Shown piece by piece: positions 1 through 44,236 of a stretch of 44,236 nt of DNA. The position numbers and the translations under genes are program-made. Each line of letters opens with the position of its first letter. Positions within the stretch are counted from its first letter, which is position 1. The stretch is from an uncultured Methanosarcinales archaeon (GTDB lineage Archaea > Nanobdellota > Nanobdellia > Woesearchaeales > UBA12501): assembly GCA_964397315.1 (NCBI GenBank), contig CAYNHV010000008.1, forward strand, positions 1 through 44,236, given 5' to 3'. A model generated the notes under the pieces. That model ran no database searches. It was not told the DNA's origin and was given only the letters and a program-made list of their open reading frames with translations.

Positions 1-500
1 TCAACATGTCCCCGGAGGGAAAATCCGAATTTCCCCCACAAAGTGGGACACGACCCAATTCCAAAGTCCTCATAACCTTTCAACTGAACCCTCGAATGAA
101 AATAAGCCAGAGTTCGCATTTCTTTTTCATCGAGATAGAAAATTATAACGAGGAAATTGAAGATGGGCCAATCGCAATTGGAAAAGAAACTTGAAAAGGA
201 AGTATTTGAGAACCTGCCGGAATGGTGCAAGAACATTCTGAAGTTCACAGAGAAATACAAACATTTATATAAAAGCGATGCTCTCAAGAATAAGACAAAA
301 AAATAAGCTCAAAGGAGGGGCGATATTCCGGAAGCGGTCTGCCCGGCCGGGGCGTTGTTTGTTATCAGGCCTCTCGTCCTCACCAGGGGCTTAGCTTCTT
401 GCTTCTCTCACCAAACATGAACTCAAGCATTACACAACAGCCATGACTCCCAGGCCTCCCATCACAAGCTTTATAAATCACCCCTAAATCCTGTGTTTTC

Positions 501-602
501 ATGAAAAGAAGCTCCCGCAGATGGAAGAAGCCCCGCCAGATGAGGTGGAAGTGGCAGAGGAAGAGGATGAAGAAGGAGAAAAGGAGAAGGGCCAAGAAGT
601 AA
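501..602 (+). CDS. rpl41e: Ribosomal protein eL41/eS32 (L41e), 33 aa
   Basis: Translated by hand (below ORF-track cutoff): MKRSSRRWKKPRQMRWKWQRKRMKKEKRRRAKK*, matching the archaeal L41e pattern MKRSSRRWKK..MRWKW; TATA-like tttataaa at ~470. Confidence 0.9.
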   Translation: MKRSSRRWKKPRQMRWKWQRKRMKKEKRRRAKK

Positions 603-643
603 GAATAAAGCCATCTCGCTAGTTCTAACTATATACTGAAAAT

Positions 644-661
644 GCAAAAACTTTATAAATG
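644..661 (+). promoter_or_regulatory. BRE/TATA promoter for rRNA operon leader
   Basis: gcaaaaactttataaat ~210 nt upstream of the 16S. Confidence 0.55.
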
Positions 662-1109
662 ACCTCCTTTCCCATCAGTATCACTAATCGTGGCGATTAG
701 TAGATCTTCTGCATCGGAAGGCTTTTAGGGGAAAGCTTTCTTGCAAGAATCACCACCATACTTCTCTAATTCAGAGAGGATTTCCATACTTAGCTAAGCC
801 TAAGTATGCCTGGAAAACTGAAAAAGCGACCCGCTATGAACTGTCTTTAAGACAGCCTTGTAAATGAATTCCCGTTGATCCTGCGGGAGGTTGCTGCTAT
901 TGGGATTCGACTAAGCCATGCAAGTCAGGGGTTCTTCGGAACACCGGCAAAAGGCTCAGTAACACGTTGATAATCTGCCTTTGGGTCCGGGATAACCTTG
1001 GGAAACTGAGGCTAACACCGGATATGGAAAATGCTCTGGAAGGACATTTTCCTGAAAGGAAACGCCTAAAGATGAGTCAGCGGCGGATTAGGTTGTTGGT
1101 GGGGTAATG

Positions 1110-1155
1110 AAGCCAAAACAAAGTTTCGGGTTTTTGAAACCCGTGGTTTTTACAA
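1110..1155 (+). other. 46-nt BHB-type intron in 16S (helix 11 loop)
   Basis: Removal restores GGTGGGGTAATG|GCCCACC; central helix GTAA/TTAC with bulges TG^A and AA^G; internal hairpin CGGGTTT-TTG-AAACCCG. Confidence 0.8.
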
Positions 1156-1227
1156 GCCCACCAAGCCGAAGATCCGTACGGGCCATGAGAGTGGTAGCCC
1201 GGAGAAGGACACTGAGATACTGGTCCT

Positions 1228-1258
<31 letters not shown>

Positions 1259-1641
1259 CCACAATGCACGAAAGTGTGATGGGGGGATCCCAAGTGCTCA
1301 TGCTCTGCATGGGCTTTTGCCATGAGTAAAAATCATGGCGAATAAGCGGTGGGAAAGACTGGTGCCAGCCGCCGCGGTAACACCAGCGCCGCAAGTGGCA
1401 ACCGCGATTATTGGGCCTAAAGCGTCCGTAGCCGGTTCAGTAAATCTTTTGTGAAATTGTCAGGCTCAACCTGACAGCGCGCAGAAGACACTGCTGGACT
1501 TGAGACCGGGAGGGGCCGGAGGTATTTCTGGGGGAGCGGTAAAATGTTATAATCCCAGGAGGACCACCTATGGCGAAGGCATCCGGCCAGAACGGATCTG
1601 ACGGTGAGGGACGAAAGCTAGGGGAGCAAAACGGATTAGAT

Positions 1642-1774
1642 ACATCTTTTGCGAAAAGCTGTACCAAAAGCATGCAATGCGGGATTCAATGCCTTGAATC
1701 CCGCTGAACGATGCTGTTTTTGCTTGCAAAGGAATACTGCAGCATGCATGCTGAATGCGCGAAAGGTGCTAATT
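1642..1774 (+). other. 133-nt BHB intron in 16S (790 loop)
   Basis: Removal restores GGATTAGAT|ACCC; central helix TTAG/CTAA, bulges AT^A and TT^A, intron stem CATCTTTTGCG/CGCGAAAGGTG; too short to encode a homing endonuclease. Confidence 0.9.
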
Positions 1775-1888
1775 ACCCGAGTAGTCCTAGCTGTAAACTC
1801 TGCGAGCCAGATGTTGCGCATTTTTCGTGAATGTGCAGTATCGAAACGAAGGTGTTAAGCTCGCCGCCTGGGAAGTACGGTCGCAAGG

Positions 1889-1930
<42 letters not shown>

Positions 1931-2353
1931 CGGCGTGCGGTTTAATCTAATTCCACACAGAGAATCTCACCAGAGGCGACGGCAGGATGAAAGTCAGTCT
2001 AAAGGGCTTACTTGACGAGCCGAGAGGTAGTGCATGGCCGCCGTCAGCTCGTACTGTAAGGTGTCCTGTTAAGTCAGGCAACGAGCGAGACCTGTATCTA
2101 CAATTGCCAGCAGGCCATCAGGTGACTGGGCACTTTGTAGGAACTGCCTTGGGAACAAGGAGGAAGGTGCAGGCAACGGTAGGTCTGTATGCTCCGAATC
2201 TTCTGGGCTACACGCGCGCAACAATGGCGGAGACAATGGGATACGACTCCGAAAGGAGGAGTTAAGCCTCTAAACTCTGTCCAGGTCCAGATCGAGGGTT
2301 GTAACTCACCCTCGTGACGCTGGAATCCCTAGTAATCGGAAGTTATCAGCTTC

Positions 2354-2399
<46 letters not shown>

Positions 2400-2574
2400 T
2401 CGAGCAGGGCTTGAGTGAGGGTTAGTTCCTTTGATTAATCCGAACTTAAGCTCAGTGAGAAGGGTTAAGTCGTCACAAGGTAGCTGTAGGGGAACCTGCA
2501 GCTGGATCACCTCCTTTTTTAAACCAAAGACAGAAGGGTCGCTTTTTCAGTTTCCTTATTACAATCAAAAATAT

Positions 2575-2696
2575 GGGCCTGTAGCTCAGCCATGGGAGCG
2601 TGTTACGCTACCCTCGGACGCAACGCTAAGTGGGATATTCCTCGCTTTGCTCGGAAATCCCACGACCAGAAGCATTGCATTAGGCGTTACAGGCCT
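2575..2696 (+). pseudogene. tRNA-Ala-like degenerate duplicate carrying a hairpin element
   Basis: Leader and first 17 nt match the real tRNA-Ala (ATATGGGCCTGTAGCTCAGCC); closes with TACAGGCCT; no normal anticodon or T arm. Confidence 0.5.
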
Positions 2697-2712
2697 GAAG
2701 AATCAAACATAT

Positions 2713-2891
2713 GGGCCTGTAGCTCAGCCTGGTAGAGCATCGCCCTTGCAAGGCGGGGGCCGTGGGTTCGAAACAGCCGGTTACGCTCAGCTGGCGCGCA
2801 ACAGCAAGGCCCATTCAACTGCGTTGAATGGACCGAATAATGTTGCAAACCCGCACAATGTTACTGGTTGGCGAAAGTCCCGCCGGGTCCA
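2713..2891 (+). tRNA. tRNA-Ala(TGC) with 105-nt T-loop intron (2773-2877)
   Basis: Acceptor GGGCCTG/CGGGTCC, anticodon loop CTTGCAA; removing the intron restores GGGTTCGAA|TCCC; BHB TTCG/CGAA with bulges AA^A and AG^T. Confidence 0.92.
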
Positions 2892-3110
2892 TTCAAGAAA
2901 GCAATTTTTTCGACTTCAGTCGGAAAAATTGGTTTTTGAATGCTTAATAATGCCAGATGACTGAAAGGAGTCGGGATTTTGTACGAACACATTAAATCAC
3001 TTTCATTATTCACTAATGAAAGGCATTCAGTACCTTGTATTGAATGCCTGGCAAAGATATGATCACTGATCACGTTCATATTGATGAAGCCATGCATAAG
3101 TAAAGCACCA

Positions 3111-5991
<2,881 letters not shown>

Positions 5992-6253
5992 GTCCTGCTT
6001 TACTTATGCATGGCTCTTCATTTATTCTTTTATCTTGTTTTATCAGACTATGCTCATATTCAGTACTGTATGACATAGCTGCGCTAATATACTGATATCT
6101 GCACAAACTGCCCTCCAGTTAATAAAGTTCTGAACCCAGCTCCGGAAGGTATTCGTGAAACACACGCATGAGCGGGAGATATGCGTAATGGAACGGAAAT
6201 ATGCCTGTTTTGCCAGGCAAAGTCTTATAATAAACAGCCTGCTTAACAAGACC

Positions 6254-6694
6254 ATGCAGCAATACAGGAAACTCAAGGTGTGGAGGGACTCCTACAATCT
6301 GGTGCTTGACGTGTACAAGGCAACAGAGAATTTCCCAAAGAATGAGGAGAACAACATAATAGCACAGATGAGAAGATCCGCCATGTCAATTCCAGCCAAC
6401 ATTGCAGAAGGAGCATCCTCAATGTTTGACAGGAATTTTTTCTCTCATCTCAGCATTGCTTATGCATCAGGGAAAGAGATGGAGAATTTCCTGATGCTCT
6501 CAAAAGACTTGGGATACATTGATGAGGAAGCGTTCAAGACCATGTTTGAAAGGCTTGACAGGCTCAACTCCCAGACTTACAATCTTTTGCAGAAGCTTGA
6601 ACTGAGGCTTGAGGCAAAGAGAAAGGTGAAGACTCCTCATGAAGCAGGTCTTAAAAGGCTGACCAGCTACACAAAGCTGAAGAAACAAGGCTGA
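6254..6694 (+). CDS. Four-helix-bundle protein (23S rRNA IVP / bAvd-like family)
   Basis: YRKLKVW...FPKNE...QMRRSAMSIPANIAEG...IAYAS..E motifs; ATG at 6254 chosen as likely start. Confidence 0.88.
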   Translation: MQQYRKLKVWRDSYNLVLDVYKATENFPKNEENNIIAQMRRSAMSIPANIAEGASSMFDRNFFSHLSIAYASGKEMENFLMLSKDLGYIDEEAFKTMFERLDRLNSQTYNLLQKLELRLEAKRKVKTPHEAGLKRLTSYTKLKKQG

Positions 6695-6929
6695 AAAATC
6701 TTAAAAATAGGGGAGAATCAGGAAATCAGAGGTAAACTGTCCTTGACTGTTTCCTGTAACTTGCTGTGTCAATCATGGATATTTCTTTTTCTACAATCCC
6801 TATTCTTTCCTCAAGGTCCTTTCCCATGAACCTGAAGCATATCAGGCCGTGACCGTCAATGCTTTTCCTCTTCTTCTCAAGCTTGAGAAGGTAGGATGCA
6901 TCATAATAAGTTTGTAATCGCTCTCTTTA

Positions 6930-8381
6930 TCAATCATCAGCTTGATATTGGAAACCGACCTCCTCATCCAGCTCCCCATAATCTGATATCTCCTCATTAT
7001 ATGTCTCACGAGCCTCTTTCATCCTCTTCAACTCAGCTGATCCAATGCCCTTATGCAGAACATATCCATCAAAAGTTACCCGGTTAGTCTCTATTCTTGG
7101 TATCTTGTATGTGTTTGAGGATGGAAAAGCGCATCCTCCCCAGGCGTGCATTGCTGCCACGAACCTGTACTCTTTCCCGTGATATGTGACAGAAGGGGCT
7201 TCTCTGCCAAAATCATTAGGCAGCGCGCCGTAAGGATACGCCACCAGGCCCACTTGGGATACATCCTCGCCAAGATATTTCTCAAGCTCTTCCATCACCT
7301 TTCCCAGCTCTTTTTCTATCTCCTGTCTGCCCGCCTGCCTCATGCTGATATGGTTGTAGGTGTGGTTCCCTACGGTAAGGCCTTCTTTAACGAGTCTGTT
7401 TATCTTCAGCCCCTCATAGCCCTTTTGGCCGAAAGGCACAGCATCATCCTCCCCTCCGTTTTTTGAGAAATCCACAAAAAAAGTGGCTTCAAAGCCGAAA
7501 TCAGGAGATCTCTCGTAAAAATCCTTCATTATGGCAAAGGCGCAGTCAGGGTCAAGAACGGGATTTCCGCCTTCATCAAGCTTAACCCTTCCACCCTCTT
7601 CAATGTAGCTGAACTGGCCTTTAGTTGAATCATCAAAAGTTATCACTGCAGGCTTCCTTCCCACAGGAACAGAGCTGAGATCCTCATTCAAGAGCTCTTC
7701 AAGAGAGATGAGGGTGAAATTTTTCTCATAAAGCCTTTGCAGCTGCTGCCTGAACTCCTCAGGCTTAACATTGTACCTGTCATAACCGGGGATGTCTTTA
7801 ATCTTGTGGTACATCAGAACAGGAACTCCTGCAGAGAGTATTTTTTGGGTCTCAGCAGGAGAGTAGGGACTGGCTTCGTCTGCTGGTTTTTCTGCGACTG
7901 CCTCTGTAGAGGAAACGCCCTTTTCCTCAAGAAAATAAGCGCTGTCTGAAGAGGGCAAGATTTCTTCCCTTTTTTCATAAGATGGATTTGGAGTCAGAAG
8001 AGAGGGCTTTACAAGATTGATAGAAAAAAATGAGAGGAGAGCGGAAAGTGACATACCAAAAACAAATGCGCCTGCCATGACCGTGTTTCTTAGTCTCTTA
8101 TGTTTTTTTTCGGCACCAGATGTCTTATAAAGCAAAGCAGACCTCACTTTTTCCTCAAGGGCTTTTGTATCTGAAGATTCAGAGATGCTCCATTCTGTTT
8201 CACATGATGTCCTGGCATAAGGGACAATAGAGCTGATTTCCTCCCTGTCAGGAAGCCCGCTCACCAGGGGTATGTATCTGAGACCGACGCCTTCCATGGG
8301 CCATGGGCCATGATGGTTCAGGAGCTTTTCAACTCCGCTGGAATTTTCTGCAGTTCCCCTTATCTTGTTTTCGTTCTTCAA
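6930..8381 (-). CDS. Membrane-anchored polysaccharide deacetylase (CE4/NodB, IcaB/PgaB-like)
   Basis: PVLMYH, TFDD, GNHTYNH and AYPYG motifs; TM segment at ~aa 100-122. Confidence 0.88.
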   Translation of the reverse strand: MKNENKIRGTAENSSGVEKLLNHHGPWPMEGVGLRYIPLVSGLPDREEISSIVPYARTSCETEWSISESSDTKALEEKVRSALLYKTSGAEKKHKRLRNTVMAGAFVFGMSLSALLSFFSINLVKPSLLTPNPSYEKREEILPSSDSAYFLEEKGVSSTEAVAEKPADEASPYSPAETQKILSAGVPVLMYHKIKDIPGYDRYNVKPEEFRQQLQRLYEKNFTLISLEELLNEDLSSVPVGRKPAVITFDDSTKGQFSYIEEGGRVKLDEGGNPVLDPDCAFAIMKDFYERSPDFGFEATFFVDFSKNGGEDDAVPFGQKGYEGLKINRLVKEGLTVGNHTYNHISMRQAGRQEIEKELGKVMEELEKYLGEDVSQVGLVAYPYGALPNDFGREAPSVTYHGKEYRFVAAMHAWGGCAFPSSNTYKIPRIETNRVTFDGYVLHKGIGSAELKRMKEARETYNEEISDYGELDEEVGFQYQADD

Positions 8382-8440
8382 GCTATCACCTGTATTATCT
8401 TAGAGCTACAGCTAACCAAAAACACAAAGCAGGATCAGGT

Positions 8441-10237
8441 TCAGTACTCTTCCATCTCCTGCCTGTTCTTTACGAGCTCTGGTGGAAAGTGAACATGAGT
8501 GTCTCTGTCCATTATTTCCGAAAAAGAGGGGTTAAGGCGGCGGTTATATTTCAGCACAATGCCTGCATGACCCGCGCTTCCTGTCACAGCCTTTGCTATG
8601 TCTTCAATCCTCTCCCCCTTTTCTGCAGGATAATAATCCCTGGAATACACTTTATCTGAAGATGATTTAGGATCTTCCACAAACCATATCCTGTGGAGCT
8701 CTTCCCTGTTTTTTGCCAGCTCATCAGGTATTACAAGATACTGGTTAACGTATATGAGGTTGGGATTGTCTATGCCATTATGCTCGGCAATGTCCGGATA
8801 ATTTTGGGACGTTCCACTGACTTCCTTGGATATGTCAGAGAGAGTGTCTCCTTTCCTCACAGCATAGACCCACACCTTTGGGTGGTTTTTATAAGGAAAT
8901 GCGCCTAAAGAAGGGTCATCACCCTCTTTAGTGGATGCCTGATTGCGGCCTCCACCGCTTATAGAACGGCTTTCTGACTTATTTCTTTCCAGCGCGCTGT
9001 TAAGGTAGCCTACTCCTTTCACACCCCCATATAAGAGCATGGAGGATAAGACAAACACCCCTCCTGTCTTTGCCAAGAGCCATGAGGTGCTCTTAAAATT
9101 GTCCTTGAATCTTTCAACTCTTGCAATTTCTGACTCAAGCCTTTCCCTGTAAGCAGCCGTCTTTGTGTTTATCTTTTCTATATGGCCTGCGTAGGATTGT
9201 GCAGAGAGAGAGGAGTTATCCTGATTTCTTCTTTTCTCGTTCTCAAGCTCCTGAAGTTCTGAGCTGACATTCCCTAAGTCCCTGAGATTTTTCCTGAATG
9301 AGACATATCTGGAAGTTCTGAATACTATGCTGGCCAGGCCGGGAGGGGAGTTTTCCATCTCCTGGAATATCTGATCCGCCTTTTTCCTGAGGCTTTCCAT
9401 GTTCTCCTTCATGCCTCTCCAGTAATTCTCAATCTCCGAATCAATACCATTCCTGACATCTGAAAGAGTATTCAAAAGAGCTTCTTTTTGTTCTGAGAGT
9501 TCCTCTCTCCGGCACTCAGAAGCCTCATTAATGTAACAATCTATCTTCTGGAGAGCCTCCTTAAGCTGTTCCAGGGTGTAGGCATCCTGCTGGCTTTGGA
9601 TATTCTCTGTATCGTTCCTGATGCTGTCCATTCTCTCCTTTCTCTTTTTCGTCCGGAAATATTCCATGCCCGCTCTCGCCCCCCTCATTACCTTATCATG
9701 TATAGGAGCATCATCATTGAGCAGGTCGTTTATTGCACCTGTGGTGGCGGACATCCTGTCCAGGAACACCAGGCCCTTTAAATCCTTTATATCCCCAGCC
9801 TCATCTATCATATTCACGATTTCGCTGTTATTCAGAAGACAGCAGTAAGCAGTATAAAGCATGCTCAGGCCCAGGTCATCTTTTCCAGTATCATCCTTCT
9901 CTTCACTTCTTGGGATGTCTCCCTTAACACACGATGTATCAATAGATGATAACTTTTCAACACAATGCTTAAGCAGGGTTTCCTCCCCCCCATTCATCCT
10001 GTCATAGAGAGTCTCTGCATCACTAACTCCAAAATCAAGGCAGTAATCAGCCACAATAAGGGAGCCTGGGTCTGAGGAAGGCGCTTCTTTCTCGTTGAGG
10101 TTCTCAATAAGGTAGGACCACAGCAGCCGGTCCTCAAGGTCTCTTCTTTCTGTATCGTTAGGAGGCTTCCCTGAAAAAAGGGATACAAACTTCTCCTCAA
10201 GGCCTTCCTTTTCCTCCCTTGTATCAAATTCCGTCAT
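8441..10237 (-). CDS. Coiled-coil, single-TM protein with C-terminal LysM domain(s)
   Basis: YAVRKGDTLSDISK...IAEHNGIDNPNLIYVNQYLVIP; second degenerate LysM (PAEKGERIEDIAK); TM WLLAKTGGVFVLSSMLLYGG. Confidence 0.85.
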   Translation of the reverse strand: MTEFDTREEKEGLEEKFVSLFSGKPPNDTERRDLEDRLLWSYLIENLNEKEAPSSDPGSLIVADYCLDFGVSDAETLYDRMNGGEETLLKHCVEKLSSIDTSCVKGDIPRSEEKDDTGKDDLGLSMLYTAYCCLLNNSEIVNMIDEAGDIKDLKGLVFLDRMSATTGAINDLLNDDAPIHDKVMRGARAGMEYFRTKKRKERMDSIRNDTENIQSQQDAYTLEQLKEALQKIDCYINEASECRREELSEQKEALLNTLSDVRNGIDSEIENYWRGMKENMESLRKKADQIFQEMENSPPGLASIVFRTSRYVSFRKNLRDLGNVSSELQELENEKRRNQDNSSLSAQSYAGHIEKINTKTAAYRERLESEIARVERFKDNFKSTSWLLAKTGGVFVLSSMLLYGGVKGVGYLNSALERNKSESRSISGGGRNQASTKEGDDPSLGAFPYKNHPKVWVYAVRKGDTLSDISKEVSGTSQNYPDIAEHNGIDNPNLIYVNQYLVIPDELAKNREELHRIWFVEDPKSSSDKVYSRDYYPAEKGERIEDIAKAVTGSAGHAGIVLKYNRRLNPSFSEIMDRDTHVHFPPELVKNRQEMEEY

Positions 10238-10239
10238 TT

Positions 10240-11355
10240 TTATCTTCTCATCCTGACAAATCTTGATCTTGCTGTTTCATCATCCAACACCCTGTATTCC
10301 TGATGATGAATGTCATAAGTATGGTAAGCGGGGTCGGCAAGGATTAATTCTCCACCGATTCTGACTCCTGCACAAGCATGGCGCACCTTCTTACCCTTAT
10401 TATCCCTGGAAACAAAAACATAATTCGCTTCTAATTTAGCCAGCCGGGCCATGGTCACATACAGGTATGCCATCTCTCCGCAGACTCCCTCTTTGGTCTT
10501 TGCAACCTCCTCGCTGTTGCGATACCCCGCCCCCCCTCTCATCTTTTTTCCGTAACTGACATGAACATTAATCCACTGAAATATCTTTTTTGCTTTCTGC
10601 TCATCTGTCATATTGCTTCTGTTCATTTCCTGAGCGACTGCCATAGCTATGTTTGAGATGTTGAAAGGAATGTTCATGTCCCTCTCCACCACCACCATGT
10701 TGTAAGCATCATCCATGCTTATACCTTCAAAGGAGTATGGTGTTGCAGGGTTTGTCCTTCTTCTGATCTCATTAAGGCTTCTTTCTATTAGTTCCTTATT
10801 TTCTGACATTTCCTCATAATTGGAGATCTCTCTTTTGAGGGAGGCTATCCTGTCCTTCAGGGAGCTGTTCAGCTGGTTTTTTTCTTCAAGCTCATCCTGC
10901 GCGCTCTCAAGCCTGTCTCTCAAAGAAGCTGTTTTTCTCTCAAGAGTGCTGTTCAGGCGGCTTTTGCTCTCCACATCTTCCCCCAGATTTTCCACGTCTG
11001 CTTTTATGGAATCCAGCTTATTGTGGTAACGCTCCTCCAGCCTGCTTACTTTAGTTTCCAGCCTGTTCTGGTATTCTGCCTGCACATGCTGCTTTACACC
11101 ATAGGAGGCCCCGACGCCCAAGCTGGTTATTAGTGCTGCGTAAAACAGCACTTTAGCCCCTCTCCTTCCTCTGGAGGGGCTGCCAGCGCTCCATGTATGA
11201 TCATCACCAGATATTTCCGGTTCATCAGCCACTACAGAATCTCCTCCTGCGGCAGATCTTGTCCTCTTTATTTCCTCAACAAGGCTGAAGCCTGAATTAG
11301 CTCTATTCGCAGACTTATTTCTCCTTATCTCCTTGATTAGGTTTGATTCTTCCAT
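10240..11355 (-). CDS. Membrane-anchored transglutaminase-like cysteine protease with coiled coil
   Basis: Cys-His-Asp triad GVCGEMA / HACAG / LADP; TM VLFYAALITSLGVGASYGV. Confidence 0.85.
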   Translation of the reverse strand: MEESNLIKEIRRNKSANRANSGFSLVEEIKRTRSAAGGDSVVADEPEISGDDHTWSAGSPSRGRRGAKVLFYAALITSLGVGASYGVKQHVQAEYQNRLETKVSRLEERYHNKLDSIKADVENLGEDVESKSRLNSTLERKTASLRDRLESAQDELEEKNQLNSSLKDRIASLKREISNYEEMSENKELIERSLNEIRRRTNPATPYSFEGISMDDAYNMVVVERDMNIPFNISNIAMAVAQEMNRSNMTDEQKAKKIFQWINVHVSYGKKMRGGAGYRNSEEVAKTKEGVCGEMAYLYVTMARLAKLEANYVFVSRDNKGKKVRHACAGVRIGGELILADPAYHTYDIHHQEYRVLDDETARSRFVRMRR

Positions 11356-11412
11356 TTTAGCCTTTGTTATTCTTCTCGACCTGCTTTTTTATATTAGGAG
11401 ACAACATTCAGT

Positions 11413-12291
11413 TTAATCCTTGTCTTCAACAGCACAGCTCAGGTTGCTTGTTTCACTTAGATACATACTCTTTATCAACTCAGGCAGATTTCCTGCATCT
11501 TCAAGCTCCATGAAAAACTTGTTGTGGTCCACAAAACCTCTCTGAATTTTGCTGCATAATCCTTTATGTGTTTGATCTCCGCAGTTTATTACGTACATGT
11601 TTTTTATTCTGCCTTTAAGCTCTTCCAGCTCTTTTTTGTAATCAACATTATAGGGACACCCCATGTCTCCTCCCTTAAATCCTGACACTCCATGAGGAAC
11701 AGAATCAATCATGAGTGTGAGAATGGTAGGCTGATCGTAAGTTCTTTTGTTTAATTCCTTAAAAAGACATTCGTACGCTTCAGCTTGATCTCTATTACTT
11801 ACCCTGTAGATTTCTATACTCTCAAGATTCTTTTTTATTCCTTCCACATCCTGGGAGGAGTTGGTTATTTGTATTACAGGGTAAAATTCCGTATTTTTGC
11901 CCTTTTCCTGCTTTAGATTAGGGGGTTTAGGTCGCTGGTTTGCCTCGTGGTCCCCCACACCCGCAATAGTGATATCCATATCTGCTTGTTTAAACAAAGC
12001 CTCGCATATGCACTCTATGTTTGATTTCACTTCTGAAATGAAAGGAAACATACTATAAGTAGTGTCAAATGCAATTATTGCAGAATATCTCTCTTTTTTG
12101 GCAGGTTCTGGCAGATCATCCTTTATCTTAGCACGTCCCTCTTTAACACTGAGCAGTATTTCATAATCCTTATCATAGTCAGATCCATGCTTTTGCTCCC
12201 TTATCTTCCTCACCAGCTCGGATTCCAGGGGGGGAATTACTCTGCCTTTTGCCTTAGACTTCTTTAGTTGCCGTATCAGGTCATTTACCAT
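11413..12291 (-). CDS. von Willebrand factor A (vWA) domain protein
   Basis: MIDAS-like FDTTYSM, AEAY, IDSVPHG; start at 12291 follows a GGAGGT RBS. Confidence 0.8.
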   Translation of the reverse strand: MVNDLIRQLKKSKAKGRVIPPLESELVRKIREQKHGSDYDKDYEILLSVKEGRAKIKDDLPEPAKKERYSAIIAFDTTYSMFPFISEVKSNIECICEALFKQADMDITIAGVGDHEANQRPKPPNLKQEKGKNTEFYPVIQITNSSQDVEGIKKNLESIEIYRVSNRDQAEAYECLFKELNKRTYDQPTILTLMIDSVPHGVSGFKGGDMGCPYNVDYKKELEELKGRIKNMYVINCGDQTHKGLCSKIQRGFVDHNKFFMELEDAGNLPELIKSMYLSETSNLSCAVEDKD

Positions 12292-12292
12292 T

Positions 12293-13195
12293 TTAATACC
12301 TCCATGAGTTATACATTTGTGTGGCTTCCTTATCACTTATTACGCTGAACCTGCGGTGTTTTATGTCAAAAGTATGGTAAGCGGGGTCTGCCAGTATCCG
12401 CCCCCTTTCAGTGTCAACAGCGGCGCAGCCGTGATGCACTTTTTTGTTCCTGTTGTCCCTTTTCACGCTGACATAGTTGGACTTAAGGCCGCAGCTTCTT
12501 GCCATTGTTATGTACAAATAGGCCATCTCTCCACAGATTCCCTCTTTTGTGCTGAGAACCTCTTTTGAGTTCTTGTATCTGTACATGCCTCTCCCTCCCT
12601 CCCCATACTGTATGTTCTGCTCAATCCAGTCAAATATTGCCTTTGCTTTTTCATGATCGCTCCTACTGCCTCTCGTGTGTTTCTTTATTAGTTTCATAAG
12701 CTCTGAATCAATGATGAAAGGATTGCTGACGCAGCCTTCTGTCACTGCCAGCTGGTATCCTCCACATATACCACCCACATCAAGCTTATCATCAGGCTCA
12801 CCATAAAAGCTCCTGTAACTTTCCTTTATCTCTCTGACCAGCTCTGGATTAGGTTCAGGAAGAGATACAGGAGACACAGTGTACAGTTTTTTTACTGTGG
12901 AGTCTTTTCTTATCTCATTGATCATTTCAGATGAGGATACTGTCTCATCCAGGCTATGATAATCGCCCCCATATTTCCCTTTCCTGTCCCTCCTAATCTC
13001 TGTTATAAGGATGCCTTCCCTGCCCCCTGCATGACACTTGTTCTCCCTTACTTTCTCCACTATGTTAGAGTTCCTTCTGCTCCCAAATCCTTTAAAAAAT
13101 CTTGAACTCCTGCTTTGAGGGCCAGATCTGTCCCTTCTACTACAGAATCCTCTTGCTTTTTCCCTTCTGATCAGATCAGTGATATCATCTGCCAT
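12293..13195 (-). CDS. Soluble transglutaminase-like cysteine protease (paralog of 10240-11355)
   Basis: GICGEMAYLYITMAR / HGCAA / LADPAYHTFDI. Confidence 0.85.
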   Translation of the reverse strand: MADDITDLIRREKARGFCSRRDRSGPQSRSSRFFKGFGSRRNSNIVEKVRENKCHAGGREGILITEIRRDRKGKYGGDYHSLDETVSSSEMINEIRKDSTVKKLYTVSPVSLPEPNPELVREIKESYRSFYGEPDDKLDVGGICGGYQLAVTEGCVSNPFIIDSELMKLIKKHTRGSRSDHEKAKAIFDWIEQNIQYGEGGRGMYRYKNSKEVLSTKEGICGEMAYLYITMARSCGLKSNYVSVKRDNRNKKVHHGCAAVDTERGRILADPAYHTFDIKHRRFSVISDKEATQMYNSWRY

Positions 13196-13207
13196 GGTTT
13201 TCAGGCC

Positions 13208-15751
13208 TCAATCCCATACTTTCAGCTCATCACCAGGCATTATGCAGTGGGGGTTCTTCTCATTCCACTCTCCATTAACCCTGCAGTTTCCCACTTCATA
13301 ATCAGCCTGTTTTCCCTTCCCATTAAGCTGGGCAAGCTCGTCTGTCTTGAGGTATATCCTGCTGTTGGAAGGATCCATATCCTCTGATCCCAGATAATTC
13401 TTTGTGATATCCCACAGAGTCTCTCCATTCTCAACAACATGGACTCTGTAAGGCTGTACATGACTCTCTTTATTGAGTGCGTCTCCCCCCTCTTCGCTTT
13501 GAGGGCCTGCTGCAGAATCGTCATACTGGAGGGCTGCAACTGTGGACGGCGTTACAGGAGCATTATTCTGCTGGGTCTTGTACCACCCCATGAGTGAGGT
13601 GAAGGAGATAGCTCCTATGAGAAGTCCCACAGCAAAAGCCTTTTTTCCTCTATTTAAGGTGCTCTTGAGGGCGGAATACCCACCCCCCATAACATTCCTG
13701 CACCTGCTGATACCTTCTCCAACAGAGGATGCTATTCTGGAATAATACTCAGAGAGCTTGTCTCCAACACTTCCCAAAAGGCCTGAATAATCCGTTCTGC
13801 TGGGAGGCCTGAAACCATTATCCCCCCTATCGTAGCTTATAGGAGCGTCTGGAAACTCGTAAGAGTCTCTTCCCTGCTGACAGACAGGAGATAATATCTC
13901 AGCCAGTGTGGTTGTCTGAGGATCAACTACAGGAGTGTTTACCGAGCCGGTGTCCCTTGTGCTTAAGTTTTCCAGCGTCCTCTCAAGATTATCAAACCTT
14001 CCCCACATCCTGTTGTACATAGTCTCCTGTTGTTGCTTCATATCCTGCAGAATACTTTCCAGCTGCTGGCAGCTGTATTCCAGACTCATGTACCTGTCCA
14101 GTTCAACCTCCAGAACATCAATTCGCGACCTCAACTCCTGATTTTCCTGCCTGAGGAGTGATACCTCCCTCTCAAGGGGAGATTCCTCTTGTGAAGCTGC
14201 GCTTCTTTTCCTCCTCGCCCTGTCTTTTTTTATTTCCTCAACTAAATCCTTATTGGAGTTGCAGTTTATGTTTACTTCTTCATTTTTTTTTCCTACCCCC
14301 TTAGGGAGTGAATCAGAAGGCTTTTGAGGGCTGTAACCTCCGCCAGGATCTTTCATCTCTTCCATTTTCTCATAAGATATGGGCGCAGAAGATGAGGGAA
14401 ATTTTCTCTCACGGCCCTCTTTGCAGGCATTGCCCAGTCTGCCAGCAATATCCTCCAGATAGGCTGCTGCAGGCTCTAAGTTTTCCACACTCTCCGCCTC
14501 TCCATGAGATATGTCCCCCTTTACAGTATTCAACAGATTTTTGGCATTATAACAGCCGTCCCACAACACGTCGAGATTTTCATCATAAGACTCATCTCCA
14601 TCAATTACTTCCTTGGCCTTCCTGACCAAGTTAATTTTGCCTGAATTATAACCCAGATTTTCCAGCAAGACCAGAGGGTCTGTCACCTGCTCTCTGGAAA
14701 CATCCTCCTCTGTGTCCTCTGGTAATCTTTTGTCGCTATATGGAGTAATTTTATCAACAATGCTTTCTCTTTTCTTGCCATCCTCCCTTCCCATGTCAAA
14801 TATTCCGGATTTCCTGCTGTCAGCATAATCTTTTATGGGCATGCCGTCAACATTGACGCAGTCATAAATCTCATCCCTCAGCACCTTCTCGTCAAGAGTT
14901 ATGCCATTGGTTTCGTCTACCAGCTCCAGACTAAGCTGGTCATCCCCCAGCTCAATGTAATTGTCAGAGAACGGAGCCTCCTGCACAAGCGCTCTCAGGC
15001 TGCATGCGGGAGGCTCTGCCGGCTGATCATTAGCTCTCTCAAGCTGTCTTGCTGTGGTCTCATTAGTTACTATGCTGTTTATATAACACAGGCCTTTTTC
15101 CAGGGGAAAGGTTATGCCCCCCACAGCATCCCTAAAATATTTTTCCAGCATTTCAGCCATTCGGTCATCAATCCCTTCCTTCAACTCAAAGCTTATTCTA
15201 GATGGAATACTGTGCCTCAGTTCACTGGCCTTGACATAAGGGTCAATATTTTTTTCTATGATCAGATTATCGCCTTCCCTTCTTGCTGTAAAATCGTCTT
15301 TACTAAAGAGATTATGATAATTTCCCACATGAAGGTAGTTTGGAAGGGAGCTTCTATTGGATGTGTAGATACCCCTCAAATTAGTCATGTCCTCATCTGA
15401 ATGAAAAACACCGGCTGAAGCATGGCTGTGCCACAATCCCAAAACATTCATGCCTATCTCTTTTATGAGAGGATAATTTCTTGCAAGGTTATGGTTCCCT
15501 CCAGCCAATTGTTTGATTTCCTGGTTTCTTATGAGAAACGCGTCTTGTGTAATATTGTCCTCCCTATGGGGAGATGTTAAAAGGAAGCATGCTACTTCAT
15601 AAGGCGTTCCAATTATATCTCTTATAATCTTATGATACATATTCAACTTCTTAAATGTCTCATTGGTGATTCTTACAGTGTTCAGATATTTCTTAATCTC
15701 TTTTATTCTCCTGCTTTCTTCCAGTTTTTGAGCTATATCCATTCTTATCAC
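13208..15751 (-). CDS. JAB/MPN+ metalloprotease - coiled coil - TM - LysM fusion
   Basis: YEVACFLL plus WHSHASAGVFHSDED (exact HxH-x7-S-x2-D); TM AFAVGLLIGAISFTSLMGW; LysM HVVENGETLWDI...IMPGDELKV. Confidence 0.85.
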   Translation of the reverse strand: MIRMDIAQKLEESRRIKEIKKYLNTVRITNETFKKLNMYHKIIRDIIGTPYEVACFLLTSPHREDNITQDAFLIRNQEIKQLAGGNHNLARNYPLIKEIGMNVLGLWHSHASAGVFHSDEDMTNLRGIYTSNRSSLPNYLHVGNYHNLFSKDDFTARREGDNLIIEKNIDPYVKASELRHSIPSRISFELKEGIDDRMAEMLEKYFRDAVGGITFPLEKGLCYINSIVTNETTARQLERANDQPAEPPACSLRALVQEAPFSDNYIELGDDQLSLELVDETNGITLDEKVLRDEIYDCVNVDGMPIKDYADSRKSGIFDMGREDGKKRESIVDKITPYSDKRLPEDTEEDVSREQVTDPLVLLENLGYNSGKINLVRKAKEVIDGDESYDENLDVLWDGCYNAKNLLNTVKGDISHGEAESVENLEPAAAYLEDIAGRLGNACKEGRERKFPSSSAPISYEKMEEMKDPGGGYSPQKPSDSLPKGVGKKNEEVNINCNSNKDLVEEIKKDRARRKRSAASQEESPLEREVSLLRQENQELRSRIDVLEVELDRYMSLEYSCQQLESILQDMKQQQETMYNRMWGRFDNLERTLENLSTRDTGSVNTPVVDPQTTTLAEILSPVCQQGRDSYEFPDAPISYDRGDNGFRPPSRTDYSGLLGSVGDKLSEYYSRIASSVGEGISRCRNVMGGGYSALKSTLNRGKKAFAVGLLIGAISFTSLMGWYKTQQNNAPVTPSTVAALQYDDSAAGPQSEEGGDALNKESHVQPYRVHVVENGETLWDITKNYLGSEDMDPSNSRIYLKTDELAQLNGKGKQADYEVGNCRVNGEWNEKNPHCIMPGDELKVWD

Positions 15752-17181
15752 CTTCTGACAGGTTCCGCAGGTCTTAAGGCAAGCCTTTCCTTGTCCTGGG
15801 ATATTCCCTTGAAATGCACATACTTATCATAGTTCATCGTGTAATTGGCAGGGAACATCAATGCAACTGCTTCTGCAGCTTTTACTCCTCCTACTAATGC
15901 ATTAGGCGGGAGCACGCTGGGATTGCAGTGCTCTGTCCTCGGGACTTCATTTGCTGCAAGTTCCTCCAGACCAAATATTTCATTCAAATCTTTATTAAAG
16001 CCAGGAACATAATAATTGATTCTACCCCAATCCAGCCCCACTGCTCCGTCAAAGAGAGGTATGCTGCTGTGCATCGCCGCATCATTCAGTAACTTTCTGG
16101 GAGTCCACCTGTCCACCTCGCTGAAAAGAATATCATAACCTTCTTCAGATATTCTGTCCATTGAATCCTCATCTATAAACTCGTCAAATCCCCTTACCTC
16201 CGCATCAGGATTTATTTTTGAGAGCCTCTCGGCAAGAGAAGACGCCTTGGGCTTTCCCACTTTCCCGTAAAAGAATATCTGTCGGTTCCTGTTATGATCC
16301 TCTACTGTATCGCCATCATAGATATCTATTCTTCCAAAGCCTGTTAATGCCAGATTAAGGGCTGTATAAGTGCCTGTTCCCCCCGCTCCCACAACCAAAA
16401 CCTTCTTTTCTTTAAGCTGTGCCAAGTCAGGAAGGCTGTTTTCCTCTGTGCCGTCATTTTTTCTCTGTTGATGGAACCTTTCAGGAGCATACAAACCAAA
16501 GCTTGTCCAGGCTTTTAGGGGATAATCAAGCTCAAGAGGGCTCAAAACCTTTCTTATCTCATCAGCGCATAAGGCAGCTATCAGTCCGCTGGAGAAGGAT
16601 CCCTGCTCTTTTCTCTTGTATGATGGCATGTCAAAATAATCATAGTAATCCTTTCCGAGTATCCTGCTTACTGACTCATCTTTTGAAAGTCCCCTGTTTT
16701 TAGACAGCGCCTTCTCCACAGGACTCATCCTCCTTGGAGGAGTATAGATTCCTATAGCCGAGGAATCAAAATCACTTCCCAGGCTGATGACTTTTTTTAT
16801 TCTTCCATTGCATTTCTTGTTCAGCTCTTCCGCCATTTTCCTGTAGTTCCTTTTGGAAGTAGGATCATTTGTGCATTCCACCACTACATCAGCGTCGCTT
16901 AGCATGTCAATCTTGTCTTCTATGCTTATCTCTTCATTCATCTTGGACATTGCTTCTTTAAGCTTGGACTTTCTGGAGCCAATTCTGTTTCCAAGAGCAT
17001 AGAGAAACCCATGATTATCTTCTTGTTTGTAAGTGTCCACCAGGGTTATAGTGCCCACACCAAGACCGCACAGGTAAGCGCAGAGATAATTGGCAATAGC
17101 GCCTCCTCCAACTACAGCTACTTTTCCTTTGCTCACTTTTTCCTGGTCAAAGACCCCGCTTTGCCGCGATAAATCCACCAT
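15748..17181 (-). CDS. E1-like enzyme with tandem ThiF/MoeB adenylation domains
   Basis: LSRQ..VVGGGAIA (domain 1, degenerate); VVGAGGTG, DGDTVEDHNRNRQ, GKPKA, candidate catalytic Cys in TEHCNP (domain 2). Confidence 0.9.
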   Translation of the reverse strand: MVDLSRQSGVFDQEKVSKGKVAVVGGGAIANYLCAYLCGLGVGTITLVDTYKQEDNHGFLYALGNRIGSRKSKLKEAMSKMNEEISIEDKIDMLSDADVVVECTNDPTSKRNYRKMAEELNKKCNGRIKKVISLGSDFDSSAIGIYTPPRRMSPVEKALSKNRGLSKDESVSRILGKDYYDYFDMPSYKRKEQGSFSSGLIAALCADEIRKVLSPLELDYPLKAWTSFGLYAPERFHQQRKNDGTEENSLPDLAQLKEKKVLVVGAGGTGTYTALNLALTGFGRIDIYDGDTVEDHNRNRQIFFYGKVGKPKASSLAERLSKINPDAEVRGFDEFIDEDSMDRISEEGYDILFSEVDRWTPRKLLNDAAMHSSIPLFDGAVGLDWGRINYYVPGFNKDLNEIFGLEELAANEVPRTEHCNPSVLPPNALVGGVKAAEAVALMFPANYTMNYDKYVHFKGISQDKERLALRPAEPVRR

Positions 17182-17191
17182 CTTAACCCCC

Positions 17192-18493
17192 TCAAAAACT
17201 CTTTATTCGGAGCTTGTTAGATATTTTACCCCTATCTACCTGATCAGACCTTAAAAGATGATCCTTCCAATAATTACCTTCGTCATGGAATGATTTCCAC
17301 TCAGGACCTCCTGAATAACCCATAGTAAATGTGTTTACCACAGAATTCATTATGTTGCATATAGTATAAGCGAACTCCTCTGATGTGCAACTAGTAGGTC
17401 TTCCTTTTTCTCCTCCCTTATTAGATTCATAAGACCCCGTGCATATAGGTTCATATCCTGAATCATTCTGGACAGAAGGATGTTTTATTTTGTTTATCAA
17501 GAGAGGGGTATCAATTCTGATATTTTGCCCCTCCTTTTTCACAGGAATCCCTATAAGAGCAGGATCTTTGCCGAATTCAGGACCAAACCCATAATATCCT
17601 TTGCCTCTTGGATCATAGAATATATAGCTCTTGTCTACCAGAGCGCATACATAAAACTTATCATCAGATACTTTAAAGCCTATTTTCTTTTCTGGATGTA
17701 TATATTCTCTTCTGTTAAGAAGGCCTACAATTTCCTCCTGTTTTGCGATGTCCTCCAGCTCTCTTGAGAAAGAACTGTTCCTGCTCATAAGATTCTTTTT
17801 TATGTTTTCTTTTATTCTGTTTTTGTACTCTCTCTCAAACGCTTCCAGATCAAAAGGCGACCCGCTCCTCATTTTATACATTCTGTTATTTATATAAAAG
17901 AGATTGTTCTTCTGGGAGGGGTTATTCTCGTCTCTCAAAGGAAATTTCATTCCATTCATGAGCAGAGAATTCTCATTTAAGGATTCCACTATGACTGGCT
18001 TGTCTGAAAGCACATCAAGAGGGTTGTTCCCCCCATCATCTTTTATTATAACATTCCCAATCCGCGCATTTCTTGGGTCGGAGCTTTCTGGCTTGTCTTT
18101 CCCTCCTGATGATCTTTTTTTCTCAGGATCATATCTGGGAACTACTTCTTCAATAACCTTTTTTGCAAAGAAGAAATTATCACCCATCCTGAGGAGGCTT
18201 TCCTGTTTTTCCAACACCCCTTTATGTTTGGAGCTTACGATGTCCTCCAGCGAGGATTTGAGGTGTGAATCAAGAGCGCGGAAATTTTTATTCAGGTAAA
18301 GCTTCTCTAAGTCAGCGATTGCCGGACCTCTTTCAATACCAAAAGCTCTGCCATGCCAGTTGTAATAATCTTTATGGCCATTTCTCTCAGGTATTACTGT
18401 GTGCATTCTGCAGTCCGCTATAACCACAGCTCTCTTGGCCACATTCAGCTTTTCCTTTAGATAGGCATACACTGTAGTTTGAGGCAGGTCCAT
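17192..18493 (-). CDS. Putative E2 (UBC-like) C-terminal domain protein
   Basis: P..INKIKHPSV-x6-EPICTG resembles the E2 HP(N)...IC active-site motif, preceded by beta-rich and followed by helical sequence; lies between the Ubl genes and E1. Confidence 0.55.
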   Translation of the reverse strand: MDLPQTTVYAYLKEKLNVAKRAVVIADCRMHTVIPERNGHKDYYNWHGRAFGIERGPAIADLEKLYLNKNFRALDSHLKSSLEDIVSSKHKGVLEKQESLLRMGDNFFFAKKVIEEVVPRYDPEKKRSSGGKDKPESSDPRNARIGNVIIKDDGGNNPLDVLSDKPVIVESLNENSLLMNGMKFPLRDENNPSQKNNLFYINNRMYKMRSGSPFDLEAFEREYKNRIKENIKKNLMSRNSSFSRELEDIAKQEEIVGLLNRREYIHPEKKIGFKVSDDKFYVCALVDKSYIFYDPRGKGYYGFGPEFGKDPALIGIPVKKEGQNIRIDTPLLINKIKHPSVQNDSGYEPICTGSYESNKGGEKGRPTSCTSEEFAYTICNIMNSVVNTFTMGYSGGPEWKSFHDEGNYWKDHLLRSDQVDRGKISNKLRIKSF

Positions 18494-18540
18494 TTTCTCT
18501 CCAAAAGCAGGAATCCATACAAAAATCACAAAAAAGAGTA

Positions 18541-18981
18541 CTAATCGCGCTGGCGGTACATATCCTTGCCTTGTATACCTCCTGGCTTTCCTAACACCAT
18601 GTCTATGCAGTCATACTCCTCTCCTGTTGGGAGGGTTCTGGAGTCAATATAAGGCTCTATCTTGTAGTCTATACCAAGATTTTCACTGCCTTCAGAATCC
18701 CTTATAGGTTTAAATTCTCCACCGTTATCCTTGTAGGCCATAAAATGACAGGGGTTCTCAGAGTGCTGTCTCAAACTGCTTTTCACATTGTCAGCAGTCT
18801 CGCCCTGTCGGGGAGTCATATCGTCCTTGTTCTTGGTGAGGTACTCTGCAACCTCCTGGAATGTCTTGTCTTTAAAATCCTCCCCTAACTCTTTGATCAC
18901 TGCATACTCATTCCTTTCATCCTCACTTCTGCTTAAATCTTCTTCTGTCAGAAGCATTCCCACAAAATTTCTCTCGCTCAT
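18541..18981 (-). CDS. Ubiquitin-like protein B (GG + 11-aa tail)
   Basis: C-terminus CIDMVLGKPGG|IQGKDMYRQRD; paralog of 19026-19457; start after GGAGGT. Confidence 0.6.
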   Translation of the reverse strand: MSERNFVGMLLTEEDLSRSEDERNEYAVIKELGEDFKDKTFQEVAEYLTKNKDDMTPRQGETADNVKSSLRQHSENPCHFMAYKDNGGEFKPIRDSEGSENLGIDYKIEPYIDSRTLPTGEEYDCIDMVLGKPGGIQGKDMYRQRD

Positions 18982-19025
18982 TTTACCAACCTCCGGTTTG
19001 TTTTTATTTCTCAAATAGATGAGTA

Positions 19026-19457
19026 TTAATCACACCCACCTATTAGGCCAATTACTATGTCTATGCAGTCGTATTCCTCTCCTGAAGGGAGGGTTCTGGT
19101 GTCTATGTAAGGCCTTATTTTATCTTCTATGTTACGCTCTTCATTTCCATCAACATCTCTTACAGCTGTAACTCCTTCCTCATCTTCTTTGTAAGCTATA
19201 AAATAACAGATCATTTTTTGAGGTAATTCTTTATTATGGCATTCTAACATTGATTTTGTTTTGTTAGCGGTCTCTCTTTGCTGGGCAGACAAATCCTCCA
19301 AATCTTCAGCTAGGTCTTCCGCAACCTCCTGGAATGTCTTGTCTTTATAATCCTCCCCTAACTCTTTGATCATAGCATATTCACTCCTTTCATCCTCGCT
19401 TCTGCTACATAAATCTTCTTCACTCAAAAGCATCCCCACAAAACTTCTCTCGCTCAT
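19026..19457 (-). CDS. Ubiquitin-like protein A (GG + 2-aa tail)
   Basis: C-terminus CIDIVIGLIGG|CD (cf. ubiquitin TLHLVLRLRGG); KTFQEV helix start; NIEDKIRPY (cf. LEDGRTLSDY). Confidence 0.62.
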   Translation of the reverse strand: MSERSFVGMLLSEEDLCSRSEDERSEYAMIKELGEDYKDKTFQEVAEDLAEDLEDLSAQQRETANKTKSMLECHNKELPQKMICYFIAYKEDEEGVTAVRDVDGNEERNIEDKIRPYIDTRTLPSGEEYDCIDIVIGLIGGCD

Positions 19458-19499
19458 TTTACCAACCTCTGGTTTGTTTTGTTTTTATAAGGTAAACTA

Positions 19500-20591
19500 T
19501 CATCTTTTAAGATACTCTATATCCCTCCTTGTTCTCTCCTCAAGCTGTTGGTTATTGATTGAATCTTCCCTTCTTGCTCTTGCCAGAGCGTTCTCAGTAT
19601 CCCCCATTGTCCTGTCATATGCGTCTGTTATAGATGACCTTAACATCTTCATGGCTTTTGAGACCTTCATAGTGGCCAGTTTGTGCAGCTCTCCGGAGAA
19701 TTGTGTCACTGATGTTACCTGCTTGTAGACATCATCCCCCACCTGCTGCAGGCCGTACATCATGAGGTAAGGCCCTATAAACCTCTCAAGCCGCCTCTGG
19801 ATCCTTCTTGTCCTGTCGCACATTCTTCGGTATGTGAAGTAATTGGCCATGAATAAATTCTTGAAATCCTTGGACATTCTTATGTCAGCAACATCGTCAG
19901 AGACAGTGTCAAGGGATTTGAGATACTGAAGATAGAGTGTGTTTATCTCACTTTCCTTACTCTCAAGCTCAGTGTCAATTTTTTTCGCCTTCTCACTGAG
20001 AGGATTGTCATTAGGAAACTGAGCTTTCAATTTTTCATATTCCGCTGTTTTTTTTGTTATGTCACTCTCTAAACTTGCCAGGGACCCCTTGCTCTCTACA
20101 GCCTCATCGTAAATCTCGCTCCTGAAGTTCGCCATGTCATGGATGTATTTCCAGCAATTGTTCAGCATAGCTTCTAAATCCTGGTTAAGGTTTTTCACTA
20201 TCACCAGCTCTCTTTGAAAAATCCTGTCCACAGTGGGCTTCTCTGTGCCAAAGAGCTTGTTACTCATGTAATCTGATAATTTCATGAATGGCCTTGTTAT
20301 GGGATACTTGCCTTTTAGAATCTCTCTGTGAAGGGCTTTTTGGCATGTCAGGAGATCTCCTGTTCTCTCTGCAAACTCGTTGTAAAGCACTACACCATAA
20401 GTGGTGGGAGATGTGGAGGTATCCATGCTTGCCACGCTCTCGTGTAAATTCCTGCCCTCAGAGGTGACATTTCCAGGATATACCTCTGGATGCATTACAC
20501 TAGAAGAAGAGCTCACTCTGCTGTTTTCAGTGTCTCTCACTTTCTTCTTCCCCTTGTCTTCCCTGACTTTCTTCAATAAATCATCGCTCAT
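19500..20591 (-). CDS. All-helical coiled-coil protein (weakly TelA/KlaA-like)
   Basis: 363-aa ORF in the operon with heptad-rich helices; family guess rests on size and layout only. Confidence 0.55.
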   Translation of the reverse strand: MSDDLLKKVREDKGKKKVRDTENSRVSSSSSVMHPEVYPGNVTSEGRNLHESVASMDTSTSPTTYGVVLYNEFAERTGDLLTCQKALHREILKGKYPITRPFMKLSDYMSNKLFGTEKPTVDRIFQRELVIVKNLNQDLEAMLNNCWKYIHDMANFRSEIYDEAVESKGSLASLESDITKKTAEYEKLKAQFPNDNPLSEKAKKIDTELESKESEINTLYLQYLKSLDTVSDDVADIRMSKDFKNLFMANYFTYRRMCDRTRRIQRRLERFIGPYLMMYGLQQVGDDVYKQVTSVTQFSGELHKLATMKVSKAMKMLRSSITDAYDRTMGDTENALARARREDSINNQQLEERTRRDIEYLKR

Positions 20592-20597
20592 TCTGAA

Positions 20598-21050
20598 TCA
20601 CCTTTTATAGCCCTCTTTGATATCATCCACAACCTCATCAAGAGCTTTGTTGCCCTCTCTCAGCTTCTTGCCAAGCCGGAAGCCAAAGCCTTTTTTTCCT
20701 CCCTGCTCATTGCCTCCCAGCTGGTTTCCATTGCCCCCCTCATAGGCTGTTATGCAGGTCACCCTCTCCTTCAGAGTGTAAAGTGCGCATTCCTCAGGAC
20801 CCCCTATCAAGAGCTGGCCGTCTCGCTCATGAACAGGAATCCTGTCGCTGCCGTCCTCAACATAGGTCTCAAGCTTTCTGTCCCTCTCCACATATTCTAT
20901 GCTTATGTTCTTTGCTCTCTCCCATGGAGGGAACCCCTCTGCCGGCTTCAGCCCCGAATATGCTGCCTTATTGCAGCTTTGAGCTCCATAAAGCGTGGCT
21001 GCTGCTGTAGCCCCCACAACAATAGCGTATTTCATTATCTTTCCAATCAT
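20598..21050 (-). CDS. Small protein with N-terminal signal/TM segment
   Basis: MIGKIMKYAIVVGATAAATLYGAQSC; first gene of the operon. Confidence 0.65.
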   Translation of the reverse strand: MIGKIMKYAIVVGATAAATLYGAQSCNKAAYSGLKPAEGFPPWERAKNISIEYVERDRKLETYVEDGSDRIPVHERDGQLLIGGPEECALYTLKERVTCITAYEGGNGNQLGGNEQGGKKGFGFRLGKKLREGNKALDEVVDDIKEGYKR

Positions 21051-21079
21051 AGCTTACACCCTGACAGGCATATAGTAAT

Positions 21080-21220
21080 GCATTTTTAATAACTGTTTTC
21101 AGAGCAAAACCGGAAGTGTTGCAGAAAAAGCGGAATGTATCCGGAAATTATGAAAATAATCTGTCAGAACAAATAAATACCTGAAATTTTTCCGGAAATA
21201 ATGGAAGAATATTAGTGGTT
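21080..21220 (-). promoter_or_regulatory. Promoter/operator region copy 1
   Basis: TATA-like TTATTAAAA on the minus strand plus CAAAACCGGAA..CAGAAAAAGCGGAAT, repeated at 21988-22128. Confidence 0.6.
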
Positions 21221-21306
21221 TTTTGGTTTGTTCTTTTTTAAGAGCGCTTCAATCTTTTCGTCTGCTACGCCACCCTGAATGCTTTAAAAAGGAGTTACTC
21301 TATTAA

Positions 21307-21963
21307 TCAGAGCTTTAAACTCAATCTATTAGATACTTTGCTTTTATCTACTTCCTCAGGTTTTAATAGGTGGTCTTTCCAGTATTCTTCATTTCCATGA
21401 AACGTATTCCATTCACACATTCCTGTGTATCCTATAGTGAGAACATTCCTCACATCATGTAATATGCGGATTACTGCTCTTGAGAAATTTTCCTCATCAG
21501 TTTTTCTTGGGCGCTCCAATTCATAATGTCCTATGTCAATTCTCTCATAATTAGAACAAGAAGGACGAGCAGGATGCTTGTATTTGTTTATTAACATAGG
21601 CACATCTATTGATATAGCATCACATTCTTTTACTACAGGAACTCCTATAAGCCCCTCTTCATGCCCAAAATCCGGTCCAAAACCATAGTACTGCTTGTTT
21701 ACAGGGTCATAAAGGATATAACTGTCATCAAGCAGAGCGCAGACATGGAATCTATTATTTGTTATTTTGAATCCCACTTTCTTATCAGGATCCAGATATT
21801 CTTCTCTCACTAATGTTCCAGGAATTTTGTCCTGTTGTCTTGGAGATTTCTCTAATCTCCTCTTAAAGCCCTTCTCTGCATAATGGGGCACATAACAAGG
21901 TATGACCTCCTCCAAAACTTTTTTTGCAAAGAAGGTATTATCTTCTGTTTTATTGTTTAGCAT
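21307..21963 (-). CDS. Truncated paralog of the E2-like protein with Cys-to-Asp at the putative active site
   Basis: Shares FFAKKV.EEV.P, KK.GFK, YYGFGP.FG and YWKDHLL with 17192-18493; HPARPSCSNYERID aligns with HPSVQNDSGYEPIC. Confidence 0.7.
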   Translation of the reverse strand: MLNNKTEDNTFFAKKVLEEVIPCYVPHYAEKGFKRRLEKSPRQQDKIPGTLVREEYLDPDKKVGFKITNNRFHVCALLDDSYILYDPVNKQYYGFGPDFGHEEGLIGVPVVKECDAISIDVPMLINKYKHPARPSCSNYERIDIGHYELERPRKTDEENFSRAVIRILHDVRNVLTIGYTGMCEWNTFHGNEEYWKDHLLKPEEVDKSKVSNRLSLKL

Positions 21964-21987
21964 TATCTCTAATTCCCCATACCAATT

Positions 21988-22128
21988 GCTTTTAATAACA
22001 CTTTCCAGTCCAAAACCGGAAACTCTTCAGAAAAAGCGGAATAATCTCAGAAACAATGAATATGCTTCACAATAGTATTAAAATTCATGAAGGATTTCCA
22101 GAGAAAACGGAAGGCTGTTAGTGGGTTG
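21988..22128 (-). promoter_or_regulatory. Promoter/operator region copy 2
   Basis: Homologous to 21080-21220. Confidence 0.55.
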
Positions 22129-22173
22129 GGAAATATTAGAGATATTAATGACGCCCAAACTTTAAGTATAAAA

Positions 22174-24201
22174 TCACTTATCATTAGAATAATGCTTCTC
22201 CAGCTGTTGGTAGACTATATCCTCTGTTATCCTGAGCTTGCCGTCTTTAACCATAGGAGATTCCCTCATTCCCTTGAGGACTGTGGTTAATATGGATTCT
22301 ATGGCTCTTGCTCCTGTGCCCCTTGCAATAGCCTCCTCTGCGATTGCATGGTAAGCAGAATCATCAAATGTTAACTCAATACCATAGCTTTTACCAAATA
22401 AGATCTGTTTTCCCTGGACATAAGAATCCTTTGCAGTGGTCATTATTTCAACAAGCTGATCCTGATCTAGCTGATTAAGAGCAACTATATCAGGAAGTCT
22501 GCCTATCAGTTCTTTCTTAAAACCATATGCTAGAAGATCTTCTGAAGAGACCCTCTGTAGGGATTCATGCTGATTCGGGCTTTCTTTATTATGATCAGCT
22601 CCAAACCCTAATTTCCTTTTAATGGATCTATTATTCACAATTTCAGCCAAACCATCAAAAGCTCCTCCACATATGTAAAGAATGTTGGATGTGTCCATGT
22701 TTCCATAAGCTGTTGAAACGCTCTCTCCCTCAAGAATTTTGAGCAGCTCATTTTGTAGGTCCTCCCCCCTTATATCCCTCTGGGTTATATCTTTTTGAGC
22801 TATTTTGTCAAACTCATCAAAGAAGACAATACCTCTCTCTGCTTTGTCCACTGCTCCTGCTTTTTCAATGAGTGAGTTAAATGCATTATCTATATTCTCT
22901 CCAACGTATCCTTGGGCTGTTTTACCAGCGAGACCATAAATAACAAAAGGAACTCCAAGAATTTCTGAAACTGTTTGTGCCACATATGTTTTTCCGGATC
23001 CTGTTGGTCCCATCATCAGTATATGTGTATTTTTTACTTTGGTTCTTTCAGATTCAGGCAGCGACAATCTCTGATAATGGTCACAGACTGCTTCTGCTAA
23101 TGAATTTATAGCTTTTTCCTGCCCTACAACATAGGGTTGAACTGCTTTGACAATGCTTGTGGGCTTTTTGTAATCGATTTCAGGCGACCCAGAAGACTTT
23201 TCCATTTTTGGTTCAGGTTTTGGTTTTGATTTTTCTTCTTTGGTTTTTTGGGGCTTTGGCTTCGATGCAGGAGCTTCTGTTTTCCTTGGTTTTTGCCTTT
23301 CTACAGGTTTTTCTCTTATTCCATCTCTCTGTTTTGTGAATTCTTCCATTGAATTGTATTCTCCTTCTTCTTTATTTGAAAAACGGAAAATATATGTTCC
23401 TGAGTTAGTCTTAAATGGGTCAAAACTTTGAAACTTCTCATTAGAATGATATGGTCTTAAATCGTGGTCTTTTACTCTTACAACCAGATTTCCCCCAGGC
23501 ATCTCTTCTTCTTCAAATCTGTATGCAAGGAATAAGGCATTAATTCCTTTCTGGATTACTGAAGCAAACTCCCCCAGGTGGTCTAAGTATTCCCGAAATG
23601 TTTCATCTATCTTATCTGTTTCCTTAAAACGAGGAGTTTTTCTTAGCATAGATGTGTATTGTGTCTCTTTTTTCTCACTTGACCACCAATGTTTTTTTGG
23701 AATATCCACAGTGTAGGGTCTTTCTTTCATTACTTTTTCACCATCATGATTTATGTCAACTACAATTAGTTTCCTGTTTTCTTTAGCATTTGCTTTTCTT
23801 TCTTCTTTGCTGTATCCTAGGTCTCTTAAAACCTCTTTTTCGGCATGCATTATTGCTGTTTCTATATTCCATGCAGCTTTTGTTTCAGGGGTGAATATAG
23901 ATGATAATGCCTCACTTGCTGTTTCCCTGTCTTTTTCTGTATAAACTGGAAATGAAACAATTCTGGCTCCAAGAGCATACTCTCTCCCGTCAGAAACAGC
24001 TGCTGGTGTCACAGAATGGGTAAGCCTCAATTGCGGATTTTTTATATCTGAGAAATTAAATTTCCCACTTCTAAATTCGTTAAGCCGCTTAACTTTATAT
24101 ATCTCAGCAATTTCAAGAGGGATATCTCTAAATTCTGGCTCTCTGCGTATAATCTCATTGGTAAATTCAAAGAGATCCTGTATATCAATGTGTATCACCA
24201 T
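22174..24201 (-). CDS. clpX: ClpX-like AAA+ unfoldase with novel ~290-aa N-terminal region and Lys/Pro-rich linker
   Basis: YVVGQEKA, GPTGSGKT, GYVGE, FFDEFDKI, ICGGAFDGL, LGF loop, ELIGRLP, TGARA; no C4 zinc-binding domain. Confidence 0.88.
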   Translation of the reverse strand: MVIHIDIQDLFEFTNEIIRREPEFRDIPLEIAEIYKVKRLNEFRSGKFNFSDIKNPQLRLTHSVTPAAVSDGREYALGARIVSFPVYTEKDRETASEALSSIFTPETKAAWNIETAIMHAEKEVLRDLGYSKEERKANAKENRKLIVVDINHDGEKVMKERPYTVDIPKKHWWSSEKKETQYTSMLRKTPRFKETDKIDETFREYLDHLGEFASVIQKGINALFLAYRFEEEEMPGGNLVVRVKDHDLRPYHSNEKFQSFDPFKTNSGTYIFRFSNKEEGEYNSMEEFTKQRDGIREKPVERQKPRKTEAPASKPKPQKTKEEKSKPKPEPKMEKSSGSPEIDYKKPTSIVKAVQPYVVGQEKAINSLAEAVCDHYQRLSLPESERTKVKNTHILMMGPTGSGKTYVAQTVSEILGVPFVIYGLAGKTAQGYVGENIDNAFNSLIEKAGAVDKAERGIVFFDEFDKIAQKDITQRDIRGEDLQNELLKILEGESVSTAYGNMDTSNILYICGGAFDGLAEIVNNRSIKRKLGFGADHNKESPNQHESLQRVSSEDLLAYGFKKELIGRLPDIVALNQLDQDQLVEIMTTAKDSYVQGKQILFGKSYGIELTFDDSAYHAIAEEAIARGTGARAIESILTTVLKGMRESPMVKDGKLRITEDIVYQQLEKHYSNDK

Positions 24202-24356
24202 CAGCCTTACCTCTTGATCAATAATCCTAAGACCCCCCCTCTACACCGCTTTTATGCAGAAAATCAAAACACCTATTTAAATCTTTCGGTTATTTATGAC
24301 TAAACAGTGGTTAATAATTTAATAAACTAGAACCCTCTGTATATTAAACCACCCCA

Positions 24357-24836
24357 TCAAACCCCCACAGCATCAACATACTCAGGATCGCTCATAAAGC
24401 CTTCCTTTTTTATCTCCTCAAGGGTGTAGTACTCCTTAATCTCCTTCACCTTGTATCCCTCCAGCTTCTCAGTAAAATCAGTCACTTCTTTCATGTTCCT
24501 GAATATGCCCTCAACCAGAAAATCATAGCCGTTGTTTATCCTGAAGACTGAGTTCACCCCCTGCTCTTTCATGAGGAACCTTTTAAGCTCATCCCTCCTG
24601 CTCTTGTCAGCTTTCAGGAATATGTTGACTCTTATCTCAAACCCAAGCCTTGAGAAGTCTATGAGGGCTGTGTGCTTCCTGATGATGCCTCCTTCGTACC
24701 GTTTTATCCTTTCAAAAAGTGTTGAGACAGGAATGCCTGTCTGCCTGCTCAATGCCGTAAGGTTCTTCCTTGCGTTCTTTCTCAGATGGGACAGCAAAAG
24801 CAGCTCTTTTCTGCCATTTAATCTATCCATGACCAC
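24357..24836 (-). CDS. Lrp/AsnC family transcriptional regulator
   Basis: LRKNARKNLTALSRQTGIPVSTLFERIKR HTH; IDFSRLG; NGYDFLVE. Confidence 0.9.
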   Translation of the reverse strand: MVMDRLNGRKELLLLSHLRKNARKNLTALSRQTGIPVSTLFERIKRYEGGIIRKHTALIDFSRLGFEIRVNIFLKADKSRRDELKRFLMKEQGVNSVFRINNGYDFLVEGIFRNMKEVTDFTEKLEGYKVKEIKEYYTLEEIKKEGFMSDPEYVDAVGV

Positions 24837-24897
24837 ACCCCCCTGGAATGTTTCAAAGTTATCCTGAAATATAAATCTTATTTTTGCTTATCTCCTG

Positions 24898-24924
24898 AAT
24901 GTTTCAGATAATATCTGAAACATT
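24898..24924. promoter_or_regulatory. Perfect palindromic operator between divergent genes
   Basis: AATGTTTCAGATA-A-TATCTGAAACATT (13-bp arms); related sites at ~24848 and ~24960. Confidence 0.7.
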
Positions 24925-25008
24925 TAAAAAAGAAGATGGAAAGAGCAGGCAAAATCCCATGTTCTGAAACACAATATTTATAAAGTTTCAGTACTATATG
25001 GTGTCTAT

Positions 25009-26646
25009 ATGGGTGGTGGCAGCTACAAGAACAGGATAGAGTATGACATCCTGTCAGTATTCAAGGAAAAGCCCGCCTCAGAGCTTTCTACGTCCTACAT
25101 AGTGAGGAGAGTCTTCAGCAGGGAATTCAAGGACATAGACGCAGGCCTGAACAGCCCCTCCCAGGACAGGGATATGATAAGGAAAGCAAAGGCAGACACA
25201 GCAAGGCTTCACAGGAAAGTGCTGTATTACCTCAACAAGCTTCAGGAGGAGGACATAATACAGCTGGCCAGGGAGGGCAGCAAAGGAAGAAAGTTCTTCA
25301 GGCTGGCCCTCAATGAGGGGGAGGAGCTTCACCTGAACAAGAGAGTGAAGAAGATTGTCATATCACGGCAGGAGTCAGGCTCTGTGCCTGTGGAAGGTTA
25401 TGAACAGAAGAGCCTGGTGTACAGGTTTGACCCTGCAACATGGGTCAGCAGGGTGAACTCAATACTCATTGACTCTGCAAGGTTCAAGAGCCTGGATTAC
25501 CTGCACAGGAGCCTTGTGAAGTGCTTCAGCAACATAAATGACGTGGCGGGAATGCTTGACTTCAACAGGCTCATGGAAATTTCAGACCCTGAAAGCTTTG
25601 CTGATTTCATAGAAAAGACAGACTCTGACTGTGAGGATTTTGGAAGGACCTTATGCCTGATAATAAAGGTGAGCAGGGTAAACAAGGAAAACTCTGACAG
25701 GGTGCTTGACTGCATAAGAAAATACGCAGAGCTGAAGCCAAAGCACGTGAGAGTGGTATTTGACAGCAGCAGCAAGGACATACAGCAGAACAGGGGCTTT
25801 TTTGAGCAGGCTGCCCACCTTTTCTCTGAATCCAAGATAAAGATGTACATAAAGAATGACTCTGTTCACGCTCCCCCTTACATAATAGGCAGGGCAGGCC
25901 CCTACACATTTGATGAGGATGACTGGAAGCTCTACTCTGACGTGTTCTCGGGCAGGATGGGATGCCTTGTGTGCTCCCAGGCATCTTTTGCTGTTGACAT
26001 GCACAAGCTCCTGAAAGAGTACAGCAGCGCTGAACAGGTAAGGTCCATAGTACTCAAGATAGCAAAGTCACTCTTCTTCTCCAACACAAGGCAGAGAAGA
26101 AGGTCAGGCGAGTATTTCAGCGAGCTTAACAGGATAAACAAGGATCATGAAAGGTCAATGTTCAACTTCAGCAGGAACTACATAAGGCTCTGGAACCACA
26201 TGGCAGAAAGTCCGGGATTTGACAGCCAGGAGATGGACAGCCTCATCAGCCAGCTTAAGGATGACATCAACAGCTTCTGCCACTCCCAGGAAACAATATA
26301 CAATGCAGCAGGAATGCCTACGCGCTTCAGAATAGCCTTTTCCTGCGCTTTTGACGACTTCAGGAGGGGGCTGATGGAGGCTGAGATGTTCAGCAAGATA
26401 ATCATAAACAACAAGGAAGACCTCTACAAGGAGGACGTGTCTGCTCTTCTGGCCAGGAAAGAGGAGATGTCAAGGATGCTGCTGGGAGGGGACAGGGTGA
26501 GGCTTTACAGAAGGGGCAGCATTGACCCGAAAGATATCATCAGGGAGATACTCATGGTGGCCAACACCTACCAGCTGCCCCTGATATGCTATGACTTCGG
26601 GGACATAAAGGGCGCAAACCTGAAGCTGAACTCGTTTTTTGATTAG
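25009..26646 (+). CDS. Hypothetical protein with N-terminal winged-helix-like domain
   Basis: 545-aa ORF; LHRKVLYYLNKLQEEDIIQL..GSKGRKFF resembles a wHTH recognition helix and wing. Confidence 0.65.
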   Translation: MGGGSYKNRIEYDILSVFKEKPASELSTSYIVRRVFSREFKDIDAGLNSPSQDRDMIRKAKADTARLHRKVLYYLNKLQEEDIIQLAREGSKGRKFFRLALNEGEELHLNKRVKKIVISRQESGSVPVEGYEQKSLVYRFDPATWVSRVNSILIDSARFKSLDYLHRSLVKCFSNINDVAGMLDFNRLMEISDPESFADFIEKTDSDCEDFGRTLCLIIKVSRVNKENSDRVLDCIRKYAELKPKHVRVVFDSSSKDIQQNRGFFEQAAHLFSESKIKMYIKNDSVHAPPYIIGRAGPYTFDEDDWKLYSDVFSGRMGCLVCSQASFAVDMHKLLKEYSSAEQVRSIVLKIAKSLFFSNTRQRRRSGEYFSELNRINKDHERSMFNFSRNYIRLWNHMAESPGFDSQEMDSLISQLKDDINSFCHSQETIYNAAGMPTRFRIAFSCAFDDFRRGLMEAEMFSKIIINNKEDLYKEDVSALLARKEEMSRMLLGGDRVRLYRRGSIDPKDIIREILMVANTYQLPLICYDFGDIKGANLKLNSFFD

Positions 26647-26655
26647 GGCTTAAAA

Positions 26656-27312
26656 ATGGAGATATCAGAGAAAACAGCAATGGAAGCGTGGAAAAAAGCG
26701 CTGAAATACGCGCTTGAGGAAGGCAGGATTGTGACGGATGAGAACAGCAGGAAGTCAAAAGAGGTTGAGGGCCTGTGCATAAGGGTGGAGAATCCTGAGG
26801 AAGACGCCAACAAGCCTGTTGAAGCCCTCACAGGTTTTGACAAGTGGATGTATCCCTCATCTGATGAGATACAGGCATTCACCCTCAGCAGGAAGAACCT
26901 TATAGCATGCGATGTCTCTTACGGAGACTCAATATTCAACTACAGGGGGAAAATAAACCAGGTGGATGATTTCGTCATTCCGCTTCTGAAGAAAAATCCG
27001 GAATCCAGGAGAGCGGTTGTTGTGCTGTGGGATCCTGAAGAGAAGACAAAGGCAGAGAGAAGCCTGTTCTTCGGGCTGATAACAGTTTATTTCAGGGTGA
27101 TAGGCAGGAGGCTTCATGCAACGTGCTTTGTCAGGAGCAATGACCTGTTCTTTGGCTGGCCCGGAAACATCTGCCAGCTTAACACCCTGCAGGCGTACAT
27201 CAACGAGAGGCTGGGATTCAGGAACGGCCCCATAACAGTGTTCTCCGCGATAGCTCAGGTCTTTGAGGATCAGGAAGAGGATGCAAAAAACATAATAAAA
27301 GATGAAAGATAG
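26656..27312 (+). CDS. Thymidylate synthase (ThyA)-fold protein lacking the catalytic Cys
   Basis: SYG..I, INQVD, SRRAVVVLWDP, RSNDLFFGWPGN present; the expected PC is replaced by FG. Confidence 0.75.
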   Translation: MEISEKTAMEAWKKALKYALEEGRIVTDENSRKSKEVEGLCIRVENPEEDANKPVEALTGFDKWMYPSSDEIQAFTLSRKNLIACDVSYGDSIFNYRGKINQVDDFVIPLLKKNPESRRAVVVLWDPEEKTKAERSLFFGLITVYFRVIGRRLHATCFVRSNDLFFGWPGNICQLNTLQAYINERLGFRNGPITVFSAIAQVFEDQEEDAKNIIKDER

Positions 27313-27334
27313 GTAAAAGCTGCTGCTTACTTTT

Positions 27335-27467
27335 AATAAGCCGGAAGCTCCGCACTTAGTGCGGAGATGAAGGCTTTTAAAAGTTCCAAAAATCCGCTTG
27401 TCAAAAACGCTGCTTAAAGCCACAGGCTTTAGCCCATGGATGGCCACGGGCTGCGGATTTTTGTTAC
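27335..27467. mobile_element. IS200/IS605-type end palindromes (non-autonomous remnant)
   Basis: GAAGCTCCGCACTTAGTGCGGAG and CCACAGGCTTTAGCCCATGG hairpins; ~47-bp inverted copy at 36409-36456. Confidence 0.55.
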
Positions 27468-28000
27468 CTGCAGTTTGTCACTGGAATGATCACTAACTGC
27501 TTGTTGATGCAGATGCTGCCGTCCCTCACAGGAAAGACCTCAATCCTTTTGGGATTGTGCTCTGAATTCTTGAGAGCCAGATTTTTGTCGCTTCCAACAG
27601 CAAGGTCAAACATATGGGTTGAACTCGCAACAACCTCATAATCCCTGTTGAAATACCTTATGTGCGCCCCTTCCAGGCCAACCCTGCCTGAGTTTCTTAT
27701 TGTCAGCTCAGCATCCCCTGATGGAAGCCCGCTGCACCCCAGGAAGCCGAAGGTCTCCTTTTCATCACACTTCATCTCAGAGAGTTCCTCTTGAGGGGTT
27801 TCTTCAGAAACATCAGTTACATCTTCAGCCGCATCCTGGTCTGCTGAAGCCGGAGCCTCTGTTGTTGCATTTTCAGCATCTTCAGGCCCGACAACAATCT
27901 CAACACCCTCCCCTGATGTTGCCTCCTTACTGCTGCAGCCAGAGAGCAGAAGCAGCATGATGAATGACACTGTGATTATTACGCCTCTCATGGGTATCAC
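27464..28000 (-). CDS. Predicted lipoprotein / surface protein
   Basis: Hydrophobic signal ending LLSGC, acidic linker, Cys-containing beta-rich C-terminus. Confidence 0.7.
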   Translation of the reverse strand: MIPMRGVIITVSFIMLLLLSGCSSKEATSGEGVEIVVGPEDAENATTEAPASADQDAAEDVTDVSEETPQEELSEMKCDEKETFGFLGCSGLPSGDAELTIRNSGRVGLEGAHIRYFNRDYEVVASSTHMFDLAVGSDKNLALKNSEHNPKRIEVFPVRDGSICINKQLVIIPVTNCR

Positions 28001-28084
28001 CAGGCTATGATAATACAGCGGGCTTTATAAATATTTTGAAGGAGATGATGTTACAGCTGCAGGTCGGATGATGTTTTTATGCTT

Positions 28085-28330
28085 ATAAGTATGGTGTTTC
28101 CAGCCTTTGGAGAGATATGTTCCTGCTGATGACTCATGATGCTTCCTTTTGGAGAAATGTGTTCCTGCTGGTTTTTCATGGCACTTCCCGCCCTCGGGGA
28201 GACGATATTTTTATGATTATGATTCCTGGTACTTCCCACCCTTTCTCCACAACCATCATGCAGGTTCATTAATTCTGTTACAGCACAACTCCACTCTTCT
28301 TCTTCAAATAAGCCCAGCCCATAAATTTGC
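28085..28330 (-). repeat. Dispersed element: ~90-bp core plus degenerate ~45-bp tandem array (copy 1)
   Basis: Core homologous to 40405-40495; units of AGG(C/T)GGGAAGTACCAGGAAT type start at ~28242, 28194, 28150, 28106 on the minus strand. Confidence 0.65.
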
Positions 28331-28576
28331 TGGGGTGCGCTACGGGCTTGCGAGGTTGGTGCTCTCAGCAGAATAATGGGGGTGGCTGGGCGGGACGAAG
28401 CAGTTGTAGAACTGGACAGGGAGGCGGTAATGCCTGGAAAAATTACAATCTTTACATTAAATCCATAACATAACTTAACCCAACTCTAAAGAGGGCGGCG
28501 GTAAACTCTGGAGGAATCATCATTCTTTATGTCAAATCCATAACCTATTTAACCCAACTATAAATAGAAAATACAA

Positions 28577-28734
28577 CGCCGAGGCTGGGATTTGAACCCA
28601 GATTACGGGCCTGAGGCATTTCCAGCCAAAAGGTATCCCGAAGGAAACAAGCTCCCTGGCACCTGGTTCCAGGCTAACGCCCGCGCCCTGCTCAAGGCTG
28701 CAGATTGCGCAATACCAGGTTATGCGACCTCGGC
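28577..28734 (-). tRNA. tRNA-Ser(GGA) with three introns (28675-28704, 28654-28666, 28604-28634)
   Basis: Removing three BHB/BHL-flanked segments gives an 84-nt cloverleaf: acceptor GCCGAGG/CCTCGGC, anticodon stem CAAGC/GCTTG, loop CTGGAAA, long variable arm, G discriminator; TATA at ~28760; downstream of rps10 as in many archaea. Confidence 0.88.
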
Positions 28735-28820
28735 ATGATATACAGGGGATTCCGGGCATTATATAAATATTACTCTGCAGCCCATAAATATTTAAAAACC
28801 CTTTTGAATTATAAGGTGTC

Positions 28821-29042
28821 ATGAAAAGAGAGAGATTATACACATACCTGCTCCTGACAGGAGCAGTCCTGTTCTTTGCAGGAGGGGCCTACATAATAGC
28901 GGACACATACCTAAGAACAAAGGCCCTTGACTTCACATGGGGTTCTAACATCCTGCTCGGCATAGCAGGCATCCTGGTGATTGCAGGGGGTTACTTCCAC
29001 AATGTGGCCAAGGAGAAGGAGGCTGACCTTTTCAGTGATTGA
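28821..29042 (+). CDS. Small two-TM membrane protein
   Basis: Two hydrophobic segments; TATA at ~28790. Confidence 0.7.
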   Translation: MKRERLYTYLLLTGAVLFFAGGAYIIADTYLRTKALDFTWGSNILLGIAGILVIAGGYFHNVAKEKEADLFSD

Positions 29043-29140
29043 ATGTAAAGCAGAATAAGTCTTCAGATTTCTATCATCTGGCAATAAGTCCCAGAATCAG
29101 CTCTCAATCATCTGGCAATGAGCTTTTTAATAAAACCTTG

Positions 29141-29336
29141 GGAAAACTCAGGCAGCTCCTAGTTGCTTTGCAACCAGAGCTCCCTTAGGATATATTTACA
29201 GAAACCGTTTTCAACATTGTTGATTCGGAGGATTCCGAGCGAAGCGAGGATATCCTCCTTAATGGCCGGGTCAAGGAAGAAGACCCTTGTCGGGAAAACT
29301 CAGGCAGCTCCTAGTTGCTTTGCAACCAGAGCTCCC
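29141..29336. repeat. 44-bp direct repeats flanking a REP-like hairpin
   Basis: GGAAAACTCAGGCAGCTCCTAGTTGCTTTGCAACCAGAGCTCCC at ~29141 and ~29293; hairpin GGAGGAT...ATCCTCC at ~29227-29258. Confidence 0.8.
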
Positions 29337-29342
29337 CAGAAC

Positions 29343-29654
29343 TCAGCTCTCAATCATCTCAATCTCAATATTAAGATTTTCAGGAACAGGAACCCTCATA
29401 ACAAGCCTTAAAGCGCGCTCATCAATGCCCAGGTCAATAAGCCTCTTGTGGACTCTCATCTCAAACCTGTCCCATGTTGCTGTCCCGTCCCCGCATGGAG
29501 ACTTTCTGGTTGTAAGCTTAAGCCTTTTTGTAGGAAGAGGTATGGGACCTCTCATGTCAACGCCGGTTTTTTCAGCGATATTTCTAATGTAATCACATAT
29601 CTCGTTCACCTTGCTTATTTCGCTGCTGGCAATCTTTATTCTTGCTTTCTGCAT
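29343..29654 (-). CDS. rps10: 30S ribosomal protein uS10
   Basis: [31 protein letters not shown]. Confidence 0.97.
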
Positions 29655-29754
29655 TATCTCACTCTGGTGTTTGGTTGCTGAAAAACCGGGCCTGCCACAT
29701 GATAAAGGTCATTTCACCATGCAATCAATAAAAAGACAAAAAATGATTAAGGGA

Positions 29755-31044
29755 TTACTTGAGCTCTTTTTTCACAAGGTCAGTGCACATTCCTGCTGCA
29801 ACTGTCATGCCTGAATCCCTGATAGCGAACCTTGACATCTGAGGAATCTCCTTCTGCTTCTCTATGACAAGCGGCTGAACCGGCTTTATCTTGACAATAG
29901 CAGCGTCCCCGTTCTTCACGAAGTCAGGCTTTTCCTGCACGACCTCTCCTGTGGCTGGATTGAGCTTTTTCTCTATTTCTGTTATCTGGCATGCCACCTG
30001 CGCTGTGTGTATGTGGAACACAGGCGTGTATCCTGCTGTCACAACAGTCGGATGGTTCAGTATGACCATCTGGGCAGTGAATTCAGAGGCTACAGTAGGA
30101 GGATTGTCAGTATGTCCTATGACGTCCCCTCTTGCAACATCCTTCTTTCCAAAGCCTCTCACGCTGAATCCTATGTTGTCCCCTGGATTTGCCTCCTGAA
30201 GCTGCTCGTGGTGCATCTCTATTGTCTTGACCTCTCCGTTGACTCCCTTGCCTTCCCTTCCGGGAACAGCTATGACCTTCTCTCCGACCTTTATCTTTCC
30301 TGTCTCAACTCTTCCCACAGGCACGACGCCTATTCCTGTGATGTTATACACGTCCTGGATAGGCAGCCTTAGCGGAAGGTCTGTTGGCTTCTCAGGCTCC
30401 TTGATATTGTTAAGGGCATCAAGGAGTGTTGGCCCGTCATACCATGACATATTCTCTGATTTCTTTGCCACATTGTCCCCTGGGAAAGCCGCGACCGGCA
30501 CGAATGTTACCTCAGATGGGTTGTAGCCGACTGACTTGAGAAGATTCTCAACATCTGCCTTTACCTCCTCAAACCTTTTCTGGTCGTATTTGACAATATC
30601 CATCTTGTTCACAGCAATTATAAGCTGCTCTACTCCAAGGGTTCTTGAAAGAAACACGTGCTCTTTTGTCTGCGCCATGACACCATCATTTGCAGCCACT
30701 GCAAGAACACCTGCATCAGCCTGTGAAGCTCCTGTGATCATGTTCTTGATAAAGTCCTTGTGGCCTGGCGCGTCTATTATGGTGAAGTAATACTTGTCTG
30801 TCTCAAACTTCTTGTGAGCCAGGTCAATGGTGACTCCCCTTTCCTGCTCCTCCTTAAGGTTGTCCATGACAAAGGCGAATTCAAATCCTGCTTTTCCCAG
30901 CTCCTGAGCCTTGTCCTTAAGCTTTCTCATTGCCTGCTCTTCAATGTTTCCTGTGTCAAAAAGCAGCCTTCCTACTATTGTGGATTTTCCATGGTCTACG
31001 TGACCTATGAATACAAGGTTTATGTGTGTCTTATCTTTAGCCAT
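29755..31044 (-). CDS. tuf: Elongation factor 1-alpha
   Basis: [18 protein letters not shown]; archaeal EF-1a-type sequence. Confidence 0.98.
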
Positions 31045-31209
31045 TTTATAACCTCCTAATGCTCTTGTTTTTCAGTGTGAAGCCCTGAAAAAGCCTAATT
31101 TAAAGCCCCCCAGGGGTGATTATGGAAAAAGGGCTTATTTATAAAGTTTTCTGTGGGGGGCTGAGGATTCCCTACGGGTTCTCTCGCATGGTTTCACAGG
31201 GCTGAGACC

Positions 31210-33387
31210 TCACTGGTTCTCTCCCAGGCCCTTTCTCTCCCTGATCTGCTTTATTATCTTCTGCTGCATCTCATCAGGCAGCTTCTCAAAGTTTTGGTCT
31301 ATAAGGAAGTGGTTGCCCCTTCCTCCTGTTGCTGACCTGAGTTCTGAGGTCATGCCGAACATCTCAGCAACAGGCAGTTTTCCCTTCACAACCACGTCAG
31401 GCCCTTCCTGTTGCATGTCCAGCAGCTGGCCCCTCTTGTTTGATATGAGCTTTGAGATCTCTCCCATGTAGTCTACAGGAGCCTCAAACTGAAGTGTCTG
31501 GATGGGCTCAAACAGCACAGGGCCGGATTTCAGTATGGCCTCCCTCAGGCCTTCCCTCACAGCAGGGTATAACTGGGACGGCCCCCTGTGTATGGCATCC
31601 TCGTGCAGCTTGCAGTCTGTCATGTTGATCCTCATGCCCACGCAAGGCTCTCTCGCAAGAGGCCCTGCGTTCATGACATCCTCAACCATGTCAAGCACAA
31701 GCTCTATTATCTCGTTTATGTAGACTATTCCTCTTGTCTGGTCAACGAATATGTTGTTGTTGTGGATTGCCCTTATCTTGTCAGCATCCTTGGTCTCCCA
31801 TCCGCAGGCGACAAACTTGTCCCTCATTCCTATATCCTTCTTCTTAATCCTGCCCTCATAAACCTCTCCTGACTTGAGAAGCTCCTTTGTCTTGTCATTG
31901 AGGGGCTCTATGTTGAAGTAAAGCTTGTTGTGCTTGTTGGGGGATTTCGCCTCAATATTCTGGGGAGTCTTCTTTGTAACAGCCTCCCTGTAAACGACTA
32001 TGGGCGGCGAGGTGGAGACTTCAATGCCCTTGTCCACCTTTATTCTGTTCTCCACAACCTCAAGGTGCAGCTCTCCCATGCCGTGCATAAGATGCTCTCC
32101 TGTCTCCTCGTTTATCTCAATCTTTATTGTGGGGTCCTCCTTTTGGACCATTCTCAGGACCTCTATCAGCTTTGGCAGGTCGCTTGGGTTTTTTGCTTCT
32201 ATGGATTTGGTGACAACAGGCTCAAACAGGTGCACTATCTCCTCAAAGGGCTCTGCCTCGCTTATGGTTATTGTCTCTCCCGGCATTCCTTTTACTCCTG
32301 CAATGCCTATGATGTTTCCTGCAGGCACATTGTCAACTATCTCCTTCTTTGCTCCATTGTATATGAACACCTGCTGGACCTTTGCTTTCTGCCTTCCCCT
32401 GTTGAGGAACACTTCAGTTCCCTTCTTCATTGTTCCTGAGAAAAGCCTTCCGGCGGATATCTCCCCTGCCTGAGGGTCCACAACAACCTTTGTCATCACA
32501 AAGTATAAAGGCCCGCTTGGATTGCAGTTCATCAGCGATTTTCCGTCCTCGCTCTCAAGGTCTCCGTGCCACAGCTTGGGTATCCTGTAATGCTGGGAAT
32601 CAACAGGGTTTGGAAGGTGCCTTACCACTGCATTCAGTATTACGTTATGAAGGGGGGCTTTTTTTCCGAGCTCCTTGTACTTCTCACCGCCTTCCTGGTA
32701 AACGTTTATTATATCCTTGAATGACACGCCCGCGCCCTCCATGTATTTTATTGACATTGCCCAGTTGTGGAATGCCGAGCCGAAACACACTGAGCCGTCC
32801 TGCACATTGACCTGCCATTTTTCCTTGAACTCGTCAGGGGCGTTCTCCTCTATGAACTTGTTGACGTTCGTGATTATCTTCACAAACCTTTCCTGCATCT
32901 GCTCAGGCGTGAGCTGAAGCTCTTTTATTAGCCTGTCCACCTTGTTGATAAAAAGTATTGGCTTTACTCTCTCTTTCAGGGCCTGCTTCAGCACTGTCTC
33001 TGTCTGGGGCATTATTCCCTCAACAGCGCAGCACAGCACTATTGCGCCGTCCACAGCTCTCATAGCCCTGGTAACGTCCCCTCCAAAGTCAACGTGCCCA
33101 GGAGTGTCAATAAGGTTGATCAGGTACTCGTCCTTGTCAAACTCGTGCACCATTGAGACATTAGCGGAGTCTATTGTTATTCCTCTTGTCTGCTCATCCT
33201 CGTGGAAATCAAGAACAAGCTGCTTTCCTGCCAGCTCCTCTGACATCATGCCCGCGCCTGCAAGGAGATTGTCAGAGAATGTCGTCTTGCCGTGGTCTAT
33301 GTGCGCGCAGATAGCTATGTTCCTTATGTTCTTCTGCTCCTTCATGAGCCTTACCACCTTGTCGGTCATCTTTTCTCCCATGATCAA
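31210..33387 (-). CDS. fusA: Elongation factor 2
   Basis: AHIDHGKTT, DTPGHVDF, GMGELHLE, diphthamide motif HEDAIHRG. Confidence 0.98.
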   Translation of the reverse strand: MIMGEKMTDKVVRLMKEQKNIRNIAICAHIDHGKTTFSDNLLAGAGMMSEELAGKQLVLDFHEDEQTRGITIDSANVSMVHEFDKDEYLINLIDTPGHVDFGGDVTRAMRAVDGAIVLCCAVEGIMPQTETVLKQALKERVKPILFINKVDRLIKELQLTPEQMQERFVKIITNVNKFIEENAPDEFKEKWQVNVQDGSVCFGSAFHNWAMSIKYMEGAGVSFKDIINVYQEGGEKYKELGKKAPLHNVILNAVVRHLPNPVDSQHYRIPKLWHGDLESEDGKSLMNCNPSGPLYFVMTKVVVDPQAGEISAGRLFSGTMKKGTEVFLNRGRQKAKVQQVFIYNGAKKEIVDNVPAGNIIGIAGVKGMPGETITISEAEPFEEIVHLFEPVVTKSIEAKNPSDLPKLIEVLRMVQKEDPTIKIEINEETGEHLMHGMGELHLEVVENRIKVDKGIEVSTSPPIVVYREAVTKKTPQNIEAKSPNKHNKLYFNIEPLNDKTKELLKSGEVYEGRIKKKDIGMRDKFVACGWETKDADKIRAIHNNNIFVDQTRGIVYINEIIELVLDMVEDVMNAGPLAREPCVGMRINMTDCKLHEDAIHRGPSQLYPAVREGLREAILKSGPVLFEPIQTLQFEAPVDYMGEISKLISNKRGQLLDMQQEGPDVVVKGKLPVAEMFGMTSELRSATGGRGNHFLIDQNFEKLPDEMQQKIIKQIRERKGLGENQ

Positions 33388-33420
33388 TCACCGTGTTTGC
33401 TCTCTTGCATGCCTAGTTTA

Positions 33421-33927
33421 TCAGGATTCCTTGTCCCCTGTCATGTGGAATTCAGCCACTGTCCTGTAAGAGTGGAGCTCCTCGGGCCTGAACCAGAGGC
33501 TAATCTCGTACTCGGCATCCTCCTTGTTGCCGCTGGCGTGGATTATGTTCCTCACAGCAATGTCCTTGCTGTCAGCGTATGAATAGCTCACATGGCAGAA
33601 ATCCCCCCTTATCGTGCCCGGCAGGGCTTTCTTCGGCTCAGTGTCCCCCACTATCTTCCTTACATTCTCAATGGCATTGACTCCCTCAAGAACAAAAGCG
33701 ACTACAGGGCCTTCCTTGACAAACTCCACAAGGAAGTTCCTTACCTTCTCGCCTCTTCTCTTGCTTATGTCCTCTGTATAATGCTTTAATGCGAATTCCT
33801 CGTCAACCCACACCATCTTCAGGCCTATGATCTTGAGCCCGGCGTTCTCAAACCTCTCTGTTATCTTTCCAACAAGCTGGCGCTGGACCCCGTCAGGCTT
33901 TATCATGACAAATGTTTTTTCAATCAT
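33421..33927 (-). CDS. ndk: Nucleoside diphosphate kinase
   Basis: IKPDGV, PGTIRGDF, NIIHAS. Confidence 0.97.
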   Translation of the reverse strand: MIEKTFVMIKPDGVQRQLVGKITERFENAGLKIIGLKMVWVDEEFALKHYTEDISKRRGEKVRNFLVEFVKEGPVVAFVLEGVNAIENVRKIVGDTEPKKALPGTIRGDFCHVSYSYADSKDIAVRNIIHASGNKEDAEYEISLWFRPEELHSYRTVAEFHMTGDKES

Positions 33928-33936
33928 GCGCTCACC

Positions 33937-34128
33937 TCATGCTTTCATGCCTTTCTTGACTTTCTGGTACTCGTCTGTCCACTTGGTTGTTCTTGGCTTT
34001 CTCTTCAGCTTGAGGACATTCTTTTCGCATTTCTTTGAGCAGAAATTCATCACCCTGCCGTCTGTCTTGACAAACATCTTCCCTGTTCCCTTTTTTATGG
34101 TCCTTCCGCAAAAAGAGCACACAGCCAT
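33937..34128 (-). CDS. rpl24e: 50S ribosomal protein eL24
   Basis: CSFCG..I..GTG.MFV..DG....FCSKKC...KWT. Confidence 0.95.
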   Translation of the reverse strand: MAVCSFCGRTIKKGTGKMFVKTDGRVMNFCSKKCEKNVLKLKRKPRTTKWTDEYQKVKKGMKA

Positions 34129-34129
34129 T

Positions 34130-34423
34130 TTATGATCCTCCCCTTCCCTTTCTGTCAAGAGGCCTTGCCTCAAACTCTGTCTCCCTGAGCATCAGCATGT
34201 CCCCTGCTTTTACAGGGCCTTTAACATTCCTTCTGAGGACCTTGTCCTTGTCCCTGCCCTCAAGCACCTTGCACCTGACCTGGGTGGCCTCTCCTCTTGA
34301 GCCTGTTCTTCCCATGACCTCCTCAACCCGTGCAGGGGTTGCAGGGGAAAAATTGACTCCCTTCTTCTCTTCTGGAGAGGACTCCTGCCCTCTCTTTCCG
34401 GGGGTATCTTTTGGCGCTGCCAT
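34130..34423 (-). CDS. rps28e: 30S ribosomal protein eS28 with N-terminal extension
   Basis: [16 protein letters not shown].....RNVKGPV..GD.L.LRETE. Confidence 0.95.
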
Positions 34424-34424
34424 T

Positions 34425-34751
34425 TTACTTCTTTGAGAGCTCTGCAATTACCTTCTTGGCGTCCCCTTCCTGCACAACAGCAACTGCTGAGGTGCCAACT
34501 CCAAGGCCTGCTGCTGCTCCAAGCTCCTCTTTTGAGGGAACTTCTATGCATAAAATTCCCTTCTCTTTTGCAAGAACAGGGATGTGCATTGTGACCTCAG
34601 GAGGTGTGGTGTCTTTTGCAACAACCACCAGCTTTGCCTTTGCTTTCTCAAGAGCCTTTGTCACTTCATTAGACCCCTTTCTTATCTTGCCTGTCCTCTT
34701 GGCCAGCTCAATTGCCTCGTATGCTTTTTCAGTGTTTTCAGCCATTTTCAT
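34425..34751 (-). CDS. rpl7ae: 50S ribosomal protein L7Ae
   Basis: [32 protein letters not shown]. Confidence 0.96.
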
Positions 34752-35066
34752 GCCTCCTATACATTGCTCTTTTGATTATGAAATGAGGTTTACAGAAATT
34801 TAACACCTCATTCAGGCCCGAGAGCCGTCATTAATCACCGGTATCAGCCCTGAACAAGAGGGGGTTTATAAAGCTTTTGCAGGCAAAGCAGGCCTGGATT
34901 TGCTTGGACAGCTGCTTTGACAGCTTAAACAGATATATGGCTGGCGCGCTGCTGTCAACACCAGAAACTCGCCTCCACTGGATATCATCTTCAGGGGGAA
35001 ATTGGCTGGCCATGGCCTGGATATGGCCAGGAAACATTTATAAAAACAGGGCATAAGCTGGATGGT

Positions 35067-35804
35067 ATGAGCCAGCAGCAGATAAGCGAGGAAGAGCTCA
35101 AGAACATGAGCCCTGAGCAGATAGCAGAGATGCAGAAGCAGAACTGCATTTTCTGCCATATAATAGCAGGCAAGGTCGCGTCAAAGCAGGTTTATTCTGA
35201 TGACAAGGTTACTGCAGTGCTTGACATAAACCCAGCCAATCCCGGCCATGTCCTCCTTCTTCCGAACGAGCATTATTCCATAATGCCCCAGATACCAGAG
35301 GATATTCTTAACCACCTGTTCATGGTTGCCAAGGGAATATCACACGCGTGCCTTAAGGCGTTCAAGGCCCAGGGCACGAACATATTCATAGCCAACGGTG
35401 TTGTGGCGGGCCAGAGGGCCCAGCACTTCATGATTCACATAATACCCAGGAAGGAGAATGATGGAATAACAGCATTCCAGATACCCCACAAGGAAATCTC
35501 TGAAGGCGACCTTGCAGAAATAAGAAAGGTCCTGAAGGCCAAGATAAACCAGATGATGGGAATCCAGGAAGAGGTCATGGACCTTGACAAGGCAGGAAAA
35601 CCAGAGGAGAAGGAAGCTGAATTCACTGAAGAGAAAGAAGGGCAGAAGCATGAGGAAGGAGAGAAAGGTGAAGAGGCAGGAGGGGGGCAGGAAAGCAGCG
35701 GGGAAACGCCTGAAGAGGAGCCGGAAGAGGCAGGACAGCAGGAGGAGGGTAAAAAGGAAGAGGAGGAAGTGGACATAGACAAGATAGCTGATATGTTCAA
35801 GTGA
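35067..35804 (+). CDS. HIT-family protein with acidic tail (HFMIH variant motif)
   Basis: CIFCHI, DINPANPGHVLLLP, AGQ..QHFMIHIIPR. Confidence 0.88.
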   Translation: MSQQQISEEELKNMSPEQIAEMQKQNCIFCHIIAGKVASKQVYSDDKVTAVLDINPANPGHVLLLPNEHYSIMPQIPEDILNHLFMVAKGISHACLKAFKAQGTNIFIANGVVAGQRAQHFMIHIIPRKENDGITAFQIPHKEISEGDLAEIRKVLKAKINQMMGIQEEVMDLDKAGKPEEKEAEFTEEKEGQKHEEGEKGEEAGGGQESSGETPEEEPEEAGQQEEGKKEEEEVDIDKIADMFK

Positions 35805-35810
35805 TTCAAA

Positions 35811-36338
35811 ATGAACAAAGACTGCGCTTTTTGCCAGAAGATAATGAGCAGGGAAACAGAAAAGCTCTATGAGGATGACAAGGTAGTTGCAGTCATGGAC
35901 GAGAGGCCTGCTGCACCGGGCCATGTTCTTGTGATACCCAAAGAGCACTATCCCATACTTGAGCAGGTTCCTGATTACATTGTCAGCCACACATTCATGA
36001 TAGCGAACAAGATATCTGTGGCATTGTTTGAGAGCATGAGCATGCAGGGCACGAACATTATTGTCAACAACGGTATTGCGGCAGGCCAGGAGTCAGCCCA
36101 TTTCATGATACATGTCATAGCAAGGAAGGAGAATGACGGTCTGGACTTTCAGTGGAAACCGAGGCAGCTGGAGGAAGAGGAGATGTCAACAATAGAGCTG
36201 CAGCTCAAGGAGCAGACAAAGTCAATAGGCGATTTCCAGAGGGAGAAGGACACTCCGATTGAGATAGAGGACAAGAAAAAGAAGATAGCAACTGACGAGG
36301 AAAATTACCTCTACAAGAGATTCAGGAAGATTCCGTGA
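35811..36338 (+). CDS. HIT-family protein (HFMIH variant motif)
   Basis: CAFC, PGHVLVIPKEH, AGQ..AHFMIHVIAR. Confidence 0.88.
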   Translation: MNKDCAFCQKIMSRETEKLYEDDKVVAVMDERPAAPGHVLVIPKEHYPILEQVPDYIVSHTFMIANKISVALFESMSMQGTNIIVNNGIAAGQESAHFMIHVIARKENDGLDFQWKPRQLEEEEMSTIELQLKEQTKSIGDFQREKDTPIEIEDKKKKIATDEENYLYKRFRKIP

Positions 36339-36408
36339 GGGGCGGAATGCTTGTGGGCGGCCATGTGAAGTTCTTTAGGTTCATGCGCAGGGGTCACTGC
36401 AGCGGGAA

Positions 36409-36456
36409 GTAACAAAAATCCGCGGCTCGTGGCTATCCATGGGCTAAAGCCCGTAA
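36409..36456. mobile_element. IS200/IS605-type palindromic remnant
   Basis: GTAACAAAAATCCGCGGCTCGTGGCTATCCATGGGCTAAAGCCCGT, a near-identical inverted copy of 27421-27467. Confidence 0.55.
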
Positions 36457-36539
36457 GCTAAGGCATAGGGTGTTTCTTTACCATTACATTTTGCACAAAA
36501 ACACAAAATTTATATAATCTGTAATGGTAACGAGATGCT

Positions 36540-37391
36540 ATGAGGGTCATAAGAAGGAAAAAGGGCAGGAACAGGTATTTTTATCTCCAGCATTCATTCA
36601 GGATAAAAGGGAAACCAGTAACCAAAGAGGTCTATCTTGGCAGGAACATACCGAAAGACATTGAAAAGATAAGGGACAGCCTCAGAAAAGAGGCGAAAAA
36701 GGAGCTGTACGAGAAGCTGGATAAGATAAAGAAGAACTTCCAGAATGAATGGAAAATATCTCCTGCTTCTGCAAAGAGAAAGCAGGAACAGGAGATAGCA
36801 ATAGCCTTCACCTACAACACAAATGCTATTGAAGGCTCAACAATAACACTTGAGGAGACAAGAGAGATTGTTAAGGACAAGATAGCTCCCAACAAGCCTT
36901 TGTATGACATCAAGGAGACAGAAGCGCACTACAGGGTTTTCCTGGAAATGCTGTGCAACGGCGATAAAATAACCAAAAGGCTGATATTGAAATGGCACAA
37001 GGAACTTTTTTCAGAAACAAAAAAAGAGATTGCAGGAACATTCCGGGAGCATCTTGTGAGAGTTGGAGATTATGTTGCTCCAGACTGGCAGGACGTCAAA
37101 AAGCTCATGAATGATTTCGTCAAGTATCTGGAAAGGAAAGATATGAATCCTGTTGAGCTTGCAGCAAGAGCCCATTACAGGTTCGAGAAGATACACCCTT
37201 TCAGCGACGGAAACGGAAGAGTGGGAAGGCTTCTGATGAACAAGGTCCTGTGGGATGCGAACTTTCCCATGCTGATTATAGAATACAAGAGAAGGAAATC
37301 CTACTACAAGGCATTAAAGAGAGGTGAGGATAACTTTGCTGATTATTTTCTCAGAAGATACCTGGCAGCGCATAGAAAAAGATTGCGCTGA
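36540..37391 (+). CDS. Fic-domain protein (AMPylase, class II autoinhibited)
   Basis: HPFSDGNGRVGR catalytic motif; TNAIEG inhibitory motif. Confidence 0.92.
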   Translation: MRVIRRKKGRNRYFYLQHSFRIKGKPVTKEVYLGRNIPKDIEKIRDSLRKEAKKELYEKLDKIKKNFQNEWKISPASAKRKQEQEIAIAFTYNTNAIEGSTITLEETREIVKDKIAPNKPLYDIKETEAHYRVFLEMLCNGDKITKRLILKWHKELFSETKKEIAGTFREHLVRVGDYVAPDWQDVKKLMNDFVKYLERKDMNPVELAARAHYRFEKIHPFSDGNGRVGRLLMNKVLWDANFPMLIIEYKRRKSYYKALKRGEDNFADYFLRRYLAAHRKRLR

Positions 37392-37518
37392 AAGGCCTAT
37401 AACACCAAAAGAAACAAGTTCCCCCCAGAACGGCTCGCTCCGTTCACACGCGAGCCAAGTGGGATCTCGTTCCACTCAATCCCACGACCAACCAAAACCC
37501 ATATCAGAAAAGAACCAC

Positions 37519-38382
37519 TCAAATAAACAAAAGAAACAAGTTCCCCCACAGCCATGTCACAATAAACGCAATCAGAAAGCTCGGTACAAAAGGTATTCCC
37601 TCTTTTATCAGCACCCTGTCAATCTTCTTCTGCTTCTTCAGCTTTTTCAGCTCTTTAATCTGCTCCCTGCTCACTCCCAGGTCCTTTGGCCCTGTTATCC
37701 TCTTTCCGCCGACAACAATATCCTTGGCTATCCAGTCCCCCTCAGTGAGCTTTTCAGGAGGCACGCGCTTAAGCATGCAGGATTTTTCTATGACCCTGAC
37801 AAACACCCAAAGGTAGAATGCCGCAGCATAAAGGAGGACAAGAGAGAAGAGCATCAGCCTCATGGCAGAGTCTCCTGCAAAGAGCGCGACAACAAGCAGC
37901 GCAGCTGCAGAAACTATTATCATCTTCCTTGCCCTGATTATGTTCCTCCTGCCGAGCATCCTCTTCAGCTCTTTTGCAAAGTCTTTCCTGTTCCGTGCAA
38001 CAAGAGCTATGCTCCATCCCAGAGCGTACACAGCCCCTACAAGCAGGATGTTAAGGACAAAGCCCAGGAGAAACGAGTCAGCCTGGAAGGGCAGGCCTAT
38101 GATTGCGCCCAGTCCCATCATCATCTTAGCATCCCCGCCACCCCACTGGCCTGCGTAGAACATTGCATAAGCGAGGGCGACTCCTGCAGCAAGACCCAGC
38201 CCCCCTTCAACAATGTAGCTCCAGTCAGAGTATGAGGCAGACCATATCACCCTTGCCCCTATTGCTGAAGCAATGAGACCATAGTTAAGCCAGTCAGGAA
38301 CCTCTCTTGTCTTAAGGTCAGCGTATGAGCCTATAATGAGGACAGCAACTGTCAGAATTCCAAAAAAAAGCTCAGGAGGCAT
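37519..38382 (-). CDS. Prepilin/prearchaellin peptidase (A24)
   Basis: SYADLKTREVPD, GGGDAK, GDWI, IPFVP; multi-TM. Confidence 0.9.
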   Translation of the reverse strand: MPPELFFGILTVAVLIIGSYADLKTREVPDWLNYGLIASAIGARVIWSASYSDWSYIVEGGLGLAAGVALAYAMFYAGQWGGGDAKMMMGLGAIIGLPFQADSFLLGFVLNILLVGAVYALGWSIALVARNRKDFAKELKRMLGRRNIIRARKMIIVSAAALLVVALFAGDSAMRLMLFSLVLLYAAAFYLWVFVRVIEKSCMLKRVPPEKLTEGDWIAKDIVVGGKRITGPKDLGVSREQIKELKKLKKQKKIDRVLIKEGIPFVPSFLIAFIVTWLWGNLFLLFI

Positions 38383-38461
38383 TTTGTCTGCATTATAAGG
38401 GTAAAATATATAAATATTATGTGTTTATTATACAATAGTAGATACACTTTAAAAACGGACA

Positions 38462-39148
38462 ATGTTCAGAACAAAAGAAATGCCAAGGCACGCTGCCTTT
38501 ATAATAGAAAAAGAGCCGCGCGCCAAGAATCTGGATACAGAAGAGCTATACAGGAGGATGTTCTCCAAGGTGAAATGGCTCATGGACGTGCAGACAGATC
38601 ATAACATTCCCCTAATGACAGCATACATTCTTCCTGCTGACGTAAAGAATTCAGAGGATTTCCCTGTTATAATAGACAAGCTGGTTGAGTTCTTTGAGGG
38701 GCTTAGGAATCACCAGAAAATATACTGGAAAAAGATAAAGGTGTCTGTCCTGGGCAAGTGGTACGACCTTCCTGGCAGGGCAATAGACCCCATAAAAGCC
38801 ATAATAGACGAGACAAAGGATTATGACAGCTTCTTTCTCAACCTGTGCGTTAACTACAGCGGCAAGGAGGAGATAGTTGATGCCTGCAGGATAATAGGCA
38901 GGAGGATACAGGCGGGAAAGCTTGACCTTGATGCAATAGACAAGGAGGTGATAAAGGACAATATCTACTCATCCTACTTCCTTCCCCCTGACATAATGAT
39001 AAAGACAGGAAAGGAGAAGAAGCTTCACGGGTTTCTCCTGTGGGACGCGACAGAGAGCCACATTCACTTTGCAGGCAAGAGCTGGCTCAGGCTGAACGAG
39101 AAGGACATAAAGAAAGCGATTGAGGAGTGGAGAGGGGATAATGGTTGA
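38462..39148 (+). CDS. cis-Prenyltransferase (UppS)-like protein lacking the DGNxR motif
   Basis: PRHAAFI, NYSGKEEIVDA, PDIMIKTG, GFLLW. Confidence 0.8.
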   Translation: MFRTKEMPRHAAFIIEKEPRAKNLDTEELYRRMFSKVKWLMDVQTDHNIPLMTAYILPADVKNSEDFPVIIDKLVEFFEGLRNHQKIYWKKIKVSVLGKWYDLPGRAIDPIKAIIDETKDYDSFFLNLCVNYSGKEEIVDACRIIGRRIQAGKLDLDAIDKEVIKDNIYSSYFLPPDIMIKTGKEKKLHGFLLWDATESHIHFAGKSWLRLNEKDIKKAIEEWRGDNG

Positions 39149-39177
39149 TCACGCACTCCCATCCAGACAATATCATC

Positions 39178-40068
39178 TCATCCTCTTGGCCTGTCAAAAA
39201 CGCTTCCTGTCAGGTATGGTATTCCGAAGTTGCAGACAAAATGTGATAATGAGACAGTCTTGTGCGTATTGGTATAGTCTCCTCTGATTATGTTCTCTTT
39301 CAATGATTTTATGATTTCCATGCCCGAGCTGGTATTAATGCCAGGAGTTGTAATCCCCGCAGTCCCCATGTCATACAATGCCCTCCTTGTCCTGGCATGG
39401 ATGTCGCTGTCGCTCACCACTGGAAAGTTCTTCCCGTACCTTGACCATTCATTTGAAAAATCAACAACCTCCCTGTTAACATCCCCTCCAAGCATGAGTT
39501 TCCGGAGCCAGGGTATGCAGTAGCCGTTCCACTCAAGGAAAAGCTCAGGCTCATACTTGACGCATATGTCCCTGATATCCTTTCTCTTGCTCTCTGAAAC
39601 CCTTTTCCTGAGGTTTCCGTTCTCAACAAAAGGATGGTCAAATATGGCTATTGCTCCTTTCTCAATAGTTGAGTCTATGATGCTCCTTATCGGGCTTCCA
39701 GGCTCCTGATCGTCAGAGCCTATTGTAAGAACATGGTACCCCTCCCTCGTGCCGAGCTCTTTTGCCCTGAGGATGTAGAGCTGCCTGCCGTCCTCCTCTG
39801 ACTCAACACGCATTGCAGTGTCGTCAGAATCAACACAGTATCCTCCCTCTTTTGAGAAATGTTCCTTAAATCTCTTTTCTGCATCAGAGAATGCGCTTCC
39901 ATCCAGGTATTCCAGGGCCAGGATGTCAATGCTTCTGGACTGCATTGCATCAACAACATGTCCTGGGCTGTATGCGTTGAAGTAAGGATGGAGGTGAAGC
40001 TCTATGTTATACTCTTCCTTGGTTTCTGGATTATTCTCAAGCTTTTCTTCAGTATTAACACTCCCCAT
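39178..40068 (-). CDS. PHP-like metal-dependent phosphoesterase
   Basis: ELHLH, HVL, DHPF, EWNG, SDSDIH. Confidence 0.65.
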   Translation of the reverse strand: MGSVNTEEKLENNPETKEEYNIELHLHPYFNAYSPGHVVDAMQSRSIDILALEYLDGSAFSDAEKRFKEHFSKEGGYCVDSDDTAMRVESEEDGRQLYILRAKELGTREGYHVLTIGSDDQEPGSPIRSIIDSTIEKGAIAIFDHPFVENGNLRKRVSESKRKDIRDICVKYEPELFLEWNGYCIPWLRKLMLGGDVNREVVDFSNEWSRYGKNFPVVSDSDIHARTRRALYDMGTAGITTPGINTSSGMEIIKSLKENIIRGDYTNTHKTVSLSHFVCNFGIPYLTGSVFDRPRG

Positions 40069-40132
40069 TGCCTGCAGTTCCGGTCATCACATATTTAAAG
40101 CTTACGCATGACTACTTCTGAGTGGGATAGTT

Positions 40133-40345
40133 ATTGAAAATGGCGCAAAGCCATTTTCCAGTGGGTTTAAAGAAAATCCCGACTCTCAGGCTTAAATATA
40201 ATTCCGACTGAAGTCGAAATTATAAGACTTGCCTAAGCTTCGCTTAGTCAAGCGTCTGGGATTACTGAAAATACAAAGTATTTTCAGGCCTGCAAAACTT
40301 TGTTTTGCAGTATTAGAATTGCCAAACTTCGTTTGGCAATCACCC
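40133..40345. repeat. Cluster of short palindromic hairpins
   Basis: GAAAATGGC..GCCATTTTC, CGAC-TGAA-GTCG, CTAAGC-TTC-GCTTAG, CTGAAAATAC-AAA-GTATTTTCAG, CTGCAAAAC-TTT-GTTTTGCAG, TTGCCAAAC-TTC-GTTTGGCAA. Confidence 0.75.
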
Positions 40346-40404
40346 ACCCCTTCACACATGCTTAGCGCACCAATTCCACAGAGCGCTTTAAGCATATTGC
40401 TGGG

Positions 40405-40690
40405 TGGGCTTATTTGTTGAAGAAGCGGAGAGTTGTGATGTCTGAGAAGCAGTAAGCCTGCTGGGTGGTTGTGCAGAAAGGGTGGGAGGAATCTGGATTT
40501 ATCAGCATTAACCCAGCCTCGCAAGGGTGGGAATTACCAGGAGTTATTATAATAAACAAACCACTCTAAAGGCGGGAAGTACCAGGAATTATAAGCATAG
40601 GTCATTATCCCTCAAGGAATTACCAGGACTTACTAACCTAAATATTATCTCACCAGATTGGCTGGAAGCATCAGGAATCATTAGAATAAA
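40405..40690 (+). repeat. Dispersed element: core plus degenerate ~45-bp array (copy 2)
   Basis: Units at ~40479, 40524, 40570, 40614, 40660; core homologous to 28235-28325. Confidence 0.65.
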
Positions 40691-40699
40691 AGGGCTTCC

Positions 40700-42082
40700 T
40701 CAGGCAAGGCCTATGTTCTCCATTATCACTTTCCTGTTGAACTCCTTGAGGTCATCATAGGCCTGCCCCATTCCCATGTATATTATTGGCTTTCCTGTCA
40801 CATAGCTTACAGACACTGCAGCACCCCCTTTCTCGTCCACATCAGCTTTTGTGAGTATTATCGCGTCAATGCCCACTGCCTCGTTGAATGCCTTTGCCTG
40901 CTCTATGCAGTCATTGCCTGTTATGGACTCTCCCACAAACACCTTAAGGTCCGGCTTTGCCACCCTGACTATCTTCTTCATCTCATCCATTAGGTTGGCG
41001 TTGGAATGCTGCCTTCCCGCAGTGTCTATGAGGACTATGTCAAGGCCTTTTAATCCTGCGTATTTTATCGCGTCAAAAGCCACTGCTGCAGGGTCGCTCC
41101 CGTAATCGTGCTTTATCACCTTAACCCCCAGCCTGCTGCCGTGCTCCTCAAGCTGCTGTATTGCTGCTGCCCTGAAAGTGTCTGCCGCGGCTATTACAGG
41201 CTTAAGCTTGTTCTCCTGCATGAGCCTTGCCACCTTGGCGATGGTTGTTGTCTTGCCTGAGCCGTTGACTCCGAGAAAGGCCACAACATACGGCTTTTTC
41301 TTCTTTACCTCCTTGATGAGGCTTGTCCTTTCAGTGTCAAACAAAGAGCTTATGGAATCGTGAAGCGTTGCCTCTATCATCTCAGCGAACTTTCCCCTCT
41401 GTATCCTTTTGTTAACGAGGCTTTCCTTCATGTCCTCCTTTATCTTCTCCACAACCTCCATTGCAACGTTGTTCTCCAGCAGGGCCACTTCCAGCTCCCA
41501 GAACAGCCTTTCAAACTGGTCTTTGGTGAGCATCTTTGTTGAGACAGCCTCCCTGACTCTTGAGAACAATCCCTTTTTCCCCCCCTCTTCTGCTTCAGCC
41601 TCTTCTTCGTCTGCCTTGCCTTCCTCATCTGCCTTTTTCCCGGCAGGCCCTTCTTTCTCATCTTTTTTCTCCTCTGATGAGAATCTCCTCTTCAGCTTTC
41701 CAAAGAACCCTCCTTCCTCTTCTGCCCTCTCCTCTTCTTTGCCTCCCCCTGGCTTCTCATCCGGTTCCTCTTTTTCTGCTTTTGCCTTTTCTCCAGAAGG
41801 GTTTTCCTTTGCCTCTTCTGCATTCTTTTTCTTTGCTGGCTTCTTTCCAGAAGGTCCGCTTTTTTTCCCTTTTGACGGCTTTTCTTCAGCAGGCGCTTCT
41901 TTTTTCTTTGCTGGCTCCTTCACTGCCTTCTTCTCTTTTCCGGGCTTTTTCCTGCCTTCAGGCTTTTCTTTTGCAGGCTTCTCTTTTTCTTCCGGCTTTT
42001 CAACTGTCTCTGCCTCCTCTTCTGCCTTGCTGGATATGGAGGATATTGCCCCTTTGAGTTTCTTTTTCAGGAAATTGAACAT
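40700..42082 (-). CDS. ftsY: SRP receptor FtsY with charged N-terminal A domain
   Basis: GVNGSGKTTTIAK, DTFRAAA, DTAGR, TKAD. Confidence 0.96.
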   Translation of the reverse strand: MFNFLKKKLKGAISSISSKAEEEAETVEKPEEKEKPAKEKPEGRKKPGKEKKAVKEPAKKKEAPAEEKPSKGKKSGPSGKKPAKKKNAEEAKENPSGEKAKAEKEEPDEKPGGGKEEERAEEEGGFFGKLKRRFSSEEKKDEKEGPAGKKADEEGKADEEEAEAEEGGKKGLFSRVREAVSTKMLTKDQFERLFWELEVALLENNVAMEVVEKIKEDMKESLVNKRIQRGKFAEMIEATLHDSISSLFDTERTSLIKEVKKKKPYVVAFLGVNGSGKTTTIAKVARLMQENKLKPVIAAADTFRAAAIQQLEEHGSRLGVKVIKHDYGSDPAAVAFDAIKYAGLKGLDIVLIDTAGRQHSNANLMDEMKKIVRVAKPDLKVFVGESITGNDCIEQAKAFNEAVGIDAIILTKADVDEKGGAAVSVSYVTGKPIIYMGMGQAYDDLKEFNRKVIMENIGLA

Positions 42083-42139
42083 AAGAATCCAGGTCTGCCT
42101 GTCCTTTATAAAGATTGTTGTATGAGAACTCAATGCTGT

Positions 42140-42550
42140 CTACTGGTGCTTGTTCTGCATCTCCTCAACTTCCTTCTGGAGCTGCTGGGCTCTTGACACC
42201 TGCTGCTGGAACCGGCCCAGAAGCTGCTCTCTGGTTGAGGATATCTCAGTTATCTGCTCTGTTATCATCTTCGTGGTGTCTGGTATGCTTTTCTCAACTG
42301 TGGTGCCAGCTCCGACATTGACTATGAATTTCCTGTTGTCCTTAAGCTCGGTCCTTGCAAACACGCCTCCTGCAACAGGAACAAGTATTTCAGTCCCCGG
42401 CTTCACTTCCCCAATCTCTTCAATGCTCTGGCTGGCGGACTCAAGCTCTGATATGTGATTGTCAACAGTCTCAATGTTCTTCTGCAGCTCCTTTATCTGC
42501 TGGTCAAGCATCTGGAGCTCAAGATATTTCTGCTGCAGTTCCTTTTCCAT
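42140..42550 (-). CDS. pfdA: Prefoldin alpha subunit
   Basis: Coiled coils flanking ILVPVAGGVF and VNVGAG..VEK. Confidence 0.93.
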   Translation of the reverse strand: MEKELQQKYLELQMLDQQIKELQKNIETVDNHISELESASQSIEEIGEVKPGTEILVPVAGGVFARTELKDNRKFIVNVGAGTTVEKSIPDTTKMITEQITEISSTREQLLGRFQQQVSRAQQLQKEVEEMQNKHQ

Positions 42551-42551
42551 C

Positions 42552-43238
42552 TTATTTGCCTCTCTCCCTTTCAAGGTAGCCAAGCACATCGTCAGCGTTA
42601 GCCACTTCAGGCCCGCCGCTGTTGCCCCCCACAATGAGGCCCCTGCTGTTGCATATTATGCCTGATTTTATGTAAGGGTTTGCCATGTTTACTGTGCCTG
42701 TGTCTGCCTTGACATTTAAAGTTTTCCTTATGCTATTCAGCTCCTCTTCCGAAGCATCCCTGTGTGCAAGGCAGTGGGTCTGGTTGGACACTGCTGCAGA
42801 TCCGACAGTCTTTACTCCTGCTATCTCTCCCTGCACGGCCCTGACCCCAAGCGCTTTCCTTATCACCTTTTCCTGCTCCTCTGTGAAGTCAGGATTCATT
42901 ATGCAGCCGCTGTCATTGCAGAGTATGTTATTGCCGAGGGCTGTAAGCCTAGCGTCCACGACCTCATAATTTATGTTGAGCTTGTCAAGCCTTTCAAGCT
43001 CCTCCTCAAACGCTATTGATGGGATGAGAAGTCCGCTGTTGTTGCCCGCGCAGAACACTCCTGCAAGGGATGTGCCGCAGATTGTCGTGTGGTGCACAGG
43101 CACCCGGAGTATCTTTTCCATTCTCTCCCTTATGCTCCTCTTCAGGTTGTATCCTATGAGGCAGTAGGTGTCTGTGGCAAAAGCGTACAGGCCCACGTTA
43201 GGGTTTCCGTAAAAGCTCTCTGTGATTATATGCGCCAT
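42552..43238 (-). CDS. eif6: Translation initiation factor 6 (aIF6)
   Basis: NPNVGLY, ALGNNILCND, GTVN, SG..CN..G. Confidence 0.95.
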   Translation of the reverse strand: MAHIITESFYGNPNVGLYAFATDTYCLIGYNLKRSIRERMEKILRVPVHHTTICGTSLAGVFCAGNNSGLLIPSIAFEEELERLDKLNINYEVVDARLTALGNNILCNDSGCIMNPDFTEEQEKVIRKALGVRAVQGEIAGVKTVGSAAVSNQTHCLAHRDASEEELNSIRKTLNVKADTGTVNMANPYIKSGIICNSRGLIVGGNSGGPEVANADDVLGYLERERGK

Positions 43239-43293
43239 GTTACCCCGCTTGCAGTGTTTTGATGAGTGTTATTTAAATCTTTGGTGCTCAGAA

Positions 43294-44100
43294 TCAGCTT
43301 AGCTCCCCCAGCTCCCTGTCAACCTGCTTTTCAGAATTCAGCCTGACCTCTATCTCTCCGAAGGGCTCCTCCTGTATGAGGTCCACCTTTCTCTGGTTTG
43401 CCAGGTGCAGAAGTGGGAGGAATGTAAGTATCATGTCCTTCTTCTCCCTGCTTGGTGTGAGGTGGCTGAAGGTAAGCTTTCCCTGGCTGCCCCCTGTGAA
43501 GAAGCTCACAATGTTGTTATAAACATTCTTCATTGCCTGGGAGATGTCCCATGTCTTCTCAGGCACTTCCATCTCAACTGGCCTTACCCTGTTTATCCTT
43601 TTCCTGTCAGTGTCAAGGGCCAGCCTCAGCGCGTCCACAAGCTCAAACACAGAGACCTTTCTCTTCCTGGGCTGAGGGGTCTTTGGTATCAGGCTGAGGC
43701 TGTCAGGCTTGCTGGGCCTCTGGCCTTCAGGCTCTGCAGCCGACTCCTCCTCGTAAAGGGCATCCTCGTCCCTGCCTGAGAGCAGGTTGTCAAGGTTCTC
43801 AATATCCTCCTTCAGCAGCCTTTTTGACTTTATCTTGAGAAGGAGCGCAGAGGCAAGCACGACCTTCCCTGAAAGGCTCATGTCAAGCTCTTTCAGCTTT
43901 TTGAGTGTCTCAATATACATTTTGGTCAGGAGGGAGACATCAACATCCCAGGGGTCCATCTGCTCTGACTTCACAAGGTCATATATTATGGACTGCCATG
44001 TAATCTCATCCTTGTTTGAGAGTATCTGCAGAATCTGCTCATGGTGCTGGAAACTCTCTTTTTGGGGGCTGTTTTGGGGGTTTTCCATTCTTATGGTCAT
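43294..44100 (-). CDS. scpA: Segregation/condensation protein A (kleisin)
   Basis: MDPWDVDV, ALLLKIKS, ELVDAL, FLPLLHL, QEEPFGEI. Confidence 0.92.
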   Translation of the reverse strand: MTIRMENPQNSPQKESFQHHEQILQILSNKDEITWQSIIYDLVKSEQMDPWDVDVSLLTKMYIETLKKLKELDMSLSGKVVLASALLLKIKSKRLLKEDIENLDNLLSGRDEDALYEEESAAEPEGQRPSKPDSLSLIPKTPQPRKRKVSVFELVDALRLALDTDRKRINRVRPVEMEVPEKTWDISQAMKNVYNNIVSFFTGGSQGKLTFSHLTPSREKKDMILTFLPLLHLANQRKVDLIQEEPFGEIEVRLNSEKQVDRELGELS

Positions 44101-44236
44101 TGGAAAGTTAAGTTTATCCTTTATAAATCTTGCGCCAATGCACAGTTTCTGGGTGTATCCTGAGCATATGAAGCAGCAAAACCGGCTCCCCAGAAACCCC
44201 CTATATAAAAAACCATAAGTTTCCCATTTCTTTAGA

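Follow-up and report, generated by a model that had tools for sequence, protein, structure and literature searches.

The window analysed here, a 44,236-nt stretch of archaeal DNA from genome G000 (93% complete), carries a gene cluster that is real: its ORF map places 14 co-oriented genes, all on the minus strand, between positions 6930 and 24201, flanked by an rRNA operon and housekeeping genes. Twelve of the 14 are tightly packed within 6930–21050, with intergenic gaps of −44 to +59 nt from the SP150 gene (20598..21050) to the CE4 gene (6930..8381); wider gaps occur at the pseudo-E2 gene (256 nt), at the ClpX-like gene (210 nt) and at a fifteenth co-oriented gene, an Lrp/AsnC regulator (24357–24836) separated by 155 nt from the start of the ClpX-like gene on its upstream side. 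In three runs of a single study, independent Logan contigs span the stretch with no differences and run across the JAB ORF. The initial annotation had the gene order, the shared orientation and the close packing right, but counted 13 genes (under 14 names) and a packed set of 11, where the map holds 14 and 12. In the direction of transcription, the features are:

24357..24836, minus strand: Lrp/AsnC-family regulator (Pfam AsnC_trans_reg E 4.4e-6, HTH_24 E 9.3e-6)
22174..24201, minus strand: ClpX-like AAA+ unfoldase, C-terminal ClpX module at residues about 335–669 (NCBIfam ClpX, Pfam)
21307..21963, minus strand: pseudo-E2 (UEV-like), a short paralogue without insertion domains (identity to the E2-like protein)
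20598..21050, minus strand: SP150, 150 aa, with a hydrophobic, signal- or anchor-like N-terminus and then a Cys (sequence)
19500..20591, minus strand: 363-aa protein, probably largely helical (sequence reading)
19026..19457, minus strand: candidate modifier 1, 143 aa, with two residues after its GG (sequence)
18541..18981, minus strand: candidate modifier 2, 146 aa when started at the second Met, with 11 residues after its GG (sequence)
17192..18493, minus strand: E2-like conjugating enzyme, 433 aa when started at Met13 of the ORF (predicted fold and HP...C motif)
15748..17181, minus strand: E1 with a degenerate (inactive) N-terminal and an active C-terminal ThiF adenylation domain (Pfam ThiF)
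13208..15751, minus strand: JAB/JAMM peptidase with a long linker, one TM helix and a C-terminal LysM-like domain (motif, TM prediction, profiles)
12293..13195, minus strand: cytoplasmic transglutaminase-like (papain-fold) protein (Transglut_core E 1.5e-13; no TM segment)
11413..12336, minus strand: vWA-like protein, tentative (Atlas score 0.92 to VWA clusters)
10240..11355, minus strand: single-pass TM protein that has a long helical stretch and, at its C-terminus, a transglutaminase-like domain (Transglut_core E 1.7e-13)
8441..10237, minus strand: membrane protein with LysM at residues 458–504 (PF01476 E 1.2e-9)
6930..8381, minus strand: single-pass membrane CE4 polysaccharide deacetylase (Polysacc_deac_1 PF01522 E 2.4e-12)

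Profile matches bear out the labels CE4, LysM, transglutaminase (both copies) and two-domain ThiF given to these products earlier.

The predicted conjugation enzymes and candidate modifiers

The E1 matches Pfam ThiF in two stretches (E 8.4e-51), with values of 1.9e-9 for the N-terminal and 3.6e-40 for the C-terminal domain when these are matched separately. Invariant across 24 sequences are ATP/Mg residues and a Cys, at G265, G267, D289, D291, N297, R300, Q301, K312, D357 and C419, the last of which sits in a short crossover loop, about 20–25 residues from the CxxC position. A search of the PDB with the E1 profile returns UBA3, SAE2 and Uba1 as the best matches (~3e-35), and MccB, PaaA, Cap2 and BubCD also appear; in PADLOC only the adenylation part of the Cap2 models is matched. 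The strong matches of this enzyme to the ThiF and MoeB models would fit a sulfur-carrier system of the SAMP, MoaD or ThiS type, dedicated to cofactor or tRNA thiolation with no protein tagging; G000 has no match to PF02597 (ThiS family), so that a substitute carrier might be needed, and a cysteine desulfurase and a radical SAM gene lie near the variant loci G324 and G297. We consider this very improbable, as the E1 scores far below all equivalog cut-offs (UbaA, for example, at 93 bits against 450), a second ThiF-type E1 is encoded elsewhere in G000, the candidate modifiers bear tails that must be cut, and sulfur transfer needs neither a JAB peptidase nor an E2-like enzyme with a conserved Cys.

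The JAB protein retains an intact JAMM motif (HxHx7SxxD, residue 108); Pfam Prok-JAB reaches E 0.003 and 17.8 bits against a cut-off of 25 in the window's protein and passes the cut-off in its orthologues. Residues 705–723 form a TM helix, and the C-terminal 130 aa give a borderline LysM match (20.7 bits, Pfam cut-off 20.9), with phrog_380 matching residues 759–845 (E 3e-4) through the same profile region as the true LysM. The earlier description of this protein as JAB-TM-LysM is sound for the motif and the helix and borderline for the LysM.

The AF2 model of the E2-like protein (pLDDT 86.6, pTM 0.76) has a UBC-like core that is split by an insertion of ~140 residues and preceded by an extra N-terminal domain. 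VIA aligns this model to E2 enzymes with Z 6.2–7.8 over 127–147 residues, spanning about 90% of the E2 core (Z 6.3–7.8), every Z being below 8, a range that according to the tool can stem from a common arrangement. In a wider VIA search of the PDB, E2 enzymes occupied 18 of the 19 best rows (Z 6.2–7.2, 130–147 residues aligned), the other, at rank 10, being 8qat_D, a chain of the Fts-Hook3-FHIP1B complex; in a second, all 50 matches listed were entries with an E2 or an E2 variant (Z 6.3–7.8). BubB (9eav_D) was also among the VIA fold matches, at Z 5.7. Foldseek returned no match at E<=1e-3, and no sequence match was found in Pfam, NCBIfam, PADLOC or the PDB. Within the family, Y336, H338, P339, C351 and G353 (P0004 numbering) are near-invariant in 43 representatives, and HP...C is kept in 28 of the 30 members at loci. 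The UBC fold on which the initial annotation had staked its reading of 17192–18493 is thus found in the predicted structure, together with a conserved HP...C motif. The label pseudo-E2 likewise fits its product, a paralogue 48% identical to residues 254–443 of the E2-like protein, in which Asp replaces the catalytic Cys; the same column holds Asp in the orthologue from G007, the genome of the closest relative (87% complete), and Cys in the other 28 of the 30 members.

The two candidate modifiers are paralogues with 60% identity (the database form of modifier 2, P0002, has 146 aa). In an alignment of their family (A4), 23 of 26 members have a Gly at or near the GG column and within the last 22 residues; GG itself is present in 12, two members terminate exactly at the Gly, and the C-terminal Gly is absent in three, both G046 copies among them. 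A beta-grasp fold, as had been claimed for these proteins, receives no support: the AF2 model, built from 3 sequences, reaches pLDDT 44; the family profile finds nothing in the PDB; a comparison by hhalign with 27 ThiS/SAMP-like proteins from the order gives a probability of 0.4%; no Atlas score exceeds 0.85; and no Pfam, NCBIfam or PADLOC model is matched. In the model about 80 N-terminal residues are predicted, with low confidence, to be helical, and the last predicted strand is followed by about 4 residues and then GG. The lack of any beta-grasp signal and the helical N-terminal region would suit a small protein that is itself cargo or target, like the CBASS cyclase attached C-terminally by Cap2 or a peptide in MccB-type maturation, such that the E1 and the E2-like enzyme would attach or prime a helical effector by activating its C-terminus; MccB, PaaA and Cap2, which the E1 profile matches, act on substrates other than Ubls. 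This is an improbable reading in our judgement, given that Ubl precursors likewise have this size, this tandem duplication and a conserved Gly ahead of a disposable tail, that the gene lies directly upstream of the E2-like gene as it does for such precursors, and that the arrangement of final strand, short spacer and GG resembles the C-terminus of ubiquitin or SAMP.

Distribution of the core and of its neighbours

Of 401 genomes sampled from the phylum (Woesearchaeota according to the source names), 53 carry the E2-like family; a single-sequence query found it in 6 of 61 relatives. None of four same-genus genomes has it, and some genomes hold multiple copies (5 matches in G020, 4 in G028). Around the E2-like gene at 25 other loci, which were picked by score and length of contig and so are not a random sample, with related genomes that are not independent, the E1 is adjacent in 23, a small protein of a single homologous tag family in 20, the JAB in 18, and all three in 17. 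As the four core genes travel together in many Woesearchaeota genomes, the proviso attached to the original proposal, that the linkage might not be conserved elsewhere, falls away.

The ClpX-like protein matches NCBIfam ClpX with E 6.6e-87, which upholds its label, though at 292 bits it stays under the cut-off of 359. Like ClpX, it aligns end to end with ClpX models over its C-terminal 340 residues, where Pfam AAA_2 and ClpB_D2-small also match, and its translation contains a GYVG pore loop and a loop that reads LGF where ClpX has IGF. Unlike ClpX, it carries in place of the zinc-binding N-domain an N-terminal part of 330 residues with no Pfam or PHROG match, and its gene is linked to the tagging operon in four genomes: in the window; in G020, within an operon with tag and E2-like genes (gaps of 5 and 7 nt); in G345, two genes after the E1; and in G040, within 3 kb of the system. 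ClpX-like genes are otherwise rare (8 of 61 relatives). No ClpP was found in G000 or G020; 20S proteasome subunits are present in G000.

Other neighbours are less widely shared. An Lrp-like gene lies within four genes of the E2-like gene in 6 of the 25 loci. SP150 and the 363-aa protein have orthologues at the same positions in G007 (65% and 66% identity) and match no family in the Pfam, NCBIfam, PADLOC and PHROG searches (no curated one in the case of the 363-aa protein); the labels 'signal peptide' and 'coiled-coil' applied to them come from sequence reading only. Homologues of the cytoplasmic transglutaminase adjoin JAB or E2-like genes at two of the 25 loci, in G005 (L016) and G088 (L060). 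The vWA assignment made earlier gains from the Atlas language-model score, with the 10 best family-bearing matches all in one clan, and from a DxTxS-like motif read in the sequence, but there is no Pfam match even at E<=10; the protein was not found in G007, G001 or G005. The TM-transglutaminase has its TM helix at residues 69–87 and Transglut_core at 239–341, and is predicted from the basic residues before the helix to face outside. The TM-LysM protein also matches NCBIfam LysM (E 2.7e-11) and the endolysin LysM region of phrog_380 (E 1.2e-10), and beyond a hydrophobic segment at about 386–404 it has another LysM-like stretch. The CE4 protein has its TM segment at residues 101–119.

A Pfam search of 235 neighbour proteins found LysM and CE4 at none of the 25 other loci, and G007 has no match to the vWA-like protein, the TM-LysM protein or the C-terminal parts of the JAB protein. 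The coupling to glycans that had been put forward as a property of the system is not upheld as such, and the absence of LysM and CE4 at the other loci makes it a feature of G000 alone. The same observations, together with a TM segment in only one other JAB protein (L049) and the borderline LysM of the window's own, favour a reading in which two unrelated modules meet here: a cytoplasmic tagging operon (tag, E2-like, E1 and JAB, with or without ClpX) and an envelope gene set (vWA-like, TM-transglutaminase, TM-LysM and TM-CE4) that lies downstream by chance, the LysM-like tail of the JAB being a lineage-specific anchor with no signalling role. We regard this as a real possibility, with the odds somewhat against it: twelve genes on one strand are packed without a break between the two sets, the JAB is fused to a TM helix and a LysM-like part in an ORF bridged by independent contigs, and the transglutaminase that begins the 'second' set is the one that recurs in G005 and G088. 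Glycan coupling in G000 rests on this tight packing and on the JAB-TM-LysM-like fusion, mainly the fusion.

Relation to known conjugation systems

The closest known system is bacterial BilABCD. As described in PMC11601596, Bil Types I and II combine, like the cluster, a tag, an E2, a JAB/JAMM and an E1 with fused inactive and active domains, and the cluster shares with them the lack of an E3. The conserved Gly of the candidate tag and its short non-conserved tail, to be removed by JAB, correspond to those of Bil Ubls, in which up to nine residues follow the Gly and are cleaved by JAB (PMC10557695); variable N-terminal extensions are a further likeness (PMC11601596, PMC10557695, PMC11601603). 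For the tag the likeness is one of sequence features, a beta-grasp fold having found no support. Unlike Bil, the cluster has an archaeal (Woesearchaeota) host, an E1 with ~20-25 residues where the Bil E1 has a helical CYS domain of ~80, an E2 with a split core and an extra domain in front, an E2 and a tag that match no Pfam, NCBIfam, PADLOC or PDB sequence model, and as partners a ClpX-like unfoldase, a pseudo-E2, transglutaminase-like proteins and an Lrp regulator.

The shared parts, with an IAD-AAD E1 and no E3 (BilABCD as described in PMC11601596 and PMC10557695), also allow the cluster to be read as antiviral defence, in which a virion protein would be tagged in a Bil-like manner and the accessory genes would be defence add-ons, with no sensing of host cells or glycans. 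The patchy spread and multiple copies described above suit such a role, as do the toxin-antitoxin-type genes (ParE, PIN, MazE/AbrB-like) near several loci. Nevertheless, we think it rather unlikely: PADLOC models match neither the E2-like protein nor the tag, and the E1 only in the adenylation part of Cap2; the query used brought up no viral relative; and the flanks are an rRNA operon and housekeeping genes.

With the Caldiarchaeum and Asgard operons the cluster has in common an archaeal E1, an E2-fold enzyme, a precursor-processing JAMM and a GG tag (PMC5654768, PMC6043591). Those operons comprise Ub, E1, E2, a RING E3 and Rpn11; the cluster has no E3, its E2 and tag are unrelated to theirs at the sequence level, and none of its products matches the ubiquitin, UQ_con or RING families. 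As in SAMP/UbaA, a ThiF-type E1 would activate a small protein ending in GG, and SAMP can be removed by a JAMM protease; SAMP systems are not known to have an E2. The ThiS/SAMP-like proteins of the order differ from the tag in being about 64 aa long and ending exactly at GG with no tail, they show no similarity to the tag family in the profile comparison above, and the E1 is a fused two-domain form, unlike UbaA. Bub (6E/DUF6527) and CBASS Cap2/Cap3 are alike in employing E1-, E2- and JAB-related conjugation enzymes in prokaryotes, and BubB was among the fold matches of the E2-like protein, BubCD and Cap2 among those of the E1 profile. Bub forms serine oxyesters with an E1 that has no catalytic Cys, as PMC11601596 describes it; in the cluster's family the E1s compared all have the Cys and the E2-like enzyme has a conserved one too, and among the neighbours at the 25 loci there are no E1-E2 or E1-JAB fusions, no DUF6527 and no CD-NTase.

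A model for a probable tagging cascade

A fused E1 with an invariant Cys, a UBC-like fold, an intact JAMM and small proteins with a conserved Gly suggest, as the initial annotation proposed, that the core is a ubiquitin-type tag-E1-E2-JAB conjugation cascade of a so far unannotated family, found here in Woesearchaeota (DPANN), a reading to which we assign a probability of roughly 0.6. The enzymes have diverged so far that two of the four core parts escape standard annotation. In our model, which is built from sequence and predicted structure, the two small paralogues would be made as precursors with GG and a 2- or 11-residue tail, which the JAMM peptidase would trim. The exposed Gly would be adenylated by the active C-terminal domain of the E1, taken onto Cys419 and passed to Cys351 of the E2-like enzyme; since no E3 is encoded, targets would probably be chosen directly, by the two extra beta/helix modules of that enzyme. 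The JAB may serve as the tag remover as well. The Cys-less, UEV-like pseudo-E2 perhaps helps, as a cofactor, to build chains or bind targets, and the transglutaminase-fold protein of the cytoplasm may act as a second isopeptidase or as a transamidase.

Less certain than the core cascade are the hand-over to the unfoldase, the gating at the membrane and the biological role. The ClpX-like unfoldase probably acts on tagged proteins. The LysM, CE4 and transglutaminase-like domains of the single-pass membrane proteins are predicted to lie outside the cell, and because one TM helix joins the JAB to a LysM-like domain on the outer side, a GlcNAc-type glycan may in this organism place maturation and removal of the tag at the membrane, or gate them. 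A role in conflict or the stress response, rather than in housekeeping, is suggested by the patchy spread of the system as an accessory and by its resemblance to Bil.

Setting and conservation of the gene cluster

The cluster lies on contig C8 of a 1.47-Mb archaeal genome (G000) that is 93% complete, in a chromosomal setting that further along encodes elongation factors, FtsY, prefoldin and eIF-6. Homologues of its proteins are recorded at source as hypothetical proteins of Candidatus Woesearchaeota, and the initial annotation was therefore right to speak of a DPANN-like archaeon. Its gene order also stands: 14 minus-strand ORFs occupy 6930-24201. Between 21050 and 6930 twelve genes follow one another at spacings of -44 to +59 nt, with larger gaps of 256, 210 and 155 nt ahead of the pseudo-E2, ClpX-like and Lrp genes, respectively. 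The features flanking the cluster are as follows.

868-6005, archaeal rRNA operon
6155-6694, plus strand, 23S rRNA-intervening-sequence protein (PF05635, E 4.6e-31), between the rRNA operon, just past the LSU gene, and the CE4 deacetylase gene
24357-24836, minus strand, Lrp/AsnC regulator, the fifteenth co-oriented gene
25009-26646, plus strand, 545-aa protein without a family match
35067-37391, plus strand, two tandem HIT-domain proteins followed by a Fic/DOC-domain protein

The rRNA operon has peculiarities of its own. The SSU match extends over 1648 nt against a model of 1478 positions, pointing to insertions in the SSU rRNA, and the spacer holds a tRNA-like Rfam match (2713-2770; 29.1 bits, at the cut-off) where ARAGORN calls no tRNA. 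A homologue of the intervening-sequence protein is also found near the tagging system in another genome (G248, locus L054).

Logan contigs from three DNA runs of one study cover 6000-25000 with zero differences. The sole junction within the JAB ORF is bridged by one contig from a second sample, so this long JAB-TM-LysM-like reading frame is not an assembly chimera. Profile searches uphold the labels first given to the CE4 and LysM domains, the two transglutaminase-like domains, the E1 with its two ThiF stretches and the ClpX-like AAA+ protein, while the E2-like protein, the pseudo-E2, the two small GG proteins (the candidate modifiers, or tags) and the 363-aa and 150-aa proteins have no match in Pfam, NCBIfam, PADLOC or PHROGs.

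Searched as a single sequence, the E2-like protein has matches in 6 of 61 relatives' genomes, counting G000, and in none of the four genomes of the same genus. The family profile extends this to 53 of 401 phylum genomes, each at least 90% complete and again counting G000, with all matches falling within the same order or class. We inspected 25 other loci, comprising the five non-own matches of the single-sequence search and 20 from the profile search, the latter picked for high score and long contigs and including two secondary matches. Within four genes of the E2-like gene we find an E1 in 23 of these loci, a tag family member in 20, a JAB protein in 18 and all three in 17; the linkage is thus conserved elsewhere, as the initial annotation had required of a genuine system. 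A protein without an assignment takes the expected place of JAB in four further loci, and three loci carry larger, divergent small proteins of the GG type.

The closest relative, G007, has an E2-like protein 73% and an E1 81% identical to those of the window. Its gene order is that of the window from JAB to the pseudo-E2, followed by the Lrp gene and the 545-aa flank protein (68% identity); the ClpX-like gene is missing from this locus and the contig ends within the JAB region. FtsY of G000 is 71% identical both to that of G001 and to that of G007, and the 545-aa protein has no match in the four same-genus genomes, so that vertical descent of the cluster between G000 and G007 and its transfer are not separable. 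Searches of metagenome contigs with the E2-like protein as query found no relatives; a narrower alignment found one 3-kb metagenome contig and, in genome contigs, only that of G007. Viral contigs, searched with this narrower alignment alone, gave no relative.

Two loci (L061, G324:C4; L062, G297:C10) hold a variant operon. Its genes encode a small protein (225-234 aa) whose tail contains GG or G, an E2-like protein, a 588-593-aa protein, an E1 and an 822-840-aa protein; on its flanks are genes for a radical SAM protein and for a cysteine desulfurase-like class-V aminotransferase. This arrangement may represent a distinct subtype.

The E2-like, E1 and tag proteins

The E2-like family has 43 clusters at E<=1e-3 among 1.84 billion representatives, all of which were scanned, and their alignment shows Tyr336, His338, Pro339, Cys351 and Gly353 to be near-invariant. 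The AF2 model built from it has a pLDDT of 86.6 and a pTM of 0.76. At the sequence level the family's profile has no match in the PDB, and Pfam gives nothing consistent on the 43 representatives. Foldseek against the PDB likewise returns nothing at E<=1e-3 for the model, although E2 and UEV chains abound among its weak rows. Compared by VIA-align with 48,161 representative chains, the model has E2 enzymes in 18 of the 19 top rows (Z 6.2-7.2), the odd one being a chain of the Fts-Hook3-FHIP1B complex; the alignments take in 130-147 residues of E2 domains of ~150-170 residues and involve model residues ~100-414. Lower matches include BubB (Z 5.7) and the UEV domain of Tsg101 (Z 5.3). When VIA was applied to Foldseek's top 1000 chains, all 50 rows came from entries with an E2 or E2 variant (Z 6.3-7.8, 127-144 residues). 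BilB, the E2 of the bacterial Bil operons, is not among the fold matches listed for the model, an absence that excludes nothing. The tool warns that Z below 8, as in all of these matches, may reflect a common arrangement; we nevertheless accept a predicted UBC-like fold for the protein (17192-18493), as first proposed, given that the matches are uniform, take in ~90% of the E2 core and fit both the gene context and the HP...C motif.

In the AF2 model an insertion parts the first E2 helix (105-120) from the beta-meander (263-327). This insertion (176-260) and the N-terminal domain (23-101) share an architecture of four short strands and a long helix, and the two modules may be target- or tag-binding units. 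The choice of target would then be made directly by the E2-like enzyme. In the 218-aa paralogue the first helix runs straight into the meander and an Asp stands at the position of the Cys. The G007 orthologue likewise has Asp, and the Cys is kept in the other 28 of the 30 family members in the loci, which bears out the name pseudo-E2; its role would be UEV-like.

The E1 ORF has two ThiF matches, with E-values of 1.9e-9 in the N-terminal half and 3.6e-40 in the C-terminal half. Conserved in the C-terminal half across an alignment of 24 sequences are the Gly-rich loop, Asp289, Asp291, Asn297, Arg300, Gln301, Lys312, Asp357 and an invariant Cys419, which lies ~20-25 residues past the CxxC position and ~62 past Asp357. 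The N-terminal half keeps the signature of the fold, including the Gly-rich loop, but not the R/Q, K and D residues invariant in the C-terminal domain. Such a fused inactive/active arrangement is described as common to eukaryotic E1s and BilD (PMC10557695). The best PDB profile matches are UBA3, SAE2 and Uba1 (~3e-35), followed by ThiF (6e-32), MoeB (2e-30), Cap2 (~1e-20) and BubCD (~2e-18). Zinc motifs of the form CxxC...CxC are present in most relatives and absent from the window E1 and its G007 orthologue. A second ThiF-type E1 is encoded elsewhere in the genome (locus L002, G000:C2:107782-108537; E 6.1e-39, 506-aa frame).

The two small GG proteins are 60% identical to each other. A word-indexed search yielded very few relatives, three at first and 12 with a profile; an HMM built up iteratively on the retrieved loci collected 26 small proteins (<300 aa), nearly always encoded directly upstream of the E2-like gene. 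Their C-termini consist of a last hydrophobic strand, a few residues, a Gly that is often GG, and then 0 to ~20 unconserved residues. Of the 26, 23 have a Gly among their 22 final residues, 12 have GG, and in two the Gly is the very last residue. Bil Ubls are described as having the same precursor pattern, with a conserved C-terminal Gly and a short non-conserved tail (PMC10557695).

Bil tags have one or more beta-grasp domains, but for the beta-grasp fold first ascribed to the small GG proteins no support came from the methods applied. AF2 modelling of tag 1 with an alignment of only three sequences was unusable (pLDDT 44), the family profile has no match among PDB sequences, no Atlas match to the tag exceeded 0.85, and hhalign against 27 ThiS-family proteins of the same order returned a probability of 0.4%. 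A complex prediction for the E1 with tag residues 1-141 scored 0.00, which, in a run without controls, is evidence neither way. The name Ubl is thus used for these proteins in a functional sense and not as a structural finding. The canonical ThiS/SAMP-like proteins of the order (L070-L099) are, unlike the tags, mostly 64 aa long with an exact GG end and no tail; among 81 genomes from the order, G000 being one of them and having no match itself, 39 encode a member of the ThiS family (PF02597).

The JAB protein, the membrane module and the ClpX-like unfoldase

The window JAB protein has an intact JAMM motif (HxHx7SxxD) at residue 108. Its label stands on this motif and on orthologues that exceed the Pfam cut-off for Prok-JAB (e.g. 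35.7 and 37.7 bits against 25), whereas the window copy itself, at 17.8 bits, falls below it. Hydropathy scans place the following segments in the products of the cluster (residue numbers; all genes on the minus strand).

705-723, JAB protein, single TM helix
69-87, TM-transglutaminase, single TM helix
101-119, CE4 deacetylase, single TM helix
~386-404, LysM protein, hydrophobic stretch

Because basic residues precede each of these helices, the N-termini would lie inside and the LysM, transglutaminase and CE4 domains are predicted to face outside. The C-terminal 130 residues of the JAB protein score 20.7 bits against LysM (cut-off 20.9). They have a further match (E 3e-4) to the LysM portion of an endolysin PHROG, over the profile region that the true LysM protein matches too. 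Among other JAB proteins only that of locus L049 has a TM segment, and the 87%-complete genome G007 gave no match to the vWA-like, TM-LysM and JAB C-terminal parts. The vWA-like protein (11413-12336) has no Pfam match at E<=10; it has an Atlas feature score of 0.92 to VWA clusters and a DxTxS-like motif read from the translation. A membrane-anchored JAB whose LysM-like domain is predicted to lie outside has been seen in this one genome so far. It offers the testable idea that a host-dependent archaeon couples surface contact to intracellular protein modification, and an outside glycan may gate the tagging.

The neighbours of the system were surveyed with Pfam in a set of 235 proteins of at least 90 aa within six genes, leaving out the E1 and E2-like proteins. 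Neither LysM nor CE4 occurs in this set, and thus in none of the 25 other loci. Transglutaminase-like proteins adjoin the tagging system in two loci (G005, G088), and an Lrp/AsnC regulator lies at most four genes away in six. A Ser/Thr kinase follows the E1 in G037 (L014, G037:C11; Pkinase E 6e-31) and G224 (L047, G224:C2; 5e-27), where the operons past the E1 also hold a 273-295-aa protein.

The association with a ClpX-like gene recurs. This gene lies two genes past the E1 in G345 and 3 kb from a tag-JAB-E1-E2-like operon in G040, and in G020 (L108, G020:C68:349-3627) the gene for a 384-aa ClpX-like protein directly precedes those for a 153-aa tag family member and a 549-aa E2-like protein in a same-strand operon, the two intervals being 5 and 7 nt. 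Otherwise relatives seldom encode a ClpX-like protein (8 of 61). The window protein departs from a canonical ClpX on three counts: it scores 292 and 272 bits against equivalog models with cut-offs of 359 and 371, its N-terminal 330 aa have no family match at the place of the ClpX zinc-binding domain, and no ClpP partner was found, PF00574 having no match in the 93%-complete G000. ClpP was likewise not found in G020 (97% complete); G057 has a canonical ClpX-ClpP pair and no tagging system. G000 encodes alpha and beta subunits of the 20S proteasome. The recurrent link suggests a testable tag-to-unfoldase pathway in organisms without ClpP, by which tagged proteins would be handed over to the ClpX-like unfoldase.

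Relation to known systems and meaning for DPANN archaea

What the analysis establishes is the set of parts, a predicted E2 fold, conservation of the catalytic residues and of the linkage, and tag termini that resemble precursors; from these we infer the order of the reactions in the cascade. The closest comparison is with Bil, which likewise has an E1 of fused inactive and active adenylation domains, a UBC-fold E2 with a catalytic Cys (here a predicted fold, with the Cys in 28 of 30) and a JAB/JAMM peptidase, its motif intact here. Bil is described as protecting against virus infection by tagging a virion protein; for the present system the search of viral contigs, made with one query, gave no relative. 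BilD differs in having a mobile alpha-helical CYS domain of ~80 residues in the E1 crossover loop; here, judged from the 24-sequence alignment only, Cys419 sits in a short loop without an insertion of that size, and such a domain is therefore absent. The E2-like and tag proteins also lack PADLOC, Pfam and NCBIfam matches, with the proviso that PADLOC-DB 2.0.0 (2023) may hold no Bil models. By analogy, the cascade would work like Bil and is best filed as an archaeal variant of that kind. Without a CYS domain, and with an E2 and a tag that show no recognisable sequence homology to those of Bil, it is not placed in the Bil family itself.

Other known systems are more distant. Unlike the Caldiarchaeum/Asgard ubiquitin operons, this one has no ubiquitin, UQ_con or RING by Pfam among the window products, the 43 E2-like representatives and the 235 neighbours. 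Unlike SAMP/UbaA, which combines a single-domain UbaA E1 with a tag from the ThiS/MoaD family and has no E2, it has an E2-like protein and a tag that is not ThiS-like, and the E1 scores 93 bits against a UbaA cut-off of 450. Bub uses oxyester chemistry, with an E1 that has no catalytic Cys, and is further marked by a DUF6527 serine protease and by fused Ubl-E2 or JAB-E1 proteins. The present system would also be distinct from Bub, to judge by residues and gene content: the Cys is invariant in the E1 and conserved in the E2-like protein, DUF6527 is absent among the 235 neighbours and the genes are separate. No tagging system of the E1/E2/JAB type in DPANN was found in the literature searched, which missed most subscription journals and the supplementary operon tables of the Bil and Bub studies.

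The most far-reaching reading, which we consider improbable, is that Woesearchaeota carry an unrecognised ubiquitin-type tagging system in which the modifier is not a recognisable beta-grasp protein, a ClpP-less ClpX-like unfoldase takes the tagged proteins, and, in this episymbiont-like organism, a transmembrane JAB with an outside LysM-like domain senses the GlcNAc-containing wall of a partner cell and thereby switches intracellular tagging on or off. If true, the ClpP-less route would add to ubiquitin-proteasome and Pup-Mpa a third independent way to 'tag and unfold'.

Because current family libraries contain no match for the E2-like and tag proteins, which are two of the four core families, annotation misses such systems; the alignments made here are handles for finding more of them. 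The papers we found on ubiquitin-like systems of archaea and bacteria do not include DPANN. Tagging by E1, E2 and JAB, with a fused inactive/active E1 of the eukaryotic style, would extend to the DPANN archaea, which bears on the origin of the ubiquitin machinery.

Follow-up and report, generated by a model that had tools for sequence, protein, structure and literature searches.

Here, we describe a short, basic motif that recurs on the accessory proteins of an operon encoding a candidate ubiquitin-like (Ubl) conjugation system in a window of archaeal DNA (the whole 44,236-nt stretch analyzed). The motif has helical propensity and is restricted to accessory proteins. It probably acts as a protein-docking tag of some kind. 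By analogy with known Ubl-binding helices, the candidate Ubl is a possible, although doubtful, docking partner; the combined proposal of a docking helix on accessory proteins with the Ubl as preferred partner falls a little short of an even chance. A shared docking tag marking members of the system was among the readings offered in a first-pass annotation of this DNA, and it fits best, the motif lying on accessory and not on core proteins and at conserved sites; that it binds a protein, and which protein, we infer.

The genes from p150 down to position 8441 are tightly packed, with gaps of −4 to 57 nt (Table 1). At the core of the system lie two candidate Ubls that are 61% identical and encoded by a tandem DNA duplicate (74 to 87% nucleotide identity). 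All members of their family are acidic, and most of the 14 aligned members end in GG with short tails. Pfam gave nothing convincing for the family (one of the 14 members matches ThiS with an E value of 0.077), and a PDB sequence search gave no match. In the family of p445, the single invariant residue in a 17-member alignment is one Cys, after a nearly invariant His-Pro; a PDB sequence search gave no match. The names Ubl and E2 are candidate assignments based on gene context, the C-terminal GG, and the invariant Cys. The E1-like enzyme is matched by PADLOC E1-E2 models and by NCBIfam ThiF/MoeB/UbaA models, every one of the latter under its curated cut-off, and has a GxGxxG at residue 265, as expected of a ThiF/MoeB-type E1 adenylation domain. 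The JAB fusion contains the pattern HxH-x7-S-xx-D at residue 108, a JAMM metalloprotease motif; its Prok-JAB match (E value 0.0032, 17.8 bits) is under the cut-off of 25, and the JAB protein of a related metagenome operon reaches 39.1 bits with this model.

Among the accessory proteins, the two transglutaminase (TGase)-fold proteins are assigned to the transglutaminase-like superfamily (PF01841) by sequence, with scores of 51.2 and 51.4 bits (cut-off 23) and Cys-His-Asp triad motifs in both; their tails are rich in Lys and Arg. By itself, the vWA protein of this genome has no Pfam match. Its homologues match PF00092 or PF25106, and the D, T, and S columns of the metal site D-x-T-x-S are invariant in 20 sequences, as predicted for a vWA domain. 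Translation of the vWA protein probably begins at an ATG located one base past the TGase stop, which would place its first motif copy at residue 4; the closest homologue, 37% identical, likewise has two N-terminal copies. CC363 belongs to a coiled-coil family of 155 representative proteins, of which 43 compared with Pfam share no common family, no single family being matched in more than two. Its AF2 model (pLDDT 77) has a helix at residues 3 to 15, a stretch with pLDDT <50 at residues 19 to 39, and a helical body that includes a long hairpin. p150 has an orthologue in genome G007 and a relative in G037, and none of the three family members has the motif.

Table 1. Genes and motif copies in the window
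Feature	Position	Strand	Remarks
LysM protein, 598 aa	8441..10237	−	Final gene of packed run; Pfam LysM 1.2e-09; no motif in this genome
Membrane-anchored TGase-fold protein	10240..11355	−	Two-copy tail, membrane helix 69-87, coiled coil, TGase core; Transglut_core 1.7e-13
Motif copy 2, membrane TGase	11257..11286	−	
Motif copy 1, membrane TGase	11314..11343	−	
vWA-domain protein	11413..12291	−	Homologues with Pfam VWA or VWA_4; 1-nt gap to upstream gene
Motif copy 2, vWA protein	12190..12219	−	
Motif copy 1, vWA protein	12253..12282	−	
Soluble TGase-fold protein	12293..13195	−	Basic N-terminal tail of ~137 residues plus Cys-His-Asp core; Transglut_core 1.5e-13
Look-alike in soluble TGase	12674..12703	−	First helix of folded TGase core, not tail motif
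Motif copy 5, soluble TGase	12815..12844	−	Best weight-matrix score in genome, 22.0 (matrix from other genomes)
Motif copy 4, soluble TGase	12899..12928	−	
Motif copy 3, soluble TGase	12983..13012	−	
Motif copy 2, soluble TGase	13037..13066	−	
Motif copy 1, soluble TGase	13157..13186	−	
JAB fusion	13208..15751	−	JAMM peptidase, linker, motif, coiled coil, membrane helix 705-723, LysM-like end
Motif copy, JAB fusion, residues 502-511	14219..14248	−	Corresponds to N-terminus of second gene in G007
E1-like enzyme	15748..17181	−	Two ThiF-type halves; Pfam ThiF 8.4e-51, two stretches
p445, candidate E2-like protein	17192..18529	−	Invariant Cys; always adjoins E1
Second candidate Ubl, 157 aa	18541..19014	−	Net charge −10; GG, then 11-residue tail
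Candidate Ubl, 143 aa	19026..19457	−	Net charge −21; C-terminal Gly-Gly plus two residues
CC363	19500..20591	−	All-helical, uncharacterized family; one motif copy first, then disordered linker
Motif copy, CC363, residues 4-13	20553..20582	−	Kept in G007 orthologue
p150	20598..21050	−	Small N-terminally anchored membrane protein; opens packed run; no motif
p218	21307..21963	−	Paralogue of C-terminal half of p445; Asp replaces invariant Cys
ClpX-like AAA+ protein	22174..24201	−	340-residue N-terminal domain without match

A copy-by-copy check by translation of the minus strand recovered all 12 ten-residue copies that had been named, in five operon proteins. Eleven of these stand as one motif, five of them in the tail of the soluble TGase (at residues 5, 45, 63, 91, and 119). 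The twelfth is conserved after an Asn-Pro-Phe turn in TGase homologues with and without tails and, therefore, is not a linker motif. The consensus initially given, [DNES]-L-[IV]-x-[EK]-[IV]-[RK]-x-x-[KR], describes 4 of the 12 copies as written, while the other 8 fit relaxed forms only. More fully, the motif opens with a helix N-cap (D/N/S) and continues with an aliphatic pair, two variable positions, a single aliphatic residue, K/R, and a basic tail; in a profile of 76 copies, the aliphatic positions have a fixed spacing in addition to the N-cap. The motif typically starts 3 to 8 residues past the first Met, with a disordered linker after it. Because DNA similarity among the copies is confined to the ~24 nt coding for the motif, the copies are not recent DNA duplicates.

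Several lines of evidence argue against the explanation that the motif has no dedicated function and is a generic amphipathic helix favored by the composition of basic, low-complexity tails, which we consider very unlikely. First, motif density is ~10- to 35-fold higher in the operon (8441-24201, 5051 aa) than in the rest of the 1.47-Mb genome, represented by a greedy six-frame set of 1582 ORFs (437,421 aa); including other genomes, enrichment is 8- to 35-fold. With search patterns composed after the operon had been seen, we found 4 matches in the operon and 1 elsewhere for a strict pattern (0.01 expected in the operon), 8 and 19 for the relaxed pattern [LIM][IVLM]x[EKQ][IVL][RK]xx[KR] (0.22 expected), and 7 and 6 for a core pattern. 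One of these 7 core-pattern matches is a chance match in the E2-like protein. A weight matrix built solely from 30 copies in other genomes gave 6 operon matches and 28 elsewhere at a score of at least 12 (0.39 expected), and 8 and 69 at a score of at least 10 (0.89 expected). Thus, by patterns and weight matrix alike, the motif is not equally frequent in unrelated proteins of the genome; equal frequency is what the first-pass annotation had named as fatal to a dedicated tag. Second, the coiled-coil family keeps the motif at the same site in proteins that have diverged to 10 to 15% overall identity. Third, core enzymes encoded in these loci rarely have the motif. Nevertheless, the motif holds only ~15 bits of information and, therefore, ordinary helices also match it. 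Examples are found in FtsY, EF-2, and the N-terminus of a nitroreductase-like protein, and 11 of 13 Lrp/AsnC regulators match in their helix 1. When the score threshold is loosened, at least two matches inside 100 aa are seen in 24 proteins, only 3 of which belong to the operon.

The motif is also conserved in other genomes. In the system of G007, 81% identical to that described here, it is kept at the same sites, and the JAB fusion is split there into two genes just before its motif copy. In the loci compared, 14 of 18 coiled-coil family members have an N-terminal copy; a minimal N-terminal pattern is found in 27 of the 39 top coiled-coil representatives vs. 195 of 1284 background N-termini, and in 2 to 8 of the 39 when internal windows of the same proteins are searched. 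In nine further GTDB families of this order, TGase-fold homologues have 2 to 4 copies in their N-terminal tails, with tandem copies spaced about 19 to 21 residues apart. The pattern defined in this genome has 26 matches in the 1180 pre-core residues of 18 TGase homologues vs. 3.3 expected. At least two copies are present in 11 of 20 TGases, spread over ten GTDB families (that of this genome and the nine others), and 8 of the 20 have none. A metagenome lineage with the same operon has tagged versions of the coiled-coil protein, the TGase, a JAB fusion of ~760 residues, and a LysM protein; LysM-type relatives of the 598-aa protein begin with a copy in a metagenome lineage.

Among accessory proteins, the N-terminal 35 residues contain the motif in 14/18 coiled-coil proteins, 20/38 TGases, and 7/15 LysM-type proteins; among core proteins, the counts are 0/24 for E1, 3/20 for the candidate Ubl, and 5/25 for the E2-like protein. 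This distribution on non-core operon proteins, together with their Lys/Arg-rich tails, would also suit a substrate-recognition tag, in which the helix would bind the large E2-like protein (or E1 or JAB) and the Ubl would be conjugated onto lysines of the basic tails. No E3-like gene was recognized by Pfam among the locus proteins and, therefore, the tagged proteins would themselves be the conjugation targets. The E2-like protein is roughly 250 to 300 residues larger than a UBC-sized core, and its family is found always beside E1 with a length of 380 to 502 residues. However, one docking site would suffice for a substrate, while TGases hold 2 to 5 regularly spaced copies; Pfam E2 families match none of the 17 E2-like members; and G092, a 96%-complete genome, has tagged TGases, one of them with three copies, and only a weak Ubl-like ORF in its locus, but no E2-like gene was found in it. 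We therefore regard a substrate tag as unlikely. Of the 9 genomes in which the coiled-coil family is strongly matched, 7 have the Ubl family vs. 11 of 192 others, these genomes being related and not independent samples; in G116 and G117, the coiled-coil family is present and no Ubl match was obtained.

The physical character of the motif bears on two further explanations. With a hydrophobic moment of 0.49 and a net charge of approximately +1.6 over 11 residues, the helix is amphipathic and basic and could lie on anionic archaeal lipids; the soluble TGase, vWA, and coiled-coil proteins would then stay at the membrane, next to the LysM and TGase proteins anchored there. A large part of the system has membrane anchors, and copies lie just before a membrane helix in the membrane TGase and, by a few residues, in two proteins of G017. 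Against this, the helix has only three aliphatic residues, no aromatic residues, and a mean hydrophobicity of −0.31; proteins already holding a membrane helix are also tagged; and position-specific conservation with an N-cap is unusual in lipid-binding helices. On balance, a membrane-interface helix is quite unlikely. The first-pass annotation had also considered a Ubl-acceptor site. On this view, the Ubl would be conjugated to a motif lysine, and the order of an aliphatic residue, K/R, any residue, and frequently a polar or acidic one does resemble a consensus modification site such as that for SUMO. We find this extremely unlikely because either K or R can occupy the conserved basic position (overall, 57 K vs. 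19 R): R outnumbers K by 6 to 2 in this genome and by 4 to 0 in G017, even though the G017 proteins are Lys-rich.

ClpX substrates have short N-terminal recognition motifs with hydrophobic and basic residues, and 1.1 kb upstream of the packed run there is a gene for a ClpX-type AAA+ protein whose N-domain is novel; moreover, an unrelated AAA+ gene adjoins the tagged TGase fusion of G092. It had been proposed that the motif is a recognition signal for this unfoldase. The encoded protein is not ClpX proper: residues 335-669 match NCBIfam ClpX (6.6e-87) with 292 bits vs. a curated cut-off of 359, and searches of Pfam and PDB with residues 1-340 gave no match. A recognition signal is disfavored as a general explanation because, with a single-sequence query of 201 genomes from the order, only the one described here yielded the N-domain, while the motif occurs in ten GTDB families. 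The orthologous locus of G007 and the other tagged loci lack the gene, and gaps of 210 and 256 nt, the latter between p218 and the packed run, separate it from that run. Thus, the ClpX-like protein is probably outside the conserved system, and its role as the receptor for the motif has a minimal chance of being correct. p218, encoded between the two, is 48% identical to p445 over 191 residues, with Asp in the Cys column, and would be an inactive, UEV-like protein.

The preferred reading of a docking helix has parallels in known systems. Ubiquitin-interacting motifs (UIMs) are helices of ~20 residues that contain an acidic stretch and a hydrophobic residue together with an invariant Ala and a conserved Ser, and that bind a beta-grasp modifier noncovalently; Rpn10/S5a combines a vWA domain with UIMs and ataxin-3 a cysteine protease with UIMs. 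As here, UIMs are short single helices in disordered segments, often in tandem, on vWA and papain-like/TGase-fold cysteine enzymes of a Ubl pathway, with a charge complementary to that of the modifier. By contrast, the tag is ~10 residues long, basic, mostly at the extreme N-terminus, and unrelated in sequence, and its binding to Ubl is inferred. We rejected the tag as a UIM proper since the 76-copy profile has no conserved Ala or Ser and its flanks are basic, not acidic. The NEDD8 E2 Ubc12 docks to its E1 and to DCN1 through a peptide that is likewise an aliphatic-then-basic helix at the extreme N-terminus and a docking element in a Ubl cascade; however, this peptide sits on the E2 itself, while here accessory proteins are tagged and the E2-like protein is near background. 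Encapsulation peptides of bacterial microcompartments and cargo-loading peptides of encapsulins are short terminal amphipathic helices with a poorly conserved linker and also give a common address to several proteins that are unrelated but share an operon. Compared with these peptides, the tag has lower hydrophobicity, is strongly basic, and occurs in tandem, and we rejected a targeting peptide of this type as no shell or encapsulin gene was recognized by Pfam among the 15 locus proteins. Prokaryotic Ubl conjugation operons (Bil, CBASS Cap2/Cap3, and Bub) are built along similar lines, from a Ubl precursor, an E1, a cysteine E2-like protein, and a JAMM peptidase. They differ from the system described here, which is archaeal (DPANN), has E2-like and Ubl proteins that match no existing family model, and bears a common tag on its TGase, vWA, coiled-coil, and LysM accessory proteins. 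Bub is reported to use oxyester intermediates and a Ser-His peptidase (10.1101/2024.11.21.623953), whereas here an invariant Cys and a JAMM peptidase are found.

For the candidate Ubl as partner, we counted the tandem spacing, the acidic Ubl vs. the basic tag, their co-occurrence, and the UIM-like domain pairings. Counted against it is a Ubl paralogue in G007 with an N-terminal extension that bears a motif-like stretch, which clashes with a simple reader model. Counted against the docking/Ubl reading as a whole are the mostly extreme N-terminal position, which UIM-type readers do not need; the low information content, with 69 matches elsewhere, Lrp helix 1, and copy-free TGases; and the genomes without an E2-like gene or a Ubl match.

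We suggest that the motif is a short linear docking helix, often multivalent, that would bring TGases, the vWA protein, the coiled-coil protein, and LysM anchors to one common partner, preferably the strongly acidic candidate Ubl, free or conjugated. The tagged proteins may then be readers or effectors of the Ubl mark, with several copies providing avidity. In this way, the helix would tie the accessory proteins to the Ubl-E1-E2-like-JAB machinery of this Woesearchaeota-type operon.

A ten-residue basic helix recurs on accessory proteins of the candidate ubiquitin-like (Ubl) gene cluster, and all 12 copies that the first-pass annotation had reported, located here by pattern within the window, are present where it had placed them. 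As written, the consensus fits 4 of the 12 copies, and the rest fit relaxed forms. Several counts support the idea that the motif is enriched in the operon. First, with greedily called ORFs from all of genome G000 as background (1582 ORFs, 437,421 aa, to which the operon contributes 5051 aa), the strict pattern matches four times in the operon and once elsewhere, and the relaxed pattern eight times in the operon, where 0.22 matches are expected, and 19 times elsewhere. Second, because these patterns were drawn up with knowledge of the operon, a weight matrix was built from 30 copies, all from genomes other than G000, and scanned over G000. At scores ≥12, this matrix gives 6 matches in the operon (0.39 expected) and 28 elsewhere; at scores ≥10, it gives 8 (0.89 expected) and 69. 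The top match genome-wide is the fifth copy of the soluble transglutaminase-fold protein (TGase). Thus, by patterns and matrix, operon counts are well above expectation, and the motif is not equally frequent outside the operon. It is not unique to the operon, either: it carries ∼15 bits of information, so that ordinary helices match too (FtsY, EF-2, and others), and with a lenient score cut-off two matches ≤100 residues apart occur in 24 proteins, just 3 of them operon proteins.

The genome (1.47 Mb, 61 contigs, GC 0.457) is archaeal, the window being its contig C8, and one operon protein has its closest homologue in an organism that the source itself names "Candidatus Woesearchaeota archaeon". 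The 16S rRNA match is longer than its model, which suggests that the gene contains an insertion. Eleven minus-strand genes form a packed run between 21050 and 8441, with adjacent genes −4 to 57 nt apart, and gaps of 256 and 210 nt set the genes for p218 and a ClpX-type AAA+ protein apart from it. Genes were called by our own greedy ORF script and, therefore, some gene starts are approximate. Sigma-70 promoter and terminator scans remained at shuffle level, these models not being applicable to archaea.

Coordinates of features in the window and, where a locus is named, in homologous loci
Feature	Coordinates	Strand	Description
Archaeal rRNA operon	868-6005
16S rRNA match	868-2515	+	1648 nt; model of 1478 positions
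23S rRNA intervening-sequence protein gene	6155-6694	+	PF05635; just past the 23S gene
LysM protein	8441-10237	-	in packed run
Membrane TGase	10240-11355	-	membrane-anchored, transglutaminase-fold; in packed run
vWA protein	11413-12291	-	in packed run
Soluble TGase	12293-13195	-	transglutaminase-fold; in packed run
First helix of TGase core	12674-12703	-	one of the 12 copies
JAB fusion	13208-15751	-	JAMM peptidase, coiled coil, membrane helix, LysM-like end
E1	15748-17181	-	double ThiF; Pfam 8.4e-51
Candidate E2 (p445)	17192-18529	-	445 residues; single invariant Cys of the family, after a His-Pro turn
Two candidate Ubls	18541-19014, 19026-19457	-	small, acidic, in tandem; end in Gly-Gly plus short tail
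Ubl tandem duplication	18541-19485	-	DNA 74-87% identical, ribosome-binding region included
CC363	19500-20591	-	helical protein; in packed run
p150	20598-21050	-	small membrane protein; in packed run
p218	21307-21963	-	upstream of packed run; paralogue of C-terminal half of E2-like protein
ClpX-type AAA+ protein	22174-24201	-	upstream of packed run; 340-residue N-domain
Lrp/AsnC regulator	24357-24836	-	flanks the system
JAB fusion as two genes, L013 (G007:C3)	2-2132	-	14-nt overlap
Tagged proteins at L018 (G017:C5)	15852-16472, 1248-2339, 2341-3636	-	206-residue protein; two paralogous membrane proteins
TGase fusion and AAA+ gene, L065 (G092:C9)	7649-11697	+	823-residue fusion, three tag copies

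We infer the labels "Ubl" and "E2": searches of Pfam, PADLOC, NCBIfam, and PDB sequences did not recognise either protein, and PADLOC and NCBIfam gave matches for E1 and ClpX only. PDB profile and sequence searches with CC363, the E2-like family, the Ubl family, and the ClpX N-domain found nothing; the first 340 residues of the ClpX-type protein, which occurs here in an archaeon, are likewise without a match in Pfam. ESM Atlas queries with p218 and CC363 gave no usable match, and the E1 query found no relative in the genome_contigs collection. A faint lead to TelA for CC363 (10% of one cluster, score 0.86) was rejected, TelA not being among the families listed for 43 scanned members. The two Ubl candidates differ in their C-terminal tails beyond Gly-Gly. 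p218 shares 48% identity over 191 residues with the C-terminal half of the E2-like protein and has an Asp at the family's only invariant Cys, which suggests an inactive, UEV-like partner; it is kept in the locus of the related genome G007. The operon is like the bacterial E1-E2-JAB-Ubl systems Bil and type II CBASS and differs from Bub, which uses oxyester chemistry (10.1101/2024.11.21.623953). Literature searches on ubiquitin-like systems in DPANN archaea or Woesearchaeota yielded no description of this kind of operon or tag.

A profile of 76 dereplicated copies defines the motif. Three positions occupied by N, D, S, or E precede the helix; an aliphatic pair follows (L or I, then V, I, or L), then two variable, mostly charged residues, then I or L, then K (57 copies) or R (19 copies), and finally a basic or polar tail. 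The annotation had offered a Ubl-acceptor site as one function, which is disfavoured: an acceptor lysine within the motif is unlikely because Arg freely substitutes for Lys, and in genome G017 all four copies have Arg despite Lys-rich proteins. The profile also departs from the sequence definition of a ubiquitin-interacting motif (UIM), and a role of the Gln/Lys-rich tails as substrates of transglutaminase was rejected, Gln having no fixed position and being rare in the G000 copies. The tag has a charge of ∼+1.6 over 11 residues and is weakly hydrophobic (mean hydrophobicity −0.31, moment 0.49). Its amphipathic, basic, and sometimes juxtamembrane character would fit a helix resting on the membrane surface; however, its hydrophobicity is poor, it is too position-specific, and it is present on membrane-anchored proteins too, and we regard this explanation as improbable. 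The AF2 model of CC363 has a helix at residues 3-15, then a segment with pLDDT below 50 and, beyond it, an all-helical body. One of the 12 copies stands apart from the tail tags: it forms helix 1 of the folded TGase core and is also seen in homologues that lack tails. This helix (homologues in L026-L048) has the residue pattern of the tail tags and follows a conserved Asn-Pro-Phe turn. The tail tags may have arisen by its duplication or may compete with it. DNA similarity among copies is confined to the ∼24 nt encoding the motif.

The strongest evidence on the motif is its conservation, which a generic helix without function would hardly explain. In the nearest system, that of G007 (E1 81% identical), the CC363 orthologue keeps its N-terminal copy, and the JAB fusion is split into two overlapping genes just ahead of the motif, which is thus the N-terminus of the second gene; accordingly, the membrane/LysM half is an independent protein tagged at its N-terminus. 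In TGase homologues from 18 other genomes or loci, the tails preceding the core contain 26 matches to the pattern aliphatic-aliphatic-x-x-aliphatic-[RK] in 1180 residues, where the background rate of G000 predicts 3.3. Including the two of G000, 11 of 20 TGases have at least two copies, often spaced 19-21 residues apart, one has a single copy, and eight have none; the multi-copy proteins span ten GTDB families in this order, nine besides that of G000. In homologous loci, a member of the CC363 family lies upstream of the TGase; for this family, a profile search gave 155 representative proteins. A minimal N-terminal pattern is found in 27/39 of the best, 22/50 of the middle, and 9/39 of the weakest of these, compared to 195/1284 background N-termini and 2-8/39 internal windows of CC363 proteins. 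In CC363 subgroups at 10-15% identity, the motif is the sole conserved feature of the first ∼60 residues. Metagenome contigs, scanned with TGase alignment A7 (alignments A4 and A6 had no sufficiently conserved stretch), contain a second lineage with the gene order found here and with tags on the CC363 homologue, a ∼760-residue JAB fusion, the TGase (2-3 copies), and a LysM-type protein. Viral contigs yielded no TGase relatives.

Counted over the first 35 residues in all dereplicated loci of the dataset, a copy is present in 14/18 CC363, 20/38 TGase, and 7/15 LysM-type proteins and in 6/17 JAB proteins, five of these being long fusions. Among core and other proteins, the counts are 0/24 for E1, 3/20 for Ubl, 5/25 for E2-like proteins, and 0/3 for p150. 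Lrp/AsnC regulators match in 11 of 13 cases, owing to the similarity of their first HTH helix to the motif, and were handled as a false-positive class; such a regulator flanks the system in many loci (the window, L018, L055-L058, L065, and L118). At L018, a 206-residue protein without a TGase core has a two-copy tagged N-terminus almost identical to that of the adjacent TGase, and two paralogous membrane proteins each have one copy a few residues ahead of the membrane helix. The gene immediately before the TGase fusion at L065 encodes an AAA+ protein that is not related to ClpX. A distant vWA subfamily (L081-L085; Woesearchaeota, Nanoarchaeota, and Methanosarcinales MAGs) has a conserved partner, a ∼415-430-residue protein whose N-terminus is conserved too, and no Ubl genes lie near the pair; the subfamily's own conserved N-terminal helix may be a different element and was left out of the tag counts. 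Tallies over 201 genomes include the unpublished G128, G198, and G147 as rows, and no example or motif count rests on those three.

The tag, a short N-capped helix whose aliphatic positions are fixed, sits on a flexible tail; it is common to unrelated accessory proteins and scarce in core enzymes. On these grounds, the simplest reading is that it is probably a docking element for one common partner. The ClpX recognition signal offered in the annotation as another possibility is unlikely as a general explanation: in a single-sequence query, only 1 of the 201 genomes of the order, G000 itself, matched the N-domain of the ClpX-like protein, and the other tagged loci lack the ClpX-like gene. Alternatively, the E2-like protein could be what the tag recruits, with the tagged proteins as substrates; the E2-like protein is large and no E3 was recognised in the operon, and we still consider such recruitment unlikely.

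As the partner of a docking tag we prefer, tentatively, the Ubl candidate, in which case the tag would be a docking short linear motif (SLiM) inside a Ubl pathway. This preference has several grounds. The arrays are regularly spaced, and could provide avidity for a multivalent partner. Every member of the Ubl family is acidic (net −2 to −25; −21 and −10 in G000), whereas the tags are basic. The Ubl family also co-occurs with the CC363 family, in 7/9 genomes with a strong CC363 match versus 11 of the other 192, related genomes being non-independent samples. Finally, among UIM proteins, Rpn10 pairs a vWA domain with a helix and ataxin-3 a cysteine enzyme with a helix array, pairings that the tagged proteins would parallel by analogy. 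Against a Ubl partner, G092 holds a tagged TGase, yet no E2-like gene was found there; G116 and G117 hold the CC363 family without a Ubl match; the tag prefers N-termini; and a Ubl paralogue of G007 itself has a motif-like stretch. Complex prediction from the E2-like and Ubl family alignments with residues 1-45 of the membrane TGase gave 0.36, 0.00, and 0.21 in three runs (mark, 0.32) and speaks neither for nor against binding. A microcompartment-type address was rejected, no shell gene being recognised in the locus, and the tag works like UIMs or microcompartment addresses at most by analogy.

More speculatively, and in our view rather doubtfully, DPANN Ubl signalling might have its own reader code, in which a basic N-terminal helix, single or arrayed, would recognise the acidic Ubl and so build, from the vWA receptor, the LysM membrane anchors, and TGase-fold isopeptidases or cross-linkers, an envelope-spanning machine that is controlled by the Ubl and acts on the cell surface or the host cell. 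If true, prokaryotes would have invented the logic of UIMs, Rpn10, and ataxin-3 independently.

To our knowledge, SLiMs that give several proteins of an operon a shared address are rare in prokaryotes, and those in ubiquitin-like pathways are known almost only from eukaryotes. The tag makes an uncharacterised archaeal Ubl system accessible in practice: it predicts the members of the system, even those of no known family, and the ten-residue peptide can be used directly as bait for the partner. If that partner is the Ubl, modifier-reader motifs would have evolved outside eukaryotes, and protein tagging would be linked to cell-surface enzymes in episymbiotic DPANN archaea.
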